A DNA stretch of 64,000 bases from the NCBI RefSeq assembly GCF_002113885.1, contig NW_018408821.1, forward strand, positions 465,907 to 529,906. The letters are read 5' to 3'. The translations under genes and the position numbers were made by a program. Source of the DNA: Mizuhopecten yessoensis. Lineage: Eukaryota. Below are positions 1 to 64,000 of this stretch, piece after piece. Within the stretch, counting starts at the first letter, position 1, and every line of letters starts with the position of its first letter. The notes below the pieces were generated by a model. The model saw only the letters and a program-made list of their open reading frames with translations. It did not search any database and was not told the origin of the DNA.

Positions 1-101
1 AGTTACAGCTTTGAATGCACAGTCCATGAAAAACAGTTATGCAGAAATATCTTTTGTGCTTGAAAGACTTAACTGGTGCTATAATAGGCATGTTCACTTA
101 C

Positions 102-3100
102 CTAAGAAATAAAAAAAGAATCATGTATGTTGAGAAAAACCAGGAAAACTGAGCATGGCTTGATGGCATTCCATACTCAGTGTAAAGCTGACGATCTGCA
201 AAAAATAAAAGAAATGAAACTTCAATTCCAGAACAATATAAATGACAGATTATAAAGTTACGCATAACAAATGCAGTAAAACCTTGATAATGCCCTTCGT
301 TTCATGTTCACCTGGCTTACCGCCAACATATTCCAATGTCCCTTTTTCTTGTTTTCCTAAGAATTCCATTGTTGATTTTCCTCAGTTTATGGTGGTATTT
401 AAAATGAATTTCTAGCCCTGTACATGTATATATATAACAACAGTTTGGTCAGCTGTAGCATTGATTGTGGAGCTTATTAACTATTTGAGAAAAACGTGTA
501 ATTTACCTATTGGTTTAATTTTACACTGTTGGTTACCTGCTTTAATGGACTGTTAATCATAAGTTAACAATAAATTAACAAAGCTTACTTCTGACAGGGC
601 GTGGAGCTTGTATTAGATGCTTCAATACCCAATTAATAGCTTCATTCAGCAGTAGACCAGTAAAATATGAAATCTGAAATTTAGAACAAAGAAGTTAATA
701 AGAGAATTATTGTATGATTACAGACAAGGAATGGGTAATCTAGTTAAGCGTGAGATGTAAGAGAGTAACTTACAGTATATCTATATTGCCAATGTATACG
801 TTATCTACACAACAATGACATATGCATCTTCGCAGACATGTTGATCAGAATATTTTTATGTTAAAAAGAAGATGTGATGAAAAATATTACATGAAAATTT
901 AATGAGCTCGCAGAATTGATACATCACCTTTCAGAAGATAGAGTATACATGTATATGTATACATAAAACAAGCTTAGAGCTCGCATCCAATATAGGCTAT
1001 TCCTAAATGTAAATATGGGAGAGTGGACACTTTTTTTGTGACGTCCCACTACCCATAATTATATATATGACACAACCACACATACTTTCCAATTTATGGT
1101 GCCTCCCTTCCCCTTCCTCAACCAGTGTATCTGGAATAACTTTTTGCAGTGAAATGTATGATGCAGTCTAGAAAATTGATATATACTTACAGTGTGAAGA
1201 TCCCGCCTAAATATAATTAAGGTTATAAACCCTACTATGATACAGAATGGCAATAAACTGGCCCAGGCAAGGAAGAATCCTATAAAATCCCCTGAAAATA
1301 AAAGCCACAACAATATTAGAACAATTCGTAAATCAAGACGAAATCTCTTGTTTTTCCAGGATGATATTTTCCAGTATAATTTGATTCTATTTCTCTTCAT
1401 AATTACAGTTGAAAGATTTGAACAAAGATATCGATGTTCTACTGGCATGCATTGGTTACAGAGACACAACATGGTTTATATATACAAAATGTTTAATTGA
1501 TCTGAATGTCTAGGTAAATTTGAAATTGTAGCTTTCGACCTTTATTAATAATGCATAGAGCTGTCACGATACACTTTATCCACGATTCGATACGTATCTC
1601 GATATTTGTACCACAATTTGATTTGATACACCTTTATTTTAAAATATCAACAAAATGAGATATATAAGCCGTCGATACCTGAAACCCGAAGTGTTTCCAC
1701 ACTTTTGATTTGAAGCTTGCCGGAGCATCAACAATTTTCATTTCCTTACTGCGGTCCGCCATTTTGTTATGAATGCTTTGTGAAAATTACATCCTCGCAG
1801 CCAATTGGCTGAGGGTTTAGAGATCAGTCAATGAAATTAAACGTCTCATAGACATTTTGGCTAATATTCAGATCGTGACGTATCGAAAATCAGGAAAAAT
1901 ATATTGTGAATCGAACAGAACATAAATAATCGCTGTACAAGTGCATTGCGGTGAATCGTGACACCTCTTATAATAAATTATTATCTATGGTAAAAGCTAA
2001 GTTTAACCACCAGTGATGAACCATAGGAAAATTGCTTGAAATGAATAACTTACAAATATAAGTTATTTACAGTTGATAATAATAATAATTTGAGGTTCTT
2101 ATATACCGCTTTATCACAACCTAGTTTGTAGGTCGTCTCAAAGCCGTTCACAAATTATTATCCGTGATTATTAATTATAGCCTCAAAAATCTAGAACTGC
2201 ATGATGATCGTGATAAACAAACTTCTACAGTACAACATGTACATCTGTTAATTTTTTGTTCTGTATACAGTAATTTATATGTTACATGAATGTTTTGTCA
2301 AGCATCTATTGCTGGTGTAGATCACAGTCTGATCCTTTCTAGTATCCTTTTTAAATTGTACAACATTTGTTCCAATAACTGAACATGTACTTGTATTAAG
2401 ACATATTTCTTCAAATGATTTAAGACAATGTAGACAATTGAAACAACCTCTAGATATAATTTGTTAAAGTGATATTTTTTATATAACTGTAACAGGAAAG
2501 AAAATAGTGTGCTTCCACTGTGGGTTCGAACCTGCGATCCCCAGGTTCCTAGTCAGACGCTCTACCACTGAGCTAAAGGGAAATTCCCTCTAGCTCGAAG
2601 CTGGAAGTTGACCGTAATCCTATGTACAATGAAAACCTGCCACATAACAATTATAATTACCCCTTTTTTTTTTTTTTTTTTTTTACAAAAGTGGGTTTTA
2701 AATATCATAATTATTCATATATATTTTGCGATGAATCTGCATCATGTTTCTCCTCTGTTGGTAGTGTCCATCTCAAATATGGAGGTCATACAGATTTGAA
2801 TTCAATTTAACTGATTGCATTTTTCCAATTCTTTTACAAACTGGTACCTCTGTGATCATTCCTTGTTACTAGGAATGTGTGTTTTGGCAACAAAATAACC
2901 AAAACAATGTCAGAAATACACATATGCTATACTGATATGGGTCACAACACACATAAACATATGTTTATGTGTGTTTGTACATGTGACCCATATCAGTTTA
3001 GCATATATGTGTATTTCAGACATTTGTAATGAGACCCTATGGTTGAAGCAAACAAATTATTCAATGGTTAATAAAACCCCTGTAAGTTTTGCAATGTCTT

Positions 3101-3592
3101 TTGAGGGAAAAGTTTAAGTAATGGAGATAATACTGTTATCAACATGTCCGGGAAAGGAATCTTGGTCACTGTAATTTTGTCCTACTTTGAATACCGCCCT
3201 ATTGTATCTGATCATGAGCTGTAAGTTCTAATGTTTAACAATTACGTGGAAAACACCCAATATAAAAATATATATTATAAATATTATAAGCATAGAAACT
3301 ACTTGTTAGTCAGCACAGTTTATGCTATGATTTTGTGACCACGGAATGTAGCTGTAATCTTATTTACACTCATGTTCAGTAGGGCATTCGGTTTTGATAA
3401 ATGCACATGAGTCCTGTATGAATATGCTTACAAATTGGAAAGGCCATGCGCCTAAAAATGCAATTGAACATTGATGGATATATCACCTTTTGGGTATTCT
3501 ACATGTGTAAGAGAAATCGATTTCCATAGTATTTGGGATTCTCCATTAAAAGGAGAAATGTCTGGCGAATCGGGTCCACTTTCGACATCCAT
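102..3592 (-). CDS. DOLPP1: Dolichyldiphosphatase 1 (PAP2 family), 5' part; gene continues beyond the left edge
   Basis: Spliced exons complement(3487-3592, 1191-1291, 589-673, 102-195), all GT-AG and frame-compatible: MDVESG...[107 protein letters not shown]. This matches recalled DOLPP1 motifs (LTHVEYP, IIFxRxLHT) and the PAP2 motifs KxxxxxxRP and PSSH. Confidence 0.93.
1556..1969. mobile_element. MITE with hAT-like terminal inverted repeats in DOLPP1 intron 1
   Basis: Left end TAGAGCTGTCACGAT and right end ATCGTGACACCTCT are inverted repeats, with subterminal CGAT/ATCG motifs. The TSD matches only partly. Confidence 0.6.
2488..2644 (-). mobile_element. Solo LTR containing a tRNA-like sequence (TRIM/Helenus-like)
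   Basis: TG...CA termini with a TAAC 4-bp direct repeat on both sides (2484-2487, 2645-2648). Minus strand has A box TAGCTCAGTGG and B box GGTTCGAACCC. It shares the CTGTTACA end with the LTRs at 11753 and 4434. Confidence 0.72.
2906..3024. repeat. ~120-bp near-perfect palindrome in DOLPP1 intron 1
   Basis: Arm AATGTCAGAAATACACATATGCTATACTGATATGGGTCACA..ACACACATAAACA pairs with the reverse complement of the right arm around a CATATG centre, with two mismatches and two small indels. Confidence 0.85.
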
Positions 3593-3747
3593 GCTGGAAA
3601 TGTGACTTATCTCAGTGCGCATGTGCAAATACCGCATTCCTATGTTAAAGATTATGTGATTGGTTGATATTTATGATGTGTAAACAAGGTGCCAAAATTA
3701 ACTCGTGTCACTCCGTTTCATTGGCGGAAAAGGGAATCCCCAAAAAT
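3593..3747. promoter_or_regulatory. Putative bidirectional promoter shared by DOLPP1 and QTRT1
   Basis: 155 bp between divergent ATGs (3592 minus, 3748 plus). Contains NRF1-like TGCGCATGTGCA at 3616-3627 and inverted CCAAT (ATTGG) at 3659-3663 and 3720-3724. Confidence 0.7.
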
Positions 3748-6700
3748 ATGGCTTCCAAAGGAACACATGCTCTGTCTCTTCGGATACTGGCAGAGTGTAA
3801 AACTACAAAAGCTAGGACATGCAAGTTACATTTACCCCATTACGTGGTAGACACGCCTGTGTTTATGCCAGTCGGAACACAGGGTACTTTGAAAGGTCTC
3901 GTCCCGGAACAGCTCGAAGAGTTAGATTGTAAAATAATGTTGGGGAATACCTACCATCTAGGCAACAGACCGGTACGATAACAAAACTGTCTGACTTTAA
4001 ACTGAGGATTCTCTCTTTTTGCATATAGTCATATGAAATACGTAACACAAAATTTAAATTTACAGCAATACTACAAAGGCTGTCTTAAATGCAACAATGT
4101 GATAATTAATACATGACAGTGCGAAAAATGATCGAAGGGGGGATGGAAGATGACATGGAGCTGTTGTAAAATTGGGGTCTGTTCATATACTTAAATGTAA
4201 CATGTGAAAAACGAGAAAGAGAAATGCAATAATCAGACCAGATTTCGAACATGGAACGATCTATTTTTTAGACTGACGCTCTTCCAATTGAGCTACCTGG
4301 GTGTCTACTATCGACCCAGTCAAGCCCAACCCATCATAAGACAGTATTATGTACATCTACAACCCAGATTTGGGTATCTTCTTGCAAGCATTGAGCCAGA
4401 TCTTCAAACAAGGGTTAGCAAGCTCACCAAATTTGTAACAGGAGAAGGAGTAATGCACGGCCAGACTGAGACACGATCGAACCTGCACCCTCCAAACTCT
4501 AGACCGACGCTCTACCAATTGATCTATATAGTACTTTGTCGTTGACAAATGACACGCACAGTTCAGTTCCACTACACATGACATGTTATAAGACAGCATG
4601 GCAAATATTCATACAAATATTGAGACTCGGAAAGCAAAATCAGATCACTAGATCGGCATATGTCCTCTCATATCTCACAACATGTAGGTCGGCCTACTTC
4701 ATAAAATAACAACTCGGGTCAAACAACAGCAGCCCTATAGTTATAACTTTCTGTTTGTCTGTGAATAGAAGTTTGCCTGGCACACTACTGCTTATCTTCC
4801 CAACTAAGGATTATAATTACAGCTCATTATAGGTTTCACTCAGATAAGCTTACATGTAATATATAAAGATTGAGATGACTTAGTTTCCTTATTTATTTTT
4901 CTTCCTTTATCACTCAAGGCTTATCAAAAATAATATTCAATTTAAATTTAAAGGAAAAAAATATTTATGCCTAAAGAAGTTTGTATTCAAATCAATGGAG
5001 GATCATGTTGAGCCAGTTGACCTTCAGTTTCTCTCTTTTTTATTAGCTGAGCATATATACGACCAGGATATTTGATTTGTTACAGGGTCATGAACTGTTG
5101 AAGAAAGCAGGAGGCCTGCATAATTTTATGAAGTGGAACAGATGCTTACTGACGGTAACTGTTACGTTAAGATTTGTCTTTTTATGTACATTTACATGTA
5201 TGTTTTTTTAGTACTTCACTGATACAATAAGTGATACTGCAATGGCAATACAGACATGTTAACATGCTACATTGTTTTTATTAGTCTTTATATTTGACTG
5301 TGCAGGGGATTTATTAATCATAGCATGAATTATATGAAGCATATTTAAACACAGTTATTTGAGTTACCAAGTTCAAAATGATCTGACAATACAGCTAATA
5401 GTGAAACTTAAGATAAACAAAATTGTGTGTCATATGTTAATTTCAAGTAAAATGTAGATGGGTTGTTGTCAGGACAGTGGTGGATTCCAGATGGTGTCGC
5501 TACTGAAGCTGGCTGAAATAACAGAGGAAGGAGTGAAATTTCAGTCTCCCCATGATGACTCGGAGATGATGCTCACCCCTGAAATGTCCATCCAGATACA
5601 AAATGCTATTGGTATATTATCTGATGATTTGTTCATATTCAATCTTAAGACGCTGTTTGATATGTGATATCCTTTTAAAAAATGTAGAATTATAAACACA
5701 TTGACATAAATATCTTGAATTACAATATACGTCTCAGATGCTGCCAATTATATATTGTTATAATTAACACAGTTAACTCAAATCACCATTCTTGACGTTA
5801 AGTTAATTCTTAGTCGGAATGGGAATATCTGAGAGTACTAGCTTGATTTGTATATGCATGTATCTTCAAGAATATTTTTGAGTATTTTCGAAGTACCCAT
5901 TTCTTTTATGATAAAGAATTTTAAACAGTGTCCTGCACTGAGAGTCCAACATTAAAGACAATGAGAAGTGATTTGTGAAATCTTGTTTCTGGTTTACAGG
6001 TGCTGATATAATTATGCAGTTGGACGATGTGGTCCACAGTTGTGTAACTGGACCCAGAGTAGAGGAGGCTATGTACAGGTATTGGTAGTTAACTCATTAA
6101 CATCTCCAGCTTGTATTGTAAAAAATCTTAACACTGTATGTGGGCCTGCTATATGTCTGAACCTGTAAAGACATTTTAATTGTCTGTTGTATATTTGATT
6201 TCTTATGACTCCAGCTGGCTTGTATTTTATATGCTGATATACTCAATACTGGGAAACTTTTACCCAGTCAAACTTTTGATCTTCAGCAGTAAAATCCTTA
6301 TTTGCCAAGAGTTGATTTCGTTCCATATTTTTAAATACTATGCAAATTATGTTGTTTGCTAATTTTTGCTGTGATGATATTCACCCTCATTATGGAAGGT
6401 GATGAAGGTGAATGATAATCAGCGGCAAAAAGATTTCACAATATACAATATTAATTATAAGATATAGTGTTTTCAACCTGTCCATCTATCTAATGTGTTT
6501 TTAAAGTGTGTTGTGGTAAATCTTGAGAACTCTCACTGCATTGTCATCAACATCACAAGTTAATGTTAAATTCAAGTTGCAATTTGTTTACCTGGTGCAC
6601 ATAAAATGTTTCCAGAAAATGAAAGAATCTCACCAGGCAAATAAAACATCAGATTCTTTCTTTGTTTTGAAAACCTAACTTTTTTAAAGCTCCTGTTCAG

Positions 6701-9700
6701 TTATTGACTTATAATTGAAGAAAGTTAATTAAGGATATTTTTATTTGTTGGAACTGTTTAAAGTACTCGGGTCTGCACTATTACTCTGTGTATTGAATCT
6801 TTTATAGACTTTTTTGTATATATTTTTTACACCAGAACCATAAGATGGTTGGATAGATGTTTGAAGGCCCATCAGAGACCACATGACCAAAACATTTTCC
6901 CCATTGTACAAGGAGGACTGTACCCAGAGCTTCGCAAGAAATGTGTTCAAGGTAAATACGCTTGTCACAAAGATCCAGAATGGTGATATTAAAAGAAATA
7001 TAGATCTCCTAGGTGATAGAAAAAGCCAGGAAATCTCCTGGCTAATGGAGAACTTAAAGGAATCTCACCTTGGTGATACAGAATTCTCCCATCCTTCACA
7101 GGTGTGTCTCCCGTTTTAGCTGGAAAAGTTCAGCTTGTCATCCCCGAGAGGGAGATAGCCTCATGCCTATTAGTACGTGTTCAATTGTGATGTCATTTAA
7201 ATGCGTCACCGGTAATTGTGACATCATCACAAGTGAATGACAATATTCATACCCCACATGTGTTTTTGCTTACAAACATGGCAGACTACTGTCAGTAGAG
7301 TTGTGACTGAAATAATAGGATGGGAGAAAAAAATCATTATCATTAATAGAGAAATCTCCAACCCTCGTGATGATTTTGTTGTTGTTGTCTTACCCTCAGC
7401 AAAGCCTCAGTTTAGACAACTAAAAACAACACCCCTCGGGAAGGAGATTTCTCTGTCACACCCTCAAGGTAGAGGGGGATTATATTAGTCCAGGAAATCT
7501 CCTAGGTGACTGAGCAATCCAGGTAATACCCTGGATGATAGGGAAATCCAGAGAATCTAGAGAAATCGGAACCCAGCTGGGTGATAGAGAAATCCCGATA
7601 TTCTCTTGGGTGAAGGCTGAAGTGACATTTCATACATTTGTGATGATGAATATTACACTACATCATTGTCATTGTAGAGCTGATAAAACGAGAGGTTCCT
7701 GGCTATGCTATAGGGGGGTTGAGTGGGGGAGAGAGTAAGGACGACTTTTGGAGAATGGTCACATTGTCTACAGAATATCTACCAAAGGACAAACCCAGAT
7801 ACCTGATGGGGGTGGGGTAAGTATTTATTACATACATGTACCTTTTATAGAATATTTAAATAAACCTACAATAACAAAATTACACATTAACATTAAGTAC
7901 TGCAAGTTTAGAAAACTACTGTATATTTTCAATTTCAATTTCAAAAGTATTTTATTGACAATACATATATAATACATGTACACACATATAAGTTAACATT
8001 AAAGAAGATGTTAGAACAGTTTTGACAAAAGAATAAGACAACAGGCTATGCCTATATCAGTCTTCTTCTATTTTCAGTAGCTATGTACAATGCTTAAATA
8101 TATAAAATGTTGTAATTCATTTTTCTCTCACACACATGCACACCCACACCCACACCAGCTTATGTCTAATACTCATTATTTAAGGAACAAAATTTGCCTG
8201 AATAATAATACCAATACATGAATATTGATTTGGAATTTATCTAGCACATATAAATATATATCATTAATTTGATAAAGGAAAAAATAATACTACCTGATAT
8301 GATTTTGAGTCCTGTGAATTATTATTTGGTGATATCCTGACATGCTTTACACTCTTCAATATTAAACATTTGTGACAAAGTGTAACAAAAGCAAATATGA
8401 TTTAATTTCCCTTGATCTGAACAGGTTTGCTGTTGACCTTGTGGTCTGTGTGGCCTTGGGATGTGACATGTTTGACTGTGTGTTCCCAACAAGAACAGCT
8501 GTAAGTATCATCTAAAGTATTATGTTTGTAATTCATTGTCCTTTTCTATACAAACAGCAGATAGTTACCCTCTATATTTATAGCTGATACCTCTGTACAA
8601 TATCACCCTCTATATATACAGAAGATACCTCTGTACAATGTCAACCTCTATATATATAGCTGATACCTCTGTACAATATCACCCTCTATATATACAGAAG
8701 ATACCCATGTACAATGTCACCCTCCATATATACAGCATATACCGCTGTGCAATGTCAACCTCTATATTTATAGCTGATACCTATGTACAATTTCAACTTC
8801 TATATATACAGAAGATACCCATCTACAATGTCAACCTCTATATATACAGAAGATACCCATGTACAATGTCACCCTCTATATATACAGAAGATACCTCTGT
8901 ACAATGTCAACCTCTATATATAAAGCTGATACCTCTGTACAATGTCACCCTCTATATATACAACATATACACATGTACAATGACACACTCTATATATACA
9001 GCATATGCCACCTTCTATATATATAAAACAGATATCTCTGTACAATGTCATCTTGTTTTACTGCCATCAGTTGTCCAGTCCAAGTGCTGCACTATATAGG
9101 GGTTTGGTGATCTCTCCAAGAAGATCTTTAGAGGAATAATTAAGAAAATCAAAAAAGGGGACCTTAACATATGTTAGGGATAAACTTGTGGTGAATGAAA
9201 AGCAGGGCAGTCAATATTTGCTGTATAGGGGACATAACATGTGCCACTGTTAGTCAGGGTATGACATTTAGGTCATCTGACCTGTTAGGTCAGGGTGAGC
9301 TATGGCCATCATGTTTTGTATGATGTAATGTTGCCTGTGATCATTGCACTTACATGTACTAAGTGTTATAATTGTAATTAACTATTTCAATAAGAAAACC
9401 AATATGGCCGCAATTTGTAACTCAGATAAAAAATACAGTATATATACATAAGTGATATTAACAAGGTCAATCTGATGTTAATGAATTTCTTTTAAATAAA
9501 AAATCAGCTGTTATCAAGTAATTGGAAACAGTTTCTGTATTCACAGCTAAAACAACTATAATATCAAAGGTTACATGGTACTCATTGTTTTACTGAAAAC
9601 AAGCTACTAGAATTGTAGGTAGTTTGTATAAAACAAGTCAATATTTAGAAAACAAAAACACTTTCAATTCCTTTACCACTGCTGCTAGTGGACAGAGGAA

Positions 9701-10531
9701 GAACAATACCGGTCAAGGTTTACCCTAAGCAGCAGGCAAAGACTAAAATTTTAGAACACCTTATCATAACTTCTTATCCTGTTTTTGAAATGTAGGTACT
9801 TTCATGTTTCATTTTGACATCATTATGTTATGTTGCCGTTCCAGAGATTTGGAAATGCTTTGGTGCCAACTGGTAATCTCTCGCTGAAGAATAAGAAGTA
9901 CGCTAAGGACTTCAGTCCTATTGATGATCAGTGCCCATGCTCTACCTGTAAACAGTACACACGTGCTTACCTACACACCATTGTTACCAACGAGACCGTC
10001 TCCTGTCAGTTGTTGTCTGTACACAATGTCGCGTACCAGGTATGTATTCCAAACATGCGTGGTTACAGACAAACTTGTCTTGTGAAAGCAACTATATTAC
10101 CCCAATAACAGAGTTTATTAAGGTCAGCTGAAATGGTTTAGTGGATTTCACAACTAATTAAAAAGGAAAGAAAACTGAAAATTTCTTTGTGTAATCACGT
10201 CTTATATCTGTTCAGCTTGAAGCCTGTAAAGTTTTACACACATATTTCATTTCAGCAAATTTAATTGTATAAATATTGTATACAGTGTATGTATACAAAT
10301 GTTTAAGGTCTATATGGTGTTTTGTCTAGACTTATATTGTGATCGGTTTTGTAATGGTTATTTCGTTGATTTCAGCTAACACTGATGACCGGCATACAAC
10401 AGAGTATTGTAGAGGACAGATTCCCACAGTTAATACAGGACTTCTTTGATAAACAGTTTCCTGATACAGACTATCCCCAGTGGGCTGTGGACGCTTTAGC
10501 ATCAGTTAATGTCAACATCAAGAAAAGTTGA
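3748..10531 (+). CDS. QTRT1: Queuine tRNA-ribosyltransferase catalytic subunit 1 (eukaryotic TGT), 9 exons, 397 aa
   Basis: join(3748-3972, 5086-5154, 5473-5611, 6000-6078, 6836-6951, 7678-7816, 8425-8500, 9845-10039, 10376-10531) = 1194 nt, all GT-AG and in frame. Motifs: [64 protein letters not shown], Zn site CPCSTC...HN. AATAAA at about 11057. Confidence 0.97.
4205..4576 (-). mobile_element. Degenerate two-LTR TRIM with tRNA-like LTRs in QTRT1 intron 1
   Basis: Two diverged tRNA-like copies start at 4205 and 4434 (TGAAAAACGAGAAAGAGAAATGC vs TGTAACAGGAGAAGGAGTAATGC). PBS-like TGGTGAGC lies next to the right-hand LTR on the minus strand. CATG 4-bp direct repeats at 4201-4204 and 4577-4580. 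No clear PPT. Confidence 0.55.
7090..7487 (+). mobile_element. Copy of hairpin-ended interspersed repeat (same family as 44190-44730 and 45660-46205)
   Basis: Aligns by eye along its length with 45795-46200 (e.g. GGGAGATAGCCTC, CACATGTGTTTT..TTACAAACATGGCAG, AATAATAGGATGGGAGAAAAA, AGAGAAATCTCCAACCCTCG...TCTCTGTCACACCCTCAAGGTAG). Confidence 0.8.
8565..9050. repeat. 38-bp minisatellite, about 12-13 copies, in QTRT1 intron 7
   Basis: Unit approximately CTCTATATATACAGAAGATACCTCTGTACAATGTCACC, with GCTGATACC and GAAGATACC variants. Confidence 0.92.
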
Positions 10532-11504
10532 CACTGAACAATTGATAGGAGTATCCAATTTGTATGTTAACAAAAGTGTCAGTCAACTGCTGTAGTATCT
10601 ATTTCTAAGCATAGAAGCGCTGTTTAAACTGACTGGGAATGTCAGTACGAAAACATAAATCATAAATGTTTAGATGTGGTGAAACCTGTCTGAACAGGAC
10701 ATCATCAGGACAACTGGGAAAAGACAGTTTGTCAGATAAACAAGGTCCAAGATACAGAGATATGTATACAGCAGGACCATTGAGGAAACAAATTTCTAAT
10801 CCCTACTCCTAACAGGTTGTGGAATGCACAATTTTCAACGAGGTGATTGCAAATAAAATCCCTAGCTTTTATACAAGTTATTCCCAATTTATTGGATTTT
10901 ACTAGAATATGATGTTGATGATCTATGAACACTATTCACACTAGTAATGGGGACTCCTAATTAAGGCAAGGTTGAAGCCCACAAGATGAAGGATGCATCA
11001 ACAGTAAAGATTCTTATCATTTTGTAGTTTAATAACGTAATTTGGAGAAAATGTGCAATAAAAATGGAATCATTTGTCTTGAAATTTTTACAAGTGTTTT
11101 ACGACTAGCTGGAAAATAAAACCTTACAGTCATGTAAGGACTAAAGCTGGATTTTCTGTTATCCATGCATTATGAATGGTGATTTTTTTCTCTCTAAACT
11201 ACGTGACTGTAAGTGGTGATGCTATGGCCATACATGTCTAGTATGGAAGTAAGTTGTATCTGTTCATAATGTATAAATAAGAGAAAGTTCTAGCATCAAA
11301 TCTTCTTATTCTAAATTCTGTCAATTTAAAGTAAAATACTGAAAACTGCATTCTGAAAACAGCAATAGGAATTTACAAAATTAGTCTCAATTTATAAACC
11401 TAGATTCATTTAAAATTGCACTGGATATTGCAGATCATGTTTGCTCTTATTAAGTCCCTACTATAGACACTCATTATAATAACATAATGGATATAGGGCC
11501 TTTG

Positions 11505-11690
11505 CAACCAGCCAAACTTTCTCAACTCCCTGGGGAGCATATAGCCAGTGCTGCCATTTTCTGCGCTCACAGCTAGCATTCTACAATTCTAGCACTGCCC
11601 AACCACGTACTCATTTACAGCTGAGTAGACTGGAACAAACGGAGTAAAGTATCTTGCTCAAAGATACATAACAGTGCCGTGCAGTGACTT
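11505..11690 (-). mobile_element. SINE central-domain fragment (CORE/Deu-like)
   Basis: Contains CTCCCTGGGGAGCATA, GTACTCATTTACAGCTGAGTAGACTGG and GTAAAGTATCTTGCTCAAAGA, resembling reversed conserved SINE domains as recalled. Confidence 0.45.
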
Positions 11691-11752
11691 GATTTAAAAA
11701 AAAATTATACATATGTTTAGAAAATAATAGAATGCTTTATTTTCTTTATTGA

Positions 11753-12159
11753 TGTAACAGAGGTCATTGTTTTTTCAATGCCTCTGTTAGGAGTTGAACC
11801 CAGGACCTCTAGCTTACTAGTCTCTTACTAGTCTCTTACTAGTCTCTACCGAATGAGCTAAAGAGATATTCTCCCTAGCCGAGTCGGTAGGAAGCGGCTA
11901 GTATTTTACCAGGGTGACACACTCCCCCTCCAGGAAATAACTTGTCCCGAGTTTTCCAGGTGTCATAGCGATTCTTGTGAAAGTAACGCTGAGTATATTT
12001 GTCAAATCTCCCAGGTCCCTACGTGGGCGCCAATGTGACAGATGTCATTTATTTTGCAATGTCTCTGCTAGGAGTTGATGCCGTGACCTCTGGCTAGCTA
12101 AAGAGAAATTCTCCCTAGCGGAGTCGGTAGGAAGCGGCTAGTATTTTACCATGGTGACA
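11753..12159 (-). mobile_element. Terminal-repeat retrotransposon in miniature (407 bp) with tRNA-like LTRs (Helenus-like)
   Basis: On the minus strand: 5' LTR 12159-12034 (TGTCACC...GTCACA), PBS TGGCGCCCACGTAGGGAC (tRNA-Lys-like) from 12032, about 100 bp non-coding core, PPT GGAGGGGGAGTG 11931-11920, 3' LTR 11919-11753 (TGTCACC...GTTACA). TTGA 4-bp TSD at 11749-11752 and 12160-12163. The 3' LTR carries TAGCTCATTCGGTAGAG and GGTTCAACTCC boxes. Confidence 0.88.
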
Positions 12160-12456
12160 TTGATTTTACACAACATTATTCAGTAAATTTCTGTCACAAC
12201 AGTTTTTAGATGAACTTTCCAACCAATTACAGAATTCTGTTGTAATAGCAAGGATTATTACATATGAATGTTTTCCAATTGGGAATTGCTATTTTTTTTC
12301 TATATCCATGGTTAGAATAATCAAATAACAGTCCTGGTATGAGGCAGAATGAAATTCTGGCAGAAATTTCTCTCCGAATGGTTTCAGTTTAACATTTGTT
12401 GACAAATGGAACTGGTAAACATGATCTTGTCTCTTAACAAATTGGATGTTCCAACA

Positions 12457-13192
12457 TTTTTGTGTCGCCTGCGAAAAGCTGGTGACACATAGGTATTGCA
12501 TTGTCGACGGTGTCGTCGTCGTCCGAACAGAGGTTTTCGTGCGATAACTTGAGTTTCCTTGGGCCGATCAAACTCAAACTTCATGTAGTGCTTCCTTACC
12601 AAAAGTGCTTGCTTGGGATTGCTTTTCAGGTCCGCAGGTCAAAGGTCAAGGTCACTTACTATAAATAGAAAATCAGTTTTCCTGCGATAACTTGAGTTTC
12701 CTTGGGCCGATCAAACTCAAACTTCATGCAGTGCTTCCTTACCAAAAGTGCTTGCTTGGGATTGCTTTTCAGGTCCGCAGGTCAAAGGTCAAGGTCTCTG
12801 TTACTATAAATAGAGACTTCACTAAAACTGTATACTGGACAGCTTCGATCTACCACTTGACCCACCGTGTATACCTCTAAAATGCTGTCTTACTCCAAAT
12901 GTTATTGACAACACTAGCTGTTTAACATCATAATCCACAAGTTTATTCATTTATTTATGGGAAACCATCCGACAAATCATACAAATTAAACTTAGAATTG
13001 AGACAATGAGTATCCATAGCAAGTTCCTCCCAGAAAAACAGATTATATAACAAAATGATGCCATCCAAAAACATAATCTATGATTATTGCTTACTTCTAA
13101 CATTATTTCTTGAAGTGAAAAGTGTATCTATTTCTTCGTAATCTCCCAGCTTCCTGCGCAGGCGACACAGCCACTTCCGTGGAATTCTTGTT
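12457..13192 (+). mobile_element. Non-autonomous Helentron-like element (HINE/DINE-1/pearl type) with internal 143-bp tandem repeat
   Basis: Subterminal inverted repeats TGTCGCCTGCG (12463) and CGCAGGCGACA (13157), (GTC)n microsatellite, two 143-bp units starting at 12540 and 12683 with GGTCAAAGGTCAAGGTC, 3' hairpin CCACTTCCGTGG, T-rich flanks. Confidence 0.75.
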
Positions 13193-14069
13193 TTTAACTG
13201 TATACCAAAATAGCAGAAAGATGAATAACAATTTCTTGTTGATTAGTATGTGTTTAGGTATTGAAATGACTCTTCAACATTTATTATCATAATCTCCAAG
13301 TTGTGCTATCACGGTATATGTATGGGTGGAACTGTTTTGCATACAGTGTACCATCATAATGTTTAAAATATGCATTTCAATACTAAAATAAAATAAAAAG
13401 ACCAAATCTTTCCAACATTGTATTTTCCCTTCTGCTTTTGAATAAAATCACATCAACATGCATTTCTTCATAGTATTGTACAAAATGATACGGAATACAG
13501 CTTACATATATATATATAGCAGGCACATGTAATTGGACAATAGCCAACAATCAGTTATATACATTTAATACTACTTGATTTACATTGATCATGAGTGCTG
13601 CTCACTTTAATTCACACGTGCTTTGAATATACTGTATACTTTGGTTTACATTGTATACTGTGTGTGTGATTAACATAATATTTGTATCATGTACACTAAT
13701 ACATGTTATGTCTACATTGTATAACAAATTTTATACAATGAACATTGTCTATATAGTGTACGTTTGTATAGTATTTAGTTATAGTGTACATGGCGTGATG
13801 TACCTGTTTAATGTATAGTAAACATTTGTTAAGTGTATAGTACATGGCTCAATGGTACTGTGTATCATTGGGTAATATATACACAGTATAAACACCATAG
13901 TATATATTTGTATTGTTAACTGATTATATTACCTCTGGTAACAAACGGTCCATTTGAATCTGCAGTTATATTTTGTATCTTCATGTTGGTTTTCTAAAAC
14001 TATAGGTAAATAAAGGAATGCCCACTGGATATTTTTCTTATTACTAATTATCCTGGTATTGTCTCAATT

Positions 14070-17000
14070 CTATGTCTCCTTTGACATGACTTTCCTGTTG
14101 GCCTTTCTTGGGTAAGATATGATCCGTCCACCCGATGCCATTTTTGTGAGTCTGCGCAAACGCGATTCTGTACTATCAGCATCTGAGTTGTTATCCTCCT
14201 GTTGTTCACCAGAGCCACTGGTAAACTCGTTGTAGATGGTATAATATCTCAAGGGATCAGGGCTGTCTTCCGTGTCACTCTCCTCTGCAGACGACAACTC
14301 CCACATAGTATAATCGTCCATAACTGACTCGGCAGGTTCTGACTCGGCGATAATTCCGTCTTTCATATTCTGGAGGATATCTTGGTTAGTTGCACATTCT
14401 GCTGCAAGTTCGTCACGTTTCTCAAGGACAGACGCTGTCTCGGCGATGTCATGATAGCTGTAATCCTGAACTGCAGATGACATCTTCAGAAAATATCTGC
14501 GAACCATTGTAACCGTTCCCGTAGAGGGATTAAACATCTTCACATTTTCAGAACTGACACTGGGTCCGCCAGCTGCCGAAGTCATATTATTATAACTGAA
14601 GAGGGAAAGAAGGTCCTCAAGGAGGATGATGACGGATAGTTGCTTAACCCTCCACTGAGAGTACCTGTTTTGCAGGAGGCGGGTACACGTAGATGACATC
14701 ATAGCTATGAGGGCGTTGATCAAGAGGATGTAGGTAGTCATAATGAAGAGGACGTAGAGGCTATAAGCTAACCACTTTTGCTTTGTCTGATCAAGGAAGA
14801 GCAATTCATTGATACCAATCATTAACTTAAACATTTTGAACAGTGACGCTCCATACATGGTACGATGTCCCGGTTCGTCTTCCGTTCCGTCAATGGCAGG
14901 CGTGTTTTTGTCCTGGTATACAACCGTCATCGTTGTGGTAAACGAAAACAGCTGTAAAGCTATTATTACTGAAAAACGGAAGAAGTCGCCAAAGACGACT
15001 CTCTGAATCATCGTCGTGAAGAAACCAAACAACCGCCAGCCTCCGAGGAAGAATGCATTGAACCACCACGCCGCTAGGACGGCTACTACCATAGGAATCC
15101 CATCATGGTTATACCAGTATCGGTGCATGATGGCGTCCGTGATGATTCCCACGGAAAAGACATAGATAAAACCAATGTAATTCAAATTATTGAGCATGTA
15201 TCCTAAAGTGTTTGGTTTCCGTATTTTCATCATTGTTTCCAACATCCCAATGATCAGATAAACGACGGCTATTGCAACCAAAATCCACCTTGTGATGGCG
15301 ACAAATCCTTCTTTAGTGACAGACGTTCCTGGTACTGGCGTAGTAGAGTCACTTGATGAGTTACCAGATGAGGAGCCAGGCTGCGAATCTGACACACTGA
15401 ATACGACCTCGGATCTGTTGACAGCAAAGGCGCTCAGGACAAGGACGAAAGCGTAATGGAATATCATCCAGGCTATGTACGGGACTCGGTAGAAATGCCA
15501 CTTGTTTTTAATGAGGAGCTTTATCGGTGGGAGGTCTATAAGAGCAGCAACATCAGAAAAACCCAGTTTAGAGTTACACATCATTTGCAGGATTGCTTCC
15601 CGTTTAGGATACCGCCTAAACAGTGAACAGCCTACTTCGGACTGGAGCTCACCTTCGTCATCAACACCCCGCTGACTGCAGTATTTGGCAATAGTGTCTA
15701 TCTCTGTAATGTCGTACGACTTCTCGTCGAACAGGCCGTCTCGTTGGCCGAGATGACAATACACGTCCTGTAGATTAAGAATATCGTTGAATATTTCCGT
15801 CAGTCCGTGCTTAGCGGCCAGTTCTAGCGGAGTGTAGTATTGGTTGTTCTTTATAAACCAAACGTGACGATAGTCGTACGTTACCGACTTTCTTGTCTCC
15901 TTTTCTCCTTCACCTGATTTCCTGTTTTCATGCGGATTGATCATTGCTTGGCCTTGCTGTTTTTTCTTCAAGTCTCGAAACTTATTCTCCAGCTTTTTCT
16001 TTTTCAGTCTTGTTTGCTTTGCCTTTTCCATCAGGTTCTTTATCTGTTCATGTATGCATGACGTCATCTTTCTAACATGTTTCACTTTGTCCCTGTACAG
16101 TGCAGCATACTCGATCAAGACGTGAAACACGGTGTCTCCATTCCCATTGATAACATAAGGGACTGCGCCGTATTTTATAAGTATCTTCACCATATATTGG
16201 TCATTCCGTAGTGCCGCCACAAATAATGGTAGCTCGCCCATCATGACTGTATGTTGAAAGTTAGTTCCAGTCGCTCGTACGTTTACCAACTTACGTATAT
16301 GCTTGTGAGAACTCAGCCAGGCCTTTTTCAAAATTATGTCAAATGCCTCCCGGTTTCCCGAGGCGATTGCTATGTGGAGAGGCGTCTGTCCAAAGTAGTC
16401 TGGATGCGTCCGCGGAATATATGCCAAATCCGGACAAATCTGGAGTAAGATACACAGGAGTTCTCCGGTATCTGGAAAGTTGATGATATAGTGCAGAAGC
16501 GTCTCATCTCTTTCATAGACATTTTCGTTCCTTTTTAGTTCGCGCTTGAACCGCCATTTTCTAACATACGTTTCATGCACAGATTTTGTGAATCGTGTGG
16601 CTAAGGCCGTGGCGAAGTGGAACTGGCGGGTATCCAGACATTGCTCGAACAATCGGAATGTTCTTTCGTCCTCGCTCTCGCCTAAAATGAAGAAATGACT
16701 CATTGTATTGCCTATACAATGTTACAACATCGGGATTTGTCTCAATACCGTAGCTGAAGTACGATAAAAGATGGTTTACTTTATATAAAACAAAACTGGT
16801 ATTTAAATGAAAACCAATTAAAGGTAAAACATATCCTGTAAAAATATTAATCATGTCATATCAAATGATCAAACTCGTTTAATTACTTCAATATGACATG
16901 GACAGTCGTGTAAGATCATTTATGTTCGTAGCGACATGGCACACATTTTAACCAGTGCTTTAACCCCAAAGTTAAAAATTGAACATAAGGATCGCTTTCA

Positions 17001-17565
17001 AGAAGATTGTAAACATCTTTCACAATCCGTGCCACGTTAGTAATACGCTTATTCCGTATGGGTCTGTGTACTTTTGAGTACATAATATATTATTTGTGTA
17101 TTTTTGAATACATAGTATATTAAAAGTTGTTGAAAATGAAGTTTTTATGGACTAAATACACATGCGTTTAGTTGTTTGGTGACGAGACAAATAGATATGT
17201 CAAGTTTTTCAGTTTACCATTGAATTAGCATTAAGCAATTTCAGAAGTCAAATAACTGTTTGACTGTACTTTAGAAAGGTCAAAACACATGTCAAATGAA
17301 ACTGTCGTTACCCAAGAGTTAAAGCACATTTTTTGGAGTCAAAAAATGTACACTCAAGGGTGTACTAAAAGTTGAGAAGTTAGGGGCAAAACTCTGCTGC
17401 AAAACTATTGTGAAGAATGTAATTAATTTAAAGAATACAATTATTTTGAACGTCATATATTACCGGCCTAGAAGAGAATTCATTTAATTATAAAATCTAC
17501 TTACCCTTATAGAATTGGCCCTTTTGAAAGGAGGAGAACCTGTTGGTCATCGAATCGTCATCCAT
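14070..17565 (-). CDS. TRPV-family cation channel, paralog A (~890 aa)
   Basis: complement(join(14070-16681, 17505-17565)), phase-1 GT-AG intron, exon 1 MDDDSMTNRFSSFQKGQFYK. Ankyrin repeats (GQTPLHIAI, GELPLFVAA, GDTVFHVLI, TPLELAAKHG), YDITEID linker, 6 TM segments, GDFFRFSVII, pore FKLMIGINE, S6 LLINALIAMM, TRP box QWRVKQL. Confidence 0.93.
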
Positions 17566-18239
17566 GTTGTCTTGTACAACGTAATGCCTGTACCGTGCCC
17601 TTGTTTGTTACAAGCTGTGCGGCCATTGTTTCGTAAATGGTAACCTGTATCTAAGACTATTGTTTAGTTGGAATTTTAGATTTGATTAAGATTGAAACAG
17701 TTTTATTGCCCTGTCACCTCAACGCGTATACTGGGAAGCACGTGCTCTGTCAAATGAGTATAGTTACAAGACTCGATTTCGATTGTGCTTGCATTAACAC
17801 TTGCTCTGAATGGACCCAAGCTTTGTTTGGGATTATCGGTACGTCAAGTGAATTTTAATACTAAAAACTATGCGACGCTATTGTTACGTAGATCTAACAA
17901 GGTTGTAGCTTGAAATTTGTAGATAGCACTTGGACGTACTCATGCCGTTATTTATTTATTCGGTACATACATACACTAGCTTCAAACAATTGTTCACGTT
18001 TAAAAAACAGACACACCGCGTTAAGTTTTGAATGGTTTGCTTATAGACATGTATTGTATTCTTGTATTCATTAAAGAAAGATCGATTGATTATTTGCTCT
18101 TGTTAAATAGACTTCTGTCATGCTTTTTAGGGGATACATGTATATGGTTTATAAAACAAAATGTATTTGCTTAACGTGGGAGCAGATGCCGTTATGTCGA
18201 ATGCTTACATTATAATGCAACGTTAGTATATATATATAT

Positions 18240-18653
18240 TTATCTCATTTCCATGTGTGTAAGATAGACCTGTCCAGGGTAAGTACACCCCATTTCACGT
18301 GACGTGACGTCACCAATTTGGAACTCTCCAATGCCGCAATGCGGAAAAGGCGACGTGATGAAATTAAAAACCTTTTACGATATATTTACCGTACACGTAA
18401 GGAAGATGTGATTAGTTTTCAATATAGGATATGTTAAATATGGCTGGCTGATTCGCGTTCGTCTAAAAAGCTCAGGGGGGAATTGATATTTTCAAAATGT
18501 TGGCCAGTCCAAATGCATTTTCATGGTTTCTAAGCTTATTCTGGTGGTTGGAATGAGAGAAAAATGTGCCCAAGGGTGAAGGAGAGGGATATTCCACTCT
18601 CGGGTGGAATTTCCCTCTCCTACACCCCGGCCTGAGCATGGAAGAGTCTTATA

Positions 18654-18655
<2 letters not shown>
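18240..18655. mobile_element. Hairpin-bearing interspersed repeat, possibly related to the 45660 family
   Basis: Internal inverted repeat GAGAGGGATATTCCACTCTCGGGTGGAATTTCCCTCTC and GTGACGTCA motifs; organisation resembles 45660-46420. Confidence 0.45.

Positions 18656-18656
<1 letters not shown>

Positions 18657-18690
<34 letters not shown>
18657..18690. repeat. (TG)n microsatellite
   Basis: About 17 TG units. Confidence 0.95.
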
Positions 18691-18691
<1 letters not shown>

Positions 18692-19331
18692 ACGCTTATT
18701 GCGTTTAATGGTAAACTGTACAATCGTGTACTGTTCTGTTAATTATTTGTACACGTTTTTTTACGGTATGAAGCCTACTAGTATTTTAATGATAGACTGG
18801 ACCCGGTTACGATGTAAAGCGTTGCTAGCTTTCTGTTTATGCGGAACAACCGGTTCGTCTGTTTTTAAATGAACCATGTTTTGATAAAAATCATGGCGGA
18901 CCTGCATTTTCAAGGCTCGCCTGAAAGCACCATCAGATTACTAGGTCCGAGCTTATTTCATAACCAAATAACTCTGGTTCGACCGTTTGAATTGCGATAA
19001 ACGAAAGCGACCTTGTCTCCGCCCGGTGAAACTATGAGATACGCTTTTGTTAGGATGGCTTAATATATTTAATATTTTGTATGACATTTGTTGTAGTTTT
19101 GCCTTTAGTAATCTCGGTCGTCCTAACTCGCTTTCCCTGTAAAGTGTTGGCTGGTGATGCTGATGATGAAGTTATTTTCGGTCTTCCATTGGCTACATCT
19201 GTTAACAAATATAACTATTTCAGAACAATGAAAAAGAAATTATAAACGATACAATTTCCTAAAGGAATGGTGTCTGATTTTGACTTCTTGAATATCTGTG
19301 ATTTGAGGCCTTTGGTATATATCGCGTTTCC

Positions 19332-19736
19332 TTATTAGGGCCCCGCGTCGGATATGCAGACGGACTATAGTAATCTATATGTCCGTCCGTCCGTCCACAC
19401 TTTCGTTTCCAGAGATTATTACGGAATCCATAAGACTGATCGGTTTGAATTGACATGGTGCTACACTGTGATATGTAGATATGGAATAAGGGTGTATAAA
19501 GTTTGTAAGTTCAATGTCAAGGTCACTGTTACTAAACTATACTGGGGTGTGCGTATGGTCCCAGTATCGGAATTCAAAAGACTAATCTTGAAATTTGACA
19601 TGATTATACACTGACATTTGGATGTGCTAAAGGTAATTGAACAAAGGTTTTAAGGTCAAGGTCATTGTTACTAAAATGGACCACGGGTATGGTCAGGCAC
19701 GTGGCGGGGCCCTTACTTTCCTGTCAGTGTTCTAGT
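19332..19736 (+). mobile_element. Non-autonomous Helentron-like element
   Basis: Subterminal IR AGGGCCCCGC / GCGGGGCCCT, (GTCC)n microsatellite, two internal units ending TCAAGGTCAxTGTTACTAAA, ends TTCTAGT. Confidence 0.65.
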
Positions 19737-21602
19737 GCATAAAGTACCCGATCAGAAATAATTTTAAAACTTTTACGTAATCTTTCGGTGAAATATTTTG
19801 TTGCATTCAATGTATATTGTTTGCGAGGCTTGGATATATGCTTAGTGATGCCATACTCATCTTTCAGCGTAATCACTTATCGTGATGAGTAAAGAAAAAA
19901 TCACGTATACATTTTGACGAAAATTACGTGAACTTCATGGACTGGATATATTAAGTAATCGGGCAAAATTCCACGTCTGTTTTCATGTTTGTTTTCTTCT
20001 TTTTCTTCTTCTCTATGTACACTCTCGTGCAGGACGAAGTCATTACAATATTTGTTGTATTGTTAATTCGTTACATATTCTGAACAATGCAACAGACAAA
20101 GATAACATTTTTAGAAAGGGATTTCGAGGTTTTCCTTACTTATAGCAATATTAAAGTTAAAAAAATAACACAAAGACAATTCAGAAAAAAATATATAGAA
20201 AAAACATGAAATTAATTTTGACTGAATACTTCTGTGCAGTCTATGTACATTGTGGGTTTCGGTGAGCTGGGCCCACCAAAATATTTCGTGTCCAATGAAA
20301 TAACGTCTTCGTTTGATTTAGAAATAATGTGACATTAACACGGGGCATATTTTGTATAAAATGAATAGAAAGAAATCAACACTGCTCACAACATGTACAT
20401 CGTATTACTTTTATTACAAGACAGATATATATTGATAAAGGGTTAATATATTTCTATATATGTAAAAACAAGACTTTCTCTAATATGTTTCGTCCCTCCC
20501 TACTACCATCTATCACCCCATCCCTTCATCCTACCAATCAAAAATTTTTTTGAACCAATAACAGCAAAAACTTTAACAAATAATTATTTTCTGATTTGAA
20601 ACAGTTTGGTTATATACTGATGGAGTGAACAAGAGGGAGCAATCCAGATTTTGACTGAAATTCCTGAATTATTTCTGATGAGCGGTTTTTGACATGACAG
20701 AAGTAGCAAACATAGAGATATAACTAATTGAAATATCTCAGAAAGTTCCAATGGAATATACTTAAAGGAACTTTATCGTACGCCATTGTGTTAATTAGAA
20801 ACATTATAGTGTTTTAAGCATACGGTCACATAGGCGCAAAAATAGTACAAGTGTACTTTGCAAAAAATGCTGCAAATTACGTTAGTTTCACGAGGAATTC
20901 ATTTTAGCTTTAATTCGTAAATAGACTCAATCGCGAATTCAAACTTCCATAAATACATGTATCCTTTGCATTTAAACTAACTACCAGTATTGAAAAATCA
21001 TCTTCTCAATCGTGAATGAATTGTATTTGTGAATTAACCTGTAAGCATGCATGGTTTCCAGTACGTACACGTGAGGATAAACTTACAAGAGTATTCATTA
21101 AATCACCCGTCGTTATGCAGTCTATATCACTCCTTACAAACACACACTATACAGTTACTAAGTTCTTAATTATACCAGTAATACAGGTCACCTACCACCA
21201 ACAAGTGTACCATGCTACCCATGTTTACGTGTCTATTAGGCCTAAATAAAAATTAAGCGCTAGCGAGCGACTCGGGAAACGGTCCGACTGCTAAAAAAAT
21301 CATTGATAGTTTCTACCGAAATTCATTTTGATGTTAAGTCCAGGTACAATATATTGTCCCCATTTAGAAATGAAGATCTGTTCAATGTTGAACTGATATT
21401 TATAAATATATGATATTCAAAGTGCTTATGTGAATGTATCATGGTTGTTAAACAAAATGAACGCATTGCTTCTGTTGACGGGTTCTACTGATTAGAGTTG
21501 ATTAAATCAAAGTTCATGCTTTTAACAAAACATTTTGACCTAAATACCCAAATGAGTAATCATTGATTGAAGCAGAAACATTTTATTGTGGCCTTATATA
21601 AC

Positions 21603-24340
21603 TTAAGTTTTCTCTTCTATACTTGATTCCTCCGACGATGACGCTTCGAAAGGTTCTACAACCGTCCCTCGTCTTCCAACATGGAACACCTCCGTGGCAG
21701 CCTTCCTCACCAATTCTTCATTCATTATGTCATAATCCGAATCATAATTCAAGTCATGTTTCAAATACTCGTAAAATATAGCCGGCACACGAGGTCGTGG
21801 TATTAGGTCCGACATGTCTGGTTCTAAGTCTGTCATATCTGATTCCTGCTGAGGCACGACTGGTTTAGTTTGTTGTCTTACAAACGGAAGAAAGAAAGCG
21901 GAAGCAGCCATCCTCTTAAGAATATTTTTGTTGATGTTGTTGTTGAGTGATTCCTGATTGCGTTTTTGTTGGGCCTCAGTTATTTCTTCAATGTCCTCCG
22001 CTTTCATTTCAATCATATCGTTTTGAAGGGTTTTCATATCCAGGAGATACCTGACCTGAGTCGTAAAAGTCTTTGTCACGGGGTCATACACTTTTTTCCT
22101 TTTTTCCTTTATGATCTCACTGCGCGTCACGGGATCATAGTAACTGAGAATCACATGGAGACAATTTTCGAGCATCAATATGACTGAAAGCTGTTGTATC
22201 CGCCATTCTGAAAATTTGTTTTGCAGGATGAAGGAGCACGTTGAAGACATCATAGCAATCAGGGCGTTTACCAGGAGAATGTACGTAGAAAGTATGTAAA
22301 CCACGTATAAAGAGTTTGTCAGCCAAGTCGACCTGGCTACTTTTGTTGAGTTGATCCCTCCGATTCCCAACATCAGGTTAAACATGGTGAACAGAGATGT
22401 GTCAAATGACTTCGTATAGGAGGGCTCATCTACGTTTGATTCGATGCTTGGGACGTTTTTACCTTGATACATCGTGTGGACACTGGCAGAGAACGATATC
22501 AGCTGGAATGCTATTATCACTGAAAAACGCAGGAAATCCCCAAAAATTACTCGTTTAATCATCACAGTGAAGAAACTGAACATCTTGAGTCCTCTTAGGA
22601 AAAACAAGTTGAACCACCATCCGGTTAGAACTGATATCAGAAGAGGCACCCTGTTGTGTTCGTAATCCACGAACTGCCAGATGATATCTGCAAGGAGACC
22701 CATCCCGCAGATCATCAATATACTGATGTAGTCCATGTTGCACTTCCAGTACAACTTGGCGTTCGGTTGTAGGAATTTGGGGATGATCGCCGTAACGCCC
22801 AAAACCACATAGACAAGTCCATAGACAAATGAACTCCACATACACAAATTGACATAGTTCACCTGGTGTGGGGATGGCATAGATTCTGCTGTTGAACCTG
22901 AATTGGAAGGATTGAATTTCAGTTCGGACAGGTTGACTGTGTACGCACTCAACAAGATAATAAAGATGAGGTGAATGGCCATCCACGCAAAGAACATCTT
23001 GCTGTACAGTTCCCATTTGAGTTTGATCAGACCTCGCAGAGGTGGTATTTCAGTGATTTCTACAATATCCTTTGGCCTCATCTTGTTTCCGAACATCATC
23101 TCAAAAACAGATTCCGATTTCACGCCTTTGAAATTGAAAGGCCTAACCGTTTGTTCTCCTGAGAGGAGTTGGGACTTGTAGTTGGTGATGGAATCTACCT
23201 CTGTGATGTCGTAGTGTTTCTCATCAAAAAGACCGTCATTTTTGTTTTCGAAACAGTAAACGCTCGGTAGATTAAGGATCTGGATGAAGATTTCTACCAG
23301 CCCATATTTTGCTGCAAGTTGAAGAGATGTAAGATTATGGTTATTCTTCATGTACCAGATTTGGCGCAAATCTTTGTCACTTGTGTTCTCAGTTTTTTCA
23401 GGATTAGTTCCTTCGTCAAAGGATGATTTTATTCTACCGTCATTCTCGTTTCGACTGTGTTTGTCATAACGCCGTTGCTTTCTCCTCGAATGTCTTTTCT
23501 GGTTTTCTACGACAACTTTCTTGTGCAGGAAGGTGATCATACGTCTAGCATCAGCTAATTTGTTTCTGTTAATCACGATGTACTTTATTATGGTATGAAA
23601 TACATTATCTCCCTTCCCATTCCTCACAAACAGTGATGCTCCTCTTCGAAGAAGAAGGTCAACAATGTTTTCTTTAAACGTTAGAGCACTGACAAACAAT
23701 GGTATTTGTCCCATCATAACGGAATTGTTGAAGATTTTGCCTGTAGCACGAGCATTCATTAGTGCACGCAACTTCACTTTCGAACGCTCTGCAACGTTCA
23801 GTATCTCCTCACAGGCCTGGACATTTCCCGTTACTACGGCAATATGAAGTGGTGTCTGTCCTGCAAACGCCATGCTGAACCTCGGCACCATGAGCAGGTC
23901 AGGACAGATGGCAAGGATGTGAATGATACAGGCGACGTTTTCCTCACTGTTATGCATCAGACATATATGAAGGAGAGTCTCGTCTGTCTCCATGCCGTCT
24001 TTCGATCTCCGCCAACGTAACAATGGTTGTCCATGAATGTCCTTGTTAAAATTCCGGAGTTGATCCCTCGCCAAGGAGAAGTTCCTGGTGCTGATTAATC
24101 TGTATACTTGATCGATTTCTCTATGACATTTTGTGTCTGTTGAAAGAAGATAAACATTTTGAGAATGAGATATGTTTTATGACAATAAGTGTATGACTCA
24201 ATACAGTATTCTGGATATTATTAAAACATAAATAATAAATGCTTACGTTTAGGTGTCGGCGTTGGTATTTCGGTATCTTTTCCAGGGCTTGCTGCTGTCT
24301 CCAAAGGGAACTGAACGAAGACCTTTTTCCTTTTTAACAT
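21603..24340 (-). CDS. TRPV-family cation channel, paralog B (~875 aa)
   Basis: complement(join(21603-24136, 24247-24340)), 110-bp phase-1 GT-AG intron, exon 1 MLKRKKVFVQFPLETAASPGKDTEIPTPTPK. Ankyrins (GQTPLHIAV, GDNVFH, TSLQLAAKYG), YDITEVD, GDFLRF, pore FNLMLGIGG, LLVNALIAMM, EWRIQQL. Confidence 0.93.
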
Positions 24341-25304
24341 GGTCTGTTCGATTCTTCCTTGACCACACCGTAATTAAGTGAGTCTAAACAAACTGTGTAT
24401 TGGCTAAAACGCTAAGAACATTTGTCTTCACTTCGAGTACGAACCCAGCTATATTTAAATATTCCAAGCACTGTGTGTTCCATAAAAAGTAAGTGATGGT
24501 TAACGATCCACGGTTATTATTCAAAATGTCAATACCAACCTTTCAATATATGCATGCCTATTCAGGTCTAGTGATTACACTTTGGGCTCATTGGCTGCCA
24601 CAGATCACTTCGGTCGTTGTGAAATATGATTTTTTTTTATATGAGTCACGCCTACCGTATTTATACTGTAGAAGCTTTCCTTCGAACCTGGGTTTGGTAA
24701 TACTAAAACATACGTTATTTATTATCATACCTGCTGAACTATATATTTTGCCCGTGGCATTGATTAGTTTGGCTTGAAAAATTTGTAGAACCAGGTGTCA
24801 TTGTATGCATTGTTCCGTTAAAACGTGATTTTCTGTATATAAATAAATATTTATAAAGTGCATTTGAGATTGAGAGAAAGTAGAGTCTGTTTATGATACA
24901 TTATACATGTCACATTGTTTGTGTAATTGAGTTACACCCGTCGTAACTACGGCTACGCATTATGAAAAGAGTAACGTATGTCGAACACCTGCAGGGGCAT
25001 TTATTTTGTTAAACGGTAGTTCAGGCTGTTTCTTCATAAGATAATTGTACCACTTCGGGCATTTAAAAAATACTCGTTAGAATCAATAGCACTTAGGTTA
25101 TTACTCAGGTAGACACATTTCACGGTTTACCCCATAAAGCACACAATCTAGTAAAAGGATCAAAAGAGTTTCAGCCAGAGAACAAACTAGCTGTAACTTA
25201 ATAGCTACTAAGTATACCACTGCCGTTACGTGTTATTATCTGTTTGTGGACAGTTGTCAATGGAGAAGCATTATGGGTGAAAATTAACATTACTTCCATT
25301 CCTT

Positions 25305-25590
25305 GTAATACTTCCTTATACGCAGAGGGGGTATTTAGGTAATGTCTGGCGGTCCGTCGGTCCGTCGGTCCGTCCATGTATGTGAAGTAAAGAAAACTTA
25401 TAAATGCTATGTCTGATAAACGTCCCAACAGATTAACAGCATATTGACAACATCTTATGGAAACGTCGATTTATATACCTGGTTAGGGTTTGATGGTCAT
25501 TGGTCAGTATTAAAGGTCAAAGTTCACACTTGACCTCTATTTTGGTTGGATTGAGGCATATTAAGGTATCCAAGGAGCGTAATTTTTGTA
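25305..25590 (+). mobile_element. Degenerate Helentron-like element
   Basis: (CGGTCCGT)n microsatellite near the 5' end and GGTCA-rich core, as in the elements at 12457 and 19332. Confidence 0.4.
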
Positions 25591-27126
25591 TATGATGTTA
25601 AAGATTTAAGTGTGCACCTTTATATGTAACATGTAATTAGACGAACACAAAAGAAGTTTGGGAGATATTAGAATAACCATATCTGTCCTTCGGTCTACTT
25701 TTTGACACGTTACTCACGCAAAGGGAAATCCAATGTCAAAACATTAAAAACTACGCCACAAATCGTGTAATTTACCCCCTCCTTTTCAAACCTAATAGGC
25801 TTAACAACCCTTTTCAGTTTTAGTATTCAGAGATTAAAGGTCAATGCTACTATCACTTTGTACTATAGACCATAATTCGTGCATTTTCTTTCATGCTTTT
25901 CTAAAACTCCTAAGTCATAATTGCCTTATTTAAATGTTCAAATATCTGGGTGTATTCCGGACCCTAGCTCGAAATTTTCTGTATTGAAAAATATAAATAA
26001 CATAGGAGCCAATACAGTGCTAATAAAATAGTTTAAAAGTGAAAGGTCTGTTGTATATTTGTACGAAAATAATTGGTCTGATCTACCCTAAAGCTCTACG
26101 CAAGTCACATTGATGAAATCAAAATAGATCCGCATGCTGCGCCATTTGGAGAAAAAAACATTTTTATTCACGCTTTGTTAAAACCTAGCAGATATTCTGG
26201 ACCATAGATAGAATTATTCTGCTTTTTTTTGTTTTTTGTTTGTTTTGTTTACAAATAACAACGAAGGAGCCTATAACATGCTTATACAATAGTTCAAAAA
26301 GTCTAGGGTATTTAATGTTTGTTTGTTTATATGAAAATAATTGACCTGTTCTACCATTAAACTCCACACAAGGCTTATTAAAGAAACTAAAATTGATCTG
26401 CATATTGCACCATTTGAAAACCTTTTGAATATTTGTATTACATTTTTAAACCGTTTTTATTACTTTCACTTATTTCAATGTCTTTGTTAACACACATTCG
26501 CTATGCCCACTTTTACTATGTGACAATGTATGACAATATTACTTTGTTGGGCCATTGTGACAAATACAACTGTAGCTTTCTTTATTATAAATTGAAATGC
26601 AATCTATATCAAAGGTAGTGTTTTTGAGTTCATGGTTGACAATGTCTTTATTGAGTTCGGTGGCAATTTTTTCCAGCAGACTGAAGGCGTTCCTCTAGAA
26701 TCAATTTGCCCCTTTCTTCTGGCCGAATTAATTGATGAGCTAATCAGAGCTGGTAACAAAAATGGATCTTAAACCGGGGAAACTCGAGATCAAAATTTTT
26801 CATTTTCCCGTCACATGACCAATATACTGTTATATAGATGAGGTATATTAAAACCAAACGTATGATACATACGACACCTATGTTAATGTAACTTAATTAC
26901 AACACGATTATAAATAAATCTCAAGTATTTATAATGTCATTAACAATAATAATTCTATATAAATCTCTGTAACACTACTTTTCAATTACTATTTGTGTAT
27001 TCATTGTCTTCATTTCTAGGATGTTTGCGTAAACACCAGATATTAGAGGTCTTTCAAGTTTTTCACTCAATAAATATTTACAACGCTGAATGGGTCAATT
27101 AATAAGTAGAATTGTCAGCCAATAAG

Positions 27127-30091
27127 TCATTGCATGGTTGACATCCATTTGCTAACACGAGCCTGAGTAGAGTTATCCTCAGGGATTTTAGGGAGCTCCT
27201 CCTTAAATTCACGGGTGTACGGCTTCAGTTTTGGCCCTTCAATGTCCCTCGTAAGGAAATCGTTCTCAACCAAAGGTTGTTCGTCACTCTTTTTCGGGCC
27301 AGAAATAGATTCCTCCATATTTTGTTTGAGTTTTTGGTTGACAGTTTTCCTGATCTCCTCCTGAGTTCTCCTTTTCATCACGTCGGTTTCCTCTTCGGTG
27401 AATGTCATCTTGCGAGACTGCATGTCCAGCATGTAACGCTGTTGGTTCCGGGAGGTCATGTTTATGATTGGATCGTATATGTCTTGGTAGCGCTTGTTTG
27501 CTGGACTGCGGGTTAAACGTTGGAGAAAGGAGACAAGGAACAGATCCTCGATGAAAAGGATGATTGACAGCTGCTGGATTCTCCACACCGAGTACTTCTC
27601 GGAAAGCACGCTCTCGCACGTGGATGACATCATGGCTATCAGGGCATTAAGCAAAAGGACATATGTCAGAAGGACAAAGAGAACAAAGAGAGTCAGAGCC
27701 AGCCATTTGACGCGAGCTTGGGACAGACATTCGATCTCCCCGAGCCCCAGCATCAGGTTGAACATGGTAATAAGTGTTGTGAAGAAGTGGTTGTCATCGC
27801 TTCCGTCAATGGCAGGAACATCTTTTCCTTGAAACATCGTGTGCATACACGTCGTAAATGCGAACAACTGGAACGCAATTATGACGGAAAATCGTAGAAA
27901 GTCCCCAAAAATTACCTCCTTTATCATAACCGTGAAAAAACTAAAGAGATGCCAACCACGGAGAAAAAAGACGTTGAACCACCAACCTGAGAATAGTGCG
28001 ATGATAAGTGGAATTCCGTCATGTCGTCCCACTGCCTGTGTTATCAGAACGTCCACAATCACAGCCAAAGCAAAGATCAACATCAGAAGGATGTATTCAA
28101 TGTTGTGCATGTAGTATCTATCCGGATTTGGTCGTTTTAGCTTCGAAATAACACAGAGGATGACAATAATGACGTAGAAGATGGCTATGATGAATGCAAT
28201 CCACTGGAACGAGGTGAGGAATAAGCGTAAAGACTGATTGTTCTTGAAGTAGTTACCTAACCCCGTGCCGGTGTTTTCTATCTCCGACTCGTGCCAGTAG
28301 GAACGTTCTACCGCGTATACACTCAGAAAAACCATCAGTACCACCTGGATCAGCATCCACAATGAATATAGAGAGACAACATTCTTCCATTTCTTCTGTA
28401 TCAACTTCTTCACTGGCATCATTTCTATGATGATAGAAGAAAATTTTCGAGTGTAGTTCTTATCAAACAGCATTTCCAGGATAGATTCCTTTTTTGGGAA
28501 GACGATTCGACAGCTGCTGCAACAAGTGTTCGTGTTCGTGTCTTCCTCGTTTGGCGTTTCTTCAATTTCTGTGTTAGCAATGGAATCTATTTCAGTGACG
28601 TCATACTTTTTGATGTCAAATAAACCCTCATCCTCGTTCTGAAAGCAATAGACATCCTTCAGTTCTAGGATGTATTCAAATATGTGAACCAGTTGGTGTT
28701 TTGCCGCTAATTTCAAGGGAGTTAACCCGTCTTTATCCTTCATCAGCCAGAGATGAACATAATTGTTAGAACGTGTTATGTTGCTCTTAATATTGTCTTC
28801 GTCAGGATTGTCAGAATTTTCTAATCGATGGATATCTTCCTTCTCCATTTCTTCTTTCTTCTTCTTGGTGATGTCTCTGAGGTGCCCGGTGAGATGACTC
28901 ATCATGCGTTTGACTTCGTCTTCTTTGTCTCTTTTTCTGCTCAGATACCTAATCATAGAGTGAAATATCGTATCATAACTTTCATTCCTTGTGCATATAT
29001 TAGCTCCAAAATCAATCAGCTTGTCTACCATGCCGAAATCAAATTTAAGCGCAGCAACAAAAAGCGGTAATTCTCCCATCATGACTGTTCCTTCAAATCT
29101 ACTTCCGGTCGCCCTAGTGTTTAGTAGGTTCTCAAGCATACGGGGTTTTTCACCAACTTCGTCTTCATTCTCTCCTTGTTTTTTTAGGACTATTTCATCA
29201 CATCTTTTTGCAGTCCTAAGAATGAGAGCTATGGCCGCATTGTTGGCTCGCGTAATGGCGATATGAAGTGCGGTCTGCCCCTTGTACTCCGATCCCTTCT
29301 TCGCCTCGGAGACCAGCACCGGGAACTTGTCCAAGATAGCACTAACAATCCCGCCGGTGTCGTACTTGGCTGCATGATGGAGAATAGTCTCGTTGGTTGT
29401 GCGTTCGTTTGGTTTCTGGGGTATGTCGAGTTGAAATTCCCTGATGTCTAGTTCCAAGGCTACAAATTTTTGAAGTGTTGCCTTGGCTTCATCGATGTCC
29501 TTCTCCTCAATGAACTCCTTCAAAAGTTGTATCAGTTCAGTCCCTACAAAAATTATAAATCTTCTATTAGTTACAACACAGACATTAGCATCCTTTTGTG
29601 GGACGAGTTTGTGCATATATACAAACTAACGCTAAGGCCGACTTCAATAGTTCAAAAATTGTTAAAATCTAGAACAAAATTCTAAGGTAATTGCTTGTTA
29701 TAGATCTATATATTCATCGTAAGCATGAACTAAAATAGTTCGTCATTGATTCAAATGGACAAAAGCAAATACATTCAGAATTTAGTAAATCAGTATAATG
29801 AATGCAGTGTTTACTTTATATTATTCCGATAAGAATTTAATATTACCGAGATATACTTCTGGGTTGGAAGTAAATTATACTGCTACAACATATCACTGTA
29901 AATTATTTGAGGACTTAAATATAATTGAATTCTTCAAACTGCTTACCGTCTTCGTATCTCCTAGCAGATGCAAGGTCCTGGCTATCCAGCGATTCTGTCT
30001 CCCTGTAAGCAAGAGGTTCTCCATTTTCTAAGAGATACCTCAAGTGGGTCAGAGTAGCAGGGTCTAAATGTATACCCGTACCGTCTGCCAT
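27127..30091 (-). CDS. TRPV-family cation channel, paralog C (~853 aa)
   Basis: complement(join(27127-29543, 29947-30091)), phase-1 GT-AG intron, exon 1 MADGTGIHLDPATLTHLRYLLENGEPLAYRETESLDSQDLASARRYED. Ankyrins (ETILHHAAK, GQTALHIAI, GELPLFVAA, TPLKLAAK), YDVTEID, GDFLRF, pore FNLMLGLGE, LLLNALIAMM, VWRIQQL. Confidence 0.93.
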
Positions 30092-32039
30092 TTTAACGTT
30101 TTATTTACCAAACGTTTGGTCCGACATGGTGATTGTATGTGTATTGGTATAGGCAGATACACATCCTGTTATAATCAATGGCGTTTATGGGGCCGAGGAT
30201 GGGGGATATAATTTTATTAATACATTTACCAAATAAATGTTTTTATGTTGAATCTTTCATGTATCCGACAAAAACGAAAGAGAAGTCAAATATTGTTTTA
30301 TAGAAGTACATTAAGGGGAACCTGGCAGCTTGGCCTACAGCAGTGCCGAAAGGAAGAATTAGATATTTAGTGGGTAATCCGTCTCTCCCCTCTCGACGCC
30401 CTCTATCAGATTGTGTATAGAAACACATATACGTCACGCTTTTGTGTTTTAAACAGATCAGTATAATGAGATAGGGAATGCGATACGCCTTTATTAAATG
30501 TTGGGGACATGTCAGCGCCATTGCACACAATGATTGTTATCTGTACAAACAAACCATTCAACTGTGTAACTAAGGACGCGCTCATAACGCATACAGCAGT
30601 TCCACTCATGTATGTAACGATCGGCTGTTTGTTTAACGCACAGTGCATTCGGGTATATGGAATTATCTCCCCTTTTTAACTGCCTGTCTGAATTGTAGTT
30701 TTTACAAGCCTTAGTCCGTGTATTAATAGATTTCCGGCTTATATGAAGATAGAATGAAATAGATAAGTTTCTTGCATGTAAAATATCATTTAGAGACAAA
30801 ATCAGATAAAATTGCAAATATAGTTTATCATATAATTCTAAATGATTCTGATATCACTATTGAGCTAGAAATATCAGCTCTGCTGCACACATTTTCTTTT
30901 GTGTCAAAGTATTCAAGTGTAACGCGGGCCTTGATGTTTAAGTAACGGCGCATTCGGGTACTGAGAATCGTCTCCCTTATTTAGCTGTTTTGTAGAATTG
31001 CGCTGGTAAGAACACTTGAGGTAAAGGATACTTACAATTTAGTCTATATCATTACTATTATCACAGATGTGAAATATTGGTTAACGTCTGTTACAAAAGA
31101 AGTATTCCTTAAAAGTCACATGTTGCAAATGCAGTTTATAAAATTACAGTTGTTCGAAAGAGTGTTAGAAAGCAGAAAAAAAGATGATAAAAAAGTTAAA
31201 AAAATGCAGGGATCGAATCCAGGACTTTTACATTGAAAACCGTACACTTTGCCAAAGTTGCCATATAAAAATAAAAAATAAACAGCACCAAAGCGAAAAA
31301 AACACACTAAATTTTTGACAAGTCAAAAAATATATGAGTGGAACTTTTCTTCGCGATTGTAACTGACGCAATAGTATCAGTAACTTTAACTGAGTCGCCA
31401 GATAATGTTAAAGTATCTTTTTTTTCTTTTTGTGATTGATTGCTGAAAATTTCAACAACTATAAAAAAAAAATCTCAAGATATGGTAATACTAATTTCTT
31501 GTGGCGTTAATTTCTTAAATTGTGTAATATAAATAATGGAACCGGCTTATATAAAGAGCACTTTTCGAGAAAAGTTGTTTTGTAAATATTTTCATGTTGA
31601 ACGCTGATCAAAACGGTTCGATATGACATCAATTTTAAGTGATACAAGTTAATCACAAGTGTACATATCGCTACACATTACACATCACCATTGGCCACTC
31701 AGGTAAATCACGTATTGCACGTAAATTACACATCTCAATGAAAAAGTAATTCGATAATAAGCTAGACTGAACTGCTCCTCCTACTGTCGTCGACGCATGC
31801 GTATATTGATGTTAAAAGGTTTGTTAATAGACGCAAGAGTCACGAAGGTGATCAAACGAAGAACGTTCTTCTAATCACATCTCCATGCAAATGTATCGTT
31901 CTCGTGCATATCTAAATACTATTGATCTTACATTAATTATGTAAATGAGTTGTATCAAATTATACATTTCACTATTGTTTGCCCTGATGTAAGCGCGCAG
32001 GGGGTCTTAATGTGGAATGAATATCATATACGATAAAAT

Positions 32040-33680
32040 ATTTCTTATATAGTAAATAAGATATCTTATATAAGATTATATATACTTATAAAAGATATCT
32101 CATTTAATTTCTACATAAGATCAAATAAAACATAAGATATCTTACATCGTAGATAAGATATCTTATATAATATATAAGATATCTTATACACAATATTAGA
32201 AATAGCATCTATTTAAGATTTTTATATATTATATTAGATATCTCATCTATATAAGATATTTATATATTATATTAGATATCTCATCTATATAATATTTTTT
32301 TTAATATTTGATATCTCATCTATATCAGATATTTAGATGTGATATTAGATATCTCATCTGTATAAGATATTGATATAGTATATTAGATATCTCATCTATA
32401 GAAGTTGTTTAAGATATTTTAGATATCTCATCTATATAAGATATCGCATCTTTATAAGATATCTCATCTATATAAGATATTTGTATATTATATAAGATAT
32501 CTCATCTATATAAGATATTTATTTGTTATATAAACATTCTCATCTATATAAGATATCTTATATTAGATACATCATTTTAGATATCTCATCTATATATCTT
32601 ATTTTGATATCTCATCTATATAATATATCTTAGATATTATTTTGATTTATCATCTATATTAGATATTTATTTATTATATAAGACATCAATATCAGATATT
32701 TATATGTTATTTTAGATATCTCATCTATATAAGATATCTTATTTTAGATATCTCATCAATATAAGATATTTATATTATATAAAATATCTCATCTATACAA
32801 GATATTTATATGTTATATTAGATATCTTTTCTTTATAAGATATTTATATGTTATATAAGATATCTCATCTATACAAGATATTTATATATGATATAATATA
32901 TCTCATCTATATAAGATATGTATATGTTATATAATAATTCTCATCTATATAAGATATCTTTTATGTTATTTTAGATATCTCATCTCTATTATATATTTAT
33001 ACCTATATAAGATATCTCATCTATATACGATATTTATATGTTATTTTAGATATCTCATTTATATAAGATATCTTATATATTATTTTGATATCTCATCCAT
33101 ATAAGGTAATTTGTATACTATTTTAGATATCTCATCTATATAGGATATTGATATATTACATAAGATATCTCATCTATATAAGATATTTATATATATGACA
33201 TTAGTTATCTGATCTATATAAGATATTTTTATGTTATATAAGATATCTCATATATATAAGATATTTATGTTTTGTATAAGATATCTCATATATATATAAG
33301 TTATTTATCTGTTATATTAGATATCTCATCTATATAAGATATTGATATGTTATGTAAGATATTGATATGTTATATAAGATATTGATATGTTATAAAAGAT
33401 ATTGATATGCTATATAAGATATCTCATCTTTATAAAACATTTATGTATGATATTATATATCTCATCTATATAAGATATTTATATGTTATATCAGATATCT
33501 CACCTATATAAGATATTCATATTTTATATTAGATATCTCATCTATATAAGATATTTATATATTATATTAGATATCTCATCTATATAAGATATTTATATGT
33601 TATATAAGATATGTCATCTAAATAAGATATTTTTATGTTATATAATATATCTCTATTGTCTTATATAAGATCTCTTATAT
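32040..33680. repeat. ~1.6-kb AT-rich satellite array
   Basis: Dozens of copies of AGATATCTCATCTATATAAGATATTTATATGTTATATA-like units, built from ~19-bp subunits in a ~38-bp period. Confidence 0.93.
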
Positions 33681-34751
33681 AATTCGATGAACTACAGGAT
33701 CGACATTGCTCCTTTAATAAATGTTACGTTGGCTTGCCACACTTATGCATTTTCACGTCCGGTCGGGGAATCAAAACCCGGTCGTCTGTGTTAAAGGCGC
33801 CACCCGACAACCCATTCCTGTGTAAACATTCTATGTTAAACGTTTTTGGCTGACATAAGAAATATCTAATAACTTTTGTATTAATAACGCTTTCATCCTA
33901 AACACGCATTTTAATAATTATCTTAATTATCTTTTACACCATGTGAATGACTAATATGGACACGCAACTATTTTGAACCAAACATTAATTTGTAATTATA
34001 TCGTAAATCGTTAGAAATATTTTTTGTCGTTTATTAGGGTTTTCCCATTCAGTGTTTTGAACCACTTTATTGTGGAATATTGTTCTACAACGATACTTAC
34101 TACTGTTCGTTGGGATTGTTATCTTTTTCGTTCCTAATTGCATGCTTCCTTCTTTCTTTCTCTTATGATAAAAATACTTTAATCTAATTTTGAGAACAGA
34201 ATTTTCTTAATGCCTACATGCTTACATACTCTTTATCCAGCAGTTAGTCAATAAATATGCTAATGACAACTTTTGTAAAGTTTAAAATGTTTCCCTTTCT
34301 ATCCTAACCTTTTAAACATTACATCACGATTTCATTGATTTTAGTAGGAATCATGCTTAAAATTCGTTCTAAAATTTAAATGCAGGTTCCCGTTAATTTT
34401 GAGTACTTTTAAAATATTGTTATCACATATTTCTTGTTATACGTTAGAAATGACTCTGTACGGATAATTTAAAAACAATTATATACGCTGCTAATTCACA
34501 ACTGAGCAGGTTGTAATCTGTACTATGTCCATACGATTTCTCTGCGTAGATACAGAGCAAGACTTAATGAAATAAATTTTAGCAGTGTTTACCTATTACT
34601 TACACGTAAATCCCAAGTAAAAATTCTATATGCATACACTACTGGTCTTAATCTTAAGAATTTGCTATCACTGGATACATACGTGTTTATACAAGTTTAA
34701 AGCCTCTTTGATGCTATAACAAACCCGATGTCTAATTAACCAAGAGTGAGA

Positions 34752-34817
34752 CATTGACATCAGGCGAGAACTCATATATAACCGCATTGACATCAGGCGA
34801 GAACTCATATATAACCG
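34752..34817. repeat. Perfect 33-bp tandem duplication
   Basis: CATTGACATCAGGCGAGAACTCATATATAACCG occurs twice in tandem. Confidence 0.9.
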
Positions 34818-35766
34818 CTGTTCAGAAACTACTAATGCATGTGTGATTATGAAATCAGGAGAAACTAAGTCCTGACTCATTTCGATTATAACAAACGCTT
34901 TTATATAGGTAATAAATATTTTAATTAATTCAATTAAAATATAAACTAGGCATCATCATATCGCCTGACTGAATGTTAATGAACGAATACATGCGATCAA
35001 CTGTATTGATTATATCACGTTATGCGTTTAGATTGATTTTGTAATTGGTATGACACGAGCATGAATTGAATTTTAAATGTTTAGCAATTGAAAAAATGGA
35101 GTAATACATTTTCAGTTCACCGTTATTCAGATTAACTGAAACGTTATATTTTCATATCAAATTATGCCTTCTTCACAATGACTATTAAATGTAATTTTCA
35201 ATATTCCGTTCCACTAGACAAGTTTTGTTGACCCTTAACCCTTTGCAATTTCAGACCATATGAAATAATCAATACAAATTCACTTATTAGCCTAAATGGA
35301 GGCCTTAGTTCTAACGATCTATCGAGTTCCACCGAATCAGACGTTCTAGAATATCGTTAAAACACATTCTAATCGTAATGTGGACCGTTACATGAGTCCT
35401 CAAAACTGTCACAGAGTCGCAAGTGATGCATCCAAATGAGCCCGGAATATCATCTACAACAGTATATCAATATCCATGTAAAGTTTCGTTTGTATTGCGC
35501 CAGTAGAATCTTAGCAAATTTCCGGAAATCTCTGGACAGAAGATATACAATATTAAAGACGCAGCAAAAACTTTAAGTTCCAAAACTCCCCGGAAGAAAA
35601 GAAATATCTTATTTCTTCCGTGATCTTGAATTATCGTGAATTGAATATTATTGATAGAAAAACCGCACTTCAAAAGTATTTTTCATAATAGCGGTTGTCT
35701 CTAATTCAGACAACGTTTTGAAACGGAGCGCAATCGTCGCATTGACATGTACATAATCAAATGCTA

Positions 35767-35960
35767 GTCGGGTGGCGCAGTGAATAGCGCACTCGTCTTT
35801 CACCAAGGCGGCCGGGGTTTGATTCCCCGATCGGATGTGCGGAGATATGGGGTCACCTGTCACGTGGGTTTTTTCCAGGTACTCCGATTTCCTCCTGCAC
35901 GTTAACATCCGAGCCAACAAGAATGATTAATACAAGTTGTAATAATTTGTTTCATGATTG
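35767..35960 (+). mobile_element. tRNA-derived SINE (V/Meta-SINE-like core)
   Basis: A box GGTGGCGCAGTGAA, B box GGTTTGATTCCCC, core GTGGGTTTTTTCCAGGTACTCCGATTTCCTCC. Reverse fragments of the same family at about 31975-32020, 33745-33810 and 61625-61705. Confidence 0.7.
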
Positions 35961-36171
35961 TTGTAAAAGAATTTTTCTTTTGAATCAATATGACGTAGCA
36001 CATGTTAGTTGTCGCAGTACCACAATGATAGTGTAATTTACATGTAGTGGGTTCATAAAGTAAGATTTCAAAGTAAATGTAATTAAAATAAGAATATTAT
36101 ATCATCACCAGTATCGATGATATTTTGGCTGGTATATATATCGGACAAACAGCTTACAAAATAATTATCAT

Positions 36172-38780
36172 CTATTGGATGTGTTCGTGGTAAACCACGT
36201 GTCCTAACCCCGCAGATTTTGACACGTGTTTGGTGTTATGTATCTGACGCGCCGCTTGCAAGTCGCGTTCGGTTGGTTCCACCTCTGTCGCGCCGACTTC
36301 GTGATAGATTGGGACGATGGAAGCAGTTGGGGCCGCGATAACAGTAGGGGCCAACAGATAGTCGTCAGTCTCTGTTTCCCTTGACACAAGAATAGGCTTC
36401 CGTTCCTCCTTTTTCGGCACCATGAATTTGCTTTCCTTTTTAATGGACTGTAGAAGCTCTGTATTGACAGTGTTTGCTATTTCTGCCTGTGTTTTCTTCT
36501 GAATTATTTCAGTGTCCTCCTCGGAAGCGAAGTCACCCTGTAAGGACTGCATCTTCAGGTAATAGCGGACATGTTTTTTTATTGTCATTTTCGACGGATG
36601 GAATATTTCCATCTTTGTTAACTTTGCCGGACATCGTAAGATCCTATCCATACAAAAGAGACAAAGAAGGTCCTCAATGAATAATATGACAGACAACTGT
36701 TGTATCCGCCATTGTTCGTACCGATTTTCTAGAACCGTGCCACATGTCGCTGACATCATAGCAATTAGTGCGTTTAACAGAAGAACGTATGTTAACAGAA
36801 CAAATCCAATGAAGAGAATGATAGATAACCATGGCACTCGAGCTTCACGTAACCCATTGATATTTGACAACCCCAGCATTAGACTAAACATTGACAACAA
36901 GGTGGATCCAAACTCCAGCAATGTGCTCGTTTCTGTTGAAGAGTAAATTCCTTCAATGTTCGGAATACCTTGGCCTTGATAGACCGTATGCATACATGTT
37001 GTGAATGCTACAAGTTCAAGCCCGATGAATACGGAAAACCGGAATAAGTCGCCGAATATGACACGCTGTATCATGACGGTAAAGAAGCTAAACACCTGCC
37101 AACCCCGTAAAAAGAAAACGTTGAACCACCAGCCCGTCAGCAGAGCAAAGACAAGAGGGACACCGTCATGAACCTCGAGAGCAAACGTCAGCAGTGTATC
37201 CAGTAGTAAACATATAGCGAACATAAACACCATGGTTATGTACCCGATGTTGTGTTGCCAGTAACGAGAGCGATGGGGGCGTTTCATTTTGGGGAAAATG
37301 AGGAGTAGTCCGATAAGAAAATATATTATTCCAAATGCAAACTCTATCCATTGTGACACATTAACTATCCAAACGGAGATCACGTGATCGGTGTTTGTAT
37401 AATTTGCTGCCCTTGGGAACTTTGGGAAGTTCAGGCTAGTCCGTTCCACTGCAAACACACTGAGGACGACCATCAGAATAAAGTGGATCACCATCCAGAA
37501 TATGTACGTGCTCTTGTACAAATTCCATTTTGCTTCAATGAGAACTTTGAGTGGTTGAAGCTCCATTAACTCGAAGGCGGCGGAACTCTTGTAGTTATTA
37601 TCGAACATCATTTCCAAGATGGAGACCGTCGTAACTGACCCATGGATACCTCTACAACAACTTCGCCCAGTGTTACCATCATCATCATCATCATCATCAT
37701 CATAATCATTCACATCATCGGCAGACATTGTTTGTGATTTCGTGTTTCCTATGGAGTCAATCTCTGTGATATCGTACAGCTTAATATCAAAAAGGCCGTC
37801 ATCGGCACTGAACAAGCAATAGATATCCTCTATGTTGAGAATGAACTCGAATAAGGTGACCATACCATACTCAGCGGCTAGCTGTAACGGTGTTTGCGAG
37901 TCGTCATTTTTGAGAAACCAGACGTGAGTGTATTCATTACAGGTTGTTTCTTCCCACTTTCCTTTTGTTTCTTTCTTTGGTTGAGCGTCCCAAGCTATTT
38001 TCGTCTTTTTCTGGTCTAGTGGAGGGAAGTTACGAGTGGATGACAGACTGTGATGATAACCATTTCCGATTGGTTTTACTTCACTGTCGTCCTCATTTTC
38101 TGTTTCCTCCTCGTCCTCCTTCTCTTCGTCCTTCTTTTTTGACGGTGCTTGTTTCTGTATGGTAGTTTTGGTCAGTTGAACAAGGCGGTCATGCAGATAT
38201 TCCATCATCTCCCGTACCTCGCATGCCTTGTCGGGATACACAGCGGCGTATTTGATGAGGGAGTGGAATATGGTATCTCCTTTACTATTTTGTTGATATA
38301 ACTTAGCTCCCGTGTCTAACAACTTATCCACCATATCTTTGTCGAATTTAAGCACAGCTACAAATAATGGTAGCTCTCCCATCATAACAGTGTTAATGAA
38401 CAACCTCCCCGTCGCTCTAGTACTCAGCAAAGTGCGCAGAGATTGCGGAGACCGTGCGGCAACATTCAACATTTGATTAAATGCCGTCAAATTGCCCTTA
38501 GTGATAGCGATGTGGAAAGCTGTTTGACCGGCATACTGCTCACACGAACGCGCCTTGAGAATGAGATTTGGCGCGATTTGTAGGATACGTGACGTGAGCT
38601 CACCATCATCTTGGTATTTGGCGGCAATATGGAGAAGCGTTTCGTCTGTATGGTAGCGATAGTCCAACACCTGAAGTTCGTCAGTTTGTCTCTGGAGTTT
38701 CTCAAGTATCCACCGAGATCGGGCGGAGTTTCGTTCCTGTATATAGCGGACTAGTCTATCCAGCTTCGCCGTGGTAATGC
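36172..38780 (-). CDS. TRPV-family cation channel, paralog D (main exon; ~870 aa total, first exon uncertain)
   Basis: Open frame from the AG acceptor at 38781 (phase 1) to the stop at 36172. Ankyrins (ETLLHIAAK, GQTAFHIAI, GELPLFVAV, GDTIFH, TPLQLAAEYG), YDITEID, GDLFRF, pore FSLMLGLSN, LLLNALIAMM, QWRIQQL. Candidate phase-1 start exons: ATG-T at 39135-39132 or ATG-CCT-G at 42560-42554. Confidence 0.92.
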
Positions 38781-40468
38781 CTAGAAAAAAAGAAAAACAG
38801 AAAACTTTTTTTTTTTATTCATTACACATAAACATGATTACGTCACATATACATATACATATTGTTGATGGAACTGAGTTTAAACTTCAGTAAACACAAT
38901 ATACTAATCCGAAAGGATACATGTGAAGCTTCATATAATTTGCGAGTAATGAAAGGAAAAGGCTCGACTGAATGCACTATGCGATTTCTATCATTTTATT
39001 GTTAAACATTAATTTACAAAGCTAGATAACATGACATACCTAACGAAACAAAAATGTTAATACTGGATGTAGATGTGTTTCCTTTTCGACACCCAGGTAG
39101 CTGGACAGACACGGAGACATCAGAGACTTACACATGCTGCTCAATCAGCCAGTTATAACTCTGTTTATTATCGTCTTTAATGTACCGTCCTTCTACCCTT
39201 TTTGTCGATTTTGTAGAAAATGTATTTATAATATCCTATCAGACACTATGTGAAATTGACTTGTCGGAAACTTTAGCTTACGATAACTTCGATATCAATG
39301 TAAAACACAATTTTTAGAAAGCAAGGGTAAAACTAACATTGTAATGTTTTTAGACCGCCTGTTCGAGGAGTAGAATGGATATGCTAAAATCCGTCGGGGA
39401 CGTAGCGTGGGCGTGTGAGTAATTATGATTTAGGTTTATGTTTTTTTGAGTGAGTGATGTGCAAGTTTGCAATCGATCAATATAAGTAATAACTTGCTGA
39501 TATTTTACAAAGAAGTTTAAAAGGTGTAAAAAATCATTGCTCTGAATTTAAATCTAAAAACATATTTGTAAATCCCATTGTTTCCCTGTTTTATAGGCTA
39601 ATCGGGGGCCAACTTGAATTGGCATGGATTTATATTTGACAAAGGAATAACATTTATCTCTGTCATTATCACTTGTTTGTCAAAAAGCTACATTATTAAC
39701 TGTATTGATTTTGCTTACTTTTGTTATGGTTTAAGGGTGGCTTAATCTAGCTAGAAATGGCGCTATATCAAATGTGGTATGATAATAAAACTGATAATAA
39801 TAAACTGTGTAGCAGTGGTATGCTTATTTCTTGTTCTTTCTAAATTATTCAGTGTTTTACAATAATTGAACCACGAAAGTTAATTTTTAATTGCATTGAT
39901 AAGACAGAAATAACATTTCTAAAAGATATGGTGTTCGCTAAGTAACATGTCAGCCCTTGGAACTCTGGCCTTAGACGTTTTTGGTTAATACCAGGTTTGC
40001 AATGTATCAAGTACCCGAACAACATGGCCTTTTTATTTTAGGTAATCTTATCTTTGAAACAATTAGCTCACACATAATTCAAATTAAAACATATCCAGAT
40101 CATGCGATTGCTCATGTGGTATTTAGACATTTGCTTAATGAAACATTTCTAATATCCACACTACCACCAGACTCCCTTAAAATCTTCCCTTCCTGCTCCT
40201 TGTGCCTAAGGAGTTATATGAACTCTAGTTTATTTGATGTTATTGACATCCGTTTGTTTTCATCGGGTTTTTCTACACCAAGATATGTTATACAGTGGAT
40301 GTGATTAAAACATGTTGTCAGTCATTGGCCTTTGCATCTGTAGGAAATCATGTTGGCAGAAAGCAACATTTAACGTCTAGGCCCCTAGCATCATCGACGA
40401 GTACAAGAGTGACGAAATAGCTGTTTGATGTAGTTCAGTTTTGGCTCACTGTATCTATTACCAAATTT

Positions 40469-40707
40469 NNNNNNNNNNNNNNNNNNNNNNNNNNNNNNNN
40501 NNNNNNNNNNNNNNNNNNNNNNNNNNNNNNNNNNNNNNNNNNNNNNNNNNNNNNNNNNNNNNNNNNNNNNNNNNNNNNNNNNNNNNNNNNNNNNNNNNNN
40601 NNNNNNNNNNNNNNNNNNNNNNNNNNNNNNNNNNNNNNNNNNNNNNNNNNNNNNNNNNNNNNNNNNNNNNNNNNNNNNNNNNNNNNNNNNNNNNNNNNNN
40701 NNNNNNN
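40469..40707. other. Assembly gap (239 N)
   Basis: Run of N characters. Confidence 1.
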
Positions 40708-40904
40708 TTTCAAATAGTCCTCAAATAAGGTCTTCTTACTTGAGGAAGTTGTTTAAGACTTTTGCAGTCCACATCTACATTCAAAATTGCTTTGCCATTC
40801 TATTAAAGGACTCAACCTTGTTGGACAACTGAAATGACCAGAAACTAAACCAAAGACACATTTCTTTAGGCTCACAGTGATACACTTGTACATGTATTCA
40901 GGTA

Positions 40905-41498
40905 ACGTCACTGTACCCAAATCGGGACACTGTTTAGATAAATATCAATGTTCTTTATACCATACTTTTTCATAAATAGATACTATCCACTTTTCATTTC
41001 TATTAAAAGCTGATATTTCGGGCGCGTGGTTCTATAAATAGAACACGAAATACGACCAGGGTAACGTAGGCCCTTGAACCGGCGTAAATGTACCCTGAAA
41101 GGAACACTTCGGTATTTTGGCTAATATTTGGGGATAAACGATCAACATAAGCAGAAAATAAGACGTACTTCAAATATTTTAGAGTCAAAAAGGGTTATCT
41201 CCAAACTAGCATCAGTTTAGATAAAATAGACCATTGAAAATGATATCCAAATAAATAGCATCGAACGGCACGTAAATCGGAAAAGTTTTGTTTTGGTCAT
41301 TGTTCTTTACTTTAAATTGTCCATGTAACGATAATTAGCAGCCAATAAAACTTACATACAGTTGAATTGTTATAAAAGTATCATCTTATGAAAACCGTAA
41401 ACATAAAAGTACATCTTTGCATTAAATGACAGTTTCTTGAGCCATTTTCCCAGAAGTGACTCGTTTTGGGTACTGTCCCGATTTTGGTACAGTGACGG
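40905..41498. mobile_element. MITE, Tc1/mariner-pogo-like (TA target site)
   Basis: About 24-bp TIRs CGTCACTGTACCCAAATCGGGACA / TGTCCCGATTTTGGTACAGTGACG, flanked by TA on both sides; no ORF. Confidence 0.8.
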
Positions 41499-44189
41499 TA
41501 GCGTAAACATCTATATCTTACGAGCATTCTCGTCAGACTGGATGAGGAGGAGTGAAACATTATTAAATAACTGACTTTTCTATTTGATTTGTGATTCCAT
41601 ATCCTAATTATACATATTGATTATTGACATTATGATTAGTTCTTTGAGCATATGAACGTAGGGCGTGCCATTGATTATTGATACTATGAATTGTTTCTTT
41701 ATCAGACATATCCCTGAATTCGTTTTAATGACGTCAATCTTAAATTTCTTTTAAAACATAATCTAAAGAGATGTTATTTAAGTAATGATATTTAACTGTA
41801 TTATGTGAAATATAAATAAGAAAAATAAGAACAATGCCGCCCTTACTCACTATTCTATTTGATCGTTTGGTTTGTAAACTGTCTCACTAGTAGCATGTGT
41901 TTATTGCAGAGAGTTTCCGCAGGCCTGAGTACCGACAAGGGGAAAAGCAATTAACTTGTAAGTGGCCTTCAGAACAAAGTATTCTGTTAAAATTCTCCTG
42001 TGGCTATGAATTAAAAAACAGGAGGTTTAACATGACAGTTACCTATATTATTACGGTTACGTCAATACCCAATTTTTTTATCAGCTAAATGATTATTTAT
42101 GTGAATAAATGAATATTTGACGCTACAGTTGTAAATAAGTTGGTTTATTAGATATGTAGATGAACAAAATCATTGCCGATACTATAATCCCATTTCAATA
42201 CATGATTTTGCGTAAAAATCATAAATGATATATCAAATGGCCATGGTATCCACAGCCGGGTGTCTGAACACACCATTATCAGTAGGGCTTAAAAGATTAT
42301 GTATGGTAATTTGTTGACTGAAAGAAAAAAACCTCTTAATTGTTTAATAATCAAATGATCAAGCACCTATGCAGTTGTCAAGGAATTGATAATTAAGTTT
42401 CCAAAACAATTGGTCTTCAAAATTCACTTCCATCGTATCCTTCGGTTCGAAGTCTATTAAACACGTATGATAAAGCTACTCTTACACATTAACACTAGAT
42501 AATGTTAATACAATATTTTTTTTGGCAGACTATAAAAATATAGTAATACATACCAGGCATTTCGGAGTTGCTTAGTCTTAGTGGAAGCTGCAGTAATCAA
42601 TTATCACAGTCGCCCATCCTCTGTACATGTGGTCTCGTAGGCCCAGTTGCCATGTGTGATCAGCTTGGAAAACGCGTGACATGTATACTGGTGTTTATAT
42701 CAATAACACGGCTATTGCAGTCGTCATATCTTTGTTGTTAGCTTTGAATATTTAATTTGACTTGTCAATAAATACCGTTTATCTGTATTCAGATATATAT
42801 ATATATGTGTATATTTAAAACTCTACTGGGACATTGTTTGTCAAGTCTTATCAGCTTTCCTGTTCTTTATTCATCTGTTGTTAACAACACATGATAGCGA
42901 TCAATAACACAATCACTTGAAAAAATGGGATGCAATAAACTTAAAAAATACAACTTAAACAAGTTAGTCATATTTGTTATGATACAAGGAATACGCAGTT
43001 ATCAGAATTTATTTACAAGCTGAATAAACATCCTGCCTAATGTGCTGAGAGCAATTTACCTCCGCCAAGATCATTACCCGTATTATATCTATAACGTGAT
43101 AAAACACTTTTGTTTCCGTCTCTGTATACTCGAGGGTAGCTCAATTAGAATGATAGAAATTACAGAAATTAAATTATTTCAACAGTATTATTCGGTAATC
43201 ATTACACCAGGGGTCTCTTAGTCCGGTATTAGGTTAAAGAAACGTGTTTTACAACAAACGTTAGTTTTCCACACAAGTCACGCGAAACAGCAATTATGAC
43301 AGACATTCTCTCTTAGGTTAATAACTATAATCTTACATTAATTCAGACAAATATTGAAATAATTTGTCTAAGTTTTAGACACATATAGTATTATTATGCT
43401 TGGCAGCTATAATGTAAAATCTTCTTGACGTGCTATTATTTAGTCGGGACGGATTAAATGTTATTTATTAACCTGGTCCATTTATGATTTTAACAAATTA
43501 AAGTTGTTTTCGATCCATTATTTAAAAAAAACTTAACACGTCGAATTTGAAAATATATTTTATTTCGCAACATATCTCTTTAAAGTATAAATACCTGTAT
43601 TCGGTTCTTGTCACTAACCTTGTATCACAATTACTCCTGACACTGTTTTACCTGAACACCCACGTTCTTACTACATCATAAATACGGGTACCCTTGGGAC
43701 CATGCTGAAGGTGTCAGGAAACAACTCTCTGGATTATTAAACAAACCTGAATATATCATACACTCCATTTAATCTCTTAATCTCTGGTCACCCGTTTTAA
43801 TTCAGTGTATGAACGTGTGTAGTGTATTAAATATTATGAATGTATTTTCCAGGGGTGGTTTATCCATTCGGACTAATTCACTGCGTAATTTAATCATACA
43901 ACTGAAATAATATGTGCTTAGTGTTTACCAATGGTGTGCAAATAATTCAACTGAACTCTTGTACTACGAACAATTCTCGGTAGCTTTAATATTGCTATGT
44001 CGAAAACCCCCAATATTGTAGGCTGGCATAGAGTTTTCCCCCGTGCTACAGAAGATTGGACATGCGTGACTGTTTGCTATAAAAATGAATACGTAGGTAT
44101 TTAATGATTTTATGTCAAGAAACTTATTTGATGTGGGTTTTTGTTTGCATTTTAATGCAGTGCATTTTTTCATCAGTGAAATATGATTT

Positions 44190-44730
44190 ATTGGCTTGAT
44201 AACCCTTCACAGGTGTGTCTCCCTTTTAAACCGGAAAAGTTCAAGCAACTCTGATATTTCATGCAATCACTCATTTTCGGCGGATTTGTGAGTGAAACAG
44301 GATGGGAGAAATACAATTATCCCCTACATTGAGGGTGTGACAGAGAAATCTCCAACCCTCGGGATGATATTCTCGAATGTCCTACCCTCGACAAAGTCTC
44401 GGGTAACCTGTTCATGATTCTACTGCCAAACCCAAGGCTATGCTTTCTCTGTCACCCCCTAATGTGCACTAACATATATAGTCACTATAACGTCACATGA
44501 ACAGTGACATGACGTAACAACTAACCCTCGACGCTAAAGATAATGTGCTTATCAGGATAATAATTATTTAAAAAAAATAACCATCCACTACATTGAGGGT
44601 GTGAAAGAGAAATGTTCAACCCTCGGGATGAGTATTTAGTTACTTGCAGCTGTAATCCTCACAAAATCATCAACCCGAGGAGTACACATTTCTGTGTCAC
44701 ATCCTCAAGGTAGGGACAGATTTTATTAGT
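44190..44730 (+). mobile_element. Hairpin-ended repeat family, rearranged copy with two terminal modules
   Basis: CCTTCACAGGTGTGTCTCCC and two TTGAGGGTGTGA..GAGAAAT..CAACCCTCGGGA...TCTGTCAC modules shared with 7090-7487 and 46040-46200. Confidence 0.65.
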
Positions 44731-45659
44731 CAGGCAGCCAGACAGACATTCAAAACCTACCAAACTGGCTTGCTAAAACTATTTTCGCATTTCTTACATT
44801 TTCCCGTCCTGATCCTTCTTGCAACCAGCGCGGATACAATTCGGTCCTTAAACGTTTTTATATGAGCATACGTCTGTACTTGTACTACTACGCTTTTATC
44901 GGGACTACTATATATATGTTTAAATGTAGCATTGTAGGGAATCTGTTCTCTTTCCGTTTTTGAGTATACCAGTGATACCAGTGTGAAATAACGTTGTTTC
45001 AATTAGGTAATCGTTGTAAGAATATCGCTGTCTTTGATTTAGTATATCGTTGTTGAGAAAATGCTGCCATTGGTCTTGTTTAGCATCGTAAGGATAAAGT
45101 CGTCTTGGATTGCGTACATGATTGTGAGATGAAGGTACCTCTGATTTAGATTAGCATAGTGGTATAGATATGATATAAGATATAACTGTTGGCATATATA
45201 TATATATATTACAAATGACAACGTTATCCTAACAATTATGTATTATATTAAATATAGCATTATTCCATTGAACATATATATTATATCAATGCCGATGCTA
45301 TTCTAAATATAATATATGAAATAAAAACAACGTTATCTAACAAAAGCATACTGAAGCAAGGCAAACACGACGTTATCCTAGCAATCATTTTAAATATTGT
45401 TGGTAAGTGTTAATTGAATATATGTTTAGAAAGCACAACCAATGAATGTTTATGTGTGACGTGTCGATGACTAGAACGGTACGTATTCTGTCACCATCAT
45501 CAAAAATATGACCACCGATGGTGCACACAAAGGTGAAGACCACCGAATCGCTGATCCGGCTACGCTATAATTAAAGGCGTGAGTTCATTTAGTTACTGTT
45601 GTTTAAGTATCGTTCATACATGTGCTAGAGCTAATGTGACTGGCATGAATGCTAGATAC

Positions 45660-46420
45660 ATCATTATACACACACTGCACACCGAGGCCTGAGATTCCCC
45701 ATCTCACCTCAAAAGGGTGAAAGTCACAAGGATTTATCTTACCTTTGAAAGGCGTATCCACACTTTCCCCTGTATGAGTTATCCTTTTCTCCCACCCTTC
45801 GCATGTGTGCCCCCCGTTTTATCCGGGAAAGATTAGCTTGTCACCCCCTAGGGGGAGATAGCCTCGTGCCAGTTATCACGTGTTCAATTGTGACGTCATT
45901 AAAATGCGTCATCGGTAAGTGTGACGTCATCAAAAGTGAATGACGATATGTATACCTCACATGTGTTTTGTTTACAAACATGGCAGTCTACTGTCGGCGG
46001 AGATGAGATTGAAATAATAGGATGGGAGAAAAATAATCATCCCCTAACTTGAGGGTGTAACAGAGAAATCTCCAACCCTCGGGGTGATTTGTTTGGTTGT
46101 ATAACCCTTGACAGAGCCTCGGGTTATACAACGAAAGAACATCACCCCTCGGGTTGGCGAAATCTCTGTCACACCCTCAAGGTAGGGTAAGATTCTATTA
46201 GTCAACAATACAATAATGCCACGTCAACAACTCAGTAACGTCATATCAACACTGCATTGAGCCTGTAGCGTCAACAATGCATCATGAGTATGATATGTAG
46301 TCAACAGGGTTAGAGAGTGAGAATCATTCATCCCTTTAGGGGACATGGATAATCTTACCCCTCGGGTTCAGAGATTCACATATATCACTCCAAGGGGATG
46401 ATATATCATATTAATCTTAC
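45660..46420 (+). mobile_element. Hairpin-ended non-autonomous repeat (possibly Crypton-like), longest copy plus adjacent related segment
   Basis: About 150-bp imperfect palindrome at 46042-46188 (TTGAGGGTGTAACAGAGAAATCTCCAACCCTCGGGGTGAT...ATCACCCCTCGGGTTGGCGAAATCTCTGTCACACCCTCAA). Family class is uncertain. Confidence 0.6.
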
Positions 46421-48830
46421 ACCGCGAAAGACGTGGACACACACACCTTTCTCGCACCTCATACACAGATATCCCACATCATACCCCGTGCTATTTTTTT
46501 TTTTTATCTCGTCCAACCTGTCTGGTACCTTTACGTGACATTTCGCAGACTTTGTACACATGTACAGCGATGTATTACCCTGCGCGTTAAAGACCAATAA
46601 TTGACAATCTGCATGATAAATATTCTGTTTTGTCGTTTTATGCATGGGTTTGATGTTGTAGTTAAAATATGATCTAAACTGTAAAATACGTAGTCTTCTT
46701 TGTCAGGACGGACTGATTTTTTACGTGGAAGCATTCCGATGTAGCTTTAGTAGTGTAGAGTGTTGAGGTCCAAGACGGATACTAGTACTGAATAGTTTGT
46801 TTTCGAACTGAAAGGTGCGAGAAAAAAACAAATTATCTGTAACTGAGCAAGATTGGTTATTATATTACAGAATCTTAGCTCTCGACTGAGATAACCATAT
46901 CTCACTCAGTTGCAAATAATATATTTTATTAATCCAGGATAAGAGAAAGTAATTAATTTGTTTGGAATGTCAGGATGGGAATATTGTTGTCTTTGTATAA
47001 ATATTTAGATGTAATATATCGTTGTCATTTGGCTATTATATCATTGGTTCGAATATTGTTTATCCAGTATTCTGTTTTAGGGATACCGTTTTTTGTTTGT
47101 TTATTCAAGCATATCAGATAATGTTTTCTTTGTTTTAGTATATCCTTGTCTCTATTGTAGTATTGAGAATACCATGTTTCATTGTCTTCAGTGGGAGTAT
47201 TAGTGCATTTGAGCGGAATATATCCAGTGGAATAAGGACAAAGGAAAGATGATATTCCCATAATTATATTTACATCACTACACACAGACGTCACATATGG
47301 TAATTAGATCTGGTCGTAAACCACCTCACTATTACTTTGTTATATGGCTGTCGTCCCTAAAAGTCGATTGATGTAACCGACACTTAACTTGGTTTTCTGT
47401 TTAGGCTATACTAGATTAAATAAGCTTATCGTGTGTACCATTCGACCGACATCAACGTTTATTTAAAATACGGTTGGCAATGGGCATGCTACCGTACACA
47501 CGCGATTCGGGTGAACCCTTTTATTGTTAATATCGGATATAAAAAGGATTCCATTGAAGTTATCTGGTTTTAAATAACGGGTTTCCAAGTATTATGAATA
47601 ATTACATGTGTTAAAATACTGCGAAATTGCCTGACACGTATTATTAAAATATCTAACTGTAGTGGTTAGCTTCGTTTGTATTTATATTTACGTGCTGTAG
47701 ACTACGACTTCGTGCCGGTGGATTTTTCTGATTTTTGTGACATAAATAAATACAATGGATGTAATAGAGATAGTCTTACATCAATCCTGCATTGTACATG
47801 ACCATTATCGTTGTGTTCACTTAAATATGTTCACAGTATTGTACCAAAAGATCAAGGTAACATAACTCATTGCGGTGAATAAGAAGCAACCAAATGTTAG
47901 TTGTACATTAGAGAGTTGACATACTGTGATAACCAATCGAATATAAAGTTGAATACCAAAGAGGTCATTGACATATGTGATTGAAAGTTCTTATAAAATA
48001 CCCGATTAGATATAAGATATTAAAATATGAAGCTGTAAAGAAACTTTTTTTGTATATTTAGTGTGCCTATGCGGAAAGCCAAAGGAAGTAAGTGTTTTAA
48101 TGCACCAAATTGGTTCCATTTTCCCCATTTAAGACTTATGTCAAAAGAAAAGACAAGAAAGTCCTATGCGCTTCAAAACATATGTAGAACCACAGCGATA
48201 AAACAAAGCTGCCTACAAAACCCTTTATACCTTTACATTCAGGTTACTATGTTCAACCTCGGGGACTGCTAGTCAATCACCTAGTTACTTGAAATAAATA
48301 TTGTATACCGGAAAATGTTTTACCTTTCGCCTTTTTGCCTAACGCTATGAGAGTGAATTCATTATTAAAGCAAACGTTAGTAAACAATATGATAAACATA
48401 GTCATCAAACATAAAGGGCGAAATTACCACTGGGCGAACACGGACTGTTTGGCATAAGGCGAAAGTTTGACTGAGCGAAAATTTCTCCGTATATAGTTTT
48501 GAAATTAGAAAATACGGATGCTCCTGTTTGAAAACTTAGTGTGACGATGCAGAAGGCCAAACAAAGAAAACATTTTACTTCGCCTTATGACCATTTCATG
48601 AATCATCATCCATTCATAAGAGATTCGAAACATTTAGAAATACAGGAAAAAGGAACATTGATAAGAAAACCCTGTATAACGTTACTTAACGATAGGTAAT
48701 TCATCTTAATAATGATAATAATAATAGTTTATATCTGTACTTGATGACAGAGTTGAGTCAACGACTCGTTTTACATTTGGTCAAGTAGTTATTAGTGTAA
48801 TTAGAGTATATTATTTATCTATCTTTTATC

Positions 48831-48978
48831 AATTTTATACTGGCACCAGACAGCATATAGTACCCCAGACACACAATTTTATACTGGCACCAGACAGCAT
48901 TCAGTGCCCCAGACAAACAATTTTATCCTGACACCAGACAGTATACAGTGCTCCAGACAAACAATTTATACTGGCAGG
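48831..48978. repeat. 44-bp tandem repeat, three copies plus a partial
   Basis: AATTTTATACTGGCACCAGACAGCATATAGTACCCCAGACACAC-like units running into the first recognisable pseudogene exon. Confidence 0.85.
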
Positions 48979-51900
48979 ATTTATCAGATTTCTACGATTG
49001 ATGCGAGAATTAACGCTTTAGACATCATAGTTTACAGACCTGTTAGTATTACATATGATAACTACACTCAGTGGATATATTGGTCCAGTGATCGATCTAT
49101 GTTTCGTGCGACATCCGATGAAAGGGACGTAACTACAATATTCACCTCTTAAAGTAAGTTTTCTTGTGTAACCCGCTCAGAGATTATCATTTCATTTCAT
49201 GACACGCGTTTGGTTTTCCTTAATTCTTCCTTTGATGTTGGTATTTTTGTTCAGACATCACTTTAGGGATGGTAAAGACATGTTGACTTACTAAATGCTG
49301 TTTTAGCACTTGTTTCTTTCTGAGAAATATAACTAGCTTTTAACAATTATATTTGTTGGACTTGTGTTTTCAAGGAAATGAAGAAAGAATAGCTAAATAG
49401 TAGTCAACCTTTCACAATATTCAATGGGCGTGTAGATGTGAAAAGGTTTTGTATGCTTATTGGGATAACGTCTATGTAGTGCTGTATTGCATACTGGGAT
49501 TTTTTCGCCCAGTCAACTTTTCGTTCTTCGCCCTTGAAATCAATTTTCGCCCAGTGTTAATTTGCTCTTCTCATTTAATAGCTATGTTTAATATGATGCT
49601 GAATTATATTCGCTGTTATGATAATTTGCCCACATTACGGAGCGCAGAAAATGCGAAAATTAAACTGCAGCGAAATGTCCCCGCTATACAATATTAATAA
49701 TTAATTAGACACGGAAAGCGGAAAATTTGGGACTCATCCTTGCGCCCACCCAGTATCATAAATGTATATTAGGATATCTACCATCGATGAGCTTCCATCT
49801 TTATTATCTAAATGCAAAAAAGTTAAAACATTATTGTTCTTGTGTATTAACAATGTGGTATATTTTCCCTTAATTACTTTTATAAATACGATATTATATG
49901 CTCAACCTAAACAATGTTCGTTTATGTATTCAATTCTTAAGCGCCTATGACGATGTAGTTTGAGTCATCCATTAAATATGTTGTATGCTTCTCCACTCAT
50001 AACAAGAATAACTCAGACAAGAAATGTGAGTGATATAGCCACCCAAAGGGTGACATTATATGTATTTGACTGATTAAGCCACAATGTGGCTTCTATCAAA
50101 AACTTATAATTACTTTGAAAAACACATACATACAAAGAAGTTGCAAATATACCAAACATGGTAGCAACTACAATCCTAATATTGGGGTTGCCATAAAACG
50201 CCAACGCAACGCCATCCTGATCTAGCCTTATTAGTGGTAACATCACAAAAAAATGGCTGACCTATGAACAAAGGGACGCGACCCTCAGGTCACCTTGACC
50301 AGGGAGGGGCCAGCATCCTGATTTACGTCATCGGCAGCCAATCAATAACCTTCAATGTTTTCAGAAACTATTAAGGTGTCTTGTTCTTGTTCCATAATAT
50401 TGTAATATTAATGTTGCTAACTTTATAATAACCCTCACAAATTAAAAGCAGTTTAGATAAATATTTCAAACTTGGTATGGTCTTATGAGCATAATTTTAT
50501 TCATTTAAACAGCAGGAACAAACCCTCATACCCTAGCTGTTGATCACAGTACGGGAAACTTATTTCATGATGTTTCCGGAACTTCCGTTGTATCCTGGAG
50601 CATAGGTGTAATCCAACCTACCATAGGGAACTACAGAACGTCATCGTCAATCTGGGAGCTCTCCAATGTCTGGCTCTGTATCCATCTAAAGGGTATATCA
50701 TTATTTCTTACCTACGTTTTGGTTCAAATGTTAATTTTATAAACATTTCCATAATTTGAATCACTAATAGATTGTAGATTAAGATAATAGATAAATGATT
50801 TCTCATTTGTTAATTGGAAACTGTCTATATTTCTAGGATAAATTTGATATAATTACAAAAAACTAAATAATTTGGAAAGGTGTTAATTCATGCTCCTCGC
50901 ATTTCATCCATATCGTTTTACTAAAATCAAATACCTATCTAAACCAGTGGCATGAACGAGGTGGCTAATATACGCGCTCTGGTTCCTAGTATCTCGGGAT
51001 AGCTTCCGAGAGTTTCAAAGGTTATAAATTGTGGCATACAGGCATTAGTATATGAATTACAATTTTTAGCTATTCTTTGTTTCGATTTTCTTTTTATCTT
51101 GCATCATCAAAAAATGTTTGATTCATGGTAGCACTTTCCTGATACGTTTATTTCGTTTTTGCCGGATATGCTTTGCTATTTTATGTTTTTGTGAAATTTT
51201 GATTTGAAATGCCGTGTTTTATGGACACAAGAGAGACCAATCTGACTATCTATGGATGGTACTAATGCTCGAACCACAGTGAATATTGGCACAAACGAGA
51301 CGCCAGACGACATCACAATAGACAACATAAGTAAGTATTCTAATAAGATATTTTGTATGCTATAATTCTTATGTTATTTTCTTGAATATCTTCATTTTAA
51401 ATACTTTGTTTTAATTTAATTGAAACGTTTTCAATAAACATTTAAATATCATAATTACAGGAACATATAATTTTATCACACTGTGTTTTCAGGGTTTGTC
51501 GTGAAAAAAAAAATCTCATCGCGAGCACGTGGATAAAATCGAGAGGCCACCGAAGGTGGACTCGAGATATTAATATCTGCGTGCGAGGGGATGGTGATGG
51601 GGAATGGGAAAATCATTCTCAAATCCTTCTCAAGATGTTCTCAAGTCGTTCTCAACTTCTTCTCATACTGACAACCAATGATAATGCATTTATCATGCTA
51701 CCGTTAGGTGGTATAAAGTAGTATATAGATGATAATTTCATTTCCGTGATTATTTTAACGTAATTTCTGTTTCAACAATTTTTTGTCTTTTATCAAGATG
51801 ATCGAATCTACTGGACAGTTGACGATGGAATTGCATATAGAAACCTGGATGGTTCTCTGATGGCGTAAGTGATCAGCAACGGAAGTCATATAAAGTCTAT

Positions 51901-54900
51901 CCAAATAGAAAACATCTATTTGTACTACACAGCGTGCAATGTCTTGTAAGTAGTTGATAGTACCCTCCGGCGACATAGTTTATATGCAATAAAATCATAA
52001 GATCATAAAAGCCATTTTACAGATCGTGTCAAACAACAGCTCTCCCGTATTTAAATTACCTTAGCCGTTAATATGACGTTAAACAAAATTAAACCGAAAA
52101 TCAAACAGCTGTAAGTATTTGTAAATAAATATTGAGATGGATAGCGATATTAGCGATTTTATAAAACGTTCAACAACACATAAATCGTTTATTTAATATT
52201 CCATTGCATATATACTTATGTCCACGGTGTTGTCTATGGTGTACTAGCAATTTAAATCTTATTTCCATGTCGTATTTTCCCGAAAACTTATGGGTACATA
52301 TACACATGTACAATTGACTTTACTTCTTTAGCTTTTCATCTTTACTTTTCCTCGTAATGTAACATTATCAATATGAATAGCAACCAAACTATATGCACTC
52401 AAACATGAATTGCTTCTAGATGAAACGTTTCCTTTTTGCCTAAACAACTTATTAGCTGTTTTTTTCTTATTAAGGTGGTTGCGTTCTACATTGAAGAAAG
52501 TTTAATTTTTGTCATAATGATTTGATGCCAAGTTATGAGATTTAAATGTCTACCATAATTAATAAAAAAAGTTGTACTCTACGTGGACCTTCTCTTTTTT
52601 TGGACTCGCCTTCATGATTTCAAATGTTATGTATCGTAAGCTTATCATTTCGGGGAATCTGGCTACTTATCCTTTTGTTTGTTAGATTTCATGATGTCTT
52701 TGCAGTTCGATTTTTTGCTTGTTTTTTTAAAACTGTCTTTATTTTGTTTATGTAATTCTATATATGCATATATTCATAATTTTCAGCAAATTTGAAAAGT
52801 TTGACCTGTAAAGATCTTCATATGAAAACTTTATGAATGAAAATGCGGAGCTTGGGATCATTTATAATATATCAATTGTTCCTCGACAAAACCAACCAGG
52901 TGACCTCCACATTTGAGTTCCTTTTGAATATTGAAACAAAACCGGATACGCTTGTAAATACGCCGTAGCCTAATTTATTTCTTAAAGATATTAATTAAAC
53001 GATTCCGTTATGAAGTTATGTTATGAACATGTCTTTCGATCTTTTTGGTTTAAGGTTTATGACCCTGATGTTATTTTTTTCTCTTAGATAATTAATAATA
53101 TAGAAATCTAAATCTGGATGGTTGTCTTCTGTTACCAATTCGTTCCATAACAGAGTATTTTTACTTGGTTATTAGTGCAGACTACATGCCATACGAATAA
53201 TGGAGGATGCAGCACATTTTGTTTGCCGAATGAGATTACTTCGGAGCACGATTGTCAATGCGAGAGGGGAACCAATATTAAATCAACTGACCTTTTCACG
53301 TGCGAAGTAGGTGACACACTATAGCTGCATAGTAAGGCAGGGAATCTGCATTCGATATTCAACATCCATGTTTTGTAATGCGTACTTATGTGGTAGAATA
53401 TGTTGAAAGTTTGGGTGTTACCTATATACAAAATCGATGAATGCAGGTAATTAAAAGGTAAACAAACATATGAATGTAAACACGTACGCATAAGTATGCA
53501 CATACAAGTACTTCTGCACTGGACCAGGTAACATTTGTAGCATGTTTTGATTGTGTGTCGAGTAATTTCAACATAGAAAGCTAAAATAAGAGCATATTTC
53601 TTAACTATTGAACATAGACTACAAATGGCAAATGTGAAGCACGTCTTTGATCAAAGCCTAAACATAAAAACGCAAAAATTAATACAAATGTTAAAATATT
53701 AATAGGTGATTATATTACTGATGATAAAACTAACACATCATTATTGAAAATAAAACCAACATGATTGGGAAATATTTTTTACATATTTGCTTTACTACAA
53801 AGTAAGTCAAAGAGGATATATGCATAGATGAACATTATCAAAAATCGTAAGAGTGATTACATTGTTATCAAAACCGACAAGTTTCAGAATAAACACAAGT
53901 GGATCAATATTTTTTATCTATATTGATATCTCTCTATTGTTTTTTGTATATCTGTATTGATATCTCTCTATTGTTTTTTCAGTTGTCCGATGCCAATTAA
54001 CTCTTCCAAATGAACATGTAGGCGTCACTTGCAGCCATTATGTGTCCAACGTGTGAACGTACGAATGTGACGTTGGAAATACAAGTACTCGTACTACACA
54101 AGCAAGCACAGTGGAGTGTCAACAGGATGGCCGATGGAATGACGATTCTCAAACATTTTGTAACTGTAAGCTTATACAAATAAACTGTGACATACCTCAC
54201 TTATTCACATTTAAAAACGTTGCAAAACAATATTGTTATAATAAGGAAATGTTCCGTGAACTTATCCGCGTGTTTTATCAGACACTACTTGTTCTATGTT
54301 TTTGAAGTCTCACAATGACGCTCAATAGGATTTTATTTGTTTAAGTTATATTCACGCTTTTAACAGGACCAACAAACAAGGTAGTGTTCTCAGTGGACAA
54401 TATATTCATATACTTTGGCTTTATGCTGATTAACCTTATCATAAGTAATAACTTTAATTCTTTTGAAGTAGTAACTGAATCTCAGTAGGTGCCAAAAACT
54501 ATATTGAATCATGTAATATGCATTATTATTGTCAAGGTAACTGATTTACAGCTATTCTGTGTACTTCGGTTTTGCTAAATGGATAAATTAACGAGACATG
54601 TTGAATCCGTGTTTCCGACGTTTGCACGTTCAAGTGTAACACAGGATATGGTAGTACCGTTCAGTTCAACACACTGACGCGTCAACTAAATGAAAATTGG
54701 AATGTTGAACCTATGTCTGCATGTGAGAAAAAAACGCCCTCCCTCAAGTGGTCTTTTAGAGAATTTAAAAAGAAAAGAGTTTGTACATTGATTTATATGG
54801 TGATAGAACATTTACAAATTCGCAAAATGATGCATCTTTCTAATCTAGAGTTTACCTATGTTATTTTTTCTTGAAACGTGCTTTTATGTGAATTGAATAC

Positions 54901-56205
54901 CAGTTGAAAAACTATAAATATTAAGTAAGCAACTCAGCGAATGTTTGAGAGTTTTGTTCTTGATTATTTATCAAATGTTTGTCATCGATCAAGTCATGTC
55001 AATTCGAAGTGTACCATGAATGCAAGTAATACATTTTTTTTAGATATTTAATTCATCTTGTTCTCTGATTTCCCAACTTAAATTTCGGCTATTAACGATT
55101 AAGGCACTGTTTCGAAAGACATTAAGGGCGTGTATTTTTACACAAAAACAAATAAATTTATTTTAACCTTGGTGTAAGCCTGTATTTTAAGTTAAGATCA
55201 AGTCGAAGATAGGTGATATTTGTACAATATTCGTCTGTAGTAATATTTCGTCTATTTATCTGCTGACCTTTACCAAATGGCACGTTAAATTAAATATAAA
55301 TGTATATATATTAAGAAGACATATGAAAAAAATTATATCTCAAAAAAATGTTTTGTTCATTTATAATCACCCAAGTTTAATACACGTTTGATTACATGAG
55401 TCCTGATGTATCATCATTGCATTGGTAATTTTATAAAAATATTACATACATTTTTTTACATTATTTACTAAAAAACCCCCAAAAAACACCTTTGAATGCA
55501 TGGGTTATTGGTTTGTGTTTGATTTACTGTCTTTTCTCATACTTAGTAGAAGATGAATAGCAACAAGCTCAAGTACTTAACATCGTCATTGCAGAGGCCA
55601 TTGGTTTGACCGTCGTCTTTGTTATAATGATTGTTATTTGTCTTTACAAATGCGTTCGTAGCCAGAAAATAAGAAAATATCATTGCTTTCAACCTTCTTA
55701 TAATTGCATTTTGTCATGTGAGTATCAAAGATATTTAAATTGATTTATAAAATCAAGCATATTCATTACCTGAAAATTAGACATAAAAAGAAATAACTCT
55801 TGATCACGCTTTAAAGCGATTGGGATAAAAAGATTAAAACGTTGAAACTATTTGTTGTTTTTGTAGGAAAAAGGACACAAACCAAACGTATGAAGGTTTG
55901 AAAAAGGCACAGAAGATCAATCCAACGCTATGTATGATAATGTATGACCTGTCAACGAAACTCAGACGAATCCTAAAACGCACATTTCATCTCGACCGGA
56001 ACCTAACGTACCCACCGGGGATCACGAATATATATCGATCATAAGTGGTCCGGGTCGGCCACCAAGAGATGCTTCCTGTCCATCACCACAGCGAGTCAAT
56101 AACCCAAGAGTCCAAACGCAATCGGGCATATTCACTACTAGAAACGATGGCCATTTTTTCGCATTTACAAAAAACGAAATAAAAACAAATGTAGTACACC
56201 TTTGA
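48970..56205 (+). pseudogene. Unprocessed pseudogene of an LRP-like type-I membrane receptor (YWTD propeller, EGF, 2 Sushi/CCP, TM, Tyr-motif tail)
   Basis: Exon remnants: ~48970-49153 (WIYWSS, TAA at 49150); 50516-50692 (LAVDHSTGNLF...ALYPSKG, frameshift); ~51230-51330 (MDGTN..PDDITID); 51798-51945 (DRIYWTVDDG..NLDGS, disrupted); 52787-52899 (stop); 53176-53310 (EGF CHTNNGGCSTFCLP..CQC..C); 53983-54165 (Sushi, Cys position now TGA at 54054); 54552-54722 (Sushi, 2 stops); 55547-55717 (TM, stop); 55867-56205 (YEGL, YDNV, YISI; frameshift and stop). Confidence 0.78.
49482..49694. mobile_element. Short MITE (TA-type); related degenerate copies at ~48300-48497 and ~6245-6450
   Basis: Imperfect TIRs TGTAT..GGGATTTTTTCGCC / GCGAAATGTCCCCGCTATACA with internal TTTCGCCC and GCGAAA repeats. 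Confidence 0.5.
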
Positions 56206-56441
56206 ATGACCATCAGATTCCTTCTGGAAATGGAAACAACTACCAAATGAAAGAAATGAAATCATCCACAGAACTAACGGATTCGAAAAGTGCATATTAT
56301 ATATAGTATACCTAGTAATGTTTCTAGTGCAACTTATGATTATTGTGTTAATCCTGTGCAATCTTGATCGGTTGATTGATACGTCCGTCTTCTGAAGTTT
56401 TGTTCTTCTAATGACATCTGCAGTAGTCATGGTTACCAGGC

Positions 56442-59400
56442 TGTTATGCTTGAAGTTATGTTGATGTTGTCCATCACGATTATTAGTATGACTGCTATCC
56501 AGAATGTACTCTGCGGTTAATATTACAACTGTATTTATGTGTACTGCACATGCTCATATGTATATAAGGTACCGCCATGATGGAATGAACATGTGCCTGT
56601 CTGCAACTCTGATAATGATGTCAGTGTACTGTTGTTCCCGAAAGCACCGGACACTACAGTGGTGACGAGGATAAAGATGACAAGATCATCGGTAGAAAGG
56701 TCTGAAATTAGTTAAAACGGCGACCTTAGCCAAAGAACTTTTCCGTACGTTAGGCATCGAACATGGCGGTATACGGGAAAATTGAGTATTTTGACTTTGA
56801 AATGAACTGGAATGTATACGCAGAAAGACTTTAGGAGTATTTTGTAGCTAACGGGGTAGATGAGGAAGCTAAACAACGCTCGAAATTGCTTACAGTGGTG
56901 GGTCAGAAAATGTATGGACTCATTCGAAATATCACGTCCCCCCGACAAGCCCTCCACTAAGTCCTACGCTGACTTGAAAACACTCATAGGTCGACATTTA
57001 AAGACGAAACCTCTTATTATAGCGGATCGCTTTGAATTTTACCAGCGAAACCAAAGGCCTAATGAAAACATCTGTCAATATGTGGCTGAATTAAGACAAT
57101 TAAGTGAACATTGTGAGTTTGGTGGTTTCCTTGACGACGCGTTGAGGGACCGGTTTGTGTCAGGTTTTTCATCTGTTCCTACACAACGTTAACTTCTCAC
57201 AGAGGCTACGCTAACCATGATGAAGCTAGAGAGATAGCTATGAGTATGGAAATGGCTGATAATGAGGCCCGGAATTTGAATGGTGACAGTATAGACAAGC
57301 CGGAAAATGTAAACAAATTCCATTCATCGAAGGAATGTTTTCGCTGCGGTAAAACAAATCACAATGCTGACAAGTGCTTCTACAAAAACAATAAGTACCA
57401 CACGTGTAAAGAAACGGGCCATTTTCACAAGAAGTGTCCTAAAGGCAAACCTAAGGACAGATCTACGAATAGTAAATTTCAAGTTGGTAATAACCCTTTG
57501 AATAACCAGAAAACAGGAAAGAAAGGAAAAAAGAGCTCAAAACTGCATTTCATGGAGGATTCAGAATCTGAGGAGGAAAACACTTCTGTATGGCCAATTT
57601 TCTCAATCAAAAGTAAAGGACGGAGGGAAATAAAAGTTTCGTGGAATTAGACACAGGCTTCCCAGTCTCTTTGCTATCGGCAAAGGAATACAATGCTCAC
57701 TATAAGAAGAAAGTAAAGCTACGAGACAGTTTCACTATGTTAAAGACTCATACTGGGGAGCACTTACCAATGTTGGTCGAGGCTGATGTATATGTGTCAT
57801 ATGAAGGACAGATCAGACTGTTAACATTGCTTGTAGTCAAAGGTGATGGACCTGCCCTATTTGGTAGAAATTGGTTGGGACGGTTACAGCTAAATTGGAA
57901 AGCTATCAACCTGATCTCTATTAATACCCAGAAATATTCTGTGTTTGAGGAAAAATTGGGCACAGTTAAGGGGATCACAGCGTCCATTAAACTTAAGGAT
58001 AATGCCCAACCGAAGTTCTTAAAGGCCAGAACTGTAACATACGCCCTCAAGGATCAAATTGCTAGAGAACTTGAACGCTTAGAGGCAGCAGGCATAGTGG
58101 AAAAGGTGGATAGTTCAGATTGGGCGACCCCAATTGTTCCTGTCATGAAACCTAATGGCTCAATTAGAATCTGCGGTGATTTAAAGATTACCATTAATCC
58201 TGTACTAGACGTACCTGAGTACCCTCTTCCCACCAGTGAGGAATTGTTCACTTAACTCAATGGAGGACAACAGTTTTCTAAACTAGATTTAACCCAAGCT
58301 TACAATCAGGTTCTTCTGGACAAGGAGTCTCGTGAGTATGTAACTATCAATACCCACATGGGTTTGTACAGGTACACCAGGCTTCCTTTTGGTGTAGCCT
58401 CAGCACCAGCTATTTTCGTGAGAACTATTGAAACTGTGTTATAGGGCTTGGACGAAGTTGGGGCTATTCTGGATGATGTTCTGATAACAGGAAAAGATGA
58501 TGCTGACCATCAGCGTAATTTGGATGCCACACTCCCGCGTTCGGATGACTATGGGATAAAGCTAAAGAAATCCAAGTGTTATTTCATGAGAGTGAAAGTA
58601 GAATATTTTGCCTTTGTTGAAAACAAGGACGGAATTTATCCCTAACCATGTAAAGTCGAGGCTATTGTAGGATTAAAAGATCCTCAGAACAAGGAGGAAG
58701 TGCAGTCGTGGTTAGGTATTGTGAACTACTACAGGAAGTTCATTCCCGACATGTCTACTGTGGTACAGCCTCTTAACGCCTTATTGGCCGACAAAGTTGA
58801 TTGGAATTGGACGACAGCTTTTCATGAAGCATGTGAAACGGTCAAGCAGTTATTGATGTCTTCAGAAGTTCTCGTTCATTATGACCCAGACAAACCTGTA
58901 ACCTTGGCAGTCGACGCATCCTCATATGGCCTAGGCGCAGTAATCTCTCGCACTGTCGACGGTGATGATCGACCGATAGCATACGCATCACGAACACTGA
59001 ATTTCGCTGAACGGATTTATTCTCAAATTGAAAAGGAAGCTTTGGCAATCTTATACGGTGTATGCAAGTTCCACCAATACATTTATGAACCCAAATTTAC
59101 TGACTGACCATAAACCTCTCACAATGATCTTAGGTCCAAAGAAGGGAATTCCTGTTCTAGCAACTTCTCGATTACAACGCTGGGCTATACAGTTGTCATC
59201 CTACCAGTTCGACATCAAGTATAGATCGACAACTCAAAATGGAAACGCTGATACTTTATTACGATTTCCAGTTGATACTAGAGACTACACCGAAGTGGAT
59301 GAGGAAGCAACAAAGGTGAACAAACTGCAGTTGAGCAAACTACCATTAACAGCAACGCAGATAGCTAAGACAACCACAAGTGATGTTGTGTTGTCTAGAG

Positions 59401-61063
59401 TAATGCATTTTGTCACCAGTGGTTGGCCACATGAAAAACCAGATAACACATTTCTTCCGTTTTATCGTGTTCGGGACGAGTTGACCGTGGAGGAAGGATG
59501 TCTCTTGAGAGGAATTCGAGTTATTGTTCCTGAGAGGTAACGTGAGGAGATCTTGAACGAGTTACAACTTGGATACAAACATAGAAACTAGGGTGGCAAG
59601 GTGTGAAAGTTGTCGGAAACAACTGCCAAACATGCCACAGTCGCGATCGAATCCCTGGTTATGGCCATGGGAACGTGTTCATATTGACTATGCAGGACCG
59701 TTCCTGAATGAAATGTTCCTAGTCGTAGTGGATGCCCATTCAAAATGGTTGGATGTGGTGAGAATGTGTTCGACAAGTGCAGAGGGTACTATTAATGCTC
59801 TTCGATACATGTTTTCTGCATACAGTTTGCCAAAAGAGGTGGTATCGAACAACGGACCTCAGTTCATCGCATTAAAATTCGAAACATTCCTCAAAAACAA
59901 TGGTGTCCGACATGTCAAATCAGCACCATATCACCCAAGTTCTAACGGCGAAGATGAACGCGCAGTTCGAACCTTCAAGACTGGCATGAGAAACATGTAA
60001 AATGAGGGAGGTTCATTAAACCAGAAGTTGGCTTCATTTCTGTTGTCATACAGGACAACACCGCATACTCTAACAAAAGTAACGCCAGCGGAGTTGTTCA
60101 TGGGACGGAAATACTTGGATGTTATGAAACCGAGTTTGGAACAGTCAGTTCAAAGGCGTAATCAAGTGCGCACGAAGAAATGTCGCGAGCTTGAAGTTGG
60201 AGATTTGGCAATAGTATGCGATTATCGTGGTCAGAGTCGTAAACCATTATGGGTTCCAGGACTTATTTTGCGAAAACTTGGACCAGTCACTTATACTGTT
60301 CAAGTTGGTGATCTCCAGTGAAAAAGACATGTCGACCAAATTCGTGGATGTCACTCTGATTGTGATATCCTAGACAGTGAATCTGAGACAGGATTGGACG
60401 AGTCGTGCATTACTAGTGATACCTTTCTCGCGCCCCAATATCCCATGGGTGATATTATAGAGCCTGCATCAGCGATTCCACACCAGGAAAATGTGCCAAA
60501 AAATCCAAAAACAGTGTCTTCTCCGAAACGCTCCATTAGTAACGCGAATCGAGTAAAGACATCAGCAGAGACAAGACCTGATCCTGGTTATACTCAATCG
60601 CACAATGTACCTAGGGAAGCAGAACCGCGCTATCCACGTCGCGAACACTCCAAACCAAACTGTCTGCTTGAGACCATGTGACATTTCAAAAATGAACTGG
60701 AACTGTAATTGTGTTAGTTAAGTTTCTACTTTAAAGTTCTGTTTGTGTTTTGAATTACAGACTTATTATTATGAACTGTGCTAACTGTATTAAAATCATT
60801 GAGATTAAGCTGAAGTGAAATAACATTTAACGGCTAATAGTTACTGGTAGTAATTATATTTTTCCAAAGGGGGAAAAGTGTTATGTTTGTAGTTATGTTG
60901 ATGTTGTCCGTCACGGTTATTAGTATGACTGCGGTTATAATCACAACTGTATATATGTGTACTGCGCATGCTCATATGTATGTACGCTACCGCCATAATG
61001 GGATAAATATGTGCCTGTCTGCAACTCTGATAATGATGTCAGTGTACTGTTGTTCCCGACAAC
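56442..61063 (+). mobile_element. Ty3/Gypsy LTR retrotransposon (Mag-like), full length but inactivated
   Basis: 5' LTR 56442-56658 (TGTTATG...CTACA), PBS TGGTGACGAGGAT (tRNA-Ser-like) at 56660, gag with CCHC knuckle (CFRCGKTNHNADKC), protease LDTG, RT WATPIVPV..RICGD and LDDVL, RNase H DASSYGLGAV and YSQIEKEALAI, integrase PWERVHIDYAGP/NGPQF/SNG, PPT AAAGGGGGAAAAG 60866-60878, 3' LTR 60879-~61063. Possible TSD CAGGC/CTGGC. Many stops and frameshifts. Confidence 0.95.
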
Positions 61064-63310
61064 CTGGCAAAGACATTCAGAATATATGCAATGCATGTGG
61101 TTTAAATATTTAACTTTCTTTTAAAAACTATATTTGATAACATAACACCAATTAAAACATCAAATTTTATAACTAAATCAACATTGAACTTTATCTTTTT
61201 TTTACCAAACATTGTTTTATTGTAATGTATTTCACCTCCTGTGTCGTAATAATCTTAAGCTATCTATTTATTTATTAAATATCCGTGATTTGTGATGAAG
61301 TATTGTTTATAACACAGAAGGTTGATTCTATAGAATTACACATTTCATAATAAGTTCACTATTCAACTTACTCTACCATTACGACTCATGTATCGTTACT
61401 CGGTTTTCTTTATTAACTTTATCATGTATCCTTTCAAATAATATTGCATTTATCATTGTGAGGTATTATATATTTGAAAATGGCTTTATTTATTTGTGTC
61501 TTTGTGAAATATTCCATGGAAAGTATATTAATTTCAATGCATCTGCATCTCTAGTATTGTTTGCTATAAAATAGGAATTTTAAATGTTTTACAACAATTA
61601 TAATACAAACTCCAATTTATACAACTTACTGATGTTGTAAGCGCGCAGGTGTTACCTTTTCACGTCTGATGGGGGAATCAAACCATGGCCATTGCAGTGA
61701 AATGATTACATTTTTGTAAATCTGTATTCACATATTAATGACTTTGCGAAAAAAAAAATCTTTGCAAAAGGTATGAAACATTTGCTCTTTTCGCTTTGAC
61801 AAAATAGCAGCGACAACCCAAGTTGCAAACAGTATTCCCATATCATCTATTTTGATATGTTCAAAATGTTATAAATAAAAAATATAAAAGATGTGCACAA
61901 TGCACAATGCACATCTTTTACATTTTTTATCACTTTTACAAATAAAACTATATTCAATTCCTCTGGTTTGTTTATATTTTTTATCATATACCTGGTTAAT
62001 CTTACAAATAGTGATGCAGCTTGTTTTCAGACACCACATGCTTCCATATTTTACATTGATAATCCAAGATGTTGGAATGACCTTGCAGCAATATTTTTTG
62101 TTCGCACTAAACTAATGGGTTATGATATACACGCATACAGTGTAATCGACAATAAACAAGAGTTGGTTACGAATATTTTAGTAGTATTTTCCTGTCAAAT
62201 AAAATGACGTCATCATACCGGTTACACTTTCCGAAAGCAAATCAGTTTATAGTATTATCAAGAATATGAATCGTAGATTACAGCGTTTGTATCAAAGAAA
62301 AACAACATAAGCAGTTTTTTTTATAAATGAAATAAAAAACACGATTATCGGATTTTTCTCTCTTTTTTTCACAAAAATAAAAATCATATTTGCGGTATTG
62401 CTAACATAATCCCAAACAGTATATTACAAAAATATCAATCCTTATTTTCTATGTAAATAGCAGTGAATTAAATATGTCTTTAGGCGGTTTTGTTCTTATT
62501 ATTGAGAAATTGTTTTTTTATAGTTTGATTATTTGATTATTACAGTTTTAGAATCTGGTTTAGTTGTTAAAATTCAACCTTTGTTTAGCTCCGAATTGAC
62601 AAGAAATTTTATTATTTCAATTGCTCCGATTACAGGGAAATATTCAAGAAACACATCATATATACATGAATCATTAGCAAGTAATATCTTATGTCATATG
62701 GTATATATGCATGGTTTACATAATTTTAGCTATGTTCAAATATTACATAGACGAGGAAACCCAGTAAGCAATCTAGACAATAAAAATTGAAATCATATTT
62801 CAATTTCAATTTTAATTATTATTATTACTTGTTAATCGTTTAAATACACCGCTAATTTTAATGTTCGATTCACAATACAAATTGTTCAATTTACCGGGAT
62901 TGTAATGGTTATGGATAAGATGATTGAGTCCTGAATAAACGATTCAATTAAACAAAATTAAATCTGTTTTATTCTTGCGAATTCTAACAAAATATAGAGA
63001 AGAAGTAGAAAAGAAACATGATAAAAACCCAAAGAGCGAGGTTAATCTTATGTGTGGTACATTTGTATTTGTACAATTTAAATCATGTGTTGAGAGTATA
63101 ACTGATTAAGTGTCCTTTATACAGAATCGTCACGAAACCAGAACGACATAGAAAGCAGTTTGAATTCACACGGATGCTCTTTTAATGTGCCAGATATACC
63201 TAACGATTCTGCTGGAAACAGGTAACAACGTCAATCAGATAACAACAAGACATAAATATTAACAAAATAATAAACAAATATCACAGTGCTTATACGCTTA
63301 GCAAATGTAT

Positions 63311-64000
63311 CTATGGCTCGAAGACATCCTCCTCTACGTCAACAGTTTCCACAGGAGCGACAGATGATCGCCGTGTGATAGGTTCATCGGGTGCCTGGGA
63401 TATGGAGGAGCGTTGACTGTTTTCGGATTGGTCCCCGAATGCAAACTTAACTGAGATGACAGATGAACGACGTCTGTTTTGCCTATCTCCAGGCAAATTC
63501 TGAATGGCTATACCAGAGGAGAGGCGCCTATTCCATTGTTCATTGCTGTTGAATTGAATGCCTGCAACTGAAGCCCGTCTCTTTTGTAAGTTTCTTCTTG
63601 ATTGTGTTTCCATGGATACCTCTGATGGACGTCGAGTGATAAGTTGATCTCCTAATGAAGTCACAACAGATGACCGACGTCTATTAGATAATCCCGCTGA
63701 AGATTGTGCAAATAAGGCAGAAGTCGTTCGACGCATAGTAGGTTCCTCACGAACAGTCTGCATTGACGCTACCGATGTCGTTCGATGCATTGATGGCTTT
63801 CCAGCAGGTTTTTTGACATCCGTAGGAACCTTCATTGCAATTGCAGATGCAATGCGCCGCATTTCAGGTTTTGCGTTTGAGTTTTTTTCTTTCACTGAAG
63901 AAGATGTTTTTCTGCTTTTTGTTTGTTCCCCGATATCACCAATCGGACCGTCATAAGGCCGCTGTCTTGCTTCCTTTTTACCTGTTGGTATTTCGGTATG
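63311..64000 (-). CDS. C-terminal exon of an unidentified gene; Ser/Arg-rich disordered tail with repeated RRxS motifs
   Basis: Frame is open from the window edge (HTEIPTGKKEARQ...) to TAG at 63311, at least 229 codons, and GC-richer than its flanks. Confidence 0.7.
   Translation of the reverse strand, partial: HTEIPTGKKEARQRPYDGPIGDIGEQTKSRKTSSSVKEKNSNAKPEMRRIASAIAMKVPTDVKKPAGKPSMHRTTSVASMQTVREEPTMRRTTSALFAQSSAGLSNRRRSSVVTSLGDQLITRRPSEVSMETQSRRNLQKRRASVAGIQFNSNEQWNRRLSSGIAIQNLPGDRQNRRRSSVISVKFAFGDQSENSQRSSISQAPDEPITRRSSVAPVETVDVEEDVFEP

What the first reader, a model, noticed from the sequence alone, without database searches (positions are those of the whole stretch)
14805..36873. Each TRPV paralog has a different selectivity filter, and two lack the acidic residue
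Seen: after the pore helix the filters read GINE (A, 14805-14816), GIGG (B, 22356-22367), GLGE (C, 27736-27747) and GLSN (D, 36862-36873), while S6 (NALIAMM) is invariant. Established: the equivalent TRPV1 motif is GMGD, and its Asp, like the TRPV5/6 filter Asp, governs Ca2+ permeation and ruthenium-red/Mg2+ block. Inference: A and C are Ca2+-permeable, B and D have reduced Ca2+ selectivity or are modulatory subunits, so subunit mixing could tune filter charge from 0 to 4. An automatic 'TRPV5/6-like' label would be misleading because the TIID filter is absent.
Basis: partly seen in the sequence, partly recalled or inferred. Interest (0 to 1): 0.72.

Follow-up and report, generated by a model that had tools for sequence, protein, structure and literature searches.

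The report
Scallop TRPV channel array, divergent pore filters
Four neighbouring ion-channel genes of the Yesso scallop differ at the pore residue that normally lets calcium through, and two have lost its negative charge in a way that other scallops have kept, so the difference probably matters, but no ion measurements exist.

Summary
The genes lie on the minus strand at exactly the stated coordinates. The filters read GINE (A), GIGG (B), GLGE (C) and GLSN (D), and S6 NALIAMM is identical in all four.

The window is from Mizuhopecten yessoensis. A-D are old tandem paralogues, 36-43% identical. Each has a tiny 5' coding exon and one roughly 2.5 kb exon. NCBI labels B 'TRPV6' and C 'TRPV5-like'.

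- **Alignment:** The stretch from pore helix to S6 aligns without gaps to TRPV1, TRPV2 and TRPV3. Filter residue 4 corresponds to TRPV3 D641 and TRPV6 D541. AlphaFold models of B and D place the tetrad in the loop after the pore helix.
- **Orthologues:** Pecten maximus and Argopecten irradians keep the gene order D-C-B-A. They also keep residue 4: G in B (4/4 sequences), N in D (3/3), E in C (5/5), and E in A for three scallops (one unnamed relative has S).
- **Selection:** All four genes are under purifying selection (dN/dS 0.035-0.21). D is the most constrained.
- **Direction of change:** Sister bivalve clades carry D or E at this position, so the neutral filters are derived. Loss of the acid is also recurrent, with at least 5 changes among 49 molluscan relatives.

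Reduced Ca2+ permeation in B and D is a sound inference from TRPV5 D542A. It is untested here, and nothing bears on heteromer charge tuning. This is a modestly interesting variant of a known family.

The parts
14070..16681 (-). Gene A, large exon. The ORF is open 14070-16703. A likely splice acceptor (..cattttag|GC) sits at 16682/16681, so the start codon is probably in an unmapped upstream exon.
   Evidence: ORF of 877 aa; Ank hits; the Argopecten orthologue P0125 aligns from its residue 21 at 16682; acceptor sequence
14805..14816 (-). A filter tetrad GINE (aa 630-633 of the ORF)
14697..14717 (-). A S6 motif NALIAMM
21603..24134 (-). Gene B, large exon
   Evidence: ORF; NCBI model P0121 is 100% identical and maps to 24134-21618; AlphaFold model with TRPV fold
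24245..24340 (-). Gene B, 5' coding exon (residues 1-32 of the NCBI model)
   Evidence: tblastn of P0121
22356..22367 (-). B filter tetrad GIGG (aa 570-573). It lies in the loop after pore helix 557-569 and before S6 583-618.
22248..22268 (-). B S6 motif NALIAMM
27127..29544 (-). Gene C, large exon
   Evidence: ORF; NCBI model P0001 is 100% identical
29939..30091 (-). Gene C, 5' coding exon (residues 1-~50 of the NCBI model)
   Evidence: tblastn of P0001
27736..27747 (-). C filter tetrad GLGE (aa 624-627)
27628..27648 (-). C S6 motif NALIAMM
36172..38781 (-). Gene D, large exon. The acceptor ..ttttctag|GC is at 38782/38781. Orthologues begin MPGI.., so the start codon lies in an unmapped upstream mini-exon.
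36862..36873 (-). D filter tetrad GLSN (aa 600-603). It lies in the loop after pore helix 587-598 and before S6 613-639.
36754..36774 (-). D S6 motif NALIAMM

Best explanation
The region holds an ancient four-gene tandem array (order D-C-B-A along the minus strand) of a bivalve-specific branch of the TRPV cation-channel family in the scallop Mizuhopecten yessoensis. All four are intact working subunits. Each has an ankyrin-repeat domain, six transmembrane helices, a pore helix, an S6 with the conserved Asn and Ile-Ala-Met-Met gate region, and a TRP helix. After duplication the pore filters diverged. A and C kept the ancestral acidic residue (Glu) at the position of TRPV1 D646, TRPV3 D641 and TRPV5/6 D542/D541. 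They are therefore expected to be Ca2+-permeable non-selective cation channels of the TRPV1-4 type. B replaced the acid with Gly and D with Asn before the scallop lineages split, and both have kept the change under strong purifying selection. Removing this carboxylate ring in TRPV5 abolishes Ca2+ permeation and Mg2+ block while monovalent current remains. The most likely consequence is that pores made of B or D, alone or mixed, bind divalent cations weakly, carry mainly monovalent current, and are less sensitive to Mg2+ and ruthenium red. Shown here: gene anatomy, homology of the residue, conservation, synteny and selection. Inferred: the effect on ion selectivity.
For: Identity and family: C and B are 100% identical to NCBI M. 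yessoensis proteins named TRPV5-like and TRPV6. All best PDB hits are TRPV channels, led by TRPV6 at E 4e-30. Ank domains are present. AlphaFold models of B (pLDDT 78.9) and D (74.1) show pore helix, loop and S6. The B model matches TRPV6, TRPV5, TRPV3 and TRPV2 over about 665-730 columns by Foldseek. Residue homology: gap-free alignments to TRPV6, TRPV3 and TRPV1/2. Conservation: B is GIGG, GIGG, GLGG and GLGG in four sequences. D is GLSN in three scallops. C is GLGE in four scallops, plus GLSE in one relative. A is GINE, GLTE and GLTE. Synteny: D-C-B-A order is kept in Pecten maximus and Argopecten irradians. Selection: dN/dS is 0.08-0.19 for A, 0.12-0.21 for B, 0.05-0.10 for C and 0.035-0.08 for D. 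Polarity: A-D and their orthologues form one clade (SH-aLRT 100), and its sister bivalve clades carry GLGD, GLDD or GLND. Function of the residue: TRPV5 D542A loses Ca2+ permeation, Mg2+ block and ruthenium-red block but still conducts monovalents (PMC10897480). Neutralising the acids in TRPV1 and TRPV4 lowers divalent permeation (PMC4164786).
Against: There is no electrophysiology for any member of this clade. Transcription of B and D could not be shown. In TRPV1-4 the narrowest part of the filter is formed largely by backbone and by Gly/Met (background knowledge, not tested here), so loss of one side chain may change selectivity less than it does in TRPV5/6. Acidic residues remain in the turret before the pore helix of B and six residues after the tetrad in D.
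Confidence: 0.55

Rival explanations
1. B and D are not stand-alone channels. They are partner subunits that assemble with A and/or C, so the array encodes heteromeric channels whose filter charge is set by subunit composition. This is the reader's 'charge tuning' idea, by analogy with the Nanchung/Inactive and OSM-9/OCR-2 pairs.
For: Invertebrate TRPV partner pairs with different filters are established (PMC4164786), and a Nanchung-Inactive complex structure is in the PDB. All four genes have stayed adjacent and in the same order in three scallop genera. D is the most conserved paralogue, which would fit a constrained assembly partner.
Against: Nothing here tests assembly or co-expression. 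Tandem order is also kept by simple descent. The filters lack the aromatic-rich motifs that mark the known obligate pairs (one search compared). Many TRPVs work as homomers.
Confidence: 0.2
2. The filter differences are functionally near-silent. Permeation is set by backbone carbonyls and vestibule charges, so all four have similar non-selective cation pores, and the paralogues differ instead in gating stimulus or in the tissue where they are expressed.
For: Loss of the acid happened at least 5 times among 49 molluscan relatives, for example GFTS in venerid clams. Xenopus TRPV5/6-like proteins have NVIN. This suggests the position is tolerant. The turret keeps several acids in B and D. Most sequence divergence between the paralogues lies outside the pore.
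Against: Within each orthologue group residue 4 is fixed. That is unexpected for a neutral site over a synonymous divergence of about 0.7-2. Mutating this residue changes divalent permeation in every TRPV tested.
Confidence: 0.17
3. B and/or D are decaying or non-conducting copies, that is pseudogenes or dead pores.
For: Their filters lack the canonical acid. A and D are not found as M. yessoensis entries in the protein database. The P. maximus copies of A, C and D show frame breaks in the assembly.
Against: B and D have uninterrupted ORFs of more than 820 codons. dN/dS is 0.035-0.21. The S6 gate and TRP-helix residues are invariant. The models are confident. The P. maximus frame breaks also affect acid-bearing A and C, and NCBI flags the C model as 'low quality', so they look like assembly indels.
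Confidence: 0.03

Closest known systems
Vertebrate TRPV1-4 (thermoTRPV) pore, especially TRPV3 (GLGD, D641) and TRPV1 (GMGD, D646)
   Same: Same gap-free pore helix, filter and S6 layout, with 33 residues from the first filter Gly to the S6 Asn. C (GLGE) fits the G(M/L)G(D/E) pattern quoted in PMC4164786. The B pore domain scores best against TRPV3 (E 3e-12).
   Different: B has Gly and D has Asn where all TRPV1-4 have Asp or Glu. A has Ile-Asn (M. yessoensis) or Leu-Thr (other scallops) at positions 2-3. Overall identity is only about 20-25%. The S6 motif NALIAMM resembles TRPV5/6 NLLIAMM more than TRPV1 NMLIALM.
Vertebrate TRPV5/TRPV6 epithelial Ca2+ channels
   Same: Best full-length sequence and fold matches. 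The Glu of A and C aligns with D541/D542. The S6 motif is similar.
   Different: There is no T(I/V)ID filter. B and D naturally carry what in TRPV5 is the D542A-type loss of the acid, which abolishes Ca2+ permeation (PMC10897480). Orthology to TRPV5/6 specifically was not resolved here.
Molluscan 'TRPVC/D-like' channels (abalone and oyster TRP gene surveys)
   Same: Same broad clade. Haliotis, Ostrea, Tegillarca, Dreissena and venerid proteins are the nearest relatives outside scallops. Lineage-specific tandem expansion is reported for oyster TRPVs (PMC8004665).
   Different: The surveys read here (PMC8004665, PMC8539334, PMC12980990) do not analyse pore filters. The four-gene scallop array with fixed E/G/E/N filter states is not described in them.
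Nanchung/Inactive and OSM-9/OCR-2 heteromeric TRPV pairs
   Same: TRPV subunits with unlike filters that work together. This is a precedent for asymmetric pores.
   Different: Those filters are aromatic-rich (for example GDYNY or GEF..), and the genes belong to the other TRPV subfamilies (TRPVA/B). No evidence of co-dependence exists for the scallop genes.

Membership tests
TRPV subfamily of TRP channels | N-terminal ankyrin-repeat domain | tested here: met
   Pfam Ank, Ank_2, Ank_3, Ank_4 and Ank_5 hits in all four. The ARD is modelled at pLDDT >90 in B and D.
TRPV subfamily of TRP channels | Six transmembrane helices with a re-entrant pore helix and filter loop between S5 and S6 | tested here: met
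   AlphaFold secondary structure of B and D. All top-50 Foldseek hits for the B model are TRPV chains.
TRPV subfamily of TRP channels | TRP helix after S6 with the conserved Trp | tested here: met
   The ..(Q/E/V)WR(I/V)(Q/K)QLS.. stretch aligns to TRPV W(K/R)(L/A)Q.
TRPV subfamily of TRP channels | Closest solved relatives are TRPV rather than other TRP subfamilies | tested here: met
   All 60 listed PDB sequence hits are TRPV1-6, OSM-9-like or Inactive.
TRPV5/6 (Ca2+-selective epithelial channels) | Filter T-(I/V)-I-D with a ring of four Asp | tested here: not met
   The aligned tetrads are GINE, GIGG, GLGE and GLSN. B and D have no acid at this position.
TRPV5/6 (Ca2+-selective epithelial channels) | Specific orthology to vertebrate TRPV5/6 | tested here: inconclusive
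   My tree has only three groups (TRPV1/2, TRPV5/6, molluscs) and no outgroup beyond them, so it cannot resolve this. Full-length scores favour TRPV6/5, and pore-only scores favour TRPV3. PMC12980990 classes molluscan relatives as undivided 'TRPVC/D-like'.
TRPV1-4-type pore | Filter G-(M/L)-G-(D/E) | tested here: inconclusive
   The result is mixed across the four genes. It is met by C (GLGE). A is partial (GINE; GLTE in other scallops). B (GIGG) and D (GLSN) fail at residue 4.
Obligate heteromeric TRPV pairs (Nan/Iav type) | Aromatic-rich filter motifs and mutual dependence for function | tested here: not met
   The motifs are absent (one search compared with the motifs quoted). Mutual dependence is not testable with these tools.

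The most novel reading that the evidence does not exclude
B and/or D are naturally Ca2+-impermeable, monovalent-selective TRPV channels. Alternatively they are obligate neutral-filter partners that pair with the acidic-filter A or C to give two-fold symmetric pores. Either arrangement would have been fixed in scallops since before the Mizuhopecten, Pecten and Argopecten split, giving a natural experiment on how the TRPV filter acid sets divalent selectivity.
Probability: 0.3. Interest if true: 0.6.

Novelty: new variant of a known kind. Interest (0 to 1): 0.38.

Why it matters
The acidic filter residue is the best-established determinant of Ca2+ permeation and of Mg2+ and ruthenium-red block in TRPV channels. 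Here evolution has made the classic mutants (acid to Gly, acid to Asn) in two paralogues and kept them under strong constraint, next to two paralogues that retain the acid. That gives four closely comparable natural channels for testing how much the carboxylate ring contributes in a TRPV1-4-type pore. It also raises the question of whether neutral-filter TRPVs act alone or as partners. For genome annotation, it shows that 'TRPV5-like' and 'TRPV6' names on molluscan genes do not imply a Ca2+-selective pore. The practical weight is modest. Neutral filters recur in related bivalve channels, and nothing yet links these genes to a physiological role.

Tried and rejected
- **Reads on B plus part of C:** The call was counted and the cap is one, so no read evidence on expression or splicing could be obtained.
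- **Sequencing runs:** The look-up of sequencing runs found 18 runs holding B, but none is on record as RNA. This says nothing about expression.
- **Logan contig of B orthologue P0124 (L005):** I hoped it was a transcript. It still carries the polypyrimidine-CAG acceptor in front of the large exon, so it is genomic or unspliced.
- **Phylogeny for the TRPV5/6 question:** I first read the tree as placing the molluscan clade outside TRPV1/2 plus TRPV5/6. With only three groups and no further outgroup that cannot be inferred, so I dropped the claim.
- **Mixture-model tree:** It did not finish in time. I used the LG+G4 quick tree instead.
- **Papers:** A search for M. yessoensis TRPV naming found nothing. 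Scallop, oyster and abalone TRP surveys do not treat pore filters.
- **Earlier scan notes:** They held nothing on these genes.
- **Big protein-representative search:** Not run. The family is not in doubt and the claim does not rest on absence of relatives.
- **Pseudogene reading:** Rejected on ORF integrity and dN/dS.
Full report
**Observation**

On the plus strand the four sites translate to stop-rich nonsense.

| Gene | Pore helix end, filter, next residues |
|---|---|
| A | ..FKLMI-GINE-LLFLD |
| B | ..FNLML-GIGG-INSTK |
| C | ..FNLML-GLGE-IECLS |
| D | ..FSLML-GLSN-INGLR |

Each is followed 33 residues later by NALIAMMS(S/A)TC.

**What the genes are**

The window carries four long minus-strand ORFs:

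| Gene | ORF coordinates | Length |
|---|---|---|
| A | 14070-16703 | 877 aa |
| B | 21603-24074 | 823 aa |
| C | 27127-29616 | 829 aa |
| D | 36172-38670 | 832 aa |

- C is 100% identical to an NCBI Mizuhopecten yessoensis protein named 'TRPV5-like'.
- B is 100% identical to one named 'TRPV6'. The window is therefore Yesso scallop.
- Pfam finds only ankyrin repeats. Every solved relative is a TRPV channel, with TRPV6 and TRPV5 best at E about 4e-30 and TRPV1 at about 1e-23.
- The paralogues are 36-43% identical to each other, so the duplications are old.

Mapping the NCBI models and the orthologues onto the window shows a shared gene structure. Each gene has a short 5' coding exon and one exon of about 2.5 kb that encodes nearly the whole protein.

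- B: exon 1 at 24340-24245, large exon from 24134.
- C: exon 1 at 30091-29939, large exon from 29544.
- D: the reading frame is open up to a clear acceptor (..ttttctag|GC) at 38782/38781, and orthologues start MPGI...
- A: an acceptor-like ..cattttag|GC sits at 16682/16681, where the Argopecten orthologue's alignment begins.
- The first exons of A and D were not located.

**Homology of the filter residue**

- HMMER aligns C 'LGLGE' with TRPV6 'LTIID'.
- The B pore domain alone aligns without any gap to TRPV3, 'GIGG' against 'GLGD'.
- MAFFT aligns all four without gaps to vertebrate TRPV1/2 'GMGD' from pore helix to S6.
- AlphaFold2 models were built with a 39-sequence alignment. In B the tetrad lies in the loop between the pore helix (557-569) and S6 (583-618). 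In D it lies between 587-598 and 613-639.
- The B model matches TRPV6, TRPV5, TRPV3, TRPV2, TRPV4 and TRPV1 and the Nanchung-Inactive complex over about 650-760 alignment columns.
- B has no Asp or Glu anywhere from the pore helix to S6. D has one Glu, six residues after the tetrad and next to an Arg.

On sequence and monomer models, then, no alternative acid sits in the B or D filter. Tetramer models could not be made.

**Do orthologues keep the filters?**

Word searches with C, B and A and four genomic look-ups gave orthologues from Pecten maximus, Argopecten irradians, Ylistrum balloti and unnamed transcriptome or metagenome sources.

| Gene | Filter tetrads across sequences |
|---|---|
| B | GIGG (Mizuhopecten), GIGG (Pecten), GLGG (Argopecten), GLGG (unnamed) |
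| D | GLSN in all three scallops |
| C | GLGE in four scallops, GLSE in a more distant relative |
| A | GINE (Mizuhopecten), GLTE (Argopecten), GLTE (Pecten genomic copy), GLTS in an unnamed relative |

Residue 4 is therefore fixed in B, C and D, and acidic in A of the three named scallops. Positions 2-3 drift more.

The gene order D-C-B-A on one strand is the same in Pecten and Argopecten.

**Selection**

Pairwise dN/dS of the Mizuhopecten large exons against Argopecten and Pecten is 0.08-0.19 for A, 0.12-0.21 for B, 0.05-0.10 for C and 0.035-0.08 for D. Synonymous divergence is about 0.7-2. All four are under purifying selection, and D, which has a neutral filter, is the most constrained. 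This excludes the pseudogene reading.

The Pecten copies of A, C and D show frame breaks. Because these also hit the acid-bearing genes, and NCBI flags the C model as low quality, I take them for assembly indels. That is unproven.

**Direction of change**

In a maximum-likelihood tree of 54 proteins (LG+G4, SH-aLRT), A-D with their orthologues form one clade of 16 rows (support 100), and each orthologue group has support 100.

- The nearest other bivalve clades carry GLGD, GLDD, GIDD or GLND. This includes a fifth M. yessoensis gene on another scaffold, P0127, with GLDD. The acid is therefore ancestral, and Gly (B) and Asn (D) are derived.
- Loss of the acid is not unique to this array. Eighteen of 49 molluscan sequences lack it, which needs at least five changes by parsimony.
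- A whole venerid-clam clade reads GFTS or GLTS, and two Xenopus TRPV5/6-like proteins read NVIN.

This lowers the surprise.

**Likely mechanism**

In TRPV5, D542A removes Ca2+ permeation, Mg2+ block and inward rectification but leaves monovalent current, and D542 is a key determinant of ruthenium-red block (PMC10897480). Neutralising the acids in TRPV1 and TRPV4 lowers divalent permeation (PMC4164786).

By homology:
- A and C should be Ca2+-permeable non-selective cation channels.
- B and D should bind divalents weakly.

This is inference, and I give it about 0.55. In TRPV1-4-type pores much of the constriction is backbone and Gly/Met (background knowledge, not tested here), so the effect could be smaller than in TRPV5/6.

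Nothing here tests it, and the scallop filters lack the aromatic motifs of those pairs.

**Family placement**

Membership in TRPV is met on every feature tested: ankyrin domain, 6TM plus pore loop, TRP helix, and nearest solved relatives.

Membership in TRPV5/6 specifically fails on the defining TIID filter. Orthology to TRPV5/6 is unresolved, because my tree lacks an outgroup beyond the three groups. I withdrew an early reading of it for that reason.

- Full-length scores favour TRPV6/5.
- The pore domain alone favours TRPV3.
- The filter pattern is TRPV1-4-like, while the S6 motif is closer to TRPV5/6.
- A recent abalone survey classes such molluscan genes as undivided 'TRPVC/D-like' (PMC12980990).

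**Expression**

I could not show transcription.

- No run that holds B is on record as RNA.
- A 3.4 kb Logan contig of a B orthologue is genomic, because it keeps the intron acceptor.

**Prior knowledge**

TRP surveys of Chlamys farreri, Crassostrea gigas and Haliotis discus hannai (PMC8539334, PMC8004665, PMC12980990) list TRPV genes and tandem expansions. The scallop paper notes a one-exon TRPV. None of them analyses pore filters. The genes themselves are already in NCBI.

**Verdict**

The finding is a real, conserved and probably functional divergence of the key pore residue within a known family. It is worth an electrophysiology experiment but is not a new kind of system.

Noticed in passing
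window 14070-38781 (all four genes): Each gene has one exon of about 2.5 kb encoding over 95% of the protein, plus a tiny 5' coding exon. From background knowledge, vertebrate TRPV genes have many exons. This suggests a retrocopy-like ancestor that later duplicated in tandem. A Chlamys farreri survey also mentions a one-exon TRPV (PMC8539334).
   Followed up: partly
window 19053-19202 and 21603-21618: The NCBI model of B splices out five codons before the ORF stop to a 3' exon at 19202-19053. The Pecten and Argopecten orthologues end inside the large exon, as the read-through ORF does. The true 3' end of B is uncertain.
   Followed up: partly
window 14070-16703 and 36172-38781: No M. yessoensis database protein matched A in the search with A. 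None matched D in the searches with C and B, which did list the Pecten and Argopecten D orthologues. Both genes may be unannotated or modelled differently in the public annotation.
   Followed up: no
L001 19213-21829; L001 2087-4529; L003 11901-14382: The Pecten maximus copies of A, C and D each align in two frames, so they carry frame breaks. NCBI marks the C model 'LOW QUALITY'. These are probably assembly indels, but real decay of A in Pecten is not excluded.
   Followed up: partly
proteins P0015, P0017-P0023 (Ruditapes, Mercenaria, Mactra and unnamed): A whole venerid and mactrid clam clade of this TRPV family reads GFTS, GLTS or GFTA at the filter. It lacks the acid at residue 4 but has Asp two residues later.
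   Followed up: no
proteins P0040, P0044 (Xenopus TRPV5 / 'calcium transporter 1'): These frog TRPV5/6-like proteins read NVIN where TRPV5/6 have TIID, so neutral filters also occur in vertebrate TRPV5/6-like paralogues.
   Followed up: no
window 3664-3981 and 9830-10108, + strand: Two exons of a queuine tRNA-ribosyltransferase (TGT/QTRT1-like) gene, with Pfam PF01702 at E 9e-19 and 1e-22. This is the neighbour downstream of gene A.
   Followed up: partly
window ~56860-60700, + strand: A degraded LTR-retrotransposon-like element. A gag-like ORF with a weak CCHC zinc-knuckle hit, an RT-RNase H ORF and an integrase core ORF lie in separate broken ORFs.
   Followed up: partly
window 8567-9003: A 38-bp minisatellite with 11.5 copies and 84% matches. 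It produces a spurious repetitive 153-aa ORF.
   Followed up: no
window 12533-12814: A 143-bp tandem duplication (2 copies, 96% matches) lies next to the small LTR/SINE-like element that an earlier scan note placed at 11753-12159.
   Followed up: no
window 63311-63895, - strand: A 194-aa ORF rich in repeated Arg-Arg-x-Ser/Thr motifs with no Pfam match. It may be an exon of a phosphoprotein gene.
   Followed up: no
window ~40440-40720 and 32001-34000: A run of N (assembly gap) lies at about 40.44-40.72 kb. The 32-34 kb block has a very low measured GC of 0.20. The gap lies upstream of D, where its first exon might be.
   Followed up: no

What the first reader, a model, noticed from the sequence alone, without database searches (positions are those of the whole stretch)
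14070..38780. Tandem array of four intact, highly diverged TRPV channels, a candidate sensory or Ca2+-transport receptor repertoire
Seen: four same-strand paralogs of 853-890 aa, all with open frames, conserved ankyrin/TM/TRP-box cores and unalignable N- and C-termini. Established: TRPVs are tetrameric cation channels, and invertebrate TRPVs such as Nanchung/Inactive and OSM-9/OCR work as heteromers. Inference: an old lineage-specific expansion kept by purifying selection, possibly forming combinatorial heterotetramers for chemo-, thermo- or osmosensing or for epithelial (mantle) Ca2+ transport.
Basis: partly seen in the sequence, partly recalled or inferred. Interest (0 to 1): 0.75.

Follow-up and report, generated by a model that had tools for sequence, protein, structure and literature searches.

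The report
Scallop-specific four-gene TRPV channel array
Four intact, old, strongly conserved copies of a TRPV-type ion-channel gene sit head-to-tail in the Yesso scallop genome; the array is shared by other scallops, and two copies have lost the acidic pore residue that normally lets calcium through. This is a real but fairly ordinary lineage-specific gene-family expansion.

Summary
Each gene has a short 5' coding exon, a phase-1 intron at the same position, and one exon of about 2.5 kb. The genome is Mizuhopecten yessoensis, and RefSeq already names g3 and g4 'TRPV5-like'.

The four copies are 36-43% identical. With their scallop orthologues they form a 100/100-supported clade inside the molluscan 'TRPVC/D' group. 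They are not orthologues of TRPV5/6, Nan/OCR or Iav/OSM-9. Argopecten irradians has the same gene order, g4-g3-g2-g1-TGT. Pecten maximus has at least g4-g3-g2.

Orthologue dN/dS is 0.04-0.20, so all four are under purifying selection.

New here: the selectivity-filter acidic residue is kept in g3 (GLGE) and g1 (GINE) but replaced in g2 (GIGG) and g4 (GLSN). These states are conserved in every orthologue examined, across up to three scallop genera.

Heteromer formation and sensory or Ca2+-transport roles remain speculation. Tandem TRPV expansion in bivalves is already published, so this is a new member of a known kind, of modest interest.

The parts
14070..16681 (-). g1 exon 2. This is the large coding exon and includes the stop codon. 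It holds the ankyrin domain, S1-S6, the pore (filter G-I-N-E), the TRP helix and the C-tail.
   Evidence: ORF. Acceptor TTCATTTTAG at 16681 and an 890-aa model. 72% identical to A. irradians P0001. dN/dS 0.09.
17505..17565 (-). g1 exon 1 coding part (61 nt, MDDDSMTNRFSSFQKGQFYK-G), donor GTAAGT, followed by an 823-bp phase-1 intron.
   Evidence: tblastn with the exon-1 peptide of A. irradians P0001 gives 57% identity over 21 aa, E 1.4e-4. Model.
21603..24136 (-). g2 exon 2. Filter is G-I-G-G, with no acidic residue.
   Evidence: ORF. Acceptor at 24136 and an 875-aa model. Orthologues at L003:18597-21170 and L001:3230-5803. dN/dS 0.12-0.20.
24247..24340 (-). g2 exon 1 coding part (94 nt), donor GTAAGC, followed by a 110-bp phase-1 intron.
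   Evidence: tblastn with P. maximus g2 exon 1 gives 61% identity over 31 aa, E 1.9e-7. Exon length is the same 94 nt as in P. maximus and A. irradians.
27127..29543 (-). g3 exon 2. Filter is G-L-G-E, the canonical type.
   Evidence: ORF. The spliced model equals RefSeq P0080 (853 aa) exactly. dN/dS 0.05-0.13.
29947..30091 (-). g3 exon 1 coding part (145 nt), donor GTAAGC, followed by a 403-bp phase-1 intron.
   Evidence: tblastn with the P0041 N-terminus gives E 1e-14. Model is identical to P0080.
36172..38780 (-). g4 exon 2. Filter is G-L-S-N, with no acidic residue.
   Evidence: ORF. The spliced model equals RefSeq P0079 = XP_021375257.1 (871 aa) exactly. dN/dS 0.04-0.07. AF2 model has pLDDT 75 and pTM 0.73.
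42554..42560 (-). g4 exon 1 coding part (ATGCCTG, 7 nt), donor GTATGT. The 3773-bp phase-1 intron contains the N gap at 40469-40707.
   Evidence: Pattern found and model built, identical to P0079. The same 7-nt exon is present in P. maximus and A. irradians. A conserved block just upstream at 42586-42805 matches P. maximus.
3400..10600 (+). Flanking multi-exon queuine tRNA-ribosyltransferase (TGT) gene. It serves as the synteny anchor downstream of g1.
   Evidence: tblastx is collinear with the TGT gene next to the A. irradians g1 orthologue. Pfam PF01702 hits on three exons.

Best explanation
The region holds four functional paralogous genes for subunits of TRPV-type tetrameric cation channels. 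Each subunit has an ankyrin-repeat domain, a linker, S1-S6 with a pore loop, a TRP helix and C-terminal beta strands.

The genes belong to the molluscan branch that Morini et al. 2022 called TRPVC/D. This branch lies beside all vertebrate TRPVs and is distinct from Nan/OCR and Iav/OSM-9.

One two-exon founder gene (tiny 5' exon, phase-1 intron, one large exon) was duplicated in tandem at the DNA level. The branching order (g4,(g3,(g2,g1))) mirrors the physical order. These duplications happened before the scallop genera Mizuhopecten, Pecten, Argopecten and Ylistrum separated. All four copies have since been kept by purifying selection.

The copies have diverged in the pore. g3 and g1 keep the acidic filter residue, so I expect them to pass divalent cations like TRPV1-4 (inference). 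g2 (Gly) and g4 (Asn) have lost it, so I expect low Ca2+ permeability and weaker divalent block as homomers, or a role as modifying partners in heteromers (inference). The stimuli, tissues and partners are unknown.
For: - TRPV identity. PDB phmmer gives TRPV6 at 5e-32, ahead of TRPV5, TRPV2, TRPV1 and Nan/Iav. Pfam finds ankyrin repeats. The AF2 model has the expected helices, and its top 50 Foldseek hits are all TRPV1-6, aligned over about 770 columns. The TRP-box W-R-x-Q-Q-L-S aligns with vertebrate TRPV3 and TRPV6.
- Gene models. g3 and g4 are identical to RefSeq proteins. All four first coding exons are 1 mod 3 in length (61, 94, 145, 7 nt) with GT-AG sites at homologous positions.
- Phylogeny. 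The careful IQ-TREE run gives the array clade 100/100, each gene with its orthologues 100/100, and g2+g1 100/99. The P. maximus g4 orthologue is XP_033761183.1, one of the two sequences named TRPVC/D in PMC9664204 Table S1.
- Synteny. A. irradians has g4-g3-g2-g1-TGT-PAP2. P. maximus has g4-g3-g2. TGT is present in the window.
- Selection. NG86 dN/dS is 0.04-0.20 over whole genes and below 0.2 in the ARD and TM cores, with the highest values in the charged insert and the tails.
- Pore. The filter states GLGE, GINE/GLTE, G[IL]GG and GLSN are each conserved within an orthologue group, against LGLGD in canonical bivalve genes.
Against: - There is no expression evidence.
- dS is near saturation for the Argopecten comparisons (1.2-2.0), so those ratios are approximate.
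- The P. maximus g3 orthologue carries a frameshift ('LOW QUALITY'). P. maximus g4 has a shortened C-tail. Either could be an assembly error or a lineage-specific decay.
- No P. maximus g1 orthologue and no M. yessoensis g1 protein model surfaced.
- The permeation predictions rest on mutagenesis of vertebrate TRPVs recalled from general knowledge, not on any test of these proteins.
Confidence: 0.85

Rival explanations
1. The four subunits work as combinatorial heterotetramers. In this reading the filter-neutral g2 and g4 are obligate partners of the filter-acidic g1 and g3, analogous to Nan/Iav or OSM-9/OCR.
For: - The four genes are kept together in one order and orientation across scallop genera.
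- Two copies have lost the filter acid, yet they are the slowest (g4, dN/dS 0.04-0.07) and fastest (g2, 0.12-0.20) evolving copies, and both are under constraint.
- Nan/Iav heteromer structures exist in the PDB. A mollusc Nan/Iav-type pair works only when co-expressed (bioRxiv 10.64898/2026.03.27.714695).
Against: There is no co-expression or interaction data. Tandem linkage is what local duplication leaves behind and does not imply co-assembly. The known obligate invertebrate heteromers belong to the TRPVA/B clades, not to this one. Vertebrate relatives are mostly functional as homomers (general knowledge).
Confidence: 0.2
2. The genes are TRPV5/6-like constitutively open epithelial Ca2+-entry channels used for transcellular Ca2+ transport, for example in mantle shell formation.
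For: The best pairwise PDB hits are TRPV6 and TRPV5, and RefSeq names the genes 'TRPV5-like' or 'TRPV6-like'. A coral TRPV5/6-like channel has been proposed for calcification (PMC12503276; abstract only).
Against: Vertebrate TRPV6 does not group with these genes to the exclusion of TRPV3. The filter is the G-x-G-D/E type seen in TRPV3, not the I-I-D type of TRPV6. g2 and g4 lack the acidic ring that confers Ca2+ selectivity. No tissue data are available.
Confidence: 0.1
3. One or more copies are unexpressed relics or pseudogenes whose frames happen still to be open.
For: Expression is untested. The P. maximus g3 orthologue has a frameshift, and no g1 protein model was found for M. yessoensis or P. 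maximus.
Against: Frames of 853-890 codons are open in M. yessoensis and in every orthologue examined except P. maximus g3, despite dS of 0.8-2.0. dN/dS is 0.04-0.20 for every gene and below 0.2 in the core domains. Splice sites and exon phase are conserved.
Confidence: 0.05
4. Each copy is simply the scallop orthologue of an already characterised conserved TRPV subfamily (Nan/OCR, Iav/OSM-9, TRPV1-4 or TRPV5/6).
For: Only the database names support this.
Against: - The array clade is 100/100 and contains no non-scallop named sequence.
- The canonical one-per-species bivalve gene (P0021 and P0024) is a separate clade.
- An Inactive orthologue lies on another scaffold, scoring 542 bits to Drosophila Inactive, against 73 bits for g1.
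- The published tree places the g4 orthologue at the base of the vertebrate TRPVs, in neither TRPVA nor TRPVB.
Confidence: 0.03

Closest known systems
Protostome 'TRPVC/D' genes of Morini et al. 2022 (PMC9664204), e.g. Pecten maximus XP_033761183.1 and XP_033732844
   Same: XP_033761183.1 is the one-to-one orthologue of g4, at 89% identity. g1-g4 cluster with it. Domain layout is the same, and the large coding exon has no introns.
   Different: That paper sampled only two scallop sequences and noted a 'lineage-specific duplication'. It did not describe the four-gene array, its synteny across genera, the shared phase-1 intron or the filter divergence. XP_033732844 (P0024) is the canonical single-exon gene. 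It lies 3.95 Mb away on the same P. maximus chromosome and falls outside the array clade.
Vertebrate TRPV5/TRPV6 (solved structures such as 7s89 and 8tf2)
   Same: They give the best sequence and fold matches. S6 (L-I-A-M-M-S) and the TRP helix are similar.
   Different: They are not orthologues. The filter is G-L-G-E, G-I-N-E, G-I-G-G or G-L-S-N rather than I-I-D. The scallop proteins have an extra disordered K/E-rich insert after ankyrin repeat 4 and long divergent tails. They have 2 coding exons rather than about 15 (the latter figure is general knowledge).
Vertebrate TRPV1-4
   Same: They share the G-[LM]-G-D style filter that g3 keeps as G-L-G-E, and Foldseek gives whole-chain matches.
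   Different: phmmer scores are lower than to TRPV5/6. Orthology is absent, and the ligand and heat determinants were not examined.
Nanchung/Inactive, OSM-9/OCR and Octopus Ovtrpv1/2 (TRPVA/TRPVB heteromers)
   Different: They belong to a different clade. g1 scores only 73 bits to Nan and Iav. M. yessoensis has its own Iav orthologue on scaffold C5459.
Tandem TRPV expansions in oysters (Fu et al. 2021, PMC8004665)
   Same: These are tandem duplications of TRPV genes in a bivalve. The paper's copy-number table already lists 4 'TRPV5' and 4 'TRPV6' for M. yessoensis.
   Different: The oyster duplicates are independent. No oyster sequence falls inside the scallop array clade.

Membership tests
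TRPV channel family | N-terminal ankyrin-repeat domain followed by a linker with a beta hairpin | tested here: met
   Pfam Ank, Ank_2, Ank_3, Ank_4 and Ank_5 hits in all four proteins. The AF2 model of g4 shows paired helices at 51-317 and strands at 324-339, aligned to TRPV chains by Foldseek.
TRPV channel family | Six transmembrane helices with a pore helix and filter between S5 and S6 | tested here: met
   phmmer aligns g1 residues 371-699 to TRPV6 residues 292-608. The AF2 model has helices at 411-453, 465-502, 514-536, 543-560, 585-603, 626-637 (pore helix) and 652-678. Pfam Ion_trans itself did not reach E 0.01.
TRPV channel family | TRP helix/box directly after S6, with the conserved Trp | tested here: met
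   W-R-[IV]-[QK]-Q-L-S at residues 676-702 of the models, in register with TRPV3 I-W-R-L-Q-R and TRPV6 L-W-R-T-Q.
TRPV channel family | Whole-chain fold match to solved TRPV structures | tested here: met
   All top 50 Foldseek hits are TRPV1-6, with E 3e-19 to 2e-16 and target-normalised TM 0.57-0.71.
TRPV channel family | Assembles as a tetramer and conducts cations | not testable with these tools
   Needs expression and electrophysiology.
Protostome TRPVC/D clade (Morini 2022) | Groups with the sequences that define the clade, outside TRPVA and TRPVB | tested here: met
   The g4 orthologue P0004 is XP_033761183.1, listed as TRPVC/D. g1-g4 plus P0004 form a 100/100 clade inside a 99/99 molluscan clade that also holds XP_033732844.
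Vertebrate TRPV5/6 subfamily | Orthology to TRPV5/6 | tested here: not met
   Fish and frog TRPV6 group with mammalian TRPV3 (97/95), outside the molluscan clade.
Vertebrate TRPV5/6 subfamily | Ca2+-selective filter with an Asp ring (I-I-D type) | tested here: not met
   The aligned motif is GLGE (g3), GINE (g1), GIGG (g2) or GLSN (g4), against fish TRPV6 G-L-I-D.
TRPVA (Iav/OSM-9) and TRPVB (Nan/OCR) | Orthology to Inactive/OSM-9 or to Nanchung/OCR | tested here: not met
   g1 scores 73 bits to Inactive and Nanchung, against 114 to TRPV6. A distinct locus, C5459, scores 542 bits to Inactive and falls outside the molluscan clade. No Nan, OSM-9 or OCR reference sequence could be put in my tree.

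The most novel reading that the evidence does not exclude
The array encodes a scallop-specific modular channel system. The filter-neutral subunits g2 (Gly) and g4 (Asn) co-assemble with the filter-acidic subunits g1 and g3 to set Ca2+ permeability in different sensory or epithelial cells. This would be a heteromeric TRPV system that arose independently of Nan/Iav, inside the clade that gave rise to the vertebrate TRPVs.
Probability: 0.15. Interest if true: 0.6.

Novelty: new member of a known kind. Interest (0 to 1): 0.33.

Why it matters
The array adds a dated, syntenic and selection-tested example of how the protostome sister lineage of vertebrate TRPV1-9 diversified. It also supplies four natural pore variants (E, E, G, N at the key filter position) on one conserved scaffold. 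These are ready-made material for asking how the filter acid sets Ca2+ permeability, and whether heteromerisation evolved outside the Nan/Iav clades.

It also corrects the misleading 'TRPV5-like' and 'TRPV6-like' labels for scallop aquaculture and physiology work.

It does not open a new category. Tandem TRPV expansion in bivalves and the TRPVC/D placement are both already published.

Tried and rejected
- Short public contigs as transcript evidence. Contigs carrying relatives P0002, P0003 and P0083 all show a polypyrimidine-AG acceptor upstream of the frame. They are therefore unspliced genomic DNA and say nothing about expression.
- Outgroup identity. I first took the three 1189-1220-codon loci (C1898 x2, C4270) for the Nan/Iav orthologues. 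PDB searches show they are ankyrin-rich proteins with a TRPV-like TM part and no Nan or Iav match among the 60 hits shown. They were kept only as a distant outgroup. The true Iav orthologue is on C5459.
- Timing of the founder copy. I asked whether it arose inside the scallop lineage or earlier in Pteriomorphia. An AU test does not reject uniting the array with the scallop canonical genes (p 0.168), so the question is unresolved.
- Retrogene origin of each copy. I rejected this because all four share a phase-1 intron at the same position. In addition, the canonical gene and the other TRPV-like loci in this genome also have one large coding exon, so intron poverty is a family trait.
- Assembly duplication. 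I rejected this because the copies are only 36-43% identical and are syntenic in two other genomes.
- P. maximus g1 orthologue. It could not be reached, because the fetched locus ends 1.7 kb past g2 and no protein hit appeared.
- Big representative search. It was not run. The operators called it costly, and the word search had already settled the family.
- Spliced models. They were joined only inside scripts, to measure lengths and compare with P0079 and P0080. Search tools received only exon-2 references or stored protein ids.
- The N run at 40469-40707 was left as it is.


Full report
**Observation.**
- The interval holds four long minus-strand ORFs at 14070-16703, 21603-24074, 27127-29616 and 36172-38670. 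They stand out as islands of 42-45% GC in a background of about 35%.
- A tblastn search of the whole window with all four proteins finds nothing outside them.
- The ORFs of g2 and g4 begin at TTG and GTG, and homology runs upstream of the first ATG. This pointed to a spliced 5' exon.
- I mapped the known N-termini of annotated orthologues onto their own loci and then onto the window. This gives the following two-exon models:

| Gene | Exon 1 | Exon 2 | Length |
|---|---|---|---|
| g1 | 17565-17505 | 16681-14070 | 890 aa |
| g2 | 24340-24247 | 24136-21603 | 875 aa |
| g3 | 30091-29947 | 29543-27127 | 853 aa |
| g4 | 42560-42554 | 38780-36172 | 871 aa |

- All models have GT-AG sites, and all first coding exons are 1 mod 3 in length (61, 94, 145 and 7 nt), so each intron is phase 1.
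- The g3 and g4 models are letter-for-letter identical to stored RefSeq proteins P0080 and P0079.
- The only positional correction is that the 7-nt first coding exon of g4 lies 3.8 kb beyond the stated end. Its intron contains the N gap at 40469-40707.
- The spliced sequences were joined only inside scripts. Search tools were given exon-2 references or stored ids.

**Source genome.** The assembly has 987.6 Mb in 82,659 contigs. P0079 is XP_021375257.1 and P0080 is a second 'TRPV5-like' model. Both are from Mizuhopecten yessoensis on a 1.47-Mb scaffold. So the genes, or at least g3 and g4, are already in RefSeq under a BLAST-derived name. An older GenBank annotation had split g4 into fragments of 326 and 479 aa.

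**What the proteins are.**
- phmmer against the PDB puts TRPV6 first (5e-32, g1 residues 371-699 against TRPV6 292-608). TRPV5, TRPV2, TRPV1, Inactive and Nanchung follow.
- Pfam sees only the ankyrin repeats.
- An AlphaFold2 model of g4, built on a 48-sequence alignment, has pLDDT 75 and pTM 0.73. It shows the ankyrin pairs, the linker hairpin, S1-S6, a pore helix, the TRP helix and two C-terminal strands.
- The model's disordered stretches are a K/E-rich insert after repeat 4 (236-277), an acidic loop (366-380), the S5-pore turret (607-623) and the C-tail.
- Its 50 best Foldseek matches in the PDB are all TRPV1-6 chains, aligned over about 770 columns.
- The four paralogues are 36-43% identical to each other. 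They share 150 or so invariant positions concentrated in the ankyrin, TM and TRP regions.

**Relationships.**
- Word-index searches recovered named relatives from scallops, other bivalves, gastropods and a few vertebrates.
- In a careful IQ-TREE analysis (35 rows, 753 columns, LG+C20 PMSF), each window gene groups 100/100 with its orthologues. These come from Pecten maximus, Argopecten irradians and, for g3, Ylistrum balloti.
- The four groups plus three unidentified contigs form one clade at 100/100.
- That clade sits in an unresolved trichotomy with the canonical pteriomorph genes (ark clam plus mussel; oysters plus the scallop single-copy gene P0021/P0024). All of this lies inside a 99/99 molluscan clade.
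- Fish and frog TRPV6 and mammalian TRPV3 lie outside the molluscan clade (the quick 51-row version is).
- An AU test does not reject uniting the array with the scallop canonical genes (p 0.168). The founder copy could therefore have arisen in the scallop lineage or earlier in Pteriomorphia.
- Within the array the branching order is (g4,(g3,(g2,g1))), with support 90/81 and 100/99. This is the same as the physical order and is what stepwise tandem duplication would leave.
- The P. maximus orthologue of g4 (P0004, XP_033761183.1) and the canonical gene (P0024, XP_033732844) are exactly the two scallop sequences that Morini et al. 2022 named 'TRPVC/D'. They placed them at the base of all vertebrate TRPVs, apart from TRPVA (Iav/OSM-9) and TRPVB (Nan/OCR).
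- Independently, a separate M. yessoensis locus on scaffold C5459 scores 542 bits to Drosophila Inactive, against 73 bits for g1.
- The refuting condition 'each copy is a one-to-one orthologue of a characterised subfamily' is therefore not met.

**A correction to my own work.**
- The three loci I used as an outgroup (C1898 x2, C4270) are not Nan/Iav.
- They are ankyrin-rich proteins whose TM part resembles TRPV6.
- The main bipartitions do not depend on which of the outside sequences carries the root.

**Age and synteny.**
- In A. irradians (CM084267.1) the order is g4 orthologue, g3 orthologue, g2 orthologue, g1 orthologue, then TGT and PAP2. All are in the same relative orientation within about 40 kb.
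- The window has the same TGT gene downstream of g1.
- In P. maximus (LR736839.1) I could see g4, g3 and g2 in order. The locus ends before a g1 orthologue would appear, and no g1-like P. maximus protein surfaced.
- Two contigs from one JGI sample (3300005037) carry a g3-like and a g1-like gene, at 55% and 40% identity. At least those splits therefore predate a more distant, unidentified relative.
- The canonical gene in P. maximus is a single-exon CDS 3.95 Mb away on the same chromosome.
- The shared phase-1 intron in all four array genes shows that the copies arose by DNA-level duplication of an already two-exon gene, not by repeated retroposition.

**Selection.** Nei-Gojobori estimates on orthologue pairs are below.

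| Gene | Comparison | dN/dS |
|---|---|---|
| g1 | vs Argopecten | 0.09 |
| g2 | three pairs | 0.12-0.20 |
| g3 | vs Pecten, two pieces either side of the Pecten frameshift | 0.05-0.13 |
| g4 | three pairs | 0.04-0.07 |

- dS is 0.8-1.0 between Mizuhopecten and Pecten, and 1.2-2.0 in comparisons with Argopecten. The latter is close to saturation.
- By domain, the first four ankyrin repeats and the TM core are the most constrained (0.01-0.18). The charged insert (0.15-0.65) and the tails (0.10-0.41) are the least constrained.
- The C-tail of g4 is 93% identical between Mizuhopecten and Argopecten, so it is functional despite being 'unalignable' between paralogues.
- The refuting condition 'dN/dS near 1' is therefore not met.

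**Pore.** I aligned the pore helix and filter across the tree.
- Canonical bivalve genes read L-G-L-G-D, like TRPV3 (I-G-L-G-D). Fish TRPV6 reads G-L-I-D.
- The g3 group keeps G-L-G-E.
- The g1 group has G-I-N-E or G-L-T-E.
- The g2 group has G-[IL]-G-G in all three genera.
- The g4 group has G-L-S-N in all three genera.

In vertebrate TRPVs this acidic ring governs Ca2+ permeability, Mg2+ block and ruthenium-red sensitivity. That statement is established knowledge of TRPV1 D646, TRPV4 D682 and TRPV5/6 D542/D541, recalled rather than tested here. I therefore infer two pore classes in the array. The loss in g2 and g4 is ancient and maintained. It argues against all four being TRPV5/6-style Ca2+-entry channels.

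**Not shown.**
- The short public contigs with relatives are genomic, not transcripts.
- There is one indirect hint. RefSeq-type annotations in three species place a 7-nt coding first exon for g4, which an ab initio predictor would be unlikely to find. This is my inference only.

**Literature.**
- Fu et al. 2021 (PMC8004665) already report tandem TRPV duplication in oysters and list 4 'TRPV5' and 4 'TRPV6' for M. yessoensis in a copy-number table.
- The Chlamys farreri survey found only four TRPVs and no array (PMC8539334).
- I found no paper describing this array, its synteny or its filter states.

**Verdict.** The four genes are an ancient, scallop-lineage tandem expansion of TRPVC/D-type channels under purifying selection. 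The functional half (heteromers, sensory modality, mantle Ca2+ transport) is untested, and the pore data only partly favour it. The finding is a new member of a known kind and of modest interest. The conserved E/E/G/N filter series is its most useful lead.

Noticed in passing
G000:C1898:247500-254500, G000:C1898:273000-280000 and G000:C4270:172000-179500 (L005-L007): Three loci each have a single open frame of 1189-1220 codons. The N-terminal half matches long canonical ankyrin arrays (ankyrin-1, DARPins, NOMPC, TRPA1). For L006, the C-terminal part (787-1098) matches the TRPV6 TM region at 1e-27. This is an ankyrin-rich, TRPV-like architecture that is neither Nan/Iav nor the TRPVC/D type. Its class was not determined.
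   Followed up: partly
G000:C5459:240000-246500 (L010:1690-3684 +): A 665-codon open frame is a clear orthologue of Drosophila Inactive (1.4e-161, 542 bits). Much of the scallop Iav gene is therefore also one large exon. Large-exon structure seems general for TRPV-like genes in this genome.
   Followed up: partly
L003:10315-12829 and L002:11757-14192 (Pecten maximus): The P. maximus g3 orthologue is split into two overlapping frames by a frameshift near L003:11927-12012 (RefSeq 'LOW QUALITY PROTEIN'). The P. maximus g4 orthologue ends about 65 residues early compared with Mizuhopecten and Argopecten. Whether these are assembly errors or real decay was not resolved.
   Followed up: partly
window 32171-33671: An AT-rich tandem array with units of 38 nt (also read as 18-20 nt) spans about 1.5 kb. 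It lowers GC to 0.20 and lies between g3 and g4.
   Followed up: no
window 8567-9003: A 38-nt tandem repeat of 11.5 copies lies inside the TGT gene span, presumably in an intron.
   Followed up: no
window 56860-60110: This stretch of higher GC (0.40-0.43) has tblastx similarity to a P. maximus region annotated with RT_RNaseH domains, and to a region downstream of A. irradians g4. It looks like a retroelement relic. The 204-aa ORF at 57641-58255 has no Pfam hit.
   Followed up: partly
window 30092-30584 and 42586-42805: These non-coding blocks lie at or just upstream of the first coding exons of g3 and g4 and are conserved with P. maximus in tblastx. They are candidate promoter or 5'-UTR sequence.
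   Followed up: no
window 14070-17565 (g1): A search with g1 returned no identical or near-identical M. yessoensis protein, whereas g3 and g4 returned theirs. g1 may be missing from the public protein sets for this species.
   Followed up: no
L016 and L017 (JGI sample 3300005037); L018 (Logan SRR26445940): Genomic contigs from unidentified hosts carry array-type genes. P0003 is g1-like, P0083 is g3-like, and P0002 is g1-like at 58% identity. Each has the same acceptor-like tract upstream of the large exon. The array lineage therefore reaches beyond the named scallop genera.
   Followed up: partly
window C-tails of g1-g4 (e.g. g4 residues about 825-835): A short motif, roughly [IV]-P-I-[FY]-x-E-[FYV], recurs in the otherwise divergent C-tails of the paralogues and of P0003. 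It may be a conserved linear motif.
   Followed up: no
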